Source: Pseudovirgaria hyperparasitica (lineage: Eukaryota). Taken from it: a stretch of 64,000 nucleotides of DNA. Positions 1 to 64,000 of the stretch are shown here, piece by piece. The stretch is taken from the NCBI GenBank assembly GCA_010093815.1, contig ML996572.1. One strand, 5' to 3'. Position numbers and translations under genes: made by a program. The notes under the pieces are model-generated. The model did not search any database. It was not told the origin of the DNA and worked only from the letters and a program-made list of their open reading frames with translations. The stretch's first letter is position 1. Every line of letters begins with the position of its first letter.

Positions 1-1693
1 GACTATATCCCCAAAAATGGTCTGAAATGGGTGGGAAATGTCAACGAGTTGAATGCAGGTCCGTGCTCGATATCCTTCAATTGCATGGATGGATACTCGT
101 CTGACCTTGGCGTTCAGGCTACGCCGCCGATGGCTATGCGCGTGTAAAAGGAATCGCTGCAATTGTTACCACCTTTGGCGTAGGAGAGCTGTCGGCCGTT
201 AACGCACTGGCCGGTGCGTACAGCGAATATGTTCCCGTTGTCCACATAGTCGGATGTCCTTCCACTGCTGCCCAGAAAGACGGTCTTCTTCTGCACCATA
301 CTCTTGGAAATGGTGACTACTCCGTTTTTGCCAATATGTCTCGTCAAATCTCCTGCGCTGTCTCCATGCTCAATGATCCTTACGAAGCCGCAACTCTCAT
401 CGACCATGCCATACAAGAGTGTTATATTAAAAGTAGACCGGTCTACATTTCTCTCCCCTCCGACATGGTCACGAAGAAGATTGAAGGCGCAAGGCTGAAC
501 GCGCCGTTGAACCTGGACTTTCCAACCAATGATCAAGACAAGGAAAATTACGTTGTTGATGTTGTGATGAAGTACCTCGAAGCAGCTAAATCACCCTGCA
601 TCGTCGTTGATGCCTGTTCCATAAGACACCGTGCTCTTGAGGAAGTCCACAAACTCGTTGCAACATCTGGCATACCTACCTTCGTTGCTCCAATGGGAAA
701 AGGGGCAATTGATGAGACCCTACCAAATTATGGCGGGGTGTACGCTGGTGATGGGTCGAATGAGGGCGTGCAGAACTACGTTGAAAATTCCGACCTTGTT
801 CTCAACATTGGTGCAATAAAGTCTGACTTCAACACTGCTGGTTTCACATATCGCATGTCGCAGCTCAAGTCCATCGACTTCCATAGTTACGGTGTATACG
901 TTCGATACTCCGAATATCCTGGAGTGCGCATGAATGGTGTTCTGAGAAAGGTGGCCGAGAAGCTCGGAAAGTTCAACGTGACAGCCCCATTCCCTAAACC
1001 AAGCAATGCAATCCCAGCAGAAGAGAAACAAGACGACTCTGGCGTAATTAGCCACGCTTGGTTGTGGCCACGTCTGGGCCAATGGCTGCGTGAGGACGAT
1101 GTTATCATCACAGAAACAGGTTTGTACCCATCGGATGCCAGAGGTCACCATGATTGACGCGTATAGGCACAAGTAATTTTGGTATTTGGGAGACTAGGTT
1201 TCCAAAGAATGTCATCGCCATATCGCAGGTACTTTGGGGTAGTATTGGATATGCGACGGCAGCATGTCAAGGTGCCGCATTAGCTGCGCGAGAGACAGGC
1301 AAAAAGCGGACGATTCTGTTCACCGGTGACGGTAGCTTCCAACTCACTGCCCAAGAAGTGTCAACAATGATCCGAAATGAGTTGGACCCGATAATATTCG
1401 TGCTTTGTAACAAGGGGTACACCATCGAACGATTTATCCACGGATGGAAAGACGCGTACAATGACGTGCAAGAGTGGGATTATAAGGGCATTCCGGCGGC
1501 TTTCGGCTGTTCCCCAGAAAAGCACCAGACGTACCGAGTTAAGTCAAAGAAAGAGATTGACGACCTATTCAACGACCAGACCTTTTCTGACAGCAATAAG
1601 CTGAGATTCGTGGAGATTGTAATGGACTGGGACGATGCTCCAAGGGCCCTTAAATCAACTGCCGCTGCATCTGCTAAGAGAAATGAGGGATAG
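1..1693 (+). CDS. PDC1: Pyruvate decarboxylase (ThDP-dependent), 5' end outside window; introns 59-117 and 1120-1166
   Basis: Spliced translation gives [49 protein letters not shown] and the ThDP motif GDGSFQLT...N; both introns are GT-AG; stop at 1691-1693. Confidence 0.93.
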
Positions 1694-2179
1694 ATGTAAG
1701 TATACGAATGAATGACAAACTTGACTCTGATCTTGAGCTGTTGACAACCTATGACATGGTCCCAAATCGCACAAAGAATGTACCATGCAAATCGAGTCCC
1801 TCCTGAGTGTAAGTGAACCTACCAATGCTGGGGGTTGTCTATCCACTAGCAGCCTCGAAAAATAAGTGAATCAACAATATCCGCGGCACGTGGCGCCACA
1901 TGACACTGTTTATAATTACAAGCTTGTTGTCTTTGCTTGTTCATCGTCGCGTAGCATAGCCTTGACTTGCCCACGCACACCGCACCTGGTTAATCTTAAA
2001 TTCGAAGAAAATTTGCTCCGTGTTTGACTTCCTCCACCTTTCGAGTTTCGTATCAACACAACGATCAGCACCAACACAGAAGTCCGATAGTTGAAGCTCG
2101 GTGAGTCTATAGATCTACAGATCCCTCACTCTGTATGACCTTTTTGCTAACTTCAAGCACCGCAACAGCAGATACCGTG

Positions 2180-4960
2180 ATGGAGGCTAAGGACAACTCA
2201 AAAGGAGTTGTGACCGAGTCAAAGGGAAAAGAGACAGAAACAGTCGATTTGACAGAGTCTCCTCCAAGGCCTTTGTCAGAGCCAATCAAGAACTCAGTAT
2301 CGGGTCCCTCAAACGTTCGCAAGTGTACAAGTCCTCACACGCGTGTTCCAGCAAAACGACGAGTTGTCGTTGACCCAGATTCCGATCATGAACATGAGCG
2401 CCGCGTTGTTCTTTATACACGTAGCCGTAGTGAAGATTCTGATGCATCCGATTATTGGCCGCCTACGACAGGTGTTCGTCAGGAAGAGACGCGACTTGAA
2501 GAAGAGCAGCTCGAGGCTGACTACGAAAGAGAGACAGCCCCAGAGCCACATAGGTCCTCAAGCAATATCGATGCTTCTTCAGCTCGTCAGTATCAGCCAC
2601 CAGGACCGCAAGGTCGTGATCCGCCTCTCATCCGCGGCCTATCAATGGTAAGATCCTTCGCTCCAACCATGCCGGCACACGGAAATCGTTTGATGTCCTC
2701 GAGAATGTTTGATATGCCTGGATATGCGAGCTACCCCCAGCAACAATATCACAGTGGTGGCGCGCCTTCGCTTCAATCGTACCAGGACCAGCCACAGCCA
2801 TTGATATATCCAGAGCCGATGGGTTATCCACAGCAGATGACCTATCCACAGCAGATGACCTATCCACAGCAGATGACCTATCCACAACAGATGGCCTACC
2901 CACAACAGATGGCCTACCCACAGCAGATGGCCTACCCACAACAGACCGGGTATCCACAACAGATGGGATATCCGCAGCAGATGCTTTATCCACAGCAAAC
3001 GGTGTACCCACAATACACCGTCCAACCACAGGAGTTGGCACAACAGCTGCAAATGGCCCATCCACAGCACATGACCTACCCGCAATATGTCAATCCCAGG
3101 CAACTTGTCCAGCAACAGGCCATCCCAGAGCATGTTCTCCCACAGCATGTTCTCCCACAGCATGTACTTCCACAGCATGTTCTTCCACAGCAGGTTCTTC
3201 CACAGCAGGTTCTCCCAAAGCAGGACGACCAGAAACAGGACGACCAGAAGCAGGTCAGCCAGAAGCAAGTCAACCAGAAGCAGGTCAACCAGAAGCACGT
3301 CAGCCAGAAGCACGTCAGCCAGAAGCACGTCAAACAGAAGCAGGTAAAACCAAAGCAGGTCGAACAGAAGCACGTGAACCAGAAGCAGGTAAAACCAAAG
3401 CAGGTCGAACAGAATCAGGTGACTTCAAAGCCGGCCAATCCAAAGGAAGCCAATCCAAAGGAAGTCAATCCAAAGGAAGCCAGACTGAAGCAGAGCTCTC
3501 AACAGCAGGTCAACCCTCAACAGCCTAGTCCTCAACAGGTCCACCAGGCAGAGCGAAGAGTACAGAGTGACCGCCATCCTGCAACTGCAAATACAGCTCT
3601 TCCCCTAGGAAGATCAGCTCATGTAGGTACGTCGCTGGCATTGCGGCCAAAGTCAAAAAACCCATCCACTGAGTTGATTCATCCGGCAGAGCCGACATTA
3701 CAACGTCCTGTCTCAGCTGTGGCTCTATCTGGTCAAGCTCTTGATTATTTTGCTTTTCCGGAAGATCCATGGGCCTCGCTCGGTCCTTCGACAAGCGGTG
3801 AGTATCCTCCAATACCGCCAAAGCCTGTTCTACGAAAAGCTACACTCGCTGCGGTTCCTGAGCAGACTCCAAACAGGATGGGCTTTTCAGGCTTCGCGCC
3901 AGAGAAAGGCAAGGATAAATCATCAGAGGACTCAGCGAGTAGTGGTGGCGTTGCAACCAGTCGCTCTAAGAAGGTCTATCATGAGCCTAAGGGCACAACC
4001 TCAGAACAGAAACTCGACTCCATTGTGCAAAGGCTTGTTGATTCCGCTTCCAAGAGAGCTGAGCGTCCGCAGGCCCCTACTCCTGTATCTGAGAAAGCCA
4101 CGGCACCATATCCCGTAGCTACGAAGTCCCGCCTCCAATTCTCAACCACTCCCAAACCGGCAACGAAGATGCCCTATACGCATCTCCAATATAAGAAGGC
4201 AGCCGCCACACATGCAGTAATCGCCGCAAAGGCAGTGACCGCCGCAAAGGCAGTAGCCACCGCGTTCCCTACTTCTTCCAGCGCCTCTCTCCCTAGCTTC
4301 GACCAGCCTGCAGATACCCTTCGAAACGAGGCCCGCACGCCTGACACTTTGGCTTCAAGTTCAGCAGTACAGGCCAACATCCAGACCGACACAGCCTCAG
4401 CTGTTCGTCGCGTCCTCTCGGGACGCAAGGTTGACAAATGGCTGTACACCATGCGTCTCGCCAATTTCAACGCCTCCGGCTCGCGCTGCATCGGCCGCGA
4501 GAACGCAGACACATGTCCATGCGAGGAGTGCTGCGACTTGATCCTAGCTATCAAGGGTGACATCGAGATTTTGCTGGACCCGCCTAAGCATGTGTACGAT
4601 CGTGGCCATCCCGACCCTAATGCCAGTAGTAGCAATCCTGACGGCAATCCAGATGACCATCTTGACGCTAGGGCTGAAGTCTATCTCTCGCCAACCTCCA
4701 TGCGTTCCATGCTCATTCATCATTTCTCGTCACGCATGCTCGAGGGTTCATCCACTCTGATGCTCTCGCCCGACGCGCCACTCAATCGCGTGCACAGTGC
4801 CGTGCGCAGGCGTTTGGGCATCGAGGACGCCTATGTGGCGTGGTTGAACACCGGCCAGAAGTGGAAGAAGGGCCTGGCGTGGGCACCAGGTCGCAACTAT
4901 CTGGAGCGTTGTCGCCGCAAGCGCACTGAGTATTTCGAGAGCGAGGTCGAGAAGAAATGA
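2180..4960 (+). CDS. Hypothetical Gln/Pro-rich low-complexity protein with internal tandem repeats
   Basis: Uninterrupted ORF of >900 codons; probable 5'UTR intron 2101-2168 (GTGAGT...GCTAAC...CAG) places the likely ATG at 2180; no family recognised; CPCEECC near the C-terminus. Confidence 0.65.
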   Translation: MEAKDNSKGVVTESKGKETETVDLTESPPRPLSEPIKNSVSGPSNVRKCTSPHTRVPAKRRVVVDPDSDHEHERRVVLYTRSRSEDSDASDYWPPTTGVRQEETRLEEEQLEADYERETAPEPHRSSSNIDASSARQYQPPGPQGRDPPLIRGLSMVRSFAPTMPAHGNRLMSSRMFDMPGYASYPQQQYHSGGAPSLQSYQDQPQPLIYPEPMGYPQQMTYPQQMTYPQQMTYPQQMAYPQQMAYPQQMAYPQQTGYPQQMGYPQQMLYPQQTVYPQYTVQPQELAQQLQMAHPQHMTYPQYVNPRQLVQQQAIPEHVLPQHVLPQHVLPQHVLPQQVLPQQVLPKQDDQKQDDQKQVSQKQVNQKQVNQKHVSQKHVSQKHVKQKQVKPKQVEQKHVNQKQVKPKQVEQNQVTSKPANPKEANPKEVNPKEARLKQSSQQQVNPQQPSPQQVHQAERRVQSDRHPATANTALPLGRSAHVGTSLALRPKSKNPSTELIHPAEPTLQRPVSAVALSGQALDYFAFPEDPWASLGPSTSGEYPPIPPKPVLRKATLAAVPEQTPNRMGFSGFAPEKGKDKSSEDSASSGGVATSRSKKVYHEPKGTTSEQKLDSIVQRLVDSASKRAERPQAPTPVSEKATAPYPVATKSRLQFSTTPKPATKMPYTHLQYKKAAATHAVIAAKAVTAAKAVATAFPTSSSASLPSFDQPADTLRNEARTPDTLASSSAVQANIQTDTASAVRRVLSGRKVDKWLYTMRLANFNASGSRCIGRENADTCPCEECCDLILAIKGDIEILLDPPKHVYDRGHPDPNASSSNPDGNPDDHLDARAEVYLSPTSMRSMLIHHFSSRMLEGSSTLMLSPDAPLNRVHSAVRRRLGIEDAYVAWLNTGQKWKKGLAWAPGRNYLERCRRKRTEYFESEVEKK
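2819..3480 (+). repeat. Consecutive coding minisatellites: 18-nt (YPQQM[TAG]) array, 15-nt ([HQ]VLPQ) array, 15-nt (QK[QH]V[SNKE]) array, 15-nt ([AV]NPKE) array
   Basis: Repeated units such as tacccacaacagatggcc, cagcatgttctccca, cagaagcacgtcagc and gccaatccaaaggaa are directly visible. Confidence 0.95.
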
Positions 4961-6124
4961 GAGGAAATGGAAGGTCGCAGTGTGAAGCGAGATGTGTTCG
5001 TCACACTCGTCAGTCAAAACACAAAAAGCTTGTTTATGTTTTCTTCCTTGCTTCCTTTTGCGGCCATTTGCTTTGCAGAATTGAGTCTTCACCGACTTGG
5101 ACTATCGCGCATGTTTATTCACTTACTCACTGGCTTCAACGGCCTGGTGCGTCGAGACACTACGTCTCACATACTCACTGGCTTAACACGGCCTGGTGCG
5201 TCGAGGGCATCACATACATGTCTCCCCTGCGTTTTACTCTTTCATAATGCGGATTTCGACAATGAGATCGACCCGAAAAGCGAGCGAATGGATTTGGAGG
5301 AAAAGGAACGAAAATCAGGACAAAAAAGAAATGGTGCTTTCAGGTTGAGTTTGTTCCGGATGCGGTAATCGTCACTTTGGCTTCACTAACACACTCGTTT
5401 GCTTGGCCTAGCTGGCTTTCTTTTGTTTATGAAGACGAGGATATTGTGTCTCTGCGTTGAGATTGTGCTTTTATCATGCTCTGGAAATTGATGGACTGGG
5501 ATTAATGGGATGGAATTGAAAATCGAAAAGAGAATGGTCGTAAAAGCGATAGGAAGGAAATGAAATGGAATACCAATAGCGATAGCAATAGCAATAGGAA
5601 TGCAATGCGAAAAGAATTGTGCGAGAAAACTGGGGTGTCGGCTTCGTCGATGCGTGGTTCTTGCCACATTGAAGGATGAATTAGGATTTAATAAGGTGCT
5701 TTACGGGCGGGCAGAGCTAACGAGTTGAGTGTGAATATACGGTATGGCGATTACAAAAGAAGATGACCTACTTCAGATGGAGAGTGGAACGGTGTAGCAG
5801 CTCTATGGATGTGAGATCGAAAACTGGGCTAAGCCTATCAGGGAAACCGAATATCATTCTGATTCTCGTCGAGATGAGTTAGCATGCCAAGGTGGTACAG
5901 TGCAGCGCTTTTGCGGCTCATATCAAAGCCTAATTTAGCAGATGCCAGCGAGCATAATAAAGGCACGACGATTCTTTTTGCAGGTTTTTCGCATGATATT
6001 TATTCGTCACGTGCTGTATCAGGCACTTCAAAGTGTCGAAGGCTTGGCACACACGACGCACGGATGAAACTCGATGAGTAACTTCTTTTCAACGCGTCAC
6101 CCAACATTTTCACTGATTATAAGC

Positions 6125-7339
6125 ATGGCCGAAGAATCAACCAACAAGCGGAAGCTTGGTGACGGAGAGACTTCTTCTAATCGACCTTCCAAAAAGACTG
6201 CCAAACATGGCTCTTCCGTAAGCGCCTTCTCGATCTCGATCAGCTGAAGCTCGAAGTTTGGTGCAAGTTAAACACACGAAAGCTAATACTCACACGTATA
6301 GGGCAAAAAGCAGTGGCGCACTCCACAAGGGACCCAGACCCAACATGGCGCTGAGAATCACCGCATCGAGGCTGGTGACGTAGGTATCTTCGCTACCTGT
6401 AACATGAAGCAGGAGAGAAAATGCATCGCTGAGCTGAGAGACTTGTTTGATGAGGTGAGCCCTACATTTCATGCTATAGTGTTGCATGACTGCTGACAGG
6501 CGGTCTGCAGTATGCTCAGCAGATCTACAACATTCGCGACGACGAGCCTGCTGGCGATCGAGATACACCAAAAGACATCTCGGCAGAAATTGCCAACGAG
6601 CTCGAGAGGATCAAGTCAAGCAAGACCGACGGCCTGTTCACTAATATCAAATTGGATGTTGAGTGCGGTACGTGATGTAGTCTCAATATGCACTTACGCC
6701 ACTGACCAGCCATAGTGGTCTTCATGAAAACACGCGAGCCAGTGGAGCCCGTATCTTTCGTGCATCAGATCTGCAAGGATGCTGCCGTCTCACACCGCAA
6801 GCAAAATCGATTCATCAAAAAGCTGATGCCCGTGACTTTGTTTGCCAAGGCCAATGAGAAAGGTCTTGACGAGATATCACAGAAAGTTCTCGCGCCACAT
6901 TTTCATAGAGAAGGCGCCGCAAGCAAGAAGGTGAGATGCAATTCGTCGTTCCAAGCGAACCACCTCGTACGAGTTACGCCTAGCGAACGAAGGACTGATT
7001 CGATCTGCATCTTCGTATAGTTTGCGATCCGACCGAATTTCCGCAATCACACCGTCATGAAGAGAAACGATGTGATCAAGCGCATCGCCGCTGCTGTTGG
7101 GCCTGGCCATGCAGTTGATCTGAAGAACTACGATCTTCTGATTCTGGTGGAGGTCTACGAGGTAAGTGGTATCTGTCCACGTGTCTGTGGCGTCGCGGCC
7201 CGCAGCGTGCACTGGACTTGGCCATGACTTACGCAAGCTACAGAATGTCCTTGGAATGAGTGTGGTTGGAGCTGATTACGATCAATTGAAGCGGTATAAT
7301 CTTGCTGAACTATATCAGCCGGAAGGCGAAGATGAATGA
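6125..7339 (+). CDS. TAN1: THUMP-domain protein (Tan1/THUMPD1-like tRNA acetylation adaptor), multi-exon
   Basis: Exons give GIFATCNMKQERKCIAEL, VVFMKTREPVEPV, NRFIKKLMPVT, FAIRPNFRNH, HAVDLKNYDLLILVEVY and GMSVVGADYDQLKRYNLAEL; several GT-AG introns; stop TGA 7337-7339. Confidence 0.85.
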
Positions 7340-9212
7340 GCCTGGTAAATTGGCAATATGCCGTATCATTCTTCAAAGGGCTCTGTCATCCGACTCACAC
7401 CTGCATGTTTCGAAGAGATCTCAGGCAAGGATTGGGGCTAGCTAATCGTCGGCCGAGACGAACGATGCAGCGTATCCACCTCTCCTGTGGCGTTCTCATG
7501 TCGAACCTAATGTCGGTGCGGTGTGGTGCCCAGTGCTGAATTTACAGGTTACGATCTCATGAAAGCCCATGGCGCTCAATCACTGGAGCAATGCAATGGG
7601 TGGGCTTGTAGCGATCTCAACCTCTTCAAAAGTCCTCTAACGTATTTTCGGTTCGGGATACGGTAAACCGAAAGTAAAAGCACGCCCCAGCGGTACACGT
7701 TACTTTATATTCCGTTCTATTATAGACCCAGAACAGTGGCGTATCGTGCGTAGGCGCTTTCGTCTCCATGTGTTCGGGAGCCATCCGCTGCAGACAGGGG
7801 GTGATATGTGGACTACAGGCTACCGACAATGTCTCACTACGCACGATTTAGTGACAGTCTAGCTGTAGGCGAGCTCATGAGGGCAGCCGCCGTCCATAGT
7901 GTGCGAGATTTGTTTTCACATCCGACGCACAGTAATGAGTCGGTGGCCTCGCTCAGTGATGTTACACATCATCAAATCATCATCAGCAAAATAGACTAAT
8001 AAATCAGTACTTGAAGACATGGGCGATCCCAGCTCTATAGGGCTGGGATCGCGGGAGATAATCATTCATATCGCGTGGCGCATGAGCTCGATTGAACTTG
8101 GAGACTAGCCTCAGACGGCGCTTACGACATATCAGTGGTTTGATAATTCAGTATGAATCTTGCGCAGTGCAGACCGCAAGAAGCGCCAGGGCTGAAGACT
8201 TGGAGAAGCTTTACTAGACACGGGCAACTAAACGAGGTTTCATCGCATCGTGTCATCAGCCTCGCCCTATTCTCGCTTGACCCATGTCCGTGTCGGAGTG
8301 GTTGAGGGCGTCGAACGTTGGACTCTGGACGTTCCAGAAAGCAACTCCATTCACGACCGGGACTGGGAGCCGTGCAGCCAATCAGCGGCGCCCATTAACG
8401 ACCGCCATTCGTTTAGCTTTCCTCCTTTGAGCCTCACAAGCGAAACTTACGGGGTCCTCTGTGGTCTCTCTCCCTTTCATCCTCCACTCCTCCACGCCGT
8501 GCTACGGTGCTACGATCCTCTGACTCTGCTACTGTGCAAATGCACAAGTCACTAAAAACACACGCTTGTCGGCCACTCGGCACTTCCATCTCTTTCAAGC
8601 TTTTGTGGGCCGCCGCCAATTATGCCACCATCGAGGCAACGCCCAGCCATGTTGTGTATTCCTGTAATGGACGCGCTCCTGCTACGCCATCTGCTTTCGT
8701 AACGCGTCAGCATGCGACGACTTCGCCAATTTGCCGAAACACTTATGCACTATAACTGTCTCCTAAGACATCTCGGCTCACAAGGCGACAAGTGAAGACT
8801 TGCTATGCCTTCTGCTCTGTAGTATCATATATCCTGGATCGACCACCATAGAATTTGTTCACCTCTGGTCCTTATCCTCCAATATCTGGCGTTTGTACAA
8901 TTCCACAGACGAGTCCTTGTTATAGTCTACATACAGCCTCCCCATTTACAATATATGCGTTCTTGAACTTACCTCACGCCGATCTGCATAGCTGAAGAAA
9001 GCCCTACTTGGATGAGGCTTGGAGGTTTCAGGCGTGCTTTATAAGAGCCCTGGGCATTAGCACATCTGAATCTTGGCATCTGGAAGGCTCCCAAGGCATT
9101 GAACAAAGAGTATTATTACTATTCCCAAAGACCCCTGCGGCCTTGCATGTCGCTTCTTACCAGCATGCACCTGCCTTGCTTCGATCACCATGGAGGTTCT
9201 CCACGTACGACT

Positions 9213-10249
9213 ATGAGCTTTGGAACGATGATGAACTCTACTCCTCCAGCGTCCAGTCGATCTCCGGATTTCCAGAGTACTCAAGAACTTCTCAGGACGA
9301 TATTGCAGTCCTCGAGGATATGTCTACAGCAAGTCGAGCGTCTCAAGGGTGTGTTGAACAGGGTATATCTCGTGCGACTAGCCGATGGACGAGCTTATGT
9401 TATGAAATGCCCTCCCTATCGTTCAACACCGCTTCTGCGCCAGGAGAGACATGGCATGCAGGATGAATCACGGATACTCAAACTCATGGCGACGGCACCG
9501 GACGTTCCGATACCTCGCATCGTCCATTGTCGAGAACATGGAGGTTCTTTTGGGCCTTATCTTCTCCGAACTTTCATACCGGGAACCCGACTCACTGAAA
9601 TGGCACCGTACTTGACTGCGAGTGAACGAGAGACGATCGACCGTACACTTGGACGCCATATGGAGAGGATCACATCGTCCACTGCCGGTACGTTTGGAAC
9701 TTCTGCACCCGTCTTTGCAGGAGAGGGACATTCGAACTGGCAAAAGGCATTTCATCACCTACTGGAATCGACGCTACGGGACGCAGAAGATATGCTTGTG
9801 AGCGTGCCTTACGAAAGCATTCGCTCTCACTTTGAAAAGCACGGACACCTATTGAGACTCATCACGACGTCGCAGCTAGTTCCCATGCAAGCTGGCTTGC
9901 CTGAGAATGTCATTATCGACCAACACACAAAGCAAGTATCGGGCATCATAGGATTCTCTGATACGATCTGGGGAGACCCGATGATATCTCCTGTGCTCGC
10001 ACAGGCTAGTCCAGCGTTCTGGAAGGGTTATGGGAAATACCCGTCCCCGTCAGAGGGTGAACGTACGCGGCAGTTGATGTGAGTTTGGTCCTGATATCGA
10101 AAGGGTTCTTACTGACTGTTATCAGGTATACGATGTACCGAGCTCTCGTCCAGATAGTGACAAACTACTACCGTCCAAGCGAAGACGATCTTGAGCTGGA
10201 AGCCCGAAGGCTGCTGACTTGGTCTTTGAATCAACTCGACGCCATATGA
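9213..10249 (+). CDS. Aminoglycoside-phosphotransferase-like (APH/kinase-fold) protein, catalytic motifs degenerate; intron ~10079-10125; start uncertain
   Basis: RVYLVRLADGRAYVMKCPP...LLRQE, VPIPRI, WGDP and C-terminal RQLMYTMYR...ELEARRLLT match my recollection of the fungal APH-like family. Confidence 0.75.
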
Positions 10250-11755
10250 ATGCTACACACCTTCGGCCAAAATGCACGAGGTGTATCGATATGCGAGACA
10301 CTCTGAACTATCTCACAGCCGACGAAAAACACTTTCAAGTCCAAGTGATACGATATACAGACATTTGGCGCCAGTCCAAAATAACGAGCCCTAATGGCAC
10401 AGAATAGATCTTTGTGACAGGGGTGCCACACACATCATATGGTCGCACGAAACTCGACACATGGATTAGAACTCATCGCAGGCTATTCAAAGAAATTTCT
10501 TATCCAACTCAACCATTTCCCGGTTTCGAGACACGATACTTACTTAATAACACGGCATGACTTATGAGGAAAAACGGACATTTGTTATTGACAGCATACA
10601 TAATCATCATTTAGCGAGGAGTTGACAAGGGTTTACCAGGAGGTATGGGGTTTATGGGGAGTGCTACATCACGCACAAGGCTATTGCCACAGGGAGGTAA
10701 TGCCACGGCAAAAAGTATGTCAATATCAGAAACTTTCGGTACTCGAAAAGTCGTTACTACTGCTCACCGTCTTCCCGTCTGTCTATCTGTCTACATTTCT
10801 TGCTCTCTACGCTGACGTGACTCATGCTTTGATATTTGTCCAGCCGTCACAGCAAAATACGGTCCATAGAGCCTTTCATGCATTAATCAGACCCCAGTTC
10901 ACATCTCCATTACCGTCTGAAACTCCACCCCTCCCCCTCCCCACAACTGTCCCCAGTCCCAACGCTCACCTCCCCTCATAAAAACACCAAACACCAACAC
11001 CGAATCCCCAAACCCTGGCCATCCCCTCCTTCCATTCATGCACTCACTCGCCCACTCATCCACTCACTAAACACACTATAATATCACGCAAAATCCATCC
11101 ATCCCTCCAGCCACCCACAACAAAACAACACAACACACCATACACCAAAACCCCCCGGAAGTAGTCACAATTAGCGAAATCAGACATGCTTACACATACT
11201 CTCCATGGCACCGTGGTCCGGCCTTGTATGTATGTATGGTACGCGCGGCCAGAGAGCGGGGTTCAAGCTTGGATTGGCGGGATTTTAGGTGAAGATTTGG
11301 TGGATTTGGGAATTTCGTGGATGGGCGGTGTGAGATTGGGGGTCGTGGTGTGGTGTGGTTTGGTGCGGAGGGTGTTGATTGATTGGTCGGTTTGGGTTTG
11401 TGTCAATGGGCGAGTGGTATGGTGGGGAGTGATGCATTTTTAGGGAATGTCCGTGTATGTATGTATGTGCGTTTAATGTACGTTTATGTATGTATATGCA
11501 TGTGTATGTGTATGTACATGCAAGTGGAGCAAACACAGCCTTGGCGAGGCTGAGGTGTGTGGTCACCGAGCTAGACAGGGCAGGGTTTATCTTTTTTATT
11601 TTTTCCAAAAAAAGAAGTATCACAACTTATATAATTTCTAGTATGCGATATAGATTAGGGTTTTTCAAATCTGTGTTTTACTTGGAGGTGTTATGGATAA
11701 GATAAGAATTGCTATGCGGACGTAAGTTCGGAGGATAAGGAGTGGAGAGTGGTAT

Positions 11756-11777
11756 TTTGTTTGTTTGTTTGTTTGTT
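11756..11777 (+). repeat. (TTTG)n microsatellite
   Basis: tttgtttgtttgtttgtttgtt seen directly. Confidence 0.9.
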
Positions 11778-12386
11778 TATTGCTTGGCGCGACATTCTAC
11801 TCTGCCTGAGAAAGAGGGTGAGAGAAGAATGCACTATCTCCAAGACACGCAACTATAAACGAACATATCCCGTACCATTGCCCTCCTCCAGCTACTAGGA
11901 AAATAATCCAAGCATCGTTAACACCGTCTAAATGTTGCGATAGATGGATGGAAGGATGAGTCTAGTCTAGTGTATTAAGGACGAAGCTAGGCATCATGCA
12001 TGGACCGGGTGAAGCGAGAATGTCGCTTGTCCGGCAGCGCTAAGGAACGGACGCTACGACGGAGATGGTGAAAGCAGCGAGTGGAAGCGAGGATGGAAGG
12101 ATACGGGGCGTGGAAGGAGTTCTAGTTTGCGATGGGATTCATGGTGTGTGAGGCGGGTGGGGGCTGGCGGGAACTGTGGGAATGGATGGATTGCCTGCGG
12201 CTGACGATGAGTGGACGGTGCGGCGAGTACGTCTTGTCTATGCTCAGAAATTAAGACCATCTAAGGAGATCAGAGAATGTGAGACTGGTGGATGTTTGTG
12301 ATAGCGAGTGATACTGACAACTAGCTAGCTACCTGTAGGCCCGCAAGAACTGCAAGACACCCAGTCCGCCAACATCGGTATTGTCT

Positions 12387-14405
12387 CTATCCTGCGAATC
12401 CTCCTCTGGCCATCTTTTTTGCCCGTTGCTCCCGTCGACTATGATTCGCGCGGGACGACTTATTTGCCTCTTTCCTTGCACGATTCTGCTGTGCTCCTCC
12501 TCGTTGTCCATCGCTTCTCGTGGACGCTTCTGAGCCTCCTTGCGGTCCGCCTCGACCACCTCGTCCGCGGCCACGCCCGCCCCTGAAGCCGCCTCTTCCA
12601 CCTCGGGTACGGTCACTGGCATGCCGTCCGTCAGAATCGTCAGTTTCCTCTGTCTTTGTCCATGACTGCGGCGTGAGATCACGCTGCTGACCGGTGAATG
12701 ATGTGTACTTTGCCTCAAGTTTCTTTATTTTACGGGGATCGCGTGCGAGCATGACAGCCCAACCTTCGATTGACTCGTCTGTCATGTTAGTAGAGATTCG
12801 CAGCCCGTCTCTCTCCTTGCTTCGTCGTGTCAATGCATCGCGGCTGAAGACTTGGGGGGTGCTCGTGTAGGCCTTGAAAAGAACTTCCTCGTTGCCAGAG
12901 TCTGCTTCCTCGGCGCCGGGCTCGACGGTGCCACCGACATCTTCGGCATCGTAAGTGTCGTCCCGCTCGTCGTCGTCGGAGTCGAATGCTGCGAGCGCAG
13001 AAATGATGGCGGCTTTGTTGGGCGCACTTTCGCGGTTCGAGAGGAGGTCGTCGGCGGTGCCTTTGTCTTTGCGGCCGAAGTGCAGTTTGGATACGTCGAC
13101 GGCAAGCCGGTCGAATTCATCATCGTCATAAATGTTGCGACGTACGGGTATCGTCGGTTCCGGGGCCGGTGGCGTGGAGCGAGGTGCGAGGTCTGATTTT
13201 TGTAACTGTGTTGCAATATCATTCCTATAATAGCTGTTACTCTGATGCGAATTTGGCAGGGCGCATGAAACATACAATTCCTCTGTCCTGTCGGCAGACT
13301 TAAGATGAGCCGGCAGGGACTCCTCCAATAGGTGTGCTATAACTTCCTCTACGTTTTCATTGTACTCATTCAGAAGCTTCGCAACGAATCCTGTTCCAAG
13401 GTCGGGGAAAAGGTCCTGGATCTGTGTTATGAGACTCATTCGATGCATGTGCATCTCAGAAGTTGAGGGTTCTTCTCGGGATTTTCCCTTGTCGACCTTA
13501 GGCTTTGGACGTCTCCTTGGTCTACGTAGACTTGGCTGTTGGAATACCGACAATGACGCAGCAGTATTCCGTGCTCTAGTAGCTTCTGATGAAGTTTGCT
13601 TCCCCATAACATGAATGAATGCAGTATTGGTCACCAAATTAACTAGAAGCGTGTTCGCGGTCTTACTCGCCTTTTGAGCAGCTTCAGTGTGCGTCCTTAG
13701 GCTGTAAAGATGATCTGACAGAATAGAGAAGTTTGGCTTGCTGCTATGGAGTAGTCCTGAGAGTCCTAGGTACAATGTGACGACTAGACAGGGCCGGGTG
13801 TCCAATGAAGCCTTGTCGTATGCCGAAGTGAGAGCATCAACGAAGTCTGAACCGACCATGAAGAATGCTGCAGCATCTGGCGATGCCCGGAACAAGTGAA
13901 TGATTCTCCTCATATCCGGCCCGGCAGCTTCAGGTCTCTCGGACTCGAGTTTCGTGATTAGGATACTCTTGATCTTATGCAAAGACATCTCCATACTTGG
14001 GCCATGTCTTTCGAAGAAGCTCTTTAGCAGGGTTCTGAGGCTCTCACTGTGAGGGTAGGCGTGCGACAAGTCTGCAAAGAATTCCCAATGCATCAATGTA
14101 GGTGACACTTGGCTGCCAAATATTCTATGTACCAATAAGAATGCACTCTTCTTCAATTGGTAAATGCTGTCGTTATTCAATCGTGTCTCACTACTTCCCA
14201 ATGACGCTGATTCTCGAAAGAACGATAGCAAATACATATCCAGAATGCCTGGTGACGTTGCAACTCTGGCAAAGCTCTCATCTGGAAGCCGCAGATATAG
14301 CTCTGATAGAGATGCCCAGGCCTTTATACAGGCTTCCCATTCTGGAGGGGCAAGCTCCAAACGAAGCTTCACCGATGGAACTGGTGCGAGCGGCGGGAGA
14401 GACAT
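12387..14405 (-). CDS. CUE3: CUE-domain protein, Cue3/Rqt3/ASCC2-like (ribosome quality-control trigger complex); probable in-frame 51-nt intron 13225-13275
   Basis: CUE motif SLITQIQDLFPDLGTGFVAKLLNEY, RRNIYDDDEFD, DDERDDTYD, MTDESIEGW, RGG tract and C-terminal KEANKSSRANHSRR...KKMARG typical of ASCC2/Cue3; GTATGT...TAG intron inside the ORF. Confidence 0.85.
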   Translation of the reverse strand: MSLPPLAPVPSVKLRLELAPPEWEACIKAWASLSELYLRLPDESFARVATSPGILDMYLLSFFRESASLGSSETRLNNDSIYQLKKSAFLLVHRIFGSQVSPTLMHWEFFADLSHAYPHSESLRTLLKSFFERHGPSMEMSLHKIKSILITKLESERPEAAGPDMRRIIHLFRASPDAAAFFMVGSDFVDALTSAYDKASLDTRPCLVVTLYLGLSGLLHSSKPNFSILSDHLYSLRTHTEAAQKASKTANTLLVNLVTNTAFIHVMGKQTSSEATRARNTAASLSVFQQPSLRRPRRRPKPKVDKGKSREEPSTSEMHMHRMSLITQIQDLFPDLGTGFVAKLLNEYNENVEEVIAHLLEESLPAHLKSADRTEELYVSCALPNSHQSNSYYRNDIATQLQKSDLAPRSTPPAPEPTIPVRRNIYDDDEFDRLAVDVSKLHFGRKDKGTADDLLSNRESAPNKAAIISALAAFDSDDDERDDTYDAEDVGGTVEPGAEEADSGNEEVLFKAYTSTPQVFSRDALTRRSKERDGLRISTNMTDESIEGWAVMLARDPRKIKKLEAKYTSFTGQQRDLTPQSWTKTEETDDSDGRHASDRTRGGRGGFRGGRGRGRGGRGGPQGGSEASTRSDGQRGGAQQNRARKEANKSSRANHSRREQRAKKMARGGFAG

Positions 14406-14818
14406 AATATTTGGCGTAGTAGAGTACCAAGGAGATTTAAGAGCAATGTCATGCCAGAACGTTTGTATTCATTGCGAACCCCGGAAACAGTGATGGAGAC
14501 ATGTATCATGGAGTCACCGCGTCAAGAATAAAGCGGTAACCGTATTCGGCAGGCTATTATCTCGCCTGAGGCATAAATACTAGCCACACTCTGACTAGCG
14601 CTGCCAAGATTACACTCGTACTCCCCACATCGCTTGCGAAATTCGAAACTACATTGAACTGCTCCTACAACAACCGCAAAAAAACTACCGGTCATCACGT
14701 AACAGTGATCAGAACAGATCCGAGTCGTGACTGGAACATATAATGTTAGTCTATCTCTTCAACCCTCACGTTTCTAGCATTTGCGACACGTCGATCTAAC
14801 ATTTCCATAGCCGCCAAA

Positions 14819-15226
14819 ATGTCATACGAGAAGCCTTCCAAGGGCGGCGATTTCGAAGCCCCCAAGATCCATAAGATCCGCATCACCCTTACCTCGCGCA
14901 AGGTCAACTCGCTTGAGAAAGTCTGCCAGGAGCTCATCGAACGCGCAAAGACGAAGGACCTCCGCGTCAAGGGCCCAGTCCGCCTTCCTACCAAGAAGCT
15001 CAAGATCACGACCCGTAAGACTCCTAACGGTGAGGGTTCCAAGACCTGGGACACCTTCGAGATGAGAATTCACAAGCGCCTGATTGAGTACGTCTTTCTT
15101 ATCGCACTCCAAACCTGGCAAATACTGACATAGATTTTCAGTCTTAACGCACCCACCGAAGTCGTAAAGCAGATCATCATCAACATCGAAGCTGGTGTCG
15201 AAGTTGAGGTCACTATCGCTGCTTAG
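14819..15226 (+). CDS. RPS20: 40S ribosomal protein S20 (uS10); intron 15088-15141
   Basis: [76 protein letters not shown]. Confidence 0.97.
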
Positions 15227-16425
15227 ACGGGGTCATGCGAGGATCTGTTGGAGGTCCGAAAAGAGGATTATCTAGTTCAAGTAGGACAATCTCAATGGCA
15301 TCGGATACATCATAAACATCTGCAAGTGAAGTAAAATGGTTATTGGCCTGCTAATATGAAATTCGACATGCTTCTCAAAGATATGGACGTAAGCATGTAT
15401 ATGTTATGTGACATAGCAAGTCGCTCGGCTTACTACGACCTTGGACGAAAACTTAACAAAGCGTACCTGAGACTTACAATTGCCACAACAACGACTTTTC
15501 ACATTACAGCTACGACAAGGACGCCATTCAGCGCCAATAAATATTCGGTTTTTGCGCTCCAGGTAGCCAAGGGATATATGCAACGATTCACGTTGGAAAG
15601 TCTCCCGCGCCTGAGATGATCACTCTTGTCTTGGGCCCAAAATCTGTAGAGCGTTCCGGACAAGAAACCCTAATTCTGACTTCGACGGCATACATAAGCC
15701 ACGCAAGACTGACCCAACGACGACTACCTCTGGAGACCTTTGAGGCATATATGATACGTACCTAGCGGTGTCCTGGATTCATCGGAGTATTAACTCTGAA
15801 AGCGTTCTTTCAAAAGCTGCTCAGGACTTCGATTTTGGAGAAGATATCGTTTGGGATTGATCAGAGGAAAAGTTATCATGTTGTCCAAGCAGCCACTACG
15901 CATATGGCTATGGAAATACCAGAGAGTTCTCACTCATTCAAGATCATGAATTAGTACCTGCTTAAAATAGACTGGGTTCAACCGCGTTTCATTTGGAGCG
16001 CACCGTTAATATTGGCGCCTCAAGCATATCGGCTTTTGGTGTCTATCCAGAAGGCGAACTTACGTAAGGATCGCTTTTATCGCCACATTCGTACTAGCTT
16101 CGGTATTTGATCTGCCCCCTACGAGAATGTCATCAATGCGCCATCCTGAAGCTTGTATGTCGGCGTCTTTAGGAGTTCATCTACAGATGGATGATCACAA
16201 AAGATCCATAATACAGATAGGTACGATCGTACTGTCTGTCAAAAGCCGGATTAACAATCGACTGTTGTGATCTTATTAGTTGGTATATAACGAAACATTT
16301 GGTACACGTGGAAGACCTATATAAGCCGTCGCACGACTCCAACATAAACCACTATCAAATACTTGATACCTGAAAACACACAAGGCTCCTCACCTTCATA
16401 ACAACTCAAAACCCAATCATCAAAC

Positions 16426-17069
16426 ATGACAGTCACTCAAATCATTCAGTTCCCAGCACACGATGCAGCCGCCACGCTCCAAGCTATCAACAAAGCTGCA
16501 CCTGAGGATGTCATTCAAGGCACTCTGATCCAAGATAAAAGCACCGCGCAAGCGATTGTCGAATGGCAAGGCACAAGCGATGAGATCGCACCCGATGTCC
16601 CATCCTCAAGCAGCTTCCGCATCGACCTCGCCCGCCCAGCCCTCGGCCCTAAAGGCCCTGCTACAGCTCCAGTAGTCGAATATGTTCATACCTTCTTCCC
16701 AGTCTCAAAGGTCACGCCAGAGTTCAAGAAGAAAATCGAAGACGACTTTGTAAGGTTCAATGAACTGTTCCTCATGATCGGCTTGGTAGGCGAGATGGGA
16801 TGCACCATGGGCTGGTCGGTCGACGAGGTGAACTATGCAGGGATTGAGGGTGAGAAAGCAGTAGGGTTCGTCGTTATTAGGGGTTGGGATACGATGGCGA
16901 ATTTTGAGAAGGTTATGAGCTTGGACAAAACTCGGGAAGTGTTGTCGATTCTGTTTGGATGGGGAGCACCGTATAAGATGGTAAGAATCACTTATTGTCC
17001 GAACTATTGATTTACTAACGAAAATAGTGGCACGTTGCGAGAGAGGATGGTGCTAGAGGCTCACTTTGA
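16426..17069 (+). CDS. Hypothetical protein, probable dimeric alpha-beta barrel (ABM-like); intron 16981-17027
   Basis: TATA (tatataa ~16318), good start context, APVVEY...GWSVDE...FVVIRGWDTM, short last exon WHVAREDGARGSL*. Confidence 0.7.
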
Positions 17070-17256
17070 ACTCGAATTGGGTTTCTGAGCTTATACAGTG
17101 CGTTGTCATCACATCAGATATACATGTCTTGATACATTTATGTAGTCAACGAATCAATAATTACTCTGATTGAATATACTGAGAGCTATAACCCTGAATC
17201 GAATCATCCAAATAGCATCAAAAATCAAACCCCCAACCCCCAAGGACGCTTATTAC

Positions 17257-18573
17257 TTACTTCAAATTCGCAAGCAGTGGCGAATCGGCCTTTACAAACA
17301 CAGCATTCCCTGGCTGAAGCGTCGCAACTGAAATATGCGGCCACGTGAGGCCTCCAAAGTTCAGCGATACATTCTGAGAATACTGGATTTGTGTATACGA
17401 TAGTTTGACGGTAGTGTTGTGAGACACATTTCTCTTGAGCTCGACAAGGAACTTAGGAGTAGAGACCTTGTCGACACGCGAAGCCTCCGAGGAGAGTAAT
17501 TTCTTCGTGGGATGCGCTGCGTAATGGCCCTCAGGGATGACGACATCAACCAACACAGTGGAAATCCAGTATGTGACTTTCATGCTAGCGCCATGGGCGT
17601 TGGGAGCGGGCAGCGGATTTCCGGGTGGACCTTGCAGAAATGCGATGTTGGCAGTTCCGCCACCAGGAAGTGCATTGGTACCTTCTGTGGATAATTCAAA
17701 TCTTATGTGTTCCTTAACCTGTTTCTTAGAGCTGTTCGTATTTGCGATCCTGAGTACTTCGTTGGGATTTTGAAAGATGGCTTGTGTGAGTGCGCCAGAC
17801 TCGTTGAACTTGGTGAAGTCTTGTGGAATACGTAGCTGAGTTGGCTCGAATTTGAGGTTAGCAAATGCGGTGACTTGGCTGTCTGGATTGCCTATCGTGA
17901 AGGGAATGATCGACACAGTTCCAAAATCTGGAGCTCCTTGTACCGGGGGTCCTGTAGGCTCAATGCCCTGAGCGTTAATGGTAGTACCATGAGGAATAGA
18001 TCCCATGCGAGAGATGGTTCCCGTTGGTACATCAGGGTTCACGGTCTGTGGCGTTCGGACGAAAAGACCTTGCTCGAAGTGGATGGGAATGGGAGTTGGT
18101 AGATCTGCTTTGCCTGTATCTTTGTTGAGCCTGTCGGAGATCTGCTGTGTGTAAGGAACAGCCTTGAGATTGAGGTCTGGTTGTCCAGCAAAGCCACGGT
18201 TTGGTACGTCACCAATGTCTTGTAGGAAGGTCTGCTTCTCCGTGGTGAGGTTAAATTCGAGGATGTTATCCGTAAGACCTGATCCACTGGTGTTAGGACG
18301 AAATATCATATTCATTCCAGTACCCTGGAATGTCCCAACGAACTTCGATAGTATGCCCAGAGAGCCCTCTACCAGAGGATTGACTGGGAGTGGCTCAATG
18401 ACAGGTCCAGGGGCTATAGGAACTTGAGGGGCCTCTCTCGCTCTCGCGACGGTAATATCATCTACTTGACGAATCTTGAACGAGTCTGCTATTGTCAGGC
18501 TATTCGTTGGACCTTGCACCTCCACAGAGGGAGGCGATCCGCTCGTTGGTGTAACGGTAGTCTCAACGCTCAT
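17257..18573 (-). CDS. Intronless heme-binding protein, probable FMP-type peroxidase family
   Basis: Likely start MSVETT at 18573 with TATA ~18692-18700; motifs FVGTFQGTGMNMIFRP, DVPNRG, IHFEQGLF, RMGSIPHGTTINAQG and IQYSQNVSLNFGGLTWPHISVATL; family assignment is from memory. Confidence 0.7.
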   Translation of the reverse strand: MSVETTVTPTSGSPPSVEVQGPTNSLTIADSFKIRQVDDITVARAREAPQVPIAPGPVIEPLPVNPLVEGSLGILSKFVGTFQGTGMNMIFRPNTSGSGLTDNILEFNLTTEKQTFLQDIGDVPNRGFAGQPDLNLKAVPYTQQISDRLNKDTGKADLPTPIPIHFEQGLFVRTPQTVNPDVPTGTISRMGSIPHGTTINAQGIEPTGPPVQGAPDFGTVSIIPFTIGNPDSQVTAFANLKFEPTQLRIPQDFTKFNESGALTQAIFQNPNEVLRIANTNSSKKQVKEHIRFELSTEGTNALPGGGTANIAFLQGPPGNPLPAPNAHGASMKVTYWISTVLVDVVIPEGHYAAHPTKKLLSSEASRVDKVSTPKFLVELKRNVSHNTTVKLSYTQIQYSQNVSLNFGGLTWPHISVATLQPGNAVFVKADSPLLANLK

Positions 18574-19449
18574 GGTGATAGTAGAACTGAAAGGTGTTAT
18601 AATGTAGGTAGATGAAGCAACAATCAAAACAACTTGTGAAATAAAGTCTATGGCAATTATAGATGGAGGATGATAACATAGGAAAGGGTGGTATATATAA
18701 TGCTCGGGCTCTCTCTTATAGGTAACTCTGTTCAGCCTCTCCAATGGGGGCTGAGATCCTAGACTGTCAGGCTTCCGAGTCATAGGAGGCCGTAAATGAT
18801 CTATCAACCAGTGCACGCCGTACCAATGCCATCTCTGGCCAGGTATGGATTCCTCGTGATGCCAGCCTACACAGTCAGCGCGATACTGGAATGAAACTTT
18901 TGACCAATGGGAGTGGAGTCGAATCAGCTTGGTAAGAATTTCCATCGACTGCCGCTGGATCGAGAACAGTCTTGTGAGCGTTATACGACGCTGAAATACG
19001 TGTTTCAGTCGAGGCGTTCAATCCTATATAAATATGAAGCGTGCACGGCAAAATGACGTGATGTTTGTGGTCTACCAGCAGACTTCGGCATATACAATCG
19101 GATACAATCCGAGGGCCTAGATTAGGATTATATGATTAGTCACCCTAAAAGTACGGATTAAGCTTAGAATCTACGCTAAGGGATTAAGATTACTTATATT
19201 AAATTAAATTAAGTATATAATAATTACCTAAATAGGAAGGAGATAGGGAGACCAAGAGATAAATATATCTATTAGAATGGTATATATAGTCGCTTATATA
19301 CGACTTTAAGTTAAAATCCGAGGAAATAGCTAAAATCTAAGACTTTTTAACTAAATCCACGTCTACTAAGTAGAGTCGATTACCATATAGAACGGAAAAG
19401 TATATTATTAGCCTTACGACTTAGATAGACTATAAATTAATAAGTCCTT

Positions 19450-20109
19450 TATCTATCTATAACTTTAAGTAGAGTACTAGCTAAACTATTATAGAATAAA
19501 GCTTTACTCGGTAAGTAGTAATTATATCTCTAGCCTTACTAAAGGCACGCTTATACTTATAACTTAAGGCTAGGATACTTAAGACGTCTATCGCTAGTTA
19601 ACTAAGTTAAGGATAGTTATTCTAATAAGCTATCTAGAAGGCTATTAGTATATTAGTCTATTTACTATTATAGCCGATAGAAGGTTTACGTTACTAGTAG
19701 ATAAGCTTATCCTTAATAACTTTATATTAGTCTTCTTCTAGTAGTTCGGAGTACTAAGAAATAAAGCTATTAATATCCGTAGTAGTAGAGTTATAATATA
19801 CTACTCTTAGTATTATATTCATCGTTATTAAAGTCTATATAGGTATCTCTTTACCTATCTATCTCTTATACTACTACTAGTATTATCTAAAGATAGACTT
19901 AGAGTCCTTAAAGTCATCCTACGTACTTTGATAGAAGGTTTTTAGATTTAGATAAAGGTTTATAGTAGCGTAGTATATAGGAGACTTATTAAGTATAATA
20001 AAGTATTTATTTATCTTTAACTAACTATTATTAATAGTAATAATTATATAATTACCGTTAGCGAGCGTCTCCGCTATTATCTTATCTTTATCTACTAAAT
20101 TAGATACTA
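19450..20109 (-). pseudogene. hAT transposase C-terminal part (dimerisation domain), RIP-inactivated
   Basis: Minus strand ~19500-19617 reads YP*LS*LAIDVLSILALSYKYKRAFSKARDII, which de-RIPs to YPQLSQLAxDVLSIPASSCECERAFS, the hAT dimerisation signature. Confidence 0.85.
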
Positions 20110-20315
20110 TATACTATATAAAACTTCTTTTACATCCCCAAGAGGCTAACTTGGTCCATTCGGGGTAATACAGCGAGATACATACCTTAATTAATAGAGC
20201 ACACCGAGTATACTAACTACTACTATATATACGTATGTATAGCGTCGAAACTAAGACGTTATCGCCGTGTAAAGATATATATATACCCTCTTAAAATCCT
20301 CACGGAGATAGAGGC

Positions 20316-21850
20316 ATGGACTATACTACTAGAACGCTAATACGCTAACCCCCTTTTATTAGTTAAGGGTAGCCCTTAACTAATAAATATAGCGGCCTTA
20401 GATACTAATATACCCCGGTATATACCGGATATACCCCTACCGGTATAATAGAAAAGGCTATATAGCGACATTACTAAGGGTAACTATATATCTATCTAAA
20501 ATATAGAACACACCTAAAGGCGCACGCTACTATAGATAGACGGAATAAAGGGGACCCCGAGAGGGGAAACCCTCCTAGATTATATTAACTACTAGGTAGT
20601 ACGTATAGAGAAGGAAGCCGGAGAGGGCTAGAAGACCCTTTTATATATATTCTAGGATCTTATCTAGAATCTAAAGGGAATTACGGAGAAGGAGAAGAAG
20701 ATATAACTAAGAGGACCGGAGGGTAGGCTCGACCGAATAGAGGCTAGCCTACGTAGAATCTAGGAGGAACTTACTTAAGGTAAGCGCCCTAGTATATAGG
20801 TATAAATAGTAGTAACACCGGAGGCTATACTACGGGCCCCCCGGACCGGTAACGTGGCGTATAGTATACGCGTCGTAATCTAGGATAAGGATACCCTAGT
20901 ATAGATCTAGTAAGTATCCCTAAAGGATATAGTAAGTAAGATTAATAAATAAAAGAGAATATAGTTAAATGTCGTTATCGCTAAACTCACGCTAGGAGGA
21001 GTAGTACTTACTACGATAACGAATATCGCGTAGTAGACTATCTTACGTGATCCGAACGCGATTAGTAGTATCTTCCTAGGCGCCTCTATTAGGGCGGCTA
21101 TATACCCGATATAGGTATACTCTATATCTATAAGCGGATAGGTTATCGGAGAAGAGGATATTACGTGGATAGAATAGTTAAACGAGCGAAAATACCTAGG
21201 GATTAAGATCGTAAGAGTATGGTAGAAGAATATATAAGAGATTAAAACTAGATTAAAGGTATACTCTACTATAATAGTAGAGCTTAAGGACCCCGCCCTC
21301 GCGTATTAAATTATATAAGAGGGATTTCTAGCGGAAGGGGAGCTTCTTATAGCGGAACTATAGAATAGAGTATAGGCGATAATATAGTGCTTTAACTATT
21401 AGGGATACGGGTATACGGTATAGCGGTACTTCTAAAAGACTAGGTATAGATAGTATTAATAAGAATATAGTATCTAGGAGTACCCCTACGGAATATAAGG
21501 AGAGGGCTAGAGGGATAGGGATACGGCGAAGTACTCTAACTATAACGGTAAGTACCCGTCGTAGTTAGCTACGTGCGCGAAACGTAAATAGGTTACTAAA
21601 TATATCTACTTAATCTAGATAAAGGGAGTAAGGTAGCTATAAACGATGCGATCTACTACTATTTCTCTCTTTACTATAATACTACTACTATAGACTACCT
21701 CCTTACGAGGAAGTAGTTAGAAATAGTAAACCATCCCGAGAAAGCTAATAATAGGACGGCCCTAAGGAATTACTAAGGCCGCCACCGTATAAGGATAGTC
21801 GTGTCTTAGAGGAACGAATATATAGGCCTATATATTCCCTAGCACCTAAT
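20316..21850 (+). pseudogene. LINE A ORF1 (gag-like, zinc knuckles)
   Basis: ATG 20316; ~21385-21430 reads *CFNY*GYGYTV*RY = QCFNCQGYGHxxxxC after de-RIP; further knuckles follow; end coordinate approximate. Confidence 0.8.
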
Positions 21851-22197
21851 AAGAGACTAAGATATACTCCTAATTATATAGGTAAACGTATAGTATAAAC
21901 GTAAGAACTAGGCGATACTCCTCGAGGAGACCGGAGCTATAATACTCGCTATATAGGAGCTATATAAACACTACTAGACGAATAAACTAATAATATACCT
22001 AGGATATTATATAATACACCCCCTAGGACTAGAGAGGAGAGTCCTCTTCTATGTCTATAAGTCTATTCTACTCTTATTATAGTTGTATACTAAACGGGAT
22101 AACCTCCGGATAATACTATACCTCTAGACGAATATTGGACCCCTCCATATATATAATATATATAATTAGAACTAATCGCTTTAGGCGGATAATATAC

Positions 22198-22569
22198 TAT
22201 GATGAGCCATCGCTACGTATGTCCCTTTTTGTAAATGGCTATGTCCTTAGTATAGTAGTCGCGACGAACTCACAAGTATCTCTCCTAGGTATTATGAGTT
22301 CTCTTTGAACGCACGACTTCTTATTAGTTCTCTTTTACGATAGGACGGGTCTATATAATACTCTTAATCGATTCATTAATAGCTAAGCCTAATAATTAAT
22401 ACCTATAGAGGCCCATGAACATAAGGAAAGGTCGAATTATCGAATATTAGTAATGGGGGAAGCGTGTCATTTAGAATGACCAAGGAAAACGCCCTCCTTA
22501 AATATATAATAAGCCATGTAATCGAGCTAGGGACACATATATATAGGGCTATAGGAGCGGCCTTCTACA
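22198..22569 (-). repeat. 3' LTR (372 bp)
   Basis: tatgatgagc...ccttctaca; direct repeat of 33241-33612; terminal TG mutated to TA. Confidence 0.95.
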
Positions 22570-22583
22570 TATACCTCCCCGGC
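22570..22583 (-). other. Polypurine tract of the Gypsy element
   Basis: Minus strand gccggggaggtata abuts the 3' LTR. Confidence 0.7.
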
Positions 22584-22719
22584 CTATAGAACTACTACCC
22601 TTAGTAGTATAGTAATTGTATAAGAAACCGTGTGAAGAACGCCTAAAAGAAAGACCTTAATATGAATAAAATGCGCCCCTAGTAAACCTCTCGGCGCGGG
22701 TAAATCTTAGCCCGGATTA

Positions 22720-25701
22720 TTAGTTAAGGGCAGCCCTTAACTAATAATCAGGTAGGTTTTTAGGCGCCTAATCTTAGTACTCGAGGTCGCGAGCTAGCTC
22801 CTAAAGAATCGTGTCGCTTATCTTAGAGAGGTTAGATTCCTCCTCGTCGGATAGTTCGTTAGGCCTCTCCTATCTATAGAAGTTCTCTTCGACGTTATCT
22901 AGGCCCGTGTTAGGCTTAAATTTCTTAAAATTAATTGGCTGCTTGGCGGCGCGCGCCTCGTTAAATTCCTTCTAGAACGACCTATCCCTATAGACTAGCC
23001 TTTCCTACCTTGCTATTTTCTTAAAGGTCTCCACGAATACCCTCGAGCCCTCCTTAAACCAGGCGTCTACCTTAGCTTTAAGTTGTTAAGGACTTGCGTT
23101 AAGCCACGCAGCTGCCTCTTCTTTCACCTTCTAGCTATCCTATCTTTTACGGCCGACTAATGCGTCGCTAACGGCGTTAAAACTCGGGAGTTAAACCGCG
23201 GCTGGGAAGGCAAAAGGAATCGCGCCGTATTTATTAGAAAATCCCGACGGAGACGTAGGTCCCGGAGTTAAATTCCTGTGAGCTACTGTGAGTTGTTCCC
23301 ATGTGCCCATTTTAGGCACTTCCATTGTTATATGATTAGGGCCAATCGCGACATACCATGGAAGTATCGTGCGTCTTCCACCCTTTACGGGACCCTAGGC
23401 GCCGTGTATTATTAGTGGGCTAGAGATGCGTACTTTAAGGGACTGGTAGGGGACCGGGACGAAGGGACTAAATCGTTTCCTATCGTCCGCATTATAGATC
23501 TTGTCATTAATAGCCGTAATTATACCGTTTCGATTGACCCCCTCGCGGAGCTTGGCCTTCGACTACTATTCGTTTAAGAACTTATAGAAGCGGGGAACGA
23601 TTATGGTATAGTCGTCACTTCGTTCGTCGTCGAGACTAATGCTTCCCTAGATTATATTAAACCCGTGTCTATCGCTAGGATCGAGGATTCGATTAATGGC
23701 GTTATCGAGATGCTTGAAACCCGTCTTATCGCCCCTATCCTAGGACTTCGCATAGTACGGGTACGAGATTAGATAGTAGTTAAGATCGGGCCGAAGAGCG
23801 ATATAGGTGAGCTAGTAAAGTGGGCATTACCTAATAAACTATTGGATATAGGAGTGGTATGTAGTTCGTAGCTAGCCGTAGTTCGATTTCTTATTAAACA
23901 TGCGCTAGTGGTACTTATACATATTAAATTCATCCCTTACGAGTTCTAGGATACTCTTATTAAGTATAGAGGTCGTCTTTTTAAGTGGCTCGAAGAGCCC
24001 TTTAATGTTAACACTTCCGGTATATTCCCACTCGTCGAAGAGTTACCTACCTATCCTACCGTCCTCCTTCTAAATCATAAATGTAATGCTAGTAAGGATG
24101 GTTTTAATATTAATGACTTACTTCGGGGTCTCTAGGGCCTAGTAATAATAGATACCTAATGCCTCTATCGGATAAGGTGGCCGCGCGTACTTCGCGAACT
24201 AGGTATAGCGGTCCTTATGAACTTTAAGGGCCCCTACGTTATCTCTAAACTTATATACCATTTTAAGTCTCGCTACTAGGTTTAAGTAGAATACGCTAAC
24301 GAGTATATTATTCTTTCTAGCCACGTCTTAGTAATGCTTGTAGTAGACTTTATACGGAATAGCTATGTTACCTATCTACGCTTTCTAGCGCACTAGTAGG
24401 GCCATTCCCTTAATGCTCGTGAAATTCTTCTTTAATGATATAGCTACCTTAAAAGTCTTCGTCACTAAAGGCGCGTATTAATACTTCTTAGGCTCGTTCT
24501 CTTCCTCGACCGATACTATCGTCTTAGGGTGCGAACTAAGAATAACCGGGGATTGTCGTATAGGCGCCCCTAGTAATTACTAAGAGCCGGTAGATAAGGC
24601 ACGTCCGCGAGTAGGTTTTGTCGGCGTGGCCGTAACGGGTACTAAAGACGTTCTCGTATGGCCCGGTAAGGGACGTTTACTAGTAGTAGTGGGAGGAATA
24701 CTTACTTTAAACGGATGACTAGCTTTAAAGAGACGACATACTACTAAACTAGGAGGCGTGCTTCGTGGAGGGGACTTTACCGTAGGCGTTACCTACACTA
24801 GTTTTAGCGACGGTAAGGTCTAAGGCGGAGGCGATGCACTCATCTCTTTGATTTATAGGTAGTATTCGACGGGCCTATGAACCATTCTACTTATCTATGA
24901 CTATTAACTAGCGGGGATAATAAGTCCCGTCTCGTTATAGAACGTTAGTTTATTTTATCGGCTAGGGTAGTTCGAGAGTTACTAGAGAGATAGGCCGTCC
25001 TTATTACTATCGCTGGCTAGGGCGGCATTAATATTAGAGCTCTAAAGATATGCCTTAATTCCTCTTCCCTTCTATCCCTGGCCGATTCGGGACCATAGGG
25101 ATGCGTTTAACTAGTTCCTTACTCTCGCCTATGTTCGCACTCGTGAGAGTGCTGCTAGCTTTTCTATAAAGTTCTATGTTTACTAGAGCTATCCGAGGGC
25201 GGATTAGAGTGACTAGCCGTCGTTATTAGGGAGGTCTTTTCGCTAGTTTTATAGGATTGCATTTTTAGCTTTTAGGATGCGGGAGTTGGTATCTCTTCCA
25301 CGACGAATTATCTCGTGGACTTCTTTCGGAATAGAGGAGTTAATCTTTACCTTACTATACCCTATTACGGCTCCTGCTTCCTAGAAGAGGTTAACTATAC
25401 TACTTGAGAGCTATTCTACGAGGCTAGTAATATAAAGGAGATTATTAAATGTGTCTAGAATATAGTCCTATCGCTCTTGCGGGTCCTAGATGGCGATAAT
25501 TCGGTTAATAGTAGACTTATTTATTTCTATAGCTTCTATAGCCTATCCGTGTGGAGTAGTAGATGGCCTTAATACCACGATAGCCGTTGATGGCCCTACT
25601 TTAGTACTCACGACTCTTAACTAGAACCGCGTCTATCTTATTAGTGCTTGACGATCTTATGACTCTTCACGGGTAGGCGTTTTCTTCTTCGGCGGGGCCA
25701 T
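22720..25701 (-). pseudogene. Extra ORF of the Gypsy element (~980 codons): unknown N-terminal region, S/P/T-rich linker, PhyH-like 2OG-Fe(II) dioxygenase domain; RIP-inactivated
   Basis: ATG at 25701 (MAPPKKKTP) is in the same frame as GFKHLD (23704-23721), II*GSISLDDERSDDYTIIVPRFYK, NE**, VPVPYQ, PLIIHG (His 23404-23406) and RRTILPWY; stops seen are TAA/TAG, explicable as RIP products. Confidence 0.8.
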
Positions 25702-25819
25702 TATTATTATTAGTTCTATCGGCGAGTTGCGTTCTAAGGAGAGGTAGTTTAAGCGAGGCGGAAGTAGAGGAGGAGGTTTTATCAATTAAGGAGGTATGGA
25801 GAGGTGTAAGAGGGAAGAG

Positions 25820-25826
25820 TTATATA
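25820..25826 (-). promoter_or_regulatory. Candidate TATA box followed by a CT-rich tract upstream of the extra ORF
   Basis: Minus strand tatataa-ctcttccctcttacacctctccatacctcc about 120 bp before ATG 25701; caveat: RIP inflates TA content. Confidence 0.4.
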
Positions 25827-25924
25827 CTATCTTAAGTTCTCTTTTTATGCCTCCTCGAATGCCGGGTATATAGTGATTTTTATAAATGATCCTTACTAAC
25901 GGCCGTAGGCCCGTATACGTGTCG

Positions 25925-26027
25925 AATCTATGAATAAATATATACTAGGTATATAGGAAATCTATGAATAAATGTGTCTACCGGGTATATGGCGGAATCT
26001 ATAAATAAATAGATACCGGGTATATTC
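25925..26027. repeat. Three tandem ~35-bp repeats (aatctatRaataaat...taccgggtatat) between pol and the extra ORF
   Basis: Three imperfect units directly visible. Confidence 0.85.
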
Positions 26028-26357
26028 TTATCCTCATGAGACTTCCTATAAGTATCTTTTTCTCTTATACCTTCTCCTTCTTTTCTTCCTTATTAGTTCC
26101 TAATAGGGCCCGTTCTATAGTAACGAAATGGGCCTTCGATGGGTGGGCTTCGATTACACGACCGGTTTTAATGTATGGTGGGTGGAATTTCGCGTAAACG
26201 CTATTATGTCTTCTTTCGAGCATTACTTACTTTAATAATGGGTTTTATTATTTTATAGTGATGATAGGGTTTATCATCCTCTTTCGATAATAGAGTTCAT
26301 CGTCATGAGACTACTTTTATAAGCATCCCTTCCCTCCTTAAAAAAACTTCTATCCCC

Positions 26358-29300
26358 TAGAAGGAGATGTCGATTCTAGGGAAACGCAAATATTCCTCTC
26401 TATTAAAGCCTTGCGGAGTAGGAATTACTACTTCCACCCGGGTTCGTGTGGCGTCGTCGAGGTGTTCCGTGAGTTATTTATGATAGTTTTCCTTATCGCT
26501 ACTCTTCTTATTTTCCTCGGTAATTCTTCTAATTGGTAGTCGCGAGGGCTTGTCGTGACTCTCGTTACTTATATTTCTCATGAAATATTTCTTTAACCTA
26601 TGGCTAGGAAACGTCCCTCTAAGCATGGCTCTATTAAGCTCCGCGAGCTTATAAGTGTAATTAAACACGGACTGGATTTTATATGGCCCCCTCTAATGCT
26701 ACCTTAGCTTTCGCTCTATGTTCTTCTATTACTACGAGTTATATAGGAGGATAATTATATTGACTGGTAACGACTCTTAACGAAGGTGATGGTCGTTATT
26801 CCATGCCTCTCTTGATTCCTCACGCGTTCGTGTCGCGTGGGCATGGGCCTCCTTAAGATTCTCGGATCTTCTCTTAAGTTATCTAGCTCGAAGAGCGAGT
26901 AAGTCGGACGTTAATCGTACCTCGTCCTAAGGGAGTATTCGGAGCGACTTAAATTTGACTTTAATAGGCATGATTGGTTTATAGCCGAGCACGAGGTATA
27001 CGGTACTATACCCTATGCTAGCACGTGTCGTTATTCTATCTATCTAGACGACCGCATGGAGGTAGTCGGGCTAGTTCTTGAATCCGCCATTAGTTATCTT
27101 CGCGAGAGTATTAGCGAGTAGTATAAAACTTCTCTCGATAATCCTATTTACTCGGGGATTATACGTAGACGTAACCTTCTAATAAATTCTATAGAGTCGG
27201 AGGAGCTCCTCTATGGCACCCATATTTTCTCTACTACCGTTATAGGTGATTTTAGGAATGATTCCGTATCTATAGATTACGTTCTTAAAGAGGAACTTTA
27301 TGACGACTATGGACGTGGCCGCCGTATATGCCTCCGCCTTAGTCTATCCGCTTAGCTATTCTCGTATAGATACTACTTTACTATACCCTATAGAAGGTGG
27401 TAGTATCGTTACGTCCAAGTGCATTCTTTACTAAAGAATAGGCGTTATAATGTGGTGGAGCCCTTTATCAAGACCTCCGAGGAGCTTACTTCGTTATTAA
27501 CATTTATTATAGGTTTTCACGTGCTATCGCACGTCTCTATATATACCTACCTACTAATACTTATCCTTAATCCTTCTAAGGGTCCCTTCGCTACCTCTAT
27601 GATCTATCTCGTTATAAGTAGTAGTAATTATACGCGCCCTAGTATTCGGATCCTTAATTACTCGTGTATGTTAGCGATGCCTATCTCCTCTCCGCTAGAG
27701 TATTCGGTCACGCACGAGGAACTTTAGGTAGTCGGTTATAAAGGCCTTATACGCTCGGTCGGTTAGGTCGGTTAGCCTCTTAAGTATAGTAAGATACTTC
27801 GTAATCCTCTACTATTTATCGCTATATTCATCTATTAAGGGAGACTTAATGGCGGTATAGTCGAGTATCTCTATCGTGTAATCTCTCCTACTAATAGGCT
27901 TGATTAACGACGTCTCTAGTATATTTATATATAGAGCCATGTCCACGAACTCGTCTAGGTCAAAGGTAGAGACGTCTGGTGGTTCTTCTCCTTCGTGCAT
28001 CCGTGAGATACCGTTGGCGACTACGTTACGCTTCCTAGGTACATGCCTAACTATAAAGTTCTATAGCTAAATCCACGCGAGCCACCTAGTAACGAGCGCC
28101 CCTAGTAAGTTAGTTACGGTGCGGTTAATTTAAGCGACTAGAGTATTCGCGTCTATTTCTATAATAAAGTACGTGCTATAGAGGTATTACCGGAACTTCT
28201 ATAACGCGTGGAGGAGGGCTCGGTACTCTAGTTTCATGGTGTCGTAGTTTCTCTTAGCTTTTAACCACATTCCTCTATTATACCGCGATAGCTAACATTT
28301 ACAATCCTCGTTCTCCTATATTAACATAGCCCCCTACCTAACGTTACTAGAGTCTACTACTAGGATTATATCTCCCGTACCTATCCCGTACCGTAACGTT
28401 ATTAGTGCGGGAGTAGTAGTTAGAGCTATCTTTAGCGCGTCCATCGAGGTCTACTCCTTAGCTATCTACTACTAGGCCGATTTATTCTTTAATAGTATAA
28501 ATAGCGGCGATGCGATAATAGCGTACCCGGGGATCTATATCCGGAAATATATATAAACGCTAAGGAAGGCTCGCACATTCGTCGTGTTTTTATAGGGTTT
28601 CTAGTCCCTAATAGTAGTAACCTTTTTATTACTCGGTCGCCTCCCTTTAATGCCGTAGACGTATCCTATAACGTTAGCGGCTTCAATATACTACTAAGTC
28701 TTCTTGCCACTTAGGGCGCATCCGGCGCGCTCTATATCCGCGAGAACCTTATCCACGTTAATTAAATGTTCTAGGATATACCTACGAATTCTAGGCAGGG
28801 CCTTCTTAGAGTTATATTTCGTCGTGGGTCCTTTAATGCCTAAGTTATCTAGGAATAGTAGAGCCCTCTCCGGGATGTGTTCTTATATAATAGTTAATAT
28901 AATCCTAACGAACTAAGCTACTAAATTAGTAGCCCCTTAAGGTAATATTATTCTATATAGTAATCCTAGGGGCGTTATAAACCCCGTTAAGTCTCGGTAA
29001 TACTCTACTAATAGAATCTAATCGTATCCTAAGAAGAAGTCGGTAAACGTTAAGACGGCTATCCCCGTAAAGTGCTCCGAGAATTCTTTACACGAGGGCG
29101 GCGTGGCCGCATTACGAATGGTGACTCGGTTGATTTCTATCGCCGAATTGATTAATCTATAATCTCGTTCCTTATTGGCTTCCTTCTTCTTTTCTACGAG
29201 AAAATAGGCGTTTCGATAAGGACTACTATAGGGCTCGAGCCTTCCGCTATTAAGACGCTCTTTTAGAATCGTGAGTACCTTCCCATGAAGGGCTCTAGGA

Positions 29301-32300
29301 ATATTAAAGTTCTTAGCCTACCATGCCTTATGTTCCACCGTTCGGATCTCCTACGGAGGTGCTACCTCTTTATTAAATTTACTAAGGTATAAGAATTCCT
29401 ATGCTAGTACTTCCTCGCGATATAATAAGATTGTATATAGTAACTTGAGTTCCGCGGGACGTAGCTCCATTCTAATCTTTAGCTAACTTATACGTAGAGG
29501 CGTTAGACGTGTTCCTAGCGGGATAGTTGCCCTTTAAGGCTCTATTAGCCTATTAAACGCGTTAAGGCCTAGGTGGACGGCCGGAAGAAGTACCTACTAT
29601 GCGATTGCTTATTCACGCTAGTCTAGATACTCTAATGGATTCCTAGGGACCTTTCGGTGGGCTTCGGAGTCATCTATAGGGTGTACTTTAACTCCCTTTC
29701 TTTTATATATGGTAGCCATACTAAATCCCTTTGATACCCCGGATGAATACCGTCTTTAGAGGCCGGTGGAGCCTACTATAAGCCGTTCTATTATCGTGCC
29801 TTATTTATATACGAAGGCAGCGTACCTTGCCGCCGTAACTAGGGCGGCTAAGTCATCTTTTCTTAATAACCGAGTAATATTTTTAGGCCGGATTTTCTTG
29901 GAAAGTAACTCTATATAACTCATTTCTATATCCGTATAAAAATATATCCTATCCCCTTCGTTAGTGGGTTTACCGGACCCTATTTAGTGCGGATTATTAG
30001 TTAAGGGTAGCCCTTAACTAATAATCCGGCTTAACTCCGGCTTCTAGCGACATGCTCCGCTATATAGTTAGTCTCTAGCTATGGAGTTACCCTCCTTCTC
30101 TAAGACTAGAATATACTCGTCCGGACTAGTTTTGAAGGTTATACGTTCTTATCTATATGCGGAGTAGACTATTAAGAGTACTTACCTAGAGGCTAACCTC
30201 TACACCGTAAGTAAGGCCTGCCTAGTATATGGCTCCCCTAGGATAAGGTCATGATTAAGTTCACTATATACGAATATCGAAGTGGCCGTAACGATCCGAC
30301 CTATGCGGATAGGGTATTACTATACTATTCCTACGAATGGAGTGCTATGCTAAGTAGCGCTAACCAAACTCGAGTTCTTTATATATGGTAGAAGCGAAGA
30401 TATCGCTAGCCCGAGACGCCTCGTAGCATCTAGTCGAATACCATTTACCTACGCGCTACTATTAAATAGTACTATACTAGTCGCCCTTTTAGGACTAACT
30501 TCCACGGGGTACCTCGGACACTCGGCCACTAGCCTTACTATCCCTTTCTTAAGCTAATTAATGTCTCGTTACGTGATGGCCGTCCCTATAGTATAGAGGG
30601 GTGCTAATACGTTAAGTTTATTTATCTCGGGAGCCATAGCATGGTCGTTTCTTCCTTTCTTCTTAGCTCTCTCCTCTCGAGCCTCGCGGACCTCTCTAGC
30701 CATGAAGTCGGGGGCGCCCTTCTCGAATACCGCACGACGTAAGTCGCCATTAAGGCTTAATAGTTCGCTAATAGTAATATTCATGGTTGTCCCTAGAACG
30801 CGCACTAGCCATACTTCGCTAGCTTCTATGCTTAGCCGCTATCCCTCGCGTAGATAGTTATTAAGCTTAACGCCTCGGATACGTGCCTTTTAACTAGGAT
30901 TTAGGCTATCCCCTTTATCTATCTTATTCTTAGGCGCCGTTAGCTCTTGTTTAGACGTTCCCTAGTCGCTACTCTTCTCGCCGTCCTCCTATTCCTCGAT
31001 AATCCTTATATACTACTCTTTACGTATTCCGCGGAGACGGGCGATCTTTCTTTTCTTAGTACGATTAGGTGTACTCTTCGTGATCCCCCTTCTAGATATT
31101 ACGAGCATAGCGGGCTCTTCTAGGGCCATCTCCTCGCGGATATATCTGTTACTAGCCACGTCGAAGCGTTTATAGAATTCTATATGTCTATCTTTCTTAC
31201 TCTCGGGCGACGTGACTTCTTCTTCCGAATCGCTGTCCGCTGAGGCCTGGTAGGGACCCTTCGTAGGTTTTATACTAATACTATATACCGGCACTCCCTA
31301 TAAAGTGTTAATGTTTACTACGGATGTAGAAACCTTCACTCCCCCTCCGTACTAGCTTAGGCCGTTTTAAACTATTACTATATAGTTCCGGATAGCTTAT
31401 AGGGTAGCTTATAGCCCTACCGAGGAGGGTGGTAATGGGATTTCTTCTCCGTTCGCCCCGAAACGCCCTTAGAATACTCGCACCCCGTTAATATTTAGTA
31501 ATCCGTCTCTAATATATCCTACTATCTCCGGACATCTATATATTGGGTGATCTTCTCTACACGTGATGCACACGATCGGTCTTCGAGGCCTATCCTAGGC
31601 TATAACGCCTCCTTAGGAGTCTCGGGTAGAGACGTATTCTCTATTCTATGTATAATTCTATGGATAAACTTACGTTGGTTCCATGGGCATGCCTTATACT
31701 TAGGGGTGTGTTAAAAGATTTAGCCTTCGCGCCTACTAGTTAATAATGGCCGAAAGTAGCTTAGGTTTGTACTTCTTAAGGGATGAGAATAAGGGATTAG
31801 AGGTAAAGTAGGACTTTATCTTAATTAACGTAAGGTCTAGTTTACTAAATCTCTCTACTATCTCGTTAAACTTATCTAATCCTAGCGTGATATATACTTC
31901 GACTAGAGAGGGGTGGCTAAATTTATTAGTTCTTCTTTCTTCATGTGACTACTCTTCTAAGCTAGTCTTCTTACTCCCTATCTTTGATTTATAGTACATG
32001 GCTATGGCCAGCTCTTATGCGGCTAAGTACTTGTTAATACGAGCTAGTTCCTTAAGTGCTCTAGCCTTTCGTGATACGAAGTTATAGATAATTATCTAGT
32101 CGTAACTATGTGCTTCCATCGTGAGTTAACATTTCTCTATAGCCCGAGCCTTAAGACTATTAGGCAGCCCTTCTAGGAAGAGCTCTATTCGCGAATATAA
32201 GCTTAGGCTTCCTTTAGCCGTAAGTTTCTCCGTGATAACATGATACTAGGAGTAGTACATGGGGAGAGAGTAGGATGGGTCTACTTTGACCATTTCCACG

Positions 32301-33055
32301 TATTTTCGGACAAAGTGGATGGTGCCTTCCTCGAGGGCGGAGTTAAATAGAGAGAATTCCTTTAATAATTCTTCACGTAGCGTGGCCTACTACTATTTCT
32401 AAAACCCACCCATTCCTTTAATGGTAGGACGGAGATAGTCCTCGCAGTATAATGGTAGGGAGGTTATCTTCTTATTAGGCGGAACTTCGTAGTTTATATA
32501 TATATCCTCGTACTTCCGAAGGAAGGCCGTGATATTTATTCCTTTAAAGCGCTTGGGGGCTAGGGTGGGTAGAGGTACTATCCTTCCTTATCGCGCAAAT
32601 GCTACGAAGAAGTTAAGTATCTCTCTACGAGTTACTAGGTCGTTGTTTTAAGCTTCTATCGCACCATTACTAGTAGTAGGTGTGCTAGTAGAGACGCTAG
32701 GGGTAAGGTTATTAGTTAAGGGATTACCTTAACTAAAGGTTGGCCTAATGCGTCTACCTATAACACCTATCATCCCTTCTCCATGTTAATTAATCCCTTT
32801 ATAAGGTGAACTATTACTATCGTCTTCATCGATATAAGGTTCACGGTATTCTACTTATGTTATTATCTTCGTGTGAGGCGTTCCTAAAGTAGTATACTCG
32901 TATAGCCGTGTTTATAAATAACAGCTATGGTAGTACTAAACAGGTTATATTTGTCGTTTTTAAACTCTTCTTTACTGCTTTATCTGGCCCTGTTTTATAT
33001 CCTATTCCCCTGAGACATTTTCGAGTCGCGCTATCACCCGTATTAGCATGCGCAT
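26358..33055 (-). pseudogene. Gypsy gag-pol, apparently one reading frame, RIP-inactivated; ends approximate
   Basis: Gag PKRFKGINITAFLRKYE ~32510-32560; CITCREDHPIYRC knuckle ~31530-31571; protease LF(D)S(G)A(Q)VN ~30445-30470 and DLILGEP ~30230-30250; RT FLD(D)LGIKGP ~28825-28855; integrase YNPRVN ~27150 and GPY ~26681-26690; gag, PR and RT checked to be in the same phase. Confidence 0.88.
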
Positions 33056-33219
33056 GCTTTTTACAGCTACTTTTAAGAGGCTAGCCCCTAGCGACTCCGG
33101 ACTCCCTGTTTTCCGGACTCGTGGCTTCGATCTAGTAAGTCTAGACTACCTTATTAGGCACGCCATATACTTCCCCTAAGCTAGTTTCGGAGTTCTAATC
33201 TCCCCCTGTAAGTTCGTAG

Positions 33220-33236
33220 TCCGGGTACGACCTCTA
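33220..33236 (-). other. Primer-binding site, probably complementary to tRNA-Gln 3' end
   Basis: Plus strand ccgggtacgacctcta = ccgggcacgacctcca after two CA>TA reversions, matching my recollection of fungal tRNA-Gln 3' ends plus CCA; lies 4 nt from the 5' LTR. Confidence 0.7.
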
Positions 33237-33240
33237 AAAA

Positions 33241-33612
33241 TGTGATGAGCTATCGCCACGTATGTCCCTTTTTATAAATGGCTATATCCTTAGTATAGTA
33301 GTCGCGACGAACTCACAAGTATCTCTCCTAGGTATTATGAGTTCTCTTTGAACGCACGACTTCTTATTAGTTCTCTTTTACAATAGGACGGGTCTATATA
33401 ATACTCTTAATCGATTCATTAATAGCTAAGCCTAATAATTAATACCTATAGAGGCCTATGAACGTAAGGAAAGGTCGAATCGTCGAATATTAGTGATGGG
33501 GGAAGCGTGTCATTTAGAATGACCAAGGAAAACGCCCTCCTTAAATATACAATGAGCCATGTAATCGAGCTAGGGACACATACATGTGGGGCTGTAGGAG
33601 CGGCCTTCTACA
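33241..33612 (-). repeat. 5' LTR (372 bp)
   Basis: tgtgatgagc...ccttctaca with TG...CA termini. Confidence 0.95.
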
Positions 33613-36600
33613 ATACTTAAGGGTACTACCGAGCTAGGATAACATATCCTTCTAGGAGACTTTAACCTCTATTATAGCTAGTAGGGTAGACTAACCATTA
33701 CCCGCGAAGAGCTTCGAGCTAGAGAACTACGTACCTAATGCCACGGCTTTCTATACCTTCTTATACTAGTAGAATAGATTACCTAGCGAAAATATAAATA
33801 AGATAAGGGCGGATCCACACTCGACCTTACCCTAGCTACTAGATATATTTATAATAGGACTCGATACTACCGCCTAAGCCTTATATAGATAGACTCCAAC
33901 TATGAATGCATGGAGACTATAATAGATATATCCACCCCTTAAGACTAACGAGGGCGATAGCTATAGAAGAATACTAACTAGGAAAAGTATCTAAAGGACC
34001 TAGAATCGACGATCCTAGACCCGTCTATAGTCGACGTATCTAATAGCCCGGCTATTAACCAGGCCGTGAATATACTCCTATAGGCGTACTAGGGAGTAAG
34101 AGATAAACACGTGCCGTACCGAATATATAGACCCCTAGACCCGAAAAGTATACCTTAAGTGCGAGAGCATAGGCGAGAAGTCCGGAGATTATATATACGC
34201 GTATACTATAACTATACACCTAAAGCGTAGAATAAATAGAGAGAGGCGAGAAGATAATAAGATAAGGTCCTCCGTAATAAGCGACGTAAATAGTAGTATA
34301 TAGTTACGGATAGATACACACGTAATACTACTAGACTATAGTATATAGTAAAATAGGCTAAAAGCACCGCCTCCCCAACACCTATACTACTTATACCCCC
34401 TCTTATATATTAAGAAAAGATATACTCTATAAGCCTCGAGAAAATAGAGATCCTATAAGAGGTTATATTCCCTCTTCTAGAACCCGTAGACCTATTAGAT
34501 ATTAACGGCACGGAATACCCGGAAGCCGTAAGTATCCCTAGGGAAATCACGGATAACGATATACTCGGCGCTATTAAGATACTCCCGAACGATAAAGCGT
34601 CTAGGCTAGACGGAATTCCGAATTAATGTCTTAAGAGGACTATATAGGCGACCTTACTAATTATAGGCCATATATTCCGAGCGTACGCCCGTATAGGATA
34701 CCACCTATAGAGCTTCTAAACTATATACACGGTTATACTCCTAAAACTAGGGAAGAGCCTAAACACGCCGAAGGGATGGAGGCCGATCGCCCTCCTCTCC
34801 TACCTTAGTAAGGTACTAGAAGCTACGATTACTAAGAAGATAAGTATAGTAGTATAGGTACACGGCCTTCTTCTAGTAAACTAGAAGGCGAAGATAGGAA
34901 GCTCCCTAATTATAGCCATTTAATATATTCTTAAGGTTATCTAGACTATATAGAAACACGGACGAGTCGTCACGCTACTCTCCCTAGATATAGTAGGGGC
35001 GTTTAATAAGGTAAACCATATAAGACTTATCTATAACCTCCGGATAAGGCGAATACCTAAGTAGATTACATGATTTATATAGTCCTTCCTCGCGTAAAGG
35101 ACTACTTAAATATATATCCCCGGATACCGAAGCGAATATAAGGAGATGGTATACGGTATCCCGTAAGGGAGTACCATCTCCCTAATCCTCTTCCTCTTCT
35201 TTATAGTAGACCTCCTTTAGGGAATAGAATATATAGAGGTAGTCGGATACGCGGACGATATATATCTCCTCGCGGTCGATAGTAGTACTAGTAGAATATA
35301 TACACGACTCGAACGAGACTATAAGAAATAGGTCTAGTAGGTAAAGCGCCACGGAGTAAAATTCGCACCTAAAAAATACTAGCTTATATACTTTATTAAC
35401 CGCCGTAGAGAATAGACTACTAGGGAGGGGGTATGTCGCCCCTAAATCGACGCCTTTATAGAACTACTAGTATAGAGTATACGAGTACTCGGCGTTATAA
35501 TCGATAATAAGCTAAAATAGGGACTATAGGTGGTACACGCCGTCTCTAGAGCCCTCTAGGTAGAAACCGCTATACGCCGGATTACGGTATCTACGTAGAG
35601 AATAGCCCGGGATAAGGCGAGATAGCTATACGTCTCCCTAGTACGTCTAGCCTTTATATATAGATACGAGTACTAGTACACGGCCCTTATATAAGCTCGG
35701 CGAGTAAAGCTTAAGTCTATATAAAACCGTATACTCCGCCTTATCTCCGGTATATATAAAGCTACTAATATAACGCTCCTCTAACGCGAGATAAATATAA
35801 TAAGTATATAGAACTTCTACTAGATATAGAGACTTATATACTTTACTAAATAATAAGTATAAGAACGTGGAGGAGATAGGGTATATACCTTCGCTATACT
35901 ACGCACACGTATCCGCGTGTATTACTAGGCCCTCCCTACTATAGAATAAACTCGAGTATAATATAAATACTATATAGAGGCGGACTCGAGCTAGACCGTG
36001 TAGAAGGTTTAAAATAACCCGGATACCGTCCTAAGCTAATAGAGCCCTAAGGAGCTTAGCCGCGTTATACGGTCGTAGATCTAGGATAAATAGAGGGAGG
36101 TACTTAAAGCCTAGTGGGCCTCCTAATAGGATAGGTATCTAGAATAGATCTAAGGGCCTTAGAAGGAACTGAGTAAATAGATATATAAAGGGCTAACGAA
36201 GGCCTAAGTATCTATACTCCTCTAAGCCTAAATAGGCGCTATAGGTCTCCTATATTATCTCTACTAGAGAGGCGTCCTAGATATATCTCCCTAGTACGAG
36301 GACTACGGCCGGAGAGGCATAATACGCCACTATCTCGCGACGTACTCTAGCCTCTATACCCTAAGATAAGCCCTCGTACGTATAACGAGGACCTCTAACA
36401 TTACGCGATAGCTTAATAAGTACCCTAAGGACGTCGCCTAATAGATGCTCGTATACCTTTCTCTCCCCTAGTTCTAGTAGATCCGTGTATATATGCCGGA
36501 AGAAGCCCGATATATACTAGAAGAACCCCGGTATATGTCGGAAGAACCCCGGGAGAACCGCGATTATTAGTTAAGGGCAGCCCTTAACTAATAATCTCCG

Positions 36601-36843
36601 CATCTACACGTGCTACCTAAGGGTAAACTATTATAATATAGGCTATAGGCCTATAGGTAGCCCCTAGGGCTATATATATATAAAGAACGAGAGGATAGAC
36701 AGAGCGTAGTTATAGATATAAGGGAGTTTTTCCTATTCATAGGTTTCTTCTTATATAGTAGCTTAGACTAGAGGAGGCATGCGCCTATAGAGTAGTACTC
36801 TACCTAGTTTACTAATATTATTATTATTATTATTATACTATAT

Positions 36844-38800
36844 CTTAAGTCTCTTAAAGTACTCTATTAGATAGATAATAATAGAGATAACTTACTAGAT
36901 AGCCCCGAACTTACTATTACCCTTACGACCCTCTAGATAATAAGTAGTAACTTAGAGTAGTAGAAGTAACTTAAGATATTACCCTATAACGTCCTAATTA
37001 TAGTTAGTAAGGCTACTAGTCTAGATAAATAGAGGCTTCTAATTTCGAGTATTAACTCTCTTTATATAAGTCTTAACTTATTAAGTTATAGACTTAATTA
37101 TTATCGCCTTGTCTTTATTAGCCTAAGTCTTAAGCGCGCGTCTTAAATACTTCCTTAAACTACTAGGTTAGTAGCTTAATTAAGTATACTTATTTCTCTT
37201 ACAGGCTATCCTAACGCGCGTAGCTTCTCTACGCTTTATCTCTATCTCTTTTACCCTCTCGCGTTATATAACCTAGGTAATATAGTACTAGAAGAATTAG
37301 TAGAGGGCTTCTCTTAGCTTAATTACCCTTTTAATTACGGAGATATAGCTATTCTATTATATCTTTATAGGTATAATAATATCTAGTAGCTTAAAATTAG
37401 AATCTATAAAGGTAAATATAAGTAATAGAATAGATATAATAGGGTAACGTACCTAGCTTAGGAAGACTATTATTAATATCTCTCTAAATATCGTAGAATC
37501 GCCGTAAGCGTTCTAGAGTATTAATATACTAGATAATTATAAAAAGAGTACTAAGAGACCTAAACTTACGCCACTTATTAATTAATATATTCTTATCTTT
37601 TAAATCTAGTACGTCTTTATAAGTAAGCTTATCCTTCCTAAATAGAATACTCTTTATAATAAGATTAATAATATAGTAAAAGTACCGTATATAAAGATTT
37701 AGACGCTAGTTATCTCTAGAGCTAACTCTAGACTAAATTTCTTTATAAATATACTCTATCGTAGTATTATTATTTAAAGTAGAGTTAAGGATAAAGTAGC
37801 TAAGGTTCTTCGCCATAAGGTTATACTAATTTAGTATAGAGAGGGTAAGTTTAGTATAATTTAGACCTATATAGACTCTAATTATCTTAGGTAAGTTAAG
37901 GAGGAAGTCGTGGAATTCCCCTAGTAGTAATATTTATTAGTATACTTATTCCTTAGTATCTAAACTTTAAACTCTACGTAATTCCTTATCTTCTATATCT
38001 ATAAAATAGATATAATATTCTATAAGTATAAATCTCTACTAACGTATTATCTAGCTATTAAAGGAAACGTATATCCTTAATAAGGCCCTAGCTATAGCCT
38101 CTATAAGTATACTAATATTCGTATTATATATACTAATAATATCACGACGTAGGGTTTTCTATATAATTAGCTAGTCTACTACGTATAGATTTACTACTCG
38201 AATTATCTTAATAAAGAAAGGACTCTCTATCTCCCTTAAGGCGTAGTTACTATATATAATCTACTTTAGTACCTTCTTTATAAACTTATCTATATAGTAA
38301 GCTTTAATAATAGCGTTTACAGTAGCCTAGCTAATACTAGACCTATTAAGGAGTTACTAAAGAATAGAAGAAGTACTATCTATAATACTATCTTAAGTAA
38401 TTCCGTAGATAGCTTCTATATAGCGCCTAGTAGCTAAGGTCTATTAAGTAGCGTGGTATATTTCTATAAGATAAAGCTTTTTAAGATTATAATAATAGTA
38501 ATAAACCTAGTAGATTCGGCCTATTTTCTTCTCCTTAACCCTATATCTATAGCGCTATAGCTAGCTTAGCTCGCTACGAGTTAAGAGACGCTTAATAGAG
38601 ATATAGTATCTATAGAGGCGTATCTAGTTAATTATCTTATAGCCTTTAGAAGACTTAAAGTTAAAGGAAATATTATCTAAGTTATCTCGCTAAGCACGTG
38701 TGATTATTAGAGTATTACTAGAGATAGATACTACTAGTAGTATATTAAGTAACTCGGTTATAGACACGGTAGCTAAGGATAGAATAGATATAATTAAGGT
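36844..38800 (-). pseudogene. hAT transposase N-terminal and catalytic part, RIP-inactivated
   Basis: De-RIPed minus-strand motifs: BED-like YWVCxxC...TS..RHM..IHGI (~38400-38520), GYFILDSASNNDT (~37765-37803), RCFCHIINL (~37660-37687), TRWNS (~37348-37362). Confidence 0.8.
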
Positions 38801-38914
38801 TCTTTAGAGAGGTAAAAACGCGTATTAATTTATAGATATTAGGAATATTTAACATCCGTAGATATATCTTATATAGTATATCTATCTAATTTATATTACT
38901 AACTAGAATTAATG

Positions 38915-38919
<5 letters not shown>

Positions 38920-38945
<26 letters not shown>

Positions 38946-41900
38946 TTATATAACTAGGTAGAGTAGTACTCTATAGGCCTATGCCTCCTCTAGTCTAAGC
39001 TACTATATAAGAAGAAACCCTATAGGGAAAAACTTCCTTATATCTATAACTACATCTCGTTAAACCTCTATTTCGTCTTAAGTATATAGCTATAGGGTAC
39101 GCCTATTAGCCTATAGCCTATATTACCGTTATTTTACCCTTAGGTAGCACGTATAGGTGCGGAGGTTATTAGTTAAGGGCTGCCCTCAACTAATAATCAG
39201 GGTTCTCCCAGGGTTCTTCCAGTATATATCGGGTTACTACCAGCATATACCGGGTCTCTTCCAGTATATATTTCCGGGTCTACTAGTACTAGAGGAGTAG
39301 TAAATATATAAGTATCTATTAGGAGACGTCCTTAGGGTACTTATTAAGCTATTATATAATATCTAAAGTCTTCGTAATATAGATAAGCTATTACCGTTAT
39401 ATATAGAGGTTAGGGTATATAGCTAGATAGTGGCGTATTATACCTCTCCGGCTACACGCCTTACACTATAGGGAGGTATTAGGAATGCCTCTCTTATAGA
39501 TATAGTATAGGAGTCCTATAGCGCCCGTTCGGGCTTAGATAAGTATAGATACTTAGGCTTTCGTTAGCCCTTTATATATCTATTTACTCGGTTCCTTCTA
39601 TAGCCCTCGAATCTACTCTAGGTACCTATCCTACTAGAAGGTCTAGTAGATATAGAGTATCTCTTTCTACTTATCTTAAGTCTATAACTATATATTTTTT
39701 ATAAGTTCTTAAAGGCTCTACTAGTCTAGAAGAGCGTCCGGATTATCTTGGACTTCTTATACTACTTAGCTAGAGTCGGCTTCTATTAAGCACCTATACC
39801 GTATTCGATTCTAGCCTATATATAGGAGTGCGCGGTAATATATACTAATTCGTACACGTAGCGCGGCGAAAGTATATTCTACGTTTTCTATACGTTTCTA
39901 TACTTATTATTTAGTAAAGTATACTACCCTCTATATCTAGTAGAAGTTATATATACTTATAACGTCTATCTCGCGTCGTAGTAGTACCGTGTTAGTAGCT
40001 TTATATACGCCTAATATAAGATAGAGTATACGGTTCTATATAGATTCGAGCTTTATTTACCTAGTCTATATAAGGGCCGTGTACTAGTACTCGTGTCCGT
40101 ATATGAAGGCGGGTCGTACTATAGATATATATAGCTAGCGTGCCTTATCCCGGGCGGTTCTCTATATAGAGACTATAATCCGTCGTATAGCGGCTTCTAT
40201 CTAGAGGGCCCTAGAGACGGCGTATACTACTTATAGTCTCTATTTAAGCTTACTATCTAGTATAACTCCGAGCGTGCGTATGCTTTATACTAGTAGTTCG
40301 TTAAATACGTCGATTCGGGGGCGTTATTCGCCTTCCCTAGTTATCTATTTCCCTTAATAATTAATAAAGTATATGAGCTAGTATTTCTCTAGGGCGAACT
40401 TTGCTCTATGGCGTTTTATCTACTAGAGGTACCTCTCGTGGTCCTATTCTAGTCGTCTACACGTTCGGTTAGTATTATTATTAATAGCTAGGAGGTATAT
40501 ATTATCGGCGTATCCGACTACCTCTATATACTTTATTTCTTAAAGAAGGTCTACTATAAAGAAGAGGAATAGGATCGGAGAGATAGTACTCCCTTATAGA
40601 ATGCCGTATACTATCTCTTTATATTCGCTCTAGTACCTAGGGATATATATCTAAGTTATTCTTTCTATAAGGAATAACTATATAAAGCGTGTAATCTATT
40701 CTAGTATTTATCTTATCCGGAGGTTATAAATAAGTCTTATATAGTTTACCTTATTAAACGCTCCGGCTATATTAAGGGAGAGGAGCGATACTACCCGTCC
40801 CTATTTCTATACGGCCTAGACGACTTTAATAATATATTAGATAGCTATTATTAGGGAGCTATCTATCTTTACCTTCTAGTTCGGAGGGAGAAGATTATAT
40901 TCCTATACCGCGGTACTTATCTTCTTCGCTATTATAGCCTCTAGTATCTTACCTAGGTAGAAGAGAAGGGCGATTAGTCTCTATCCCTTTAGGGAGTTAG
41001 GGCTCTTTTCTAGTTTCGGGAGTATAATAGTATAGGCAACTCGGAAGCTCTAGGGGTGGTACCCCTACGTAACGCATGCTTAGAATATATAAGTAATAAG
41101 CGGTAGGGTCGCTTTTATAGTATTTTTTAGGTATTAATTTAGAATTCTATCTAGTCCGGGTGCTTTATCATTTAGGAGTATCTTAATAATATTAAGTATA
41201 TCCTCCTCCGTAACTTCTTCGGGGATGTCTACCGTATATAGATATTTAGCGCCGTGAACGTCTAATAGGTCTACTAGTTCCGGGAGAGGGAACATGGCCT
41301 TCTATAGGGCCTTAGTTTTCTTAAGGCCCGTGGAGTATATTCTCCCCTAATATATTAGGGGAGGCATAAGTAGCGGGGGTGTTAGAGTATCTACGCCCTT
41401 AGCCTATTTCGCCATACGCTATAGCCCTATTATATATTATATCTATTAACTAGTAATTATACGCTACTATTTACGCCTTTTATTATAGAGAACTTTATCG
41501 CGTTATTGTATCGCTTCCTTCTATTCTTCCTATAACTTAGGTATCCTTATATAGTATACGCGTCTATATAGCCTTCGGGCGTCTTATCTACTTTCCCGTA
41601 CTTAAGGAATCTCCTTTACTTCTAGGGGCCGGTATATTTAGTATAGTACGTGTTTATTTCTCGTATTCTAGTATATTTATAGGAGTGTCTATACGGCCTA
41701 GTCTATGGCTAGGTCGTTAGATATATCGACTATAGAGGGATCTAGAATCGCCGATTCTAGGTCCTTTAGGTACTTTTCCTAGTTAGTGTCCTTCTATATC
41801 TATTATCCCCGTTATTTATTCGGGGTATACACGTCTATTATAGTTTCTATATATTCGTGGTCGGAATCCGTCTATATCTAGCCTAGGCGGTAGTATTAGA

Positions 41901-44214
41901 TCTGGTAACTAATATACTCCGTGGCGAAGGTAAGGTTAAGCGTAGACCCGTCTTTATCCTATTTATGTTTTTTCTATATAACTTATTCTATAGGTATAAG
42001 TAGGTATAGGAAGTCGTGGTAGTGGGTACGTAGTTCCCTTACTCTAAGTTCTTCCCTAACCACGGCTAGGCCTCTCTACTATTAGTGGTAGAGGTTAAAG
42101 TCTCCTAGGAGGATATGTTACCCTAGTTCCGTAGTACCCTCGAGTATCTCGTCTAGTATAAGTATACGTTATTAGTTATATATATTATATATATATAGGG
42201 GGCCTATATCTATTTATAGGTGTAGTATTATCCTAAGGTTATCGTACTCGGTATACGACTATAATAAAAGTAGTATTAACCTATAAATGTGGAAGAGGAC
42301 TCATCTTTCTAGTCCTAGAGGGTATATAGTATGGTATCCGGGGTGTGTGGTTAGTTTACTTATCTAGTAGTATTTATAGGGTTCCTAGATAGCGAGTATT
42401 ATAGCCCTAGTCTCTTTAAGGAGCGTCGCCTAGTTCTCTCTTTTATATTATATATTTATCTATATAATTTAGAGTATATTCTAGTCTCTTATTAGATACT
42501 AGAGAGTATATATACCTATATACTTATTCCTCGGAGGCGCGACTATCCTCGCGCGGTAGCGGCTTTAACTATACCTTTTAGTCGTCCTATCGTCTTTAGA
42601 ATAGTCTACTATTCTATCTAACTATCTTCTAGAGGGGAGGTTAGGGGTATTATAAAGGAAGGGCTTATAGTAGGTATTATATTCTATAACTATCTCGCGC
42701 CTCTCGATTTTAATTATATGAATATATTCTATAACCTATTTACGTTTTATATATGTTAATAACCATGATAGGTATTTCCTATTATAGTTTAAACACTATA
42801 CTATATCCCTATTTCTTAGTCTATCTCCTCGTGGTTTATAAGGGCACTCCTAGATAGCGTGGTCCCTACGGTACTATCCGTACTTAGTCTTCTATAAGTA
42901 CCTTTATATAGTATATCTATACCCTTAATAGTTAAAGTACTATATTATTACCTATACTCTATTCTATGGCTCGGCTATAAGGAGCTCTCCTTCTATTAGA
43001 AATCCCTCCTATATAATATATTATACGAGGGCGGGGTCTCGGAGCTCTATAATTATAGTAGAGTGTTTTTTCGCCGTCGTCTTAATCGTCTATAGGTTCT
43101 TCTACTACGCTTTTATAATCTTAATCCCTGGGTATTTTTGCGTATTAGATTATTCTATACGCGTAATATCCTCCGCTCCGATAGCCTATCCCCGTATAGG
43201 TACTACGTGTACTATAATCGGGTATATAGCTACTCTAATAGACGCGCCGGGGAAGATACTATCTATTACGTTTAGATCTCGCGAGATGTTTTACTACGTA
43301 GTATTCATTATAGTAGTAAGTACTACCCTACCTAGCGTAACTTTAGTAGCTATAACACTCGACTATATTCCTTTCTATTCGTTAATCTTATTTATAATTT
43401 CCTTTAGAGATATCTATTAGACCTACGCTAGCGTGTTCTTATTCTAGATTATAACACGTATACTATATACTCTATCTATAGTCCTAGTAGTTCTTAGTAT
43501 AGTGGCTCCGGGTATTACTATAATCTAAGCCTACGTATTAGGGCGCTTACCTTAGGATAGCTCTTTCTAGATTCTCCGTAGGCTAGCTTCTATTTAGTTA
43601 AGCCTACTACTAGGTTCCTCTTATAGTAACTTTCTTTCTTCCTCCGTAATTCCTCTTAGATTCCGGATAAGGTTCCGGAATATATAAAGGAGGGTCTTCT
43701 TTCCCTCCTCGGCGTCCCTCTCTATATATATTATCTAGTATTTAATTTTATCTAGGAGGGTCTCCCCTCTCGGGGTCCCCTTAGTCTAGGTTATCTATAG
43801 TGCTTCGTACCCTTAGTTAGTTCCTATATTTTAGATAGGTGTCTAGCTATCTATATTAATATTACTATATAGCCGTTTCTACTATACTAGTAGGGGTATA
43901 TCCGGCGTATGCTAGGGTATTATAATACCTAAGGCCGCCATGGTTATTAGTTAAGGGTAGCCCTTAACTAATAAAAGGGGGTCGGCGTATCGGCGTTTAT
44001 TAGATATAGTCTATACTTATATTATTAAAGAGTCTTTAAGTATATATATATAGTATCTCTATACGTTAGTATCGTTATATATTATACACTATACGTATAC
44101 ACGTGTGTCGGAGGTTATTATACTTAGTATACTCTATTATTTAATGTATATAAATCGCTGTTTTACCCCGAGTTGACCAGTTTGGTCCGTTAGGGTATGA
44201 GAAGTTTTTTTTTT
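38920..44214 (-). mobile_element. Full-length Tad1-like LINE (copy B, ~5.3 kb), diverged relative of copy A, RIP-mutated
   Basis: 16-bp TSD tagaattaatgtataa 38904-38919 / 44215-44230; (TAA)n tail on plus strand ~38917-38944; VVGYAD(D) at 40501-40521, LLGDFNL ~42090-42112; ORF1 ~42490-44014, ORF2 ~39170-42497. Confidence 0.92.
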
Positions 44215-46585
44215 TAGAATTAATGTATAAGCCTAGTAGATTTTAAAGAGTTTTTACATTAGCGAGTAACCTTAACCCTAGAACCTATCTATATTTAATA
44301 AATATAGATATATATAGAGCCTTAAGTTACACGTTACTTAGTAAATAGTCTCCCTTATATTATAGAGTTAGATATATTTAAGAAACTTACTATAAGAACC
44401 TAGCTAAAATTAACTAATTTAGCTATATATAGAGCCTTACGTTATATACTATCGGTAAAGTAATATCCGCCCTATATATTTAATCTAATATAAGTAATCT
44501 AACTAATCGGATTAAGATTATACCGTCTTAGTAATCTTTTATAAGGCGTAGATTAAGCTTATATTCTCTATTAGAATATTCGAGCAGATTGAGCTTGCAT
44601 GGATTCGGATTGTATGTGCCGAAGTCTGTCTACCAGGTACTCTAGCGTTCGTAAAATCCAGACCACAGTCTTTGTTCGAACAGTAAAAGGTAGGAACTGA
44701 GCGAATCAGGTAAAAGGTATTCGTATTTGCCGTTCATAGGTGCAACGAGGTGACCTTGAGCTGACGGGAGCTGAGCTGCGATCTGACTAAGAAAGTTCGT
44801 GAGAACATCAGGAATGACGCCACGACTAAGTACTTGGATTGGTAAATACTTGGTATCGATTGGCAATAGCTACGTCTAGACGCGCTCTGGACCTCACAAT
44901 AGTGAAAAGTTGATAGCTCTGCACTGCAGCTTGCTGTCTTCCGCGCAATGGAAAACGATATACATATGAGTACATGACTCATCCAATCAAAGTGCCCCGG
45001 TACTAGCTCCGGATCAGGGAACCCTACCCGGGGTTCAGTCAGGCATCCTTATTCAAAACTCTATCTTCTCCACTACAGTACAACTTCGTCGTTCCACAGA
45101 GCGCTAGCACTTCTCTCAATAGTCTACTCATATATCAATGTTCTTGTGAAATCATTTGTCAGACACACATATCTACCTAATTTTACGGCGCCCGTTGTCA
45201 ACGAGCCATGCTTCCCGATGGGCTCAAGAAATCAAAACCATCAGTGAACGCAGCTGTTTGTCACCGCTACATGCTCAAACACAACCCAGCGATAACGCGC
45301 TCTTTGACCACACATGACCAGAGAAAGAAGAAACTAGAGCTCAACTGAGCTTCCAGACGTAGTTCGACACACGTGTTACCTCCAGTTACAAACTGCTTTG
45401 GCCGCGATCCTGCCAGATGTCAGCTGCACTCGCGGTGGCTTTATGCATGCTTTTTGTAAGCATAGTCTGATGTTCGCCTATTCTGATGCCTACTTCGACG
45501 TGTATCTTCAACTTCCATTCCTCAGCGTCGCTGTCGTTGACGTAGGCACGTGCCGACGAACATTTTCCAAATTCATTTTGGCCCAGATCCCGAGGGATTT
45601 TCAGCCTTATCAGGGTGCGACAGCTGTGTCGTTTCCAAGCTTCCAGTGATGGATTATCTTCTATGATTTGAAAGATGAACTCCTGGAGTACTGTAGTCGT
45701 CATTTAGATCAAGACGAGTCATACTACCTCAATTTTGTCCTCTCAGACTCTGGCTAATAGTCGCGGAGAACTTTTGAGTGGTATTCGAATCTGCCCAATA
45801 AGGCATGCTCAAGGTGCTATGAACATTCAGGCAAACGAAAGTGTGAGCACGCAAAAAGCGGTCTGGACGTTCAACGTGTGCCATCCACCAACTCTTTGGC
45901 CTACCAGAGGCGTCTGTAAATTTTCCCATGGAGATCTCCCATGACCATCTGTCCTGCAAACTCGAGATTGTTCGACGAAAAGGCTGAACGGCATCATCCA
46001 GAATCTATGGTACCTTCTTATCAGAACGTCGAATAGTCTGGCCAAAGGCTTCATAGCTTTGTGACGTCTTGCTCAGAATTACTCAGCTGGAGGCTGACTG
46101 CTAGCAGTACTGGTCGGTTTGATATCGCATGTACCTCTACTCAAGAGATACAAAGGTTTACAACACAAATACTTTTTAGGAAAGACTTTCTCCGCATATA
46201 CGCATCCTTGTCGAGGAAGTTAAGCTTGTTTGAGAGCTGGTCCACAATGCTTACTGCATGAAGATGCAGAATACAGCAGACTCACCAAGAACGGCCAATA
46301 CGCTGTTTGAGTTCCAGCCTCGAACATCGTGGATAAGGCGCGAGGTTCACCTGGCATGAAATTATTGGTGCGCAGATCAGGAATCTGGAGCGTTCATAGG
46401 TTCTGGCTGGAGATATGCTCCTCGCGAACCTTGTTGGGAGATACCCCCAGAGTCTCCAAGTGACCGTCGGTTATCTCGAGAATATAAAAGTCGGTAAGAC
46501 AGCCGTCTCTTTTGCGCTGATGAAGCCTCTCGATAGTTCTTCTCGCTGCTGTGTTCCTGCTTCTTCCAGGCTCTTGAAGGACAAA

Positions 46586-46976
46586 ATGTCTTATAATTAC
46601 TATTATCCTTGCCAGCTAGGTCAAATTGCGCAATTTCCATCCCAACATCTTCAGTGGACCCGCGATGAGTGCTCGATCTACCGCTTGACTATATCGAGAC
46701 TGAACGAGTATTTGAGGACTAAGTTTGGAGAAGGTCTCAACTTCTATATCACGGTTAGTTCATCATTCAGGTCGATATTCTTGGAAGCTCAAGGCAGTAC
46801 ATAGAGCAAAGAAGATATGTATCATTTCATCATTCCTCGACAGTACAAACTTACCCAGGTGAGTTAAAATAATTCTTGGATGGTCGTAGAGATTTTCCTG
46901 ACATGCTAAGGAGGAGAAAGACCAAGAGTTGGAGAAATATCGGCTAGTTGAAGTACAGCCGCAGTATGGTATGTGA
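46586..46976 (+). CDS. Small hypothetical protein (~95 aa), 3 exons (46586-46753, 46805-46858, 46911-46976)
   Basis: TATAAAA ~46483; canonical introns; spliced product MSYNYYYP...LNEYLRTKFGEGLNFYIT-SKEDMYHFIIPRQYKLTQ-EEKDQELEKYR...*. Confidence 0.65.
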
Positions 46977-47552
46977 TATTTAGGGCTTTCGAGCATGCCA
47001 CATTACTGCATGAGGATATAGGGCGACAAAGTGTTCTGTGGGAGGAGGTATTCGCTGTAGTAGCCTTTACTTTCTATTACGTACTATATCTGATATTATT
47101 ATAGTGTGTTAGTAGAGGAGATATTATAGTGACTATATCGAATTTGGCTGCCGACTTCTAAACGGGCACATTGCATTGCTGCGACATCGCACCCTGAGGA
47201 TCCGGCAAGTGCAGAACAAGCCAATAGCGTCCCATACCCTTCTCAGCCTGTTGCCTAGAGGTCTGCTAGTCTGCATGGGCCGACTGCCTTATTGTACGAA
47301 AGCACGCTACTAGTCCTTCAGTGGGTGCAGAAACTTTTAACTGGGCTCGTAGGCTTACCGGAATCTTCATTTCCCACCTCAAGCACTCGTAGGGAGCCGA
47401 GATGCAGATAGCATCTCATCCTCTTCCAATCATTCATAGACCACCTACGTATGCTACCTAGACATATATAGCTAGCTGCCACGTCAGACTAGACGGGTGA
47501 GGTCATCAGCCTGTTTTGTTTGTTGCTCTTGCTAATGTGCAGACCCTCGAAT

Positions 47553-49780
47553 ATGGCTAGTTTAGAACTATCACTTTTAAACTATCTTGAATTTCCCCGG
47601 AACCTGGTTGAACAGACTTCGTATGATTATATTCTACAAGGTATCTCCACAGTCGCATCGCTTACTGATCCTGGAGCCAATGGTCAGCTTGTCGGGTACG
47701 TTGGATATTGAATGATATATTCCTCTCGAGACGCTGATCGGCCACAGATGGCACCACGATATATCGCTCAAGAACATACTTGTTGTCAGTGGACCTACGA
47801 ACTATAACTGTTATTTCAAACTTGCAGACTTTGGATTGAGCATGTTTAAGGAGAAGGGTCCCTTGGAACAAGTAAAGGGAATAGATACGCGAGGAACTCG
47901 AACGTACTGTACGTTGCAGCATTTGTACTCCATGCGAGCTGTACACTGACCCCTACGTGATAGGCGCCCCTGAAACATGTCGATTTGATGAAACAGATGA
48001 ACGGCTCATCAAATTTGTTACGCAAGCCGTTGATGTATGGTCACTTGGTTGTATATTCAGTGAAGCAGCGGTCTGGGTAATGCATAACGGTATTGCTGGA
48101 ATCAAAGACTACCAGATGCAACGTATAAAGGAGAACCAGCGATTTCCGAACCTGCTTGATTACGGCGACTGCTTTCACAATGGGATCCGGCCACTCGAGT
48201 GTGTCGTTGACATGCACAAGAAGATGATGTCAAATGGACCCAGGAGTTCCAAGGATCAATTAACAGCGCGAGTAATTGAGATTTTAGTGATACCGATGCT
48301 TACGGAGGCTCCCCATGGACGACCGCAGGCAGGATCTCTACCATTCTCTGCGACTCGAGTCATTCATGATTATGGTGGCATGTCCAGCATAACTCCGCCG
48401 AACACGTACGCCGATCATCAAACACCGATACTAAATACTGATCTCGAGGAGTCTAGACCCAACCACGGTGTAGTATCTCCAAGAGACACCAATATATATC
48501 CACAAGAATGTGATATCCAACAGATGCCCGTGGTGCCTTGCACACCATACGAGATTCCAGCTTCCGTACCGGAGGCACAAGCCCGGTGCAGTACCAACAT
48601 ACTGATACTTCGCCTATGATGTTACCTTTCGAACGATGTGGGCCCTCACAAGGTTTCACAAACTTATCTGGATGCAATGGGCCTCCAAGAGATGGTGGAG
48701 TCACCAGCAGCACGCCAGATTCTCAAAGCTCTTCTAGATCTACCCCTCAAGCTTCTCAACACTTTCTAGCACCCGAGCACATCGTGAAGGATGAGGTGGG
48801 TGAGCTAGGTGTCTCATTTTCAACTGGATCTACTCGACGCAGACAGACAACTCAACAAGAGGTGTCTCGCATGGACGTCGAGGAAGCTGAATGGGAGTTA
48901 ATGAGTACCCACACCGGTGGGTATTGGAACATCTGGACCAGACAACGCTCGAAGCGGTATGAAAAGCTGATCAAGAGTGCTAAAGAGACAAGAGGAAGGA
49001 ACCATGTAAGTCCGGACCTTTATTCCTGATTTTATCAGACTAATGTTAGAAGATATACATCATCGACAACTCGAAGAGCATGGATCAATACAAGGTGAAA
49101 GTCAAGAAAGTCATTTACGTTCTGAATACAACGCTACGACATGTTTCAAACAGAGGTAGCTTTGAGTTAATATGCACGTATCCGGAGGCTCGACAAAAGA
49201 TGGACTTGAAAGTGTCTAAGACAAAAGGGATTCTTGACAGAATTACGTTTGAGGGTAATACAGGCATGGCGAAAAAGCTCACAGCAGTGTTACATGATTT
49301 CCTCGACGATGAGACAAGCTTGTCTCCTGGAAAATTCCTCAGGTATCTTTTCGTACGGTCTGGTCGTCCAAAAAATGACAGACCGTTAACGGTGTACATC
49401 TTCACAGATGGCGAAGGTGGCCGAGCTGAAGAGATAGAAACTTTGATCTCGCAATTTAAAGAACGACTAGACGCAAAGTATGTCGAGAGGGGTGATATAG
49501 GGATCCAGATCGTTTTCTATGGCAGAAATGCGACTGCAAAGAAAGTATTGAAGCGGGCTGACTCACCGCCCATTGCTAAGAACACTACAAAGGTAGCTCT
49601 GTACGACTTATCCTACATGATCGAAATGATGAAGAATTCTAACACTCAGACAGCGACGTTGTCGACATGGAAGCCGGAGGAGCCAGTGGAAACTTTTTGA
49701 AGATAATACATGGATCCATCAACAAGGATTACGATGATGCAGACACTATTATCGAGCACAGTAGTCTTGAATTAAACTAG
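47553..49780 (+). pseudogene. Protein kinase C-lobe + vWA-domain gene; N-lobe absent and apparent frameshift at ~48500-48620
   Basis: Spliced reading: QLVG-WHHDISLKNIL (intron 47696-47747), FKLADFGLS, GTRTY-CAPE, DVWSLGCIFSE, GDCFHNG; then GRNH-IYIIDNSKSM, VYIFTDG, IGIQIV, DVVD...KIIHGSINKDYD; no Gly-rich loop or VAVK found upstream. Confidence 0.7.
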
Positions 49781-51191
49781 CAGGCTGCTTCGGGTTATTG
49801 GGATTATAGTATAGCATCGGAGGCATAGCGTTTGATTTGATTACACAGTGTAACTGCTGGAGCGGGCCAAGTCCTTTAGAGATTCGCGTTTCCGAATAAG
49901 CCATTGGCACATATTTCGTCAGTCACTGATATGGTTTGGGTTGCCTCATCTCATGCCCTACGACACATACCTAGCGTGCTGACATTGTGGACTGTGTACA
50001 AATAATTACGAGGTTTCTTCCATCATGGTACACTGTTACGTGTGACATTCACAGTGTAATACGATACCTACATGTTAAACTCAATACGAGACAAAGCTGG
50101 AACACTCGATAAATCCAATCTACAGAACTTTGCCTAAATAATAGGTCCAAGACGATCGTCTCATGTGCACATACCTATCTCGCTAGCGCCGCTTCTGGGC
50201 AATACAACGTCAGTAACTACATCTCTAGCATGTCGAGGCTTCTATTTTTAAGATGCGGTACTAGTACAGCTAGCTAACATAAGACCGTACTGGGAGATGG
50301 TGTTCCATGAAGAATCATCGGTGATTTTACTGCCTAGACGATCGATTATGAATACTATGAACATGCGAGCGTATGCAAATTAATTCCGTGCAATTTCAAT
50401 TCAAGACTCAATGTTAATAGAGAAGAAGAGTAAGCTCAATCCTCAGCTTATGGAAGGTTATCAGGACTATATAATCTTAACTTTAATTAGCTAGATTACC
50501 TGTATAGAATCAGGTGTAGAGACATAAGTAGATTAAATAAAAGTTACATGTATATACTAACATATATTAGAAACCAAGGCTCTAGATATAGTTGGTTTCT
50601 ACTAGGGTTAGTTCTAGTATTATCTTACTAAGAAGTATAGCTAAACTCAGAGTTACCTGGTATAATCAAGCTTCCTAGAAAAATACCTCTTTGGACGACT
50701 GTTTCTGCACATGCCTCCTGAGTCTGATTATAATGGACGCTCGTTTCGTGATGTGTGACTCGTTCATATAACCACGTGATGATGATTTGTGGCGTGAGTT
50801 TCGTAAATGTGATGTATGTGTGCCGATATAAAGGACAATAGATGCGATCGTGGATGAATCTAGGGCGAGGGTGAGGAACAGGAGGGTGGTATAATGAAAC
50901 GTGGGGTCCTGTAATTATCACTGAATATGTTCCGAGGAGGTATGAGGTGAAAGAATCTCGATCCCCGTGTGGTGTGATTGGAACATCAACATTCAACATG
51001 TTGCCTATGAGGGTGCTCCAATTTATTGTAACGATGGTTGGGGAAAGAACTTGTTAAAGAACTCAAGCATATCTAACACTTCTAAGACTGGATGAAGACT
51101 CAGCATGAAGCTCCTCGGCCGATTGAAAGATCTTTGACCGACGTTCGTCTGTTTAGATCTGCAGGCGTTATCGCCAGCTTTATCAACCTTT

Positions 51192-54100
51192 TCAGGTAAA
51201 CATTTCCGTCTTTATGATATCCTCCGCCTTCCCCGACTGTAGAACCCTGCCCTTCTCCAATACAATACAATAATCTGCATGCTGTACCGCCTCTAGTCTA
51301 TGGGCAATGGTGATCACAGTGCTTTGTTTCATCTCCTCTCTCAATACCCTCTGTATTTCATTTGCAGTGTCTAGATCGATTGATGCTGTAGCCTATGACG
51401 CTATCAGTCCTGAAAACGTTGACACTGCGTAATACATACCTCATCGAGAATGATAATTGAGCTCTGCCGCAACATTGCCCTTGCAAGTCCGACAAGCTGT
51501 CGCTGTCCCTGACTCAAATTTTTGCCGCCTGCTTCGATTGAGGTGTTGAGAGTCCAACCATGACGCTCGGCGATCTTTTTTAACACTTCTTCGCAAGCTT
51601 CGTCGGTGTATTCGGATAAGGGGTCGAGATTGTCGCGTAAGGTTCCTGGAAAAAGAACTGGATCTTGGGCGAGGAATGTCTGCAAGCTTTAGCTGAACTG
51701 CCTCAAAAATAGATGCACAATGGCTTACAACACGTGACCTTAGCGTTTGATGGTTTGCCTCAGCGATGTTAATGCCGTCGATGAGTATACGCCCGGCCTC
51801 GGGAGTGATAGTGGCTAGCAGAGCTAGGGCAAAAGTGCTTTTACCGGATCCTATCAGATGTAAGTAGTGTCCATGTCCAAGTATAAGAAATACAGCTTAC
51901 CTGTGCGGCCAACAATTGCTGTGTTCGACCCAGCAGGAATACGCACCGACACCTCTTGTAAAGCTGGATCTAGGTTCGGCGCATATCGAATTGTTGCCTT
52001 TTCCCAGACGATGTCACCAGCATACGATGGCCACCAGGCTGGCGGATCGATCGACCCCTTGGGTTCTTGCTCAAGATGGAGCATTTCGACCACTCGTTCA
52101 ACCGATACAAAGTCCATCTGAATCGCTCCGTAAATACGACAAAGCAAGTGAGTAGATTGGACGACTGTAGGTATTATTAGAGCTGACTCTCTATGCAATT
52201 GTTGATTGCCACATACATTTAGCTGCGGCGATCAACACAAACGCAGTGAGGCCCGGAGAGACTCCTGAGTAAAGAGCTAGCAATGTAAGGATAAAAGTCG
52301 AGAGAGCTGACAGGCTATCAAAGCGATAGGCAAGCCATGCTTGTAGACTCCAATAGAAGTGGTCCATCTTCTGGAATTTATCGGTGACAACGATGACTCG
52401 TTCAATGAATTGATGCTGTGCGCAGAATGCTGACCCGAGTTAGCAAACAGCGTACTTGATAGGACAGCATTTGCAATACCCCTGATTGTTGTTAGACCTT
52501 CAGCCAGAGCTCCGAAGTTGGAGAGCAACGGCGTAAGGGAGACCATCTGTAGGAATTAGAGCCGATAACCTCCTTTTAGATGTTCGTAGCTCACCTCGAG
52601 CCTTCGTAGACTCTGTGAAGTAGGTAAGAATCTCAGGAATGTTACAACAAACGCAGAGCTCAGGATGACTGCAAATATGAGGAACAGAGGCGTAGCAGTG
52701 GCAACTACGGCGATGGAGGACATCCAAGTAACTCCAGTAAAGACAGCCATGATCAAAATTATGCTAATCTGGCCATCAACGGTATTCATGTCGGATGTAA
52801 GCCTATTCATGAGGCGTCCGACAGGGGTAACATCATAAAAACGGAAAGTCGCGTGACTAACGCTAGCCATCACCTCTTTGAACATGCTTTTTCCGGCCAC
52901 ATATACTACTACCATCGTGAATCCGCGTGCCATCGTGGACAACAAAGCACTAACAATTGCGAGTAGAAGGAAAACCTTGAGCCAGGGATCAACATCTACC
53001 TGAGGAGACGGGAGCTGGTTGAAAAGACCTTTGCGCGCAGTCGAGGATGCTTTGTATGCTTCGCCCCATTCCTTAATAAACCAGGTTTGTAGTAGATCTG
53101 CGATGCGATATATGATCATGATAAGTATTAGCAGCGCCCACCATCTGTACTTGCCAGCTTTGATGTATTCCCAGTACACCTTCGCCTGGACCTCGCCATG
53201 TGCACGATGTTCGTCTTCGATAAACTTTTCAGGAATTGCAGTCTCTTCCTCCCGCTGACAAGCTTGATCATCAGCCTCTAGGTCCTCTGTTATTGGCCCA
53301 CCGCGGATACTTGATTGTAGTCCTGTTGTGACAGGGTCAAGCACTCGGGTCTTGCCATCAATGATTTCAACCCACTGTTTGGCTAGTCCTCGACAAAGTT
53401 GTGTACGATGTGTGACTAGAACTGTGGTACGACCTTCCAGTAGCCGCCCAGAAATACACTTTTGTACTATATGTTCAGCCGTCTGATGGTCTAAAGCTGA
53501 TAGAGGATCATCAAGCAAGATAATCTCAGCAGGACTGTAAACAGCCCTTGCAAGTGCCACACGCGCTTTTTGTCCGCCTGACAAACCAATACCATTCTCA
53601 CCTATGTTGGACAAATCTCCGTGCTTGAAGGTGTTCAAATCTGATATGAGGGCGCAAGCATTCAGTACTTCCTTGTACCGTTCTTCATTATAGGGATATG
53701 TGAAGAGGATGTTATCCCGGATACTCATACTTTGAAGCCAAGGTGTCTGGGCACAATATCCTATGTTCTTGTTTGGGCGTATCAGTTCTCCTTCTGATTG
53801 ATCTAGCTCCCCCAAAATGGCTTGGAGTAAAGCAGTCTTGCCACTGGCAACTTCGCCGTATATGACAGTCAAACCACGAGGGAACTTCAGTGAGACGTCA
53901 CGAATGACCGACTTCTTACTACCCGGCCAGGAAAAGGTGGCGGACACCAACTCTACGTCCATAGCATTGTCGTCATGAGCATCTCGCTCTGTTCTTTCTG
54001 CTTCAAGCATATACGCCTCCAAACGATTAACAGCGACAGTTGCATTGAGCAAGACGGTAATGAGGCCGGGTAGCGCCTGCAGATTCGAGATTACTATCTG

Positions 54101-56177
54101 GAATAGGTCAATAGCCGGAAATGCGATGTCTACAGGCAGTGGCATCTGAGCAAGAGATGTATATGCCCAAAATGCGACAACGGGGAATAGAGCACCGGAA
54201 GCCTCAGTCAGGAATCCGATGAGAAGGTTCCACAGCCCAGATATGACTCGAAGGTTGAGTTCATGTTGCCTTGCAACAAGAATTTCCTTCAGCCAGGAGT
54301 CCTGCCAGCCATACCATCGTAAATGACGAATAGCCTCGACGAACTGCGTGACTTTCTGTAACTTTATGTCTGTAGCCGTACGACGTTTGTTCTCCCAGTA
54401 TATGAGTATCTTGGCAACCAGGACATTGAGTAGCTGTGCCACGATGACGACAGCTGTCCCTACGATACAAGGCCACCCTATTATATTCCACAGAAGAACT
54501 ATCGAGAGAATAAGACTCAAAGGTTGAGTAACTAGTGCCGGGAACTCCCAAAATCTGTGGTATTGTTAGATTACGATATTATTCCCTCGACGACACCCAT
54601 TGGCAAACCTTTGAGCGATTTCATAAGCGTCGTTACTAGAAACTGTTAGTCACTACAGACAAAAAACATGAAGCACAAAGCGGACACATACCGCATCAAG
54701 TTCAGGATCTTTCCCATGGAAGCTGGCGGTATCACAGGGGAGGCTTTTTGGGGTTTCTTTTTGGCAAGGATATGTCTCACCATGGCGATGACTTTCGAGA
54801 ATCCTGATTTGGGCGAGTTTGCGGACTGATTCTCCTCATTATTGCTGGCCACAGGTGATTCGATTCTGGCATTCGTGTCTTCTACGATCGAGGGCTCATG
54901 GGCATGAATGACTTTACGCTTCAGTGTTTTGTCAAACAGCATGGTGATAAGCTCGCCCCTTGAGCGCTCATATGCGCGTCTTGAGTACCATAGATTGAAC
55001 ACGCCCGACTGTGCAGCAGCTAAGCGTACGACTAGTGAGAGGATTGCCCAAGTCATCGCACTCGATGTATCTGGGCCGTCATCCTTTCCCATGGCCCTCA
55101 AAAGTTGCTGCAGCAGTAGCGGAGCCATAAGATCTATCCACAATTAATGGAGAATAAACAAGGCGGACTATTCGACCTACTTGCACCAAGCTCTAATAGA
55201 GCTAAGGTAGTGATGATCAAAAGATCCAACCCGTTAGCCCGGAGCAACCTTCCGATGACTGAGCCTTTCAACTCGCAGAAGTTGTCGAAGAGCCTCCGAT
55301 GTTTGAATTCGTAAGGGAGATCCCAGACATCATCATCGTTAAGCTGACGTTTGTAGCCAATCGATATCAAAGGCGACATCCATGCAACAGTCATGTACTC
55401 CCATAACGTCAGCTTGTCTTCTGGACTCCGTAGGCTCGGATTAGGTGTTGCATACACAGGTGCAATTTCTCCTGCCGGTGCTCGAGGATCACGAAGTGGC
55501 ATCCACAATATGATAATGATACCAACGACGGATAGTACTAAGCTAACAACGTCAGGTAGATTCTGGAAACGTTCCTGCTTTGGAACATAGATCAAAGCTA
55601 GTGTTTTGACAAGGCATATTACGATCAAAATACTCAGTATCGCGAAGGTGGTGGTCTGTGGGCGATATACGATGAGAATCACACAGCAAGCAGCCTAGTC
55701 ATCAGTCATTATCGTAGACGGTACTGAAGGACTTGTATTCATACCCATGCGACTATGGGATACGCGTCAGAGACCGTGACACTTGGAAGGATAGCTTCCA
55801 ACACCTGTGCCAGTAACCCTGCGAGGCAAAGTACCAGCAAAGCGATGAAGGGGTACGATCCAGGCTTCTCAAGGGAGTGCTTTGATAATTCAGCCTTTGG
55901 CACGGTTTCTTGGACGAATTGTCTCATCCATTGTGGTCGGAGTGGTTGAAGGAAACGCGCAAGGCAGACAAGAAGCACACTACCTGTGAAGCCTGCCAGT
56001 ATCAATGCCAAGATGCTCCGGGCATCGTGTGGTTTCTTTACTGTATACTGCGACCCATAATACTTGCCAGATTTTAGAAGGTAACATTACATTCGAATCA
56101 TGTATAGAACGCACCAGGTCGGTAAGATACTCAGGCGCACCAATCAATTGGATTGCGACCTGCTGAACGTATCCCAT
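51192..56177 (-). CDS. ABCC/MRP-family ABC transporter (Ybt1/Bpt1-like), multi-exon; start codon uncertain
   Basis: NBD1 GEVASGKT, LSGGQKARVALARA, LLDD; TMD2 FYDVTPVGRLMNR; NBD2 VGRTGSGKST, LSQGQRQL, ILDEATASID, ITIAHRL; stop at 51192-51194. Confidence 0.92.
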
Positions 56178-58161
56178 TTACGCTCAATATCAATTACGAA
56201 CGGGTTTTGTGTAACGTCGGTCCGCTTTGAGATGTCGCGTATCGTACAAAGTTGGAGGGAAACAGCGATTCGTCGGATTGACTGTAACTTAAAAAGCAGT
56301 ATCAACGGCGAAGCGACGTCTCTGAATTGTCAATGCCAGATTCTCTAACGCGTTGAGGGACAATCGAGTTTCTTGACCTGACGCGATCAGACAATCGTTG
56401 GACGGTCACAACGGTGGCGGTGACATTCGAATGTGGGGCTGGCGCCTGGTATTCGTTCCTGCCTGAGGCAACAGTATAGAACTAGATGCCTGAGCCCGCT
56501 GAGTCATCTAACAGCTTCCGAAAAACTTCTCAACAACGAATTCTTAGTGACCGGCAACACGGTTTTGAAATATACCAGGTATTCGGTTACAACTCGACAC
56601 ACTCACAGTAACGGTCGAACCAAAGACATGGGGCCAAGTTCACGGTGATCTTTGCCTTCTTAATATGAGGACCGAGACTAGAAGTATCTACCAAACAACC
56701 GACCGACCATAGGTACTGTAACCCACGAGGGAGATCTGCAAACCGTCCTTGCTTGTCTCAACTCTGAAGACCCTTGGACCCTTTGATTGTGTTGAGCCCA
56801 GTCGCGCGTTTGACATGCTCTCAATTAGATAACTACCAACCAACGAGCAGGACACTATAACGGTTCCTTCTATAGACGGTATTTTTAAAGGGCAACACCA
56901 ACAACATTTCTGAAGAAATGGCTCTACGTCTACCTCAGGACATTATAGCCAAGTTAACGTGGAGTTTGCATACTCCCATGTCCGAACTCTTCAACATCAT
57001 TACAAACACATTGATCGCTTGGCGCTTGGCGGGGTGTGGAGTGAGCCCTGAGCACAAGCGGGCCGAGGCTGACGCCGTAATCCGGATCATATGCCTCTTT
57101 CGAAGTATCACTCCGGACGCAGAAACGTCTTTGTGTATATCAGGAGTTCAATCCTATCAACAGGTTCGATTGCTTCCATGGATCCTGAGCTCGTCCACTA
57201 TTCCCAGACTTTTTACCAAATCTCACAGGCGAGAGTCGGAGTCCTGACTGCCATGTGATCTCGCGAGTCAAATCCAGAAAGCAAACACAGGTGAACAGTC
57301 GTACTGGCGCAGCAATAACAGATACCTACGCTGGACTGGATAATCCCCGCAATCTTGGCAGAGCTGCAGTAAAGACTAATTTAGCACCTGAACCATCGTG
57401 GATTTTCTACTAAAACATGCAGCTCAACACAATCCCATACCGAACAGCGCTACTGTAATGCCTCGCAATCAACTTATTATAGTCACGCAAAACGCCACTG
57501 TTCAGATGTCAGCGGCTTTTACACGGAGCGACTGTCAAGTGATCACCACGAGGGTGTTTGCCATTGCATCTAAGCAAGAATTCCCGCGAATCTCCTCCCG
57601 TTTACGGCGAGCTAGCTCCCTAGGAATCGCTTCACTTGTAATCATAGATGATGGGATACCCCTGCAGCCGCCTCTGCTGATCTTGCGGGGAGAACAAACG
57701 ATGTGGCTTCACACCTCATAGACGCCGTTGAAGTTGCCACCGACACCTAGAGAATATTGTCGTCCAATGGTGCTACGAACACATCCATCAGATTCAGTTC
57801 CTTGGAAGGGTAGTGGTAATACCGAGGCAGGGATTCCCCACAATGTAAGGTTATTGGCTGCCAAATGCAGTCCAAAAGCTGCGACAACAACAGGTCCGCG
57901 ACTGGCGGCGACATACGCCATTATCCATCAACTTCGCGAGACGTATACCAACTCCCCATTTGGGTCAAGACGGTCGAGTCAGTTCCCTTGATCGACTATG
58001 AAATATATCTGGAATTTCACGTGGGAGTCCTGACTTTCAGATATAAAAGGGGGCCTGACCCTCTCCATTTCCACAGCATCAAGCACATTCAGACAGACTT
58101 CCAAGCATCACCACTCTCAATACCACTCGCAACTACCAACGGCTCGTCTTCATCAGTCAAA

Positions 58162-58746
58162 ATGCAGATCACTCAACTCATTCCCTTCTTCCTCCTCGGA
58201 GCTGCCTTCGCCTCTTCCCCATCCCCCGTTGAGCGCAAGGCCTCCCTCGTCCAGCGCGACTATGCCACCATCTCAGGCGTCATCTCTGACGTCCAGAGCA
58301 AGACCAGCTCCCTAAAGTCCGCCATCGACGCCTACCAAGGCACTGGCCAAACTGCCTCTGTGCAGAACGCCCAAGACGCGCTCCTCAACTCCATCAACAC
58401 CGGCAACTCCAAGGTCGCCGCCTCCTCCTCCGTCACCCTCGCCCAGGCCTACCAGATCGGCAACCAGGTCGACGACCTCACCGACGTTGTCAATGCCTCC
58501 GTCGATTCCGCTCTCAACAAGAAGTCTGCCTTTGTTGCCGCTGGTGATGCTGGCAAGGTCAAGAAGGGCTTCAACGACCTCAAGTCCGCCGCCAACACCC
58601 TTGGTTCTACCATCAAGAGCAAGGTTCCCAGCTCTGCGCAGAATCTCGCCCAGCAGAAGATCGACAAGCTGAACGAGGCTATCCAGCGCGGTGTTGACGG
58701 CTACGCGGATGTTGCTCGCCGCGCTGCTCGCGACTTCAAGGCATAG
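58162..58746 (+). CDS. Secreted HsbA / cell-wall mannoprotein-1-like protein (194 aa)
   Basis: TATAAAA at ~58042; signal peptide MQITQLIPFFLLGAAFA; Ala/Ser-rich amphipathic helices with KKSAFVAAG and IKSKVP; strong codon bias. Confidence 0.85.
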   Translation: MQITQLIPFFLLGAAFASSPSPVERKASLVQRDYATISGVISDVQSKTSSLKSAIDAYQGTGQTASVQNAQDALLNSINTGNSKVAASSSVTLAQAYQIGNQVDDLTDVVNASVDSALNKKSAFVAAGDAGKVKKGFNDLKSAANTLGSTIKSKVPSSAQNLAQQKIDKLNEAIQRGVDGYADVARRAARDFKA

Positions 58747-60040
58747 ATTGCCCCTTCGCTACGAATAATGCCAGACTACATAAAAATCTGATTTGATGAT
58801 TTATCTGAAGGACGATATTGGACAATGGCGGTATAGCACCACACATGTACATAGCCAACACAGCTTTCCTTATTTTGGCAATACATAAACAGTTGACATT
58901 GACATCCTCTTCCTCTTCTTCCTTATTTCCTGCGGTGCTAAGTCGTGGTTACTCCTTCCGCCGTCCAATATTTCCCTATACTAACAAACTTTCCGCTGCC
59001 CACCAAGATGTCTTTTACATAACACAAGCCAAACCAGGCGGGGTCCTGCATTAGTGCCACCAGGGTTATGCCCAGGATTTTCCCCAGATCTACGCTTACT
59101 CTCCACATCTCGGCTCGCAGTACCGCGCTAGCCCCCGTCTTTCGGTTGGGGCCACCCGGCAAGCCCTGAAGGGAAAGGCGCAATGGCATTTGATACAGCC
59201 ATTACTGAAGCAATTGGACGGGCTGGAACGTGATTGGTGATTCAACTAATCGAATCTATTGAGGTTGAATATGCGATTCCTGAAGCCTGGGTTCTGGGTG
59301 AGGTTAAATTGCCTGCAATGGTGGGAGTACTAGATCTAAGCCGAGATGACATGTATCATAATTATTGAGAAAAGGGATTGTGTCTCTACATCTGGGTCCG
59401 TTATTGAAGCCAAGCGCTGTAAACTTGTGCTTTCGCATGTCATGCGTTGTTACGTAGTTGTAATCGAAAGTAAGTATTTGTGTGACTTGCTCTTTTCGAT
59501 ATGCATGCTGAGATTCTCAGGAAGTGGCTCCCTGGTTAGCAATCTCCTCCAAGTTGCCTTAGTTCACTGAGTCTAAAGTCGCCCAATCCACATTTTGAAC
59601 CATCCAGTATCCAATTCAACCATTCAAGATATTTCATTGATCTATTACACGGTCCACAAGGTCGAAGAGAGCCATCGAACTGATGCGACAGAGGAATTGA
59701 ACACTTCAAGGTAAATGAGCTCGTTAGCATGCAGACGGATGCATGACTGAATACAGACCCAAGTCTGGCCCATGACCATCACCTTGCAGGCATGATCAGA
59801 CGCCACGTCTAGCGCAACGGGGTTTCCCATCTCGACACGTTTCCCAGCCCAACGTGGCGGATCATAGGAAAATAAGAAACCCGTTGCGGCTATTGAAGCT
59901 AGCGCGTTCGGTGTCCAGGTCAGACTTTCCGAGGCTTCATGTGTACGGGCATGTGATGCCTCACAACAACAACTGGACACTGCGCAAGTTCATCGGGCAG
60001 TGGCACAGCGTCCATGACCGCAACAACGTTGAGAGCGAAC

Positions 60041-62749
60041 TCAGTCGTCGTATTCGGCTGTATCTCTTCCAGAATTACCGTCCCTGGCGACAGCTTCTGT
60101 TTTTCCCTTTGCTTCTTGCTTGCGCCAGAGACTGGCGAGGAAGTCCGCATCGCTAGCCTCTTCGATGCCCTTGTCCTCTCTGACTTTGAGGAAGCGCGGA
60201 AATCGCAGACTCAGGCCACGGTCTTCGTTGACCAGGCCGATAGCGGCCGGATATACTGGACTCAGAGTGATGTCTGCAAAAGCCATCTCCCATACCTCTT
60301 GGGGATTGAACCACACGTCAGGGCTACCAAAGTATTCAACGTAAGACGGCTTTGACGGCAGTGTGTTGTTCTTCCGGACAACTCCATCTGCATCTTCTCC
60401 ATCCTCGTCGTCACTGAAGCTGACGTCTGGATCGTATTTCTTTCTGTTCTCTTGATAGAACTTGTCTGTAAAGCCACTAATGCATTTGGTGACGGCTTGC
60501 AAGTTGCCTGTCTCTGGATTGCGCACGGCGAGAAGTATTGGTGACCACCATTTGTTCTTCCTTCCTTGGCCATACCAGCCAGCGATTGGGATCAGATCGA
60601 GAGTGTCGGCTGCAGCGCTATCGTAGTCCTTCTTCACTTTGAGCCACGAATCAAGCCTCTTGTCCGGTTCATAGGTTGACAGAAGCGCTTTTCGGCGTCC
60701 TTTCTGCTTCTCATCTTTGCTTGCATTGGCTTGAGTCTTAGGATCCGCCTTCTTCCGTTTTTTTGAGGGCGTTCTGGGGGCTTCTGCGTCTGCCTCTAGT
60801 CCATCGTCATCCACGCCTGATACGGCGAGATCCGGATTGACTACGTTGTCAAGAACTTTGACCATGATCCCCTCGCACTTGTATTCAAGTGCACTTTTGA
60901 AGAACTCAAGGACAGCCTCCGAGTCGGTCGAGGTGGCGTCCATACTTTTGACCCATGTGAAGTGATGCGGAATCTCAATGAACAGGCTTCGTAGTAGTTC
61001 TCTCCGCTCCCGGAAAGGTCGATCTGTTAGTTCTTGTCCGTTCAAATACATTAAGTCGAAAGAGAACAGGCAGACATCAATCGTGACGTTGCCAATCAAA
61101 ACATCTTTACGCGCTCGATTGGCGAGTGTCTGAAAAGCCTTGAGCTCTCCAGTGTCCCTATCTAGGGCTACAACTTCCCCCTCGAGGATGAAACTCTCCA
61201 CCCCCTCGCCGCGAATCTTAGGTACCAAGCACACTAGATCTGGGTACTTATCTGTCATTACCTCTAGATGTCGGGAGAAGATCGTGACTTTGCCTTCTTT
61301 GTCGCAATGTACCTGAGCTCTCTGGCCGTCATACTTGTACTCACAAGCAAAATCACGCCCCTGTAACTTGACGAGCATTTCTTGGAGGTCTCTAGTAATC
61401 GAGCCCAACATTGGCCGGAGCGGAATATGCATTGCTAGCCCACATCTGAGGAGCAGCTCTTCCGTCACGCCAATATCAAGTAATGTTGGTATGAGGTCGT
61501 TGTAGTTGGGTCTTCTCGCAAAGCTTGCCTTAACAATTTCCTCTGCGTGGGTATAGATAGGCGTCAAGTCTTCCTTCCTCAGCTTCCGTAGTCTTTCCGC
61601 TGATTCAATTTTAAAGTCAGCTGTTGGTGGTCTCGAGAGCAGGAACGCTCTGGACAAAGCGATGAGCATGGTGGTCTTGACAGCACCAATTCGAAGGTGC
61701 TGAACCAGAGTCCGTACTATGTATCGACTTTCCTCTGCACCTCGTGCATCTTGAACTAACCTTTCGACGATACGCTGCTTGACTTCTTGACTTCCAGTTC
61801 CTCTGCTGTTGGCGATTTTGACAAGACATTCGAAGACAATCTTGATAGTGAGAGGTTTTGGCTTGCGCAGTGTGAAGGTTTGTCTTTTCTTGGCTTCGAA
61901 AGCGACATCACCAGCATCTCCATGCTTATTGTACAGCGATTTAAGACTTGTATTGTCCAGGCCGCAGACCTTTTTCAGAGCTTTGGAGATCGCAGAGCCG
62001 CCGAGTCCAAGCTCCAAGTCGATATAAGGCGGTGAGATAGAATTGGTTGCTAGCCAAACAGCAGGTAGCAAGCTTTCCGGATCTCCCACAATAATGGTTC
62101 TGAGGAGATTTACAAGGGTATCAACAATCTTGATGCGACTCTGCGTGCTGTTGACCAAGATAAAACACCTTGTCAAGAGAGCATAGGTGGCACTGCCATT
62201 CTCTGGAGCCCAAAGATCTTTCAACTGGGGCACATACTTTGAGGGCTCAAAAATCAATGGACTTTCATCAAAGGGAATGGTGTTCGTGATCGTGTCCTCT
62301 GTTGCGCTTGCTGATTGTAGCGACAATGTTTGTTTTGCCGTTGCCCCTGGTCGGAATGAAAATGATTGCTTTGCGACCTCCTGTGGTGATTTTTTATCGT
62401 CCATACCATCAATCGTGCTAGATGTGGTGTCATCAAGGGGATATGAAGGCGCATCAGCGTTTTGTGCGCGCTGTTCGGTCTGATTCTCGCGATCGAATTC
62501 CTCTTGCAGCTTCCGTGCAAGCTGCTCGTCCGTCAGCTCTTCGTGGTTGGCGTCCTCTATGACCGACTGATTCCGTTCTTCATTAACCAATGTTTCGAAG
62601 CCGCCAGTCATGCCACCTTCGTCCCTTGACCTTTGCACATCATTTGCAGGAAGGGATCTTTGCTTTCCGAAGAAGTAGTCGAGACTTCTGACCTGGGGCT
62701 TTGGTTCGGCATCATCTTTCTTCTTTCTCTTCTTCGCTGGACTACTCAT
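60041..62749 (-). CDS. ATP-dependent DNA ligase, second DNA ligase I-type paralogue (Adl1-like)
   Basis: Motif I CEYKYDGQRAQ, ILEGEVVA, FDLMYLNG, EGIMVK, WLKVKKDY, SLRFPRFLKVREDK; likely start MSSPAKKRKK at 62749; PIP-like RSLDYFF. Confidence 0.92.
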   Translation of the reverse strand: MSSPAKKRKKKDDAEPKPQVRSLDYFFGKQRSLPANDVQRSRDEGGMTGGFETLVNEERNQSVIEDANHEELTDEQLARKLQEEFDRENQTEQRAQNADAPSYPLDDTTSSTIDGMDDKKSPQEVAKQSFSFRPGATAKQTLSLQSASATEDTITNTIPFDESPLIFEPSKYVPQLKDLWAPENGSATYALLTRCFILVNSTQSRIKIVDTLVNLLRTIIVGDPESLLPAVWLATNSISPPYIDLELGLGGSAISKALKKVCGLDNTSLKSLYNKHGDAGDVAFEAKKRQTFTLRKPKPLTIKIVFECLVKIANSRGTGSQEVKQRIVERLVQDARGAEESRYIVRTLVQHLRIGAVKTTMLIALSRAFLLSRPPTADFKIESAERLRKLRKEDLTPIYTHAEEIVKASFARRPNYNDLIPTLLDIGVTEELLLRCGLAMHIPLRPMLGSITRDLQEMLVKLQGRDFACEYKYDGQRAQVHCDKEGKVTIFSRHLEVMTDKYPDLVCLVPKIRGEGVESFILEGEVVALDRDTGELKAFQTLANRARKDVLIGNVTIDVCLFSFDLMYLNGQELTDRPFRERRELLRSLFIEIPHHFTWVKSMDATSTDSEAVLEFFKSALEYKCEGIMVKVLDNVVNPDLAVSGVDDDGLEADAEAPRTPSKKRKKADPKTQANASKDEKQKGRRKALLSTYEPDKRLDSWLKVKKDYDSAAADTLDLIPIAGWYGQGRKNKWWSPILLAVRNPETGNLQAVTKCISGFTDKFYQENRKKYDPDVSFSDDEDGEDADGVVRKNNTLPSKPSYVEYFGSPDVWFNPQEVWEMAFADITLSPVYPAAIGLVNEDRGLSLRFPRFLKVREDKGIEEASDADFLASLWRKQEAKGKTEAVARDGNSGRDTAEYDD

Positions 62750-64000
62750 TACTGCTTTGACCAAACATCTCACATCGAATTCCTGACGATGGTATGCGTG
62801 TCGCGGTCGCGTCCGGGTGCGTCATGGATGACAGAGCACAGACTAGCATAAACTAGATGAATTGGGTTAGGATATGCTGCCATTTACGGTCTAGCGCAGT
62901 ACAATCCTAAGGGTTTGTGCAGGTTTCAACGTCGAACTTACTCTTCACATCGACGTATCATCTTATTTAGTTCTTAAACTTCATATAAATCTCTTACTCA
63001 GCTTATTAGATTCGAACGACTCTAACGAAACCCAAGCTCATCGGACGAGACGATCGTCATCAAGTAGCGCGGTAGAAATGATGCCATTGAACTCGATGAA
63101 GCTCATTCATATATGAAAACAGAAGGTTTTAAGCGTGTCCACCAACTCGGCTCAAAATGTACAAGGTTACAAAAGATCTCATAGCAGTATTGATCAAGTT
63201 TTATCTCGACCATAGTTGCCATGTCCTCTCTCATTTTTTCCATACTTTTGTCTATGATCTGAGATATTTCTCCAGTCATACATAGTAATAATAAAGCTTA
63301 CTACCGACGTCATTGTATCGGAGTCCTGTCGATCATCTATCCAGGTTAGGTCGTTCTCATCTATCTTCCCTCTTGGACACATCAAGCAATTTTCAACGAA
63401 TCTGTAGTCCTCGTAGCGTCATTAACATCAAGGCTTTTCTGTCAGGTGTCGGACAAGCCCAACGTTGTGGATATTTACAAAGCCTTACCGCATATGTCTG
63501 CGCTGTTACCCTTGCTCAGTCAAAAGCGAACACTCTCGTCGTACATATCTCAAGCAGAGGCGTGCTGCATTATCACCCAATTTGTACAGGGATGCGATAT
63601 CTCTCTTTAACAATGACCCAACAGAATACGAGAGAAACACGCCTACGTGACCTACCCGGACACTCCGGGCTCACTTACAAAAGATCGGACTCATTCTGCT
63701 TCGAAACTCCTGATCACCACTGCCAGCAAAGTCAATCATATTCCAACTCTACAGGCGACAGATATCAGACCATTATGCTTCTCTGATCGACTGCGTGCAC
63801 GTATTGATCTCTTGCGGCGCACAGCAGATTCATCCTCTACAAAAAGAGAAATTGCAAAAGTGCCCATGATGACGTTTGCATGAGCAGACAGTGATTGTCA
63901 TTATTGTCGTGTGCTGACGATGACTTTTATCACATCAACATAGCATCGCAAGATTTCAGATATAGAAACCTTCCGAAGAAGCACAACACGCTAGCTGCTA

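Follow-up and report, generated by a model that had tools for sequence, protein, structure and literature searches.

A dioxygenase gene and long palindromes as a possible accessory module of fungal mobile elements

Background

The 64,000-nt stretch of contig ML996572.1 from Pseudovirgaria hyperparasitica (GenBank assembly GCA_010093815.1), which we analysed as a whole and hereafter call the window, contains two LINEs and a Ty3/Gypsy retrotransposon in which the same long palindrome recurs, and the Gypsy element carries an additional gene, here termed ORF3. This raises the question of whether the gene and the palindrome belong together, as a factor and its site, and of how the LINEs came to have the same site. 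The original prediction on this locus proposed an arrangement like that of the Arabidopsis VANDAL (Mutator-like) elements, for which Hosaka et al. are said to have described in 2017 a VANC-type sequence-specific anti-silencing. For comparison we used 80 metagenome loci encoding ORF3 relatives (L-numbered below), which were picked via ORF3 and amount to 1.02 Mb.

Results

Between 19 and 45 kb the window is a nest of transposable elements mutated by RIP. The TpA/ApT ratio is 1.57-1.76 in the nest and 0.68-0.76 in the flanking genes, and the (CpA+TpG)/(ApC+GpT) ratio is 0.07-0.46 and 1.21-1.24, respectively; both dinucleotide indices bear out the heavy RIP that had been proposed for these copies. 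A minus-strand Ty3/Gypsy element of 11.4 kb (22200-33612) splits the first LINE (LINE1), and the second (LINE2) is a separate, inverted copy.

The 5' part of LINE1 (20130-22199, plus strand), truncated by the insertion of the Gypsy element, comprises the 5' UTR, an ORF1 whose CCHC-like knuckles are visible in the read-through translation, and the start of a putative endonuclease. The 3' part (33613-36840, plus strand) contains the remainder of this putative endonuclease, the reverse transcriptase (34768-35500), the 3' UTR and an (ATT)n tail. LINE2 (38920-44200, minus strand) belongs to the same family and lies tail to tail with LINE1, the two (ATT)n tails being located at 36810-36843 and 38912-38945. 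It was recognised by its RVT_1 match and by its alignment to LINE1, which begins near 20139 and is colinear, the two copies being about 75-80% alike with differences that are mainly transitions. The RVT_1 scores were 62.2 bits for LINE1 and 40.4 bits for LINE2 (minus strand), with a cut-off of 29.6. A LINE-type reverse transcriptase, the lack of LTRs and a simple-repeat tail identify both as non-LTR elements. The candidate apurinic-type endonuclease upstream of the LINE1 reverse transcriptase gave a weak Exo_endo_phos_2 match (E = 0.017; 15.4 bits, below the cut-off of 27.4). A GDFN motif in the LINE was spotted by eye, and the label Tad1-like comes from the original prediction only.

The Ty3/Gypsy element is delimited by LTRs of 370 nt (22200-22569 and 33243-33612), which have TG...CA termini and are about 97% alike. 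Minus-strand Pfam matches were obtained to RT_RNaseH (43.6 bits) and Integrase_H2C2 (22.4 bits, below the cut-off of 25.5), and the pol region (26564-29746) aligns over 1066 residues (38.6%) with the RT-RH-INT part of L010, an intact relative. With a protease motif upstream of pol in the same frame, the order is PR-RT-RH-INT, the RNase H being of the Gypsy type and the integrase of the H2C2 type. The flanks, examined for a target-site duplication of 4-6 bp, read ...ATACTA before the element and ATACTT... after it, that is, an offset ATACT blurred by RIP.

The palindrome of the window, TTATTAGTTAAGGGCAGCCCTTAACTAATAA, consists of two 15-nt arms around a single centre base, and several copies reach 35 nt (GA...TC). 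Seven sites were found, at 20356, 22717, 29994, 32709 (degenerate), 36564, 39166 and 43944; counted over both strands, the 25-nt core was matched 14 times, corresponding to these seven sites, compared with no match in any of 100 dinucleotide shuffles (mean 0.00, maximum 0). All copies are confined to the Gypsy element and the LINEs, and neither sites nor isolated half-sites were found in the 64-kb window beyond 20.3-44.0 kb. Homology between the sites ends at the edge of the palindrome (31-38 nt). Except at the centre, the palindrome contains no CpA or TpG, so its survival of RIP is uninformative on selection.

The three copies that had been claimed for the Gypsy element are present, the third of them in degenerate form. 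A perfect 35-nt copy (22715-22749) lies between ORF3, whose last codon is 13 nt away, and the 3' LTR, which follows after about 145 nt; the middle copy (29992-30026, with stop codons in every frame) is in the protease-reverse transcriptase interval, and the degenerate copy (32709-32739), with two mismatches within the 25-nt core, is found some 500 nt inward of the 5' LTR, in the leader or at the start of gag. The LINEs had been said to bear the same dyad at both ends; it stands some distance inside, separated by about 225 nt from the 5' end and by about 245 nt from the 3' end. In LINE1 one copy is found in the 5' UTR (20356-20386), with the centre TAG produced by RIP of CAG, and a perfect 35-nt copy in the 3' UTR (36562-36596), with the tail about 245 nt further on. 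LINE2 has a 3' UTR copy (39164-39198), in one arm of which TTGAGGG replaces TTAAGGG, and a 5' UTR copy (43944-43974), whose centre derives from CTG in element orientation. The centre base is therefore flipped between the 5' copies of the two LINEs.

ORF3 (22762-25701, minus strand) has 980 codons, with 60 stops from RIP. Its product begins with a basic, NLS-like run, followed by a helical N-domain, an acidic disordered linker, a CxC...CxxH motif and a DUF1479/PhyH-like 2OG-Fe(II) dioxygenase domain (22972-24315, minus strand; residues about 463-910), and homologues align to residues about 475-910. A tblastn search with P0001 matched at 24465-22975. No second ORF3 homologue was found in the window, in agreement with the claim that the LINEs encode no such protein. 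Pfam gave no match to the ORF3 of the window at E ≤ 10, Tet_JBP and PhyH included. The homologues number 797 representatives at E ≤ 0.001 and 166 at E ≤ 1e-30; most relatives are about 900 aa long and annotated just as 'hypothetical' (in Coccidioides, Rhinocladiella, Sclerotinia borealis, Xylona, lichen fungi and others), and intact copies occur in L008, L010, L025, L047 and other loci. By its C-terminal half ORF3 falls into an extensive, as yet unnamed family of Pezizomycotina proteins whose fold is that of DUF1479/PhyH-like enzymes.

Alignment A2 shows no variation at H664, H766 and R776 and almost none at D666, and the window copy retains all four residues; the conservation of HxD...H plus Arg recurs in alignment A5. 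R776 is the putative 2OG-binding residue. The fold comparisons were made with models of the homologues P0009 (predicted with pLDDT 90) and L010 ORF3 rather than with the broken window copy. Foldseek matched these models to PhyH-like oxygenases with E-values from 9e-8 to 6e-7 (prob 1.00), and VIA-align gave Z 20.8 (rmsd 3.6, 282 aligned) for GIG2/DUF1479 (6akz), Z 20.7 for YbiU (4rgk), while PhyH-like enzymes reached Z 13-15.6. PhyH (PF05721) reached 16-18.5 bits in 4 of 13 homologues, under the gathering cut-off of 22, and is precomputed for 12 of the 120 relatives listed. The oxygenase domain that had been assigned to the extra protein of the Gypsy element is thus upheld by the homologues, by the kept HxD...H...R residues and by the DUF1479/PhyH fold. 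Identity with TET was rejected, since NgTET1 scored Z 8.2, the level of the generic fold, and 13 ORF3 homologues gave no Tet_JBP match at E ≤ 0.1; AlkB or JmjC identity was rejected on fold (ALKBH3 Z 8.5 against 20.8 for DUF1479). Enzymes with the nearest folds have small molecules or amino acids as substrates rather than nucleic acids or histones. A direct demethylase role for ORF3 is unsupported. The N-domain gave no usable match in the protein atlas, no Pfam match and no recognised DNA-binding fold; it is helical and not basic, with a median pI of 7.9 and a net charge of +1 in 46 proteins.

Among the 80 loci, L010, L008, L047 and L040 are Gypsy elements in which gag-PR and RT-RH-INT are followed by ORF3. 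The element of L045 (1273-11925) has LTRs of about 265 nt, and its ORF3 stops shortly before the 3' LTR, an arrangement shared with the window. A pol-domain match was obtained at 40 of the 80 loci, including L037, where the match is downstream of ORF3 in opposite orientation, and L023, where it is a distant RNase H fragment alone. Helitron Rep/helicase genes adjoin ORF3 in L037, L044 and L052, and further contexts are seen in L002, L011, L017 and L051.

The loci are rich in palindromes. Perfect ones with arms of at least 12 nt form 34 distinct sites in the 1.02 Mb, near-perfect ones number 80 against 14 in simulated loci, and long GC-centred ones number 42 (one being a G/C run, hence 41) against 0, 0 and 0 in three simulations. 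They share a design, in which AT-rich outer arms enclose a GC-rich centre and the central base is free, and this base also flips among copies; no sequence like the core of the window palindrome was matched among the ORF3 loci. In the L010 clade the palindrome is situated about 180 nt before the ORF3 ATG with CCAAT and ATTGG on either side; in L001, L002, L003, L011, L012, L013, L014, L024 and L040 it lies in frame in the disordered linker of ORF3; in L019, L051, L037, L044, L017 and the window it is found shortly beyond the ORF3 stop; and pol linkers are a further position. Palindromes stay near ORF3 across these different backbones, which indicates that gene and palindrome travel together. 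Among the 59 loci with the whole neighbourhood covered, 25 showed no palindrome at the thresholds used; in some of these RIP-worn copies were missed, but L004, L021-L023, L041-L043 and L047 seem genuinely to lack one.

Several loci contain more than one copy of the same type with unrelated flanks (three each in L002, L040, L011 and L044, and six in L014, where the palindrome has been tandemly amplified). In L040 and L020 it sits within an insertion in the RH-INT linker that is missing from L047, L010 and L030. A flanking direct repeat of 2-8 nt is absent from 33 of 35 copies, and the other two have one of 2 nt, which is the level expected by chance; with target-site duplications lacking, insertion was not of the cut-and-paste or integrase type. 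The target-site duplication or fixed target motif that would mark a MITE-like or REP-like mobile mini-element was likewise not seen.

Between clades whose proteins are 45-65% different the palindrome arms are wholly different, yet each clade retains a perfect dyad with a sequence of its own, and a double change from G/C to C/G between L010 and L035 leaves the symmetry intact. The original prediction had suggested testing if the variants of the palindrome follow the clades of the protein, and this is the case: across 18 independent loci half-site distance correlated with ORF3 protein distance (Mantel Spearman r = 0.73), a value equalled in 0 of 5000 permutations. Such tracking is also expected from mere co-descent of linked DNA.

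Discussion

What is new here is that clade-specific long palindromes accompany ORF3 relatives across Gypsy, Helitron-adjacent and other contexts. The reading we prefer, tentatively and without calling it probable, is that ORF3 and the palindrome form an accessory module of Pezizomycotina mobile elements, with the palindrome as a cis-acting site, and that a LINE family has acquired the same site. One part of this module would be the gene for a protein of about 900 residues (helical N-domain, acidic disordered linker, Cys/His motif and dioxygenase); the other would be a clade-specific perfect palindrome of 25-43 bp within or beside ORF3, often copied to insertion-tolerant spots. The anatomy, the fold with its conserved residues of the metal site and of the putative 2OG site, the linkage of gene and palindrome across backbones, the clade-specific sequences with kept dyad symmetry and the identical site in an unrelated LINE are direct observations; the binder of the palindrome, the nature of the target (DNA or RNA), the substrate of the enzyme and any effect on silencing are inferred. 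Recognition of the palindrome would be symmetric and would probably involve duplex DNA and a dimer, either of the ORF3 protein itself or of a partner that ORF3 recruits, and the enzyme would thereby be aimed at the very element that encodes it; the centre-base flips between copies are consistent with symmetric recognition. The LINE family may have obtained the site in both UTRs through recombination or template switching, which would make these LINEs subject to the same factor, and in this one genome they may be free-riding on the module.

Three other explanations have to be weighed against this. The palindrome could be a short selfish unit that spreads to tolerant sites, such as UTRs, linkers between domains and gaps between genes, in the retroelements with which it shares a genome, by hairpin-promoted template switching in reverse transcription or by gene conversion, so that its link to ORF3 would be mere co-descent. 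In its behaviour such a unit would be akin to Rickettsia palindromic elements and mitochondrial GC clusters. We regard this as somewhat unlikely, although much of the anatomy fits it: the boundaries are discrete with non-homologous flanks, one palindrome occurs in two unrelated retroelement families of the window, and the positions are exactly those that tolerate insertion, among them in-frame copies in disordered or cleavage linkers that leave the ORFs of L002, L014 and L040 unbroken. The unit in the linker insertion of L040 and L020, its tandem duplication in L014, the differences in copy number and position between clades with similar half-sites (L010 compared with L009, L012 and L014) and the flip of the centre base, as a hairpin intermediate would permit, all agree with such copying as well. 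It accounts poorly, however, for a palindrome that accompanies ORF3 into Helitron-adjacent and other non-retroelement contexts, for the missing target-site duplications, for the confinement of all copies in the 64-kb window to transposable elements, and for the fact that extra copies at a locus are always of the local ORF3-linked type; moreover, long-term upkeep of perfect symmetry requires selection or a templating mechanism.

A dimeric host transcription factor or chromatin protein might instead bind the palindrome as a promoter or enhancer, with ORF3 as the controlled gene, serving for example a separate ORF3 transcript or an internal promoter of the LINEs. The upstream position in the L010 clade, with its CCAAT and ATTGG borders, a copy in L002 directly followed by a TATA-like box and an ORF, two copies in an intergenic gap of L017, and the outer TTTCC...GGAAA with a CCSGG centre in many clades, which a conserved host factor would demand, speak for it, as does the copy in the 5' UTR of the LINE, where LINE promoters are located. 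Nevertheless, the arms are wholly different in the L002, L040, L051, L052, L057 and window types, many copies are placed within coding sequence, beyond its end or in 3' UTRs, and perfect symmetry over 27-35 bp exceeds the usual length of transcription-factor sites; the identical 31 nt in the LINE and the Gypsy element speak for transfer of a unit and not for convergence. Host control is thus unlikely. Less likely still is a role at the level of the transcript, as a hairpin with a 12-16 bp stem and a 3-nt loop, with possible functions in recoding between gag-PR and pol, in packaging or dimerisation, in export, in letting the LINE reverse transcriptase recognise the 3' UTR, or in shielding the transcript from an RNA-based defence. 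Every copy lies in a transcribed region of its element, and folding is strong (z -3.7 to -6.1 relative to shuffles), a trivial outcome for any palindrome. In L010 a GGGAAAC slippery site and a hairpin after it provide for -1 frameshifting, and the middle Gypsy copy of the window lies no more than about 10-20 codons from the matching spot; in L040, by contrast, the PR-RT copy stands inside a continuous ORF, in which recoding is unnecessary. A G-T pair on the sense strand, tolerated in RNA, is found in six of six L014 copies, whereas L040, L012 and L011 show A-C or G-G mismatches, so that the wobble signature is inconsistent. The positions are also too diverse for a single positional RNA signal, the ORF3 module also stands beside Helitrons, which have no RNA intermediate, and Rfam gave no match.

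Within the preferred reading of gene plus site, a further step would be a self-addressing system modifying chromatin or nucleic acids, in which a dimeric dioxygenase encoded by the transposable element is tethered by a rapidly diversifying dyad of 25-43 bp, and which is portable and parasitised by LINEs. We consider this stronger version improbable. If it were true, the module would be able to pass among Gypsy elements, Helitrons and further kinds of carrier, elements unrelated to these might exploit it by taking up the dyad, and the plant VANC arms race would have an enzyme-bearing counterpart in fungi, directed against post-RIP heterochromatin or methylation.

The comparison with VANC, as originally drawn, is partly borne out in architecture and would be a candidate parallel in function; a direct demethylase role finds no support, the enzyme being of the small-molecule DUF1479/PhyH type. 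Like VANC, ORF3 is an accessory gene dispensable for the chemistry of transposition. VANDAL elements carry arrays of motifs, and here too the motifs occur in several copies per element, sometimes in tandem (L014), and differ between clades of the accessory gene. The candidate relation is one of architecture. ORF3 differs from VANC in being a 2OG-Fe(II) dioxygenase fusion; its sites are long perfect palindromes, some of them in coding linkers, instead of the short direct motifs of VANDAL, and its carriers are fungal retroelements and Helitron-adjacent loci.

Among palindromic repeats, Rickettsia palindromic elements and mitochondrial GC clusters insert in frame into genes, and the bacterial REP/RAYT system is based on small palindromic repeats. 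The palindromes described here resemble these in being discrete, short and present in many unrelated contexts, in-frame coding linkers included; they differ in residing in nuclear fungal transposable elements as units of 25-43 nt without target duplication and in their regular linkage to one gene family. We know of no mobilising nuclease for them. With DUF1479, YbiU, Candida albicans GIG2 and the PhyH-family oxygenases (structures including PDB 6akz, 4rgk and 2a1x), ORF3 shares the fold and the HxD...H iron site, and it differs in about 450 additional N-terminal residues (helical domain, acidic linker and CxC...CxxH), in being borne by transposable elements and in missing the Pfam PhyH cut-off.

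TET/JBP dioxygenase genes pass between heterogeneous fungal DNA transposons, including Helitrons, and have been proposed to aid escape from silencing (PMC12730594). ORF3 is likewise a 2OG-Fe(II) dioxygenase on mobile elements, but it is DUF1479/PhyH-like (Z 20.8 against 8.2 for NgTET1), resides in Gypsy elements and is linked to palindromes. In orchids, Ty3/Gypsy elements are reported to carry an AlkB-type m6A RNA demethylase domain (PMC9289625). Those elements belong to another kingdom and their oxygenase to another clade (ALKBH3 Z 8.5 against 20.8 for DUF1479), and they share with the elements studied here a Ty3/Gypsy lineage in which an extra 2OG-Fe(II) oxygenase domain has become fixed.

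Composition of the repeat nest

The RIP-mutated repeat block of the window extends from 19.0 to 45.0 kb, is bordered by normal genes and has a GC content of 29-42%. The TpA/ApT index of the block is 1.57-1.76 against 0.68-0.76 in the flanks, and the (CpA+TpG)/(ApC+GpT) index is 0.07-0.46 against 1.21-1.24. The shift of both dinucleotide indices in 19.0-45.0 kb relative to the flanks bears out the original prediction that the elements had been heavily RIPed. By repeat analysis together with alignments, three elements were resolved in the block, namely one Gypsy element and two LINE copies. The Ty3/Gypsy element (22200-33612, minus strand) was recognised by its LTRs, by RNase H and integrase matches and by an alignment of pol, of which 1066 residues align to an intact relative; the LTRs (22200-22569 and 33243-33612) are 370 nt in length and have TG..CA ends. 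This element is nested inside LINE1 (about 20130-22199 plus 33613-36840, plus strand), which showed an RVT_1 match of 62.2 bits, a weak endonuclease match and an (ATT)n tail. LINE2 (about 38920-44200), inverted relative to LINE1, belongs to the same LINE family and gave an RVT_1 match of 40.4 bits; the two copies share about 75-80% identity and differ chiefly by transitions. A six-frame read-through of the whole nest against Pfam returned only RH, INT and RVT matches, and no oxygenase was found in this search.

Between the LINE tails lies a 2-kb stretch (36841-38920) with 29% GC, which is unlike the remainder of the window. Since part of it (37548-37922) is deeply covered by matching contigs from a second sample, we consider this stretch to be another repeat family. 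Inverted matches of 24 and 23 nt (92-96%) bracket the whole 25-kb nest, at 19079-19113/44594-44628 and 19188-19210/44479-44501; they may be TIR remnants of an older DNA transposon hosting the LINEs, or may be due to chance.

The palindrome in the window

In the dyad TTATTAGTTAAGGGCAGCCCTTAACTAATAA, two 15-nt arms flank a single centre base in perfect palindromic symmetry, which extends to 35 nt in four copies. Seven copies are present in the window (20356, 22717, 29994, 32709, 36564, 39166 and 43944) versus none in 100 shuffles, and neither copies nor lone half-sites were found outside the three elements within the 64 kb. Both LINE copies carry it about 225 nt into the 5' UTR and again in the 3' UTR, about 245 nt ahead of the tail. 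The Gypsy element carries a degenerate copy about 500 nt into its leader, one at the PR/RT junction and one 13 nt beyond the last codon of its third ORF (ORF3). Similarity among the sites stops at the edges of the palindrome; a 62-nt flank common to 29992-30053 and 36535-36596 was only apparent and was not upheld by blastn-short.

Within the dyad only the centre CpA is a RIP target, and three to four copies carry a mutation there; therefore, the survival of the dyad under RIP reflects its composition and gives no sign of selection. One arm of one copy has TTGA in place of TTAA, and the centre base is A or T relative to identical flanks, as in the 5' copies of LINE1 and LINE2. The palindromes matched no Rfam family. 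An LTR-LTR circle junction was rejected as the source of the dyad, the LTR ends (TGATGAG... and ...CTTCTACA) being unlike the palindrome, and a piggyBac or Tc1-like footprint or a MITE was ruled out by the absence of target duplications (33 of 35 copies). An unrelated 30-nt near-perfect palindrome, GCGATCCCAGCTCTATAGGGCTGGGATCGC, is located at 8023-8052 in the gene-rich, non-RIP part of the window.

The ORF3 protein

ORF3 runs from 25701 to 22762 on the strand of the Gypsy element (minus), between the integrase and the 3' LTR, and comprises 980 codons including 60 stops. Its N-terminus has a basic run, and a Pfam search with the window copy gave no match. When the stops were read as X, the query retrieved 797 representative proteins at E <= 0.001, mostly of about 900 residues and matched over residues ~475-910; the named homologues are 'hypothetical' proteins from many Pezizomycotina, with a PhyH label on two of those listed. 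The HxD, the distal His and the Arg are invariant or nearly so in the alignments and are all present in the window copy, and a CxC...CxxH motif lies just upstream of the HxD...H residues.

The dioxygenase domain, modelled from one homologue with a pLDDT of 90, was related by Foldseek to PhyH-like 2OG-Fe(II) oxygenases (E 9e-8). In a full-length model, a helical N-domain predicted with confidence (residues 16-205) is joined to the enzyme domain by a disordered linker (210-358). In a VIA-align comparison of this model, which covered residues ~488-795 only, the nearest neighbours of the dioxygenase domain were the DUF1479 proteins GIG2 (Z 20.8) and YbiU (Z 20.7), and NgTET1 and ALKBH3 reached only Z 8.2-8.5. 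The oxygenase domain ascribed to this protein in the original prediction is thus supported by a PhyH/DUF1479-like fold with the HxD...H retained, but the type is not one known for DNA or histone substrates. Most homologues have an acidic linker, the median net charge being -9, and the median pI of the N-domain, 7.9, is close to neutrality. Comparison of the N-domain with the protein atlas yielded no usable match, and a profile search of the ORF3 protein alignment against PDB sequences gave nothing below E 0.08, the weak rows being helical-bundle noise. A homodimer prediction with two copies of the N-domain of locus L010 (residues 16-210) scored 0.00 and gave no verdict.

Carriers of ORF3 relatives

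Metagenome contigs scanned with a 12-row alignment yielded 339 relatives, and the best 80 of the 339 (1.02 Mb) were examined; these loci were picked through ORF3, so the palindrome counts below describe ORF3 neighbourhoods. A pol-domain match was obtained in 40 of the 80 loci. In L010 and L008 the Gypsy element is intact, with gag-PR, then RT-RH-INT reached by a -1 frameshift, then ORF3, and in L047 and L040 a polyprotein is followed by ORF3. The L045 family is an abundant, RIP-mutated element of 10.65 kb with LTRs of about 265 nt, whose ORF3 terminates just ahead of the 3' LTR. The -1 frameshift through which pol is expressed maps to 4660-4710 in L010 and is also present in L008; gag-PR ends in a GGGAAAC heptamer, and a predicted hairpin begins 7 nt further on.

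In other loci the neighbours are of different kinds. ORF3 relatives adjoin Helitron Rep/helicase genes (Helitron_like_N, PIF1, DUF6570) head-on or tail-on in L037, L044 and L052, other helicases in L011 and L017, and DUF6589 in L051. In L002, 71-nt inverted repeats (92%; 5225-5295 and 11560-11631) enclose a 6.4-kb unit that holds an integrase-core (rva_4) gene, an ORF of no known kind with a palindrome and a TATA-like box ahead of it, and an ORF3 relative; this unit may be a DNA-transposon-like carrier of the ORF3-palindrome module. Because ORF3 is found beside pol, Helitron, helicase and integrase-core genes, we infer that the gene moves among kinds of mobile element. We concluded that the Gypsy element of the window belongs to a lineage of fungal elements that is widespread and carries ORF3 as a dioxygenase gene.

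Palindromes at the ORF3 relatives

The dyad of the window occurs in none of the 80 loci. In these loci 34 different perfect palindromes, whose arms measure 12-21, are present; near-perfect palindromes number 80 versus 14 in simulated loci, and GC-centred ones 42 (one of them a trivial G/C run) versus 0, 0 and 0 in three simulations. They are built like the dyad of the window and are clade-specific in sequence: GATTTTCCATGCCGGGCATGGAAAATC in the L010 clade, CCTAATCGCAAGCCSGGCTTGCGATTAGG in L001, L002, L003 and L024, CATTTCCCAGCCCCGGGTTGGGAAATG in L014, AGTTTGGTCAACTCCCGGAGTTGACCAAACT in L040, and GCCAAAGCCGCGCGGCGCGGCTTTGGC in L051 with related forms in L037 and L044. In the L010 clade the palindrome has CCAAT on one side and ATTGG on the other and lies about 180 nt ahead of the start codon of ORF3. 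Nine loci have it in frame within the disordered ORF3 linker; in L019, L051, L037, L044 (three copies), L017 and the window it is just beyond the ORF3 stop, and in L040, L020 and the window it is in pol linkers (PR-RT, RH-INT). In several loci the local type is present in two to six copies, whose flanks are unrelated. The L014 palindrome is tandemly amplified together with its flanks (6286-6504 and 9473-9556), the upstream array having four copies with a 63-nt period, and the ORF3 of this locus contains two copies 57 nt apart that encode a duplicated 19-residue peptide.

Half-site distance tracks ORF3 protein distance (r 0.73, 0/5000 permutations, 18 loci). Whether palindrome variants follow protein clades was a check suggested with the original prediction; they do, although linkage alone predicts the same. 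At the thresholds used, no palindrome was detected in 25 of the 59 loci with a complete ORF3 neighbourhood; some of these are worn RIP copies and several are intact ORF3 genes without a dyad. Perfect symmetry persists where the proteins differ by 45-65%, including a G/C to C/G double change, and this calls for either selection on symmetry or a mechanism by which one arm serves as template for the other. We concluded that ORF3 is inherited together with a long perfect palindrome across different carriers.

The LINEs in the sequencing samples

In this genome the LINEs carry exactly the dyad of the Gypsy element in both UTRs and encode no ORF3 relative, in agreement with the earlier reading of both window copies. 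No LINE relative was found among the 80 ORF3 loci. Contigs of the source sample gave at least 47111 and at least 16642 pieces across Gypsy and LINE in its two runs, so both families are highly repeated in that sample. RIP mutation is much lighter in LINE contigs (records 17 and 23, about 4 kb long) from the second sample, which has the same species label (two runs); A>G and T>C make up most of their changes relative to the window. One LINE record of this sample spans 39133-39349 ungapped, and the aligned part of another begins at 20348, just ahead of the LINE1 5' palindrome; its contigs give next to no cover of the Gypsy element, which does not show absence of the element. Among the gaps and joints listed for contigs of the four runs, none was a deletion of 31-37 nt at a palindrome.

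A second dyad, GGAYCTAGAATCG-N-CGATYCTAGRYCC, with RIP-compatible mismatches, was observed at a matching internal position of both LINE copies (33993-34025 and 41735-41767), within the region encoding the endonuclease, and may represent either a hairpin specific to the LINE or a chance occurrence.

Possible roles of the palindrome

The reading that we tentatively favour is a cis-trans module, in which the dyad would be symmetrically recognised by the ORF3 protein or a partner. Such recognition might aim the dioxygenase at its own element, and the LINE family would have captured the site of the Gypsy element. The N-domain without a DNA-binding signature and the small-molecule type of the enzyme both count against this module, and we regard it as possible rather than probable. 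That the palindrome is a self-spreading unit seems somewhat unlikely to us: its discrete boundaries, its insertion-tolerant positions, a lineage-specific insertion in the RH-INT linker and its presence in two unrelated retroelements all suit such a unit, but a target duplication is absent in 33 of 35 copies and spreading leaves unexplained why the palindrome follows ORF3 into Helitron-adjacent loci.

A promoter or enhancer site for a host factor would suit the CCAAT and TATA neighbours but is an unlikely explanation, given its poor fit to the intragenic and 3' copies and to arms that are wholly different between clades. A function as an RNA hairpin is quite improbable; the PR/RT-junction copy of the window does map near the frameshift site and hairpin of L010, but the positions are too varied and the mismatch types are mixed.

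If the protein-site system is true, it would serve as a model in which sequence-specific self-targeting by fungal retroelements can be tested directly, would show how non-coding hitchhikers, the LINE among them, come to profit from the system, and would supply a collection of naturally orthogonal pairs of protein and site. If the palindrome is self-propagating, it would represent a mini-repeat that inserts in frame into the nuclear DNA of a eukaryote, of which no case is known to us. Under either reading, the palindromes are useful as annotation markers for the ORF3 element lineage in RIP-degraded genomes.

Comparison with known systems

To our knowledge, few transposon accessory genes that counter host silencing are known, VANC in plants being an example. 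The original prediction had proposed a VANC-like anti-silencing system with the LINEs as free-riders. The analogy holds for the architecture, that is, an accessory gene, multi-copy element-borne motifs and a clade-specific motif sequence; we claim a likeness of architecture only and not homology. TET/JBP genes carried by fungal DNA transposons have been proposed to fight silencing (PMC12730594), and that paper reports none in retrotransposons and no palindromes marking the ends of the gene. Orchid Gypsy elements are reported to contain an AlkB domain (PMC9289625). The TET/JBP genes are reported from fungal DNA transposons, whereas ORF3 occupies the third ORF position in a Gypsy lineage and is accompanied by a palindrome. 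No account of the DUF1479/PhyH-like ORF3 family or its palindromes was found in the full-text literature searchable outside subscription journals and Repbase reports. TE-borne dioxygenases as such are already known; ORF3 is a large, unnamed family of them in ascomycetes, being the third ORF in a Gypsy lineage and also present beside Helitron genes.

Follow-up and report, generated by a model that had tools for sequence, protein, structure and literature searches.

MITEs commonly nest in other transposons, and the dimerisation sites in the leaders of retroviruses and LTR retrotransposons are self-complementary sequences that form a hairpin or an intermolecular duplex; to our knowledge, the arms of such sites are much shorter than those described below, and LINEs are not known to package dimeric RNA. 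Bacterial REP/palindrome-associated elements consist of an imperfect to perfect palindrome of ~35 bp, which is moved by HUH transposases, leaves no target-site duplication (TSD), and is located after reading frames. Stem-loops in the 3′ UTR of stringent-type LINEs, recognised by the element's own reverse transcriptase (RT) and shared with partner SINEs, are an established concept (PMC5135761).

In the 64-kb window (the whole stretch of DNA analysed here), a palindrome with an overall size of 31–41 bp, arms of 14–20 bp, and a centre of 1–3 nt is one discrete module common to two unrelated retroelement orders, a LINE and a Ty3/Gypsy LTR retrotransposon. No description of a palindrome common to such retroelements was found among the papers listed by keyword searches, and the papers containing the motif strings are, by their titles, not about transposons. 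Discrete cis modules are seldom common to unrelated retroelements. The palindrome resembles the REP elements in its size of ~35 bp, lack of TSD, and placement past reading frames, but those elements are prokaryotic, and a scan of 185,579 prokaryote genomes gave no match to the palindrome pattern. It is comparable to the leader dimerisation sites in being self-complementary, but only a degenerate copy lies in the leader here. In common with the LINE stem-loops, it is a stable hairpin in the 3′ non-coding region of a LINE that also occurs in another retroelement; here, however, the hairpin lies ~255 nt upstream of the tail (versus next to the tail in the definition of a LINE recognition stem-loop) and also in the LINE 5′ region, and its second carrier, an LTR element, is autonomous and does not use target-primed reverse transcription. 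The best explanation, to which we assign a probability of roughly 0.45, is a discrete hairpin-forming passenger module that was gained through either an insertion or a template switch and was passively copied thereafter; we infer this mode of entry and the lack of function as most likely.

The palindrome and its two carriers

Both carriers, described previously as members of unrelated orders (LINE and LTR), proved to be genuine by their Pfam domains, tail or LTRs, and duplications (Table 1). The LINE carrier is a non-LTR retrotransposon of the APE/RT type, present as two inverted copies, with an RT, a tail, and TSDs of variable length (9 bp, ATACTATAT, at 20111–20119 and 36835–36843 for LINE A; 13 bp, TACATTAATTCTA, for LINE B). 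In LINE B, Pfam RVT_1 scored 41.9 bits (cut-off, 29.6) and Exo_endo_phos_2 17.6 bits, below its cut-off. The Gypsy carrier has the TG...CA LTRs, the short duplication, and the domain order of Ty3/Gypsy elements (protease, RT, RNase H, and integrase), after which it carries a third reading frame (22744–25701). Alignments to P0127 and P0122 were obtained for its protease and RT, RT_RNaseH scored 44.9 bits, and Integrase_H2C2, positioned downstream of RT, scored 23.1–23.7 bits, just below the cut-off. These Pfam domains were found by reading the disrupted frames through stops, with X in their place; when the transposon cluster was instead divided into stop-free fragments of ≥45 aa, the 109 pieces matched no family. 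No relatives of the Gypsy third reading frame or of the Gypsy RT were found in viral contigs.

Table 1. Coordinates of the palindrome copies and of the retroelements that carry them
Feature	Coordinates	Strand	Description
LINE A 5′ part	20120..22197	+	Interrupted by Gypsy insertion
L_A5	20355..20387	.	LINE A 5′ region; perfect 15-bp arms, 3-nt centre; apex GGGTAGCCC
Ty3/Gypsy LTR retrotransposon	22198..33612	-	11.4 kb, nested in LINE A
Gypsy LTRs	22198-22569 and 33241-33612		372 bp, 95% identical, flanked by ATAC
G1	22712..22752	.	Gypsy; perfect at 22715-22749 (17-bp arms, 1-nt centre)
G2	29990..30028	.	Gypsy; 39 bp, perfect 18-bp arms, 3-nt centre
G3	32709..32736	.	Gypsy, degenerate; 10-bp arms, 5-nt centre (32712-32736), right outer arm lost
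LINE A 3′ part	33613..36834	+	Ends in (TTA)n tail
L_A3	36562..36596	.	LINE A 3′ region; perfect 17-bp arms, 1-nt centre
LINE B	38917..44214	-	Full-length copy of 5298 bp; identity to LINE A, 73%
L_B3	39164..39198	.	LINE B 3′ region; one G/T arm mismatch
L_B5	43944..43974	.	LINE B 5′ region; perfect 14-bp arms, 3-nt centre

The preliminary description had listed seven copies of a ~33-bp palindrome, and all of them were recovered. In the 64-kb window, TTAGTTAAGGGC-N-GCCCTTAACTAA occurs seven times, with six strong copies and a degenerate one, and TTAGTTAAGGGCNGCCCTTAACTAA with up to 3 mismatches gave seven matches (starting at 20359, 22720, 29997, 32712, 36567, 39169, and 43947), that at 32712 being the one with 3 mismatches in 25. 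Because 100 dinucleotide shuffles gave no match to TTAGTTAAGGGCNGCCCTTAACTAA, chance is excluded as the cause of the sharing. Searching for single arms returned 14 matches (2.76 expected by chance), 13 of which are arms of the seven sites, with only one arm seen at 32712; the fourteenth, with 3 mismatches, lies at 23823. A profile search found the same seven sites and a marginal match at 37296–37319 (E, 0.06). Neither the pattern nor the profile search detected a copy in the ~40 kb of window DNA outside the two families, comprising spacer, other repeats, and host DNA, nor was a solo arm present there, which agrees with the earlier statement that the palindrome was not noticed in the hAT or host genes. 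No other perfect palindrome in the 64 kb reaches their length.

Within the LINE, the centre of L_A5 is 251 nt from the LINE A start at 20120 and that of L_A3 precedes the last base of the (TTA)n tail, 36834, by 255 nt, both LINE copies thus being placed ~250 nt from the respective element ends. In the minus-strand Gypsy element, G1, the arms of which reach 20 bp if one mismatch is allowed, comes just after the third reading frame has ended and is ~142 bp short of the 3′ LTR; G2 lies within the polyprotein frame between protease and RT, where it amounts to 13 codons with one stop in frame; and G3 is found ~500 bp past the 5′ LTR, either in the leader or where gag begins. Altogether, four of the five family positions are near an element end or follow a last reading frame, and every frame of the present palindrome sequence contains a stop.

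The LINE and Gypsy copies are 97–100% identical over 31–35 bp, and L_A3 and G1 are identical over 35 bp. In self-BLAST, the LINE–Gypsy similarity covers 31–62 bp, and that between sites ends ~17–25 bases from the centre on either side, the common part being the palindrome itself (~17–20 bases to each side); RIP-tolerant local alignments gained at most ~17 score units outside the palindrome, as weak extensions only. Since the two elements share a discrete, near-identical module and chance is excluded, a common source or exchange follows.

Proposed entry and propagation of the module

Contigs from two public runs (X1 and X2) of one sample were compared at a likeness of at least 80%, with 47,111 records matched in X1 and 16,642 in X2, the joint counts of X1 being lower bounds. 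Word depth, summed across the LINE and Gypsy sequences, was ~80,000–260,000, whereas single contigs covering the unique spacer gave ~180–440; this is a sign of many family copies rather than a copy number. Among the 14 joints and 12 indel rows listed for copies at least 80% alike, with 18 more indel rows and most loose ends lying outside this listing, no contig skips a palindrome; with so many family copies, the module was therefore probably fixed in the founder elements of both high-copy families, LINE and Gypsy. It should be added that k-mer contigs may break at perfect palindromes, limiting this evidence.

According to the passenger explanation, a module of 31–41 bp would have been present in the founders of two retroelement families of a Dothideomycete-like fungus, twice in the LINE (5′ and 3′ non-coding regions) and three times in Gypsy (leader, protease–RT linker, and 3′ region past the third reading frame). 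It could have entered through a fold-back insertion producing no TSD, or through pausing of RT at the hairpin followed by a template switch between retroelement RNAs, and would subsequently have been propagated passively with each copying of the element. RIP would then have converted all but one of the RIP-prone dinucleotides, so that the copies converged on one AT-rich sequence. That the sites share the palindrome alone, with arm length differing from site to site and with unrelated flanks, suggests such a passenger, as does the decay of G3. G2, with its in-frame stop, looks like tolerated extra sequence within a polyprotein linker that does not align with that of its relative (141 aa here versus 134 aa in P0127). 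On the other hand, five separate positions in two founders are many for a rare neutral insertion, and no TSD better than random was found, as described next.

Flanking direct repeats at the palindrome sites measured 0–8 bp at best, at inconsistent positions, and none was better than random, given that, of 400 random centres in the same region, 45% were flanked by repeats of ≥6 bp and 7.5% by repeats of ≥8 bp. The earlier observations that the flanks differ between sites and that no TSD is evident are thus borne out, and the alternative considered there, a polymorphic mini-insertion with its own TSD in only some copies, finds neither a TSD nor, among the rows listed, a contig skipping the site. 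These results bear on the proposal that the palindrome is an active or recent miniature transposon (MITE-like or fold-back) inserted into dispersed copies with a preference for AT-rich, RIPed DNA, a proposal that we regard as improbable. As in MITEs and fold-back elements, the module has terminal inverted arms (14–18 bp, up to 20 bp with one mismatch) with almost nothing between them and no coding capacity, and is nested at five independent positions in LINE and LTR transposons. It differs from them in its length, in having no TSD of constant length, and in the lack of solo copies or copies in unrelated DNA of the window and of empty sites among the contig rows listed; furthermore, both LINE copies occupy homologous positions in LINE A and LINE B despite 27% divergence. 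If mobile, the palindrome would rank with the shortest mobile units of eukaryotes and would leave no TSD. As there is no TSD, solo arm, or copy outside both families, nothing in the window shows independent mobility.

Perfect palindromes of 30–45 bp may resemble some library junction linkers, and an assembly, adapter, or linker artefact had been named as a possible refutation of the motif. Such an origin is extremely unlikely: the palindrome copies occupy homologous sites of LINE A and LINE B, which have diverged, and carry RIP-type differences; of the words sampled from 20100–30099, the two public runs contain 67% and 52%; and a 25-mer pattern had no match in three other collections, namely metagenomes, the prokaryote genomes mentioned above, and viral contigs. 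A looser 19-mer matched 72 times in the metagenome collection, but these matches were rejected as unrelated because only 2–10 of 22 outer bases agree.

RIP, conservation, and hairpin formation

The whole transposon cluster is RIP-saturated, with TpA/ApT of 1.56–1.78 and (CpA+TpG)/(ApC+GpT) of 0.07–0.46, compared with 0.68–0.76 and 1.21–1.24, respectively, in host DNA. The palindrome holds 0–2 CpA/TpG per 35 bp. Among the six strong copies, 3 of 31 core columns vary, one of them being the single central CpA, in which C>T is found in three of the six. The central base, read on the sense strand, is A, T, A, and A in the LINE copies and T and T in Gypsy; the difference between A and T reported for the homologous 5′ sites of LINE A and LINE B is real.

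In the LINE A/B alignment, the 5′ and 3′ copies fall within the top 13% and 1.8% of conserved 35-bp windows, respectively (top 11.8% and 2.8% of AT-matched windows), several other windows equal or exceed them, and the transition and transversion counts of the 31-bp core are unexceptional. The claim that the palindrome is better conserved than the surrounding LINE A/B sequence therefore holds insofar as its conservation is moderately above average (top 2–13% of windows), and does not hold if taken to mean that it is exceptional. Because the palindrome contains few RIP targets and LINE A/B conservation is only moderate, the near-identity of the copies is not proof of selection. Accordingly, where the preliminary description spoke of selection or exchange of a cis module, a common source or exchange is upheld by the 97–100% identity and the sharp boundaries, whereas, in view of RIP saturation, moderate LINE conservation, and the decayed G3, selection is not supported. 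If the module is indeed passive, it also teaches caution, in that near-identity of an AT-rich motif across copies in RIP-saturated DNA would be no evidence of constraint.

It is possible, though less likely than the passenger explanation, that the palindrome is a selected cis-acting element recruited by both families, acting either as an RNA hairpin or as a DNA cruciform or protein-bound dyad. All copies are predicted to fold as hairpins of 14–19 bp with a 3-nt loop, the six strong ones with free energies of −16.4 to −26.5 kcal/mol and z-scores of −3.8 to −8.5. An RNA hairpin might conceivably be bound by a host factor, affect the stability or translation of the RNA, act in its packaging or dimerisation, or be recognised by RT, the last in keeping with the LINE stem-loops introduced above. 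The positions at the LINE ends, in the Gypsy leader and pol linker, and past the third frame are non-random, no empty site appears among the contig rows listed, and the LINE 3′ copy ranks within the top 2–3% of conserved windows; placement and rank also count against a mere passenger. However, the paucity of RIP targets can account for the conservation, the central CpA is freely mutated, G3 has decayed, the centre base has no consistent orientation to the sense strand, and a LINE and an LTR element have few steps in common for one cis signal. As for the dyad, a site for a dimeric DNA-binding protein had been suggested, but perfect arms of 15–19 bp would far exceed half-sites; such long arms appear to point to hairpin formation or a fold-back origin, not to a protein dyad. 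Should the element nevertheless be under selection, this would suggest that the life cycles of fungal LINEs and LTR elements have a host factor or a step in common.

An unlikely variant is a portable hairpin cassette of ~35–40 bp, exchanged between or independently recruited by retroelements of different orders, either as a eukaryotic counterpart of the REP-like mobile hairpins, which leave no TSD, or as a shared RNA or DNA hairpin signal. Its location beside coding-block ends would then have a function, and in the shared-signal version a single factor, from the host or encoded by an element, would connect the two carriers. A known structured RNA family or ribozyme was rejected, as Rfam gave no matches on either strand of 19500–45000 at E up to 1, and a Helitron 3′ hairpin was rejected likewise, with no CTRR at 10–12 nt on either side of any copy, the spacing expected for a Helitron terminus, which inserts between A and T.

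The arms themselves offer one variant in 12 strong arms and no compensatory double change to count. This variant, in L_B3, has G in one arm where all other arms have A, and retains pairing as a G–U pair in the sense RNA, which favours a selected RNA hairpin and argues against the passenger explanation.

Seven copies of the palindrome and the extent of the shared module

Seven matches to the palindrome pattern TTAGTTAAGGGC-N-GCCCTTAACTAA with at most three mismatches were found in the window (starts 20359, 22720, 29997, 32712, 36567, 39169, and 43947), corresponding to four sites in two inverted copies of one LINE (L_A5, L_A3, L_B3, and L_B5) and three in the Gypsy element nested in LINE A (G1, G2, and the degenerate G3). 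None of 100 dinucleotide shuffles contained any match, and a chance origin of the copies is excluded. A single-arm search of the window gave 14 matches (2.76 expected by chance), 13 of which are arms of the seven sites, and the arms are therefore never solitary in the window; the remaining match (23823) has three mismatches. When the six good copies served as a profile, the search again returned the seven sites, together with one marginal match (37296–37319; E, 0.06), by inspection a decayed relic at best. The shared copies are the longest perfect palindromes in the window, and their coordinates, arm lengths, and difference in the central base in the preliminary description were all confirmed by the pattern and arm-length searches and by comparison of the copies. 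Perfect arms of at least 9 bp gave 28 matches, against 1–3 in block shuffles, where one palindrome may score at several centre sizes; all 28 fall inside 20355–44310, the transposon cluster. Other perfect palindromes with arms of 11–12 bp (21816–21837, 41342–41363, and 44286–44310) lie in or beside the LINE copies and show no sequence relationship to the shared one. Inspection of the flanks also revealed a 14-bp CCGG-containing palindrome, CCGGTATATACCGG, after the LINE 5′ copy (20400–20440) and short GAAGAACCCCGG-like CCGG-containing repeats ahead of the LINE 3′ copy (36500–36560).

Features of the window (boundaries of LINE A, LINE B, and the Gypsy element were read from the sequence)
Feature	Coordinates	Strand	Description
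L_A5 palindrome	20355–20387		Perfect arms 15 bp, centre 3 nt
G1 palindrome	22715–22749		Perfect arms 17 bp, centre 1 nt
G2 palindrome	29990–30028		Perfect arms 18 bp, centre 3 nt
G3 palindrome	32712–32736		Perfect arms 10 bp, centre 5 nt
L_A3 palindrome	36562–36596		Perfect arms 17 bp, centre 1 nt
L_B3 palindrome	39164–39198		
L_B5 palindrome	43944–43974		Perfect arms 14 bp, centre 3 nt
LINE A	20120–22197 + 33613–36834		(TTA)n tail at end; flanked by ATACTATAT
LINE B	38917–44214	minus	5′ start and tail as in LINE A; flanked by TACATTAATTCTA
Gypsy LTR element	22198–33612	minus (coding)	LTRs 372 bp; flanked by ATAC
Gypsy third reading frame	22744–25701	minus	After integrase; 986 codons, 60 RIP-type stops
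ABC transporter fragment	52556–54565	minus	Ordinary host gene beside cluster
HsbA-domain protein	57820–58746	plus	Ordinary host gene beside cluster
DNA ligase I	60044–62821	minus	Ordinary host gene beside cluster

The similarity between LINE and Gypsy detected by BLAST spans 31–62 bp, and transition-tolerant local alignments added at most ~17 score units to the ~62–70 contributed by the palindrome itself. Within the 31-column core, the six strong copies differ at only 3 columns; all columns vary beyond ~17 bases on either side of the centre. Flanking direct repeats at the palindromes did not exceed the random level, the best being 8 bp at one site, a length reached at 7.5% of 400 random centres (6 bp at 45%). 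Therefore, the module consists of the palindrome alone, without target-site duplication, as had been noted previously. Being common to two retroelement orders, it derives from a single source, and to this extent the earlier proposal of selection or exchange of a cis module holds.

As sense RNA, each of the six strong copies folds into a hairpin with a stem of 14–19 bp and a 3-nt loop (free energies, −16.4 to −26.5 kcal/mol; z-scores, −3.8 to −8.5), and the degenerate G3 gave −11.5 kcal/mol (z, −2.75). The perfectly complementary arms of 15–19 bases exceed the length of protein half-sites, which favours hairpin formation, or an origin by fold-back, over the previously suggested dyad for a dimeric DNA-binding protein. 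Rfam contained no match to the palindrome at E up to 1, and the 25-mer pattern had no match in metagenome, prokaryote-genome, and viral collections; a looser 19-mer gave 72 matches, all unrelated. Literature searches with the motif strings returned none on transposons, judged by title, and keyword searches found no description of such a palindrome shared by LINE and LTR elements. The most similar known feature is the stem-loop in LINE 3′ UTRs (PMC5135761).

Carrier elements and placement of the palindromes

By self-BLAST, 20120–22168 and 33613–36877 are homologous, in inverted orientation, to 44208–38879 (identities of 72.6 and 74.2% in the respective alignments), and a direct repeat pair of 375 bp (22200–22574 and 33243–33616) is 95% identical. 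The Gypsy LTRs start with TG (TA in one LTR) and end with CA. LINE B, translated through its stops with X before the Pfam search, matched RVT_1 (41.9 bits; cut-off, 29.6) and, weakly and under its cut-off, Exo_endo_phos_2 (17.6 bits). The LTR element matched RT_RNaseH (44.9 bits) and RT_RNaseH_2 (41 bits), with Integrase_H2C2 marginally below cut-off (23.1–23.7 bits) in a downstream position; its protease and RT align to the relatives P0127 and P0122, and its domains follow the Ty3/Gypsy order. The 2-kb spacer separating LINE A and LINE B, tail to tail (36835–38916), has a G+C content of ~33% and a (CpA+TpG)/(ApC+GpT) index of 0.07, the window's most extreme RIP value; its contig depth is only 1,300–4,000, and it contains the marginal palindrome-like stretch.

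The palindrome centres in LINE A lie 251 and 255 nt from its two ends, and neither LINE palindrome overlaps a recognisable endonuclease or RT domain. In the Gypsy element, G3 follows the 5′ LTR at a distance of ~500 bp, and G1 is located directly after the third reading frame, ~142 bp before the 3′ LTR. G2 falls inside the polyprotein frame, in the protease–RT linker, where its 39 bp amount to 13 codons, one of them a stop in that frame. This linker (141 aa, compared with 134 aa in P0127) does not align to the relatives.

Both families have many members. Sampled words of 20100–30099 were present in two public sequencing runs of one sample (67 and 52%), and contigs compared with 20100–40099 at ≥80% likeness were placed there for 47,111 of 592,746 records in run X1 and 16,642 of 180,325 in run X2. 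The summed word depth in X1, read solely as a sign of many family members and not as a copy number, was ~80,000–260,000 over LINE and Gypsy, against ~180–440 for single contigs on the inter-LINE spacer. For copies at least 80% alike, none of the 12 indel rows and 14 joints listed falls at a palindrome, so that no empty site was seen in a listing that leaves out 18 further indel rows, most loose ends, and some X1 joints; single-contig joints do appear elsewhere in the elements. We consider that k-mer contigs may break off at perfect palindromes, in which case they would be more informative on missing palindromes than on present ones. Fixation of the module in the two founder elements would agree with these results. 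The polymorphic insertion with its own target-site duplication, envisaged earlier as a refutation, thus gained no support from the listed indels and joints or from repeats above random. A recently active miniature transposon is improbable, and an artefact highly so.

RIP, conservation, and origin of the palindrome

The transposon cluster is strongly scarred by the mutation process RIP, with TpA/ApT of 1.56–1.78 (host DNA, 0.68–0.76) and (CpA+TpG)/(ApC+GpT) of 0.07–0.46 (host DNA, 1.21–1.24). The palindrome retains 0–2 CpA/TpG per 35 bp, and its sole central CpA has undergone C>T change in three of six strong copies. L_B3 has G in one arm where the remaining 11 strong arms have A; under RIP, this single variant suggests that the present TTAA in the arms was formerly TTGA/TCAA. 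When LINE A and LINE B are aligned (73% identity), the 5′ and 3′ palindromes rank in the top 13 and 1.8% of 35-bp windows, respectively (11.8 and 2.8% among AT-matched windows). Their 31-bp cores carry one and zero transversions, equalled by 34 and 14% of windows, and two and one transitions, equalled by 10 and 4%. The claim that the palindrome is better conserved than its surroundings is therefore only mildly true, and identity across families would be expected anyway for RIP-saturated, AT-rich sequence.

We tentatively favour, with a probability of about 0.45, a passenger module that would have entered the founder elements by duplication-free insertion or template switching and would thereafter have been propagated passively with element copying. 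Against a simple passenger stand the five positions across the two founder elements, the orderly placement in terminal regions and behind coding blocks, and the good conservation of the LINE 3′ copy. A selected cis-element is less likely: RIP alone explains the identity, which leaves the selection part of the earlier proposal unsupported, the sole mutable base does mutate, one copy has decayed, and there is no compensatory change to count.

The Gypsy third reading frame and neighbouring genes

The third reading frame of the Gypsy element has 797 relatives at E ≤0.001, with a best E of 1.1e-89. These occur as stand-alone proteins of ~900 aa; none of six tested contained a Pfam family, and a profile search of PDB sequences gave none under E 0.2. 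Alignment of 40 relatives revealed two invariant His residues, the first with a near-invariant Asp two positions after it, followed by Arg/Thr, and the His-x-Asp...His motif is retained in the window copy. The structure model of the relative P0128 (mean pLDDT, 79.4) resembles proline hydroxylase 7dt0 (E, 4.4e-06), SnoN, EctD, and DUF1479 proteins, and its predicted C-terminal fold matches a 2-oxoglutarate/Fe(II) dioxygenase of the PhyH-like kind. Transposon-borne dioxygenase domains are described for orchid Gypsy elements (PMC9289625) and fungal DNA transposons (PMC12730594). We found nothing that connects this frame to the palindrome.

The host genes in the window are fungal. DNA ligase I has its best matches in Dothideomycetes and lichen-forming ascomycetes at only 64–69% identity, and the host is thus without a close sequenced relative in the searched collection. 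A 951-codon open frame (2105–4960), with only a weak HC2-like low-complexity match, contains tandem-like internal repeats at 2807–3420 (period, ~135–144 bp; identity, 71–76%).
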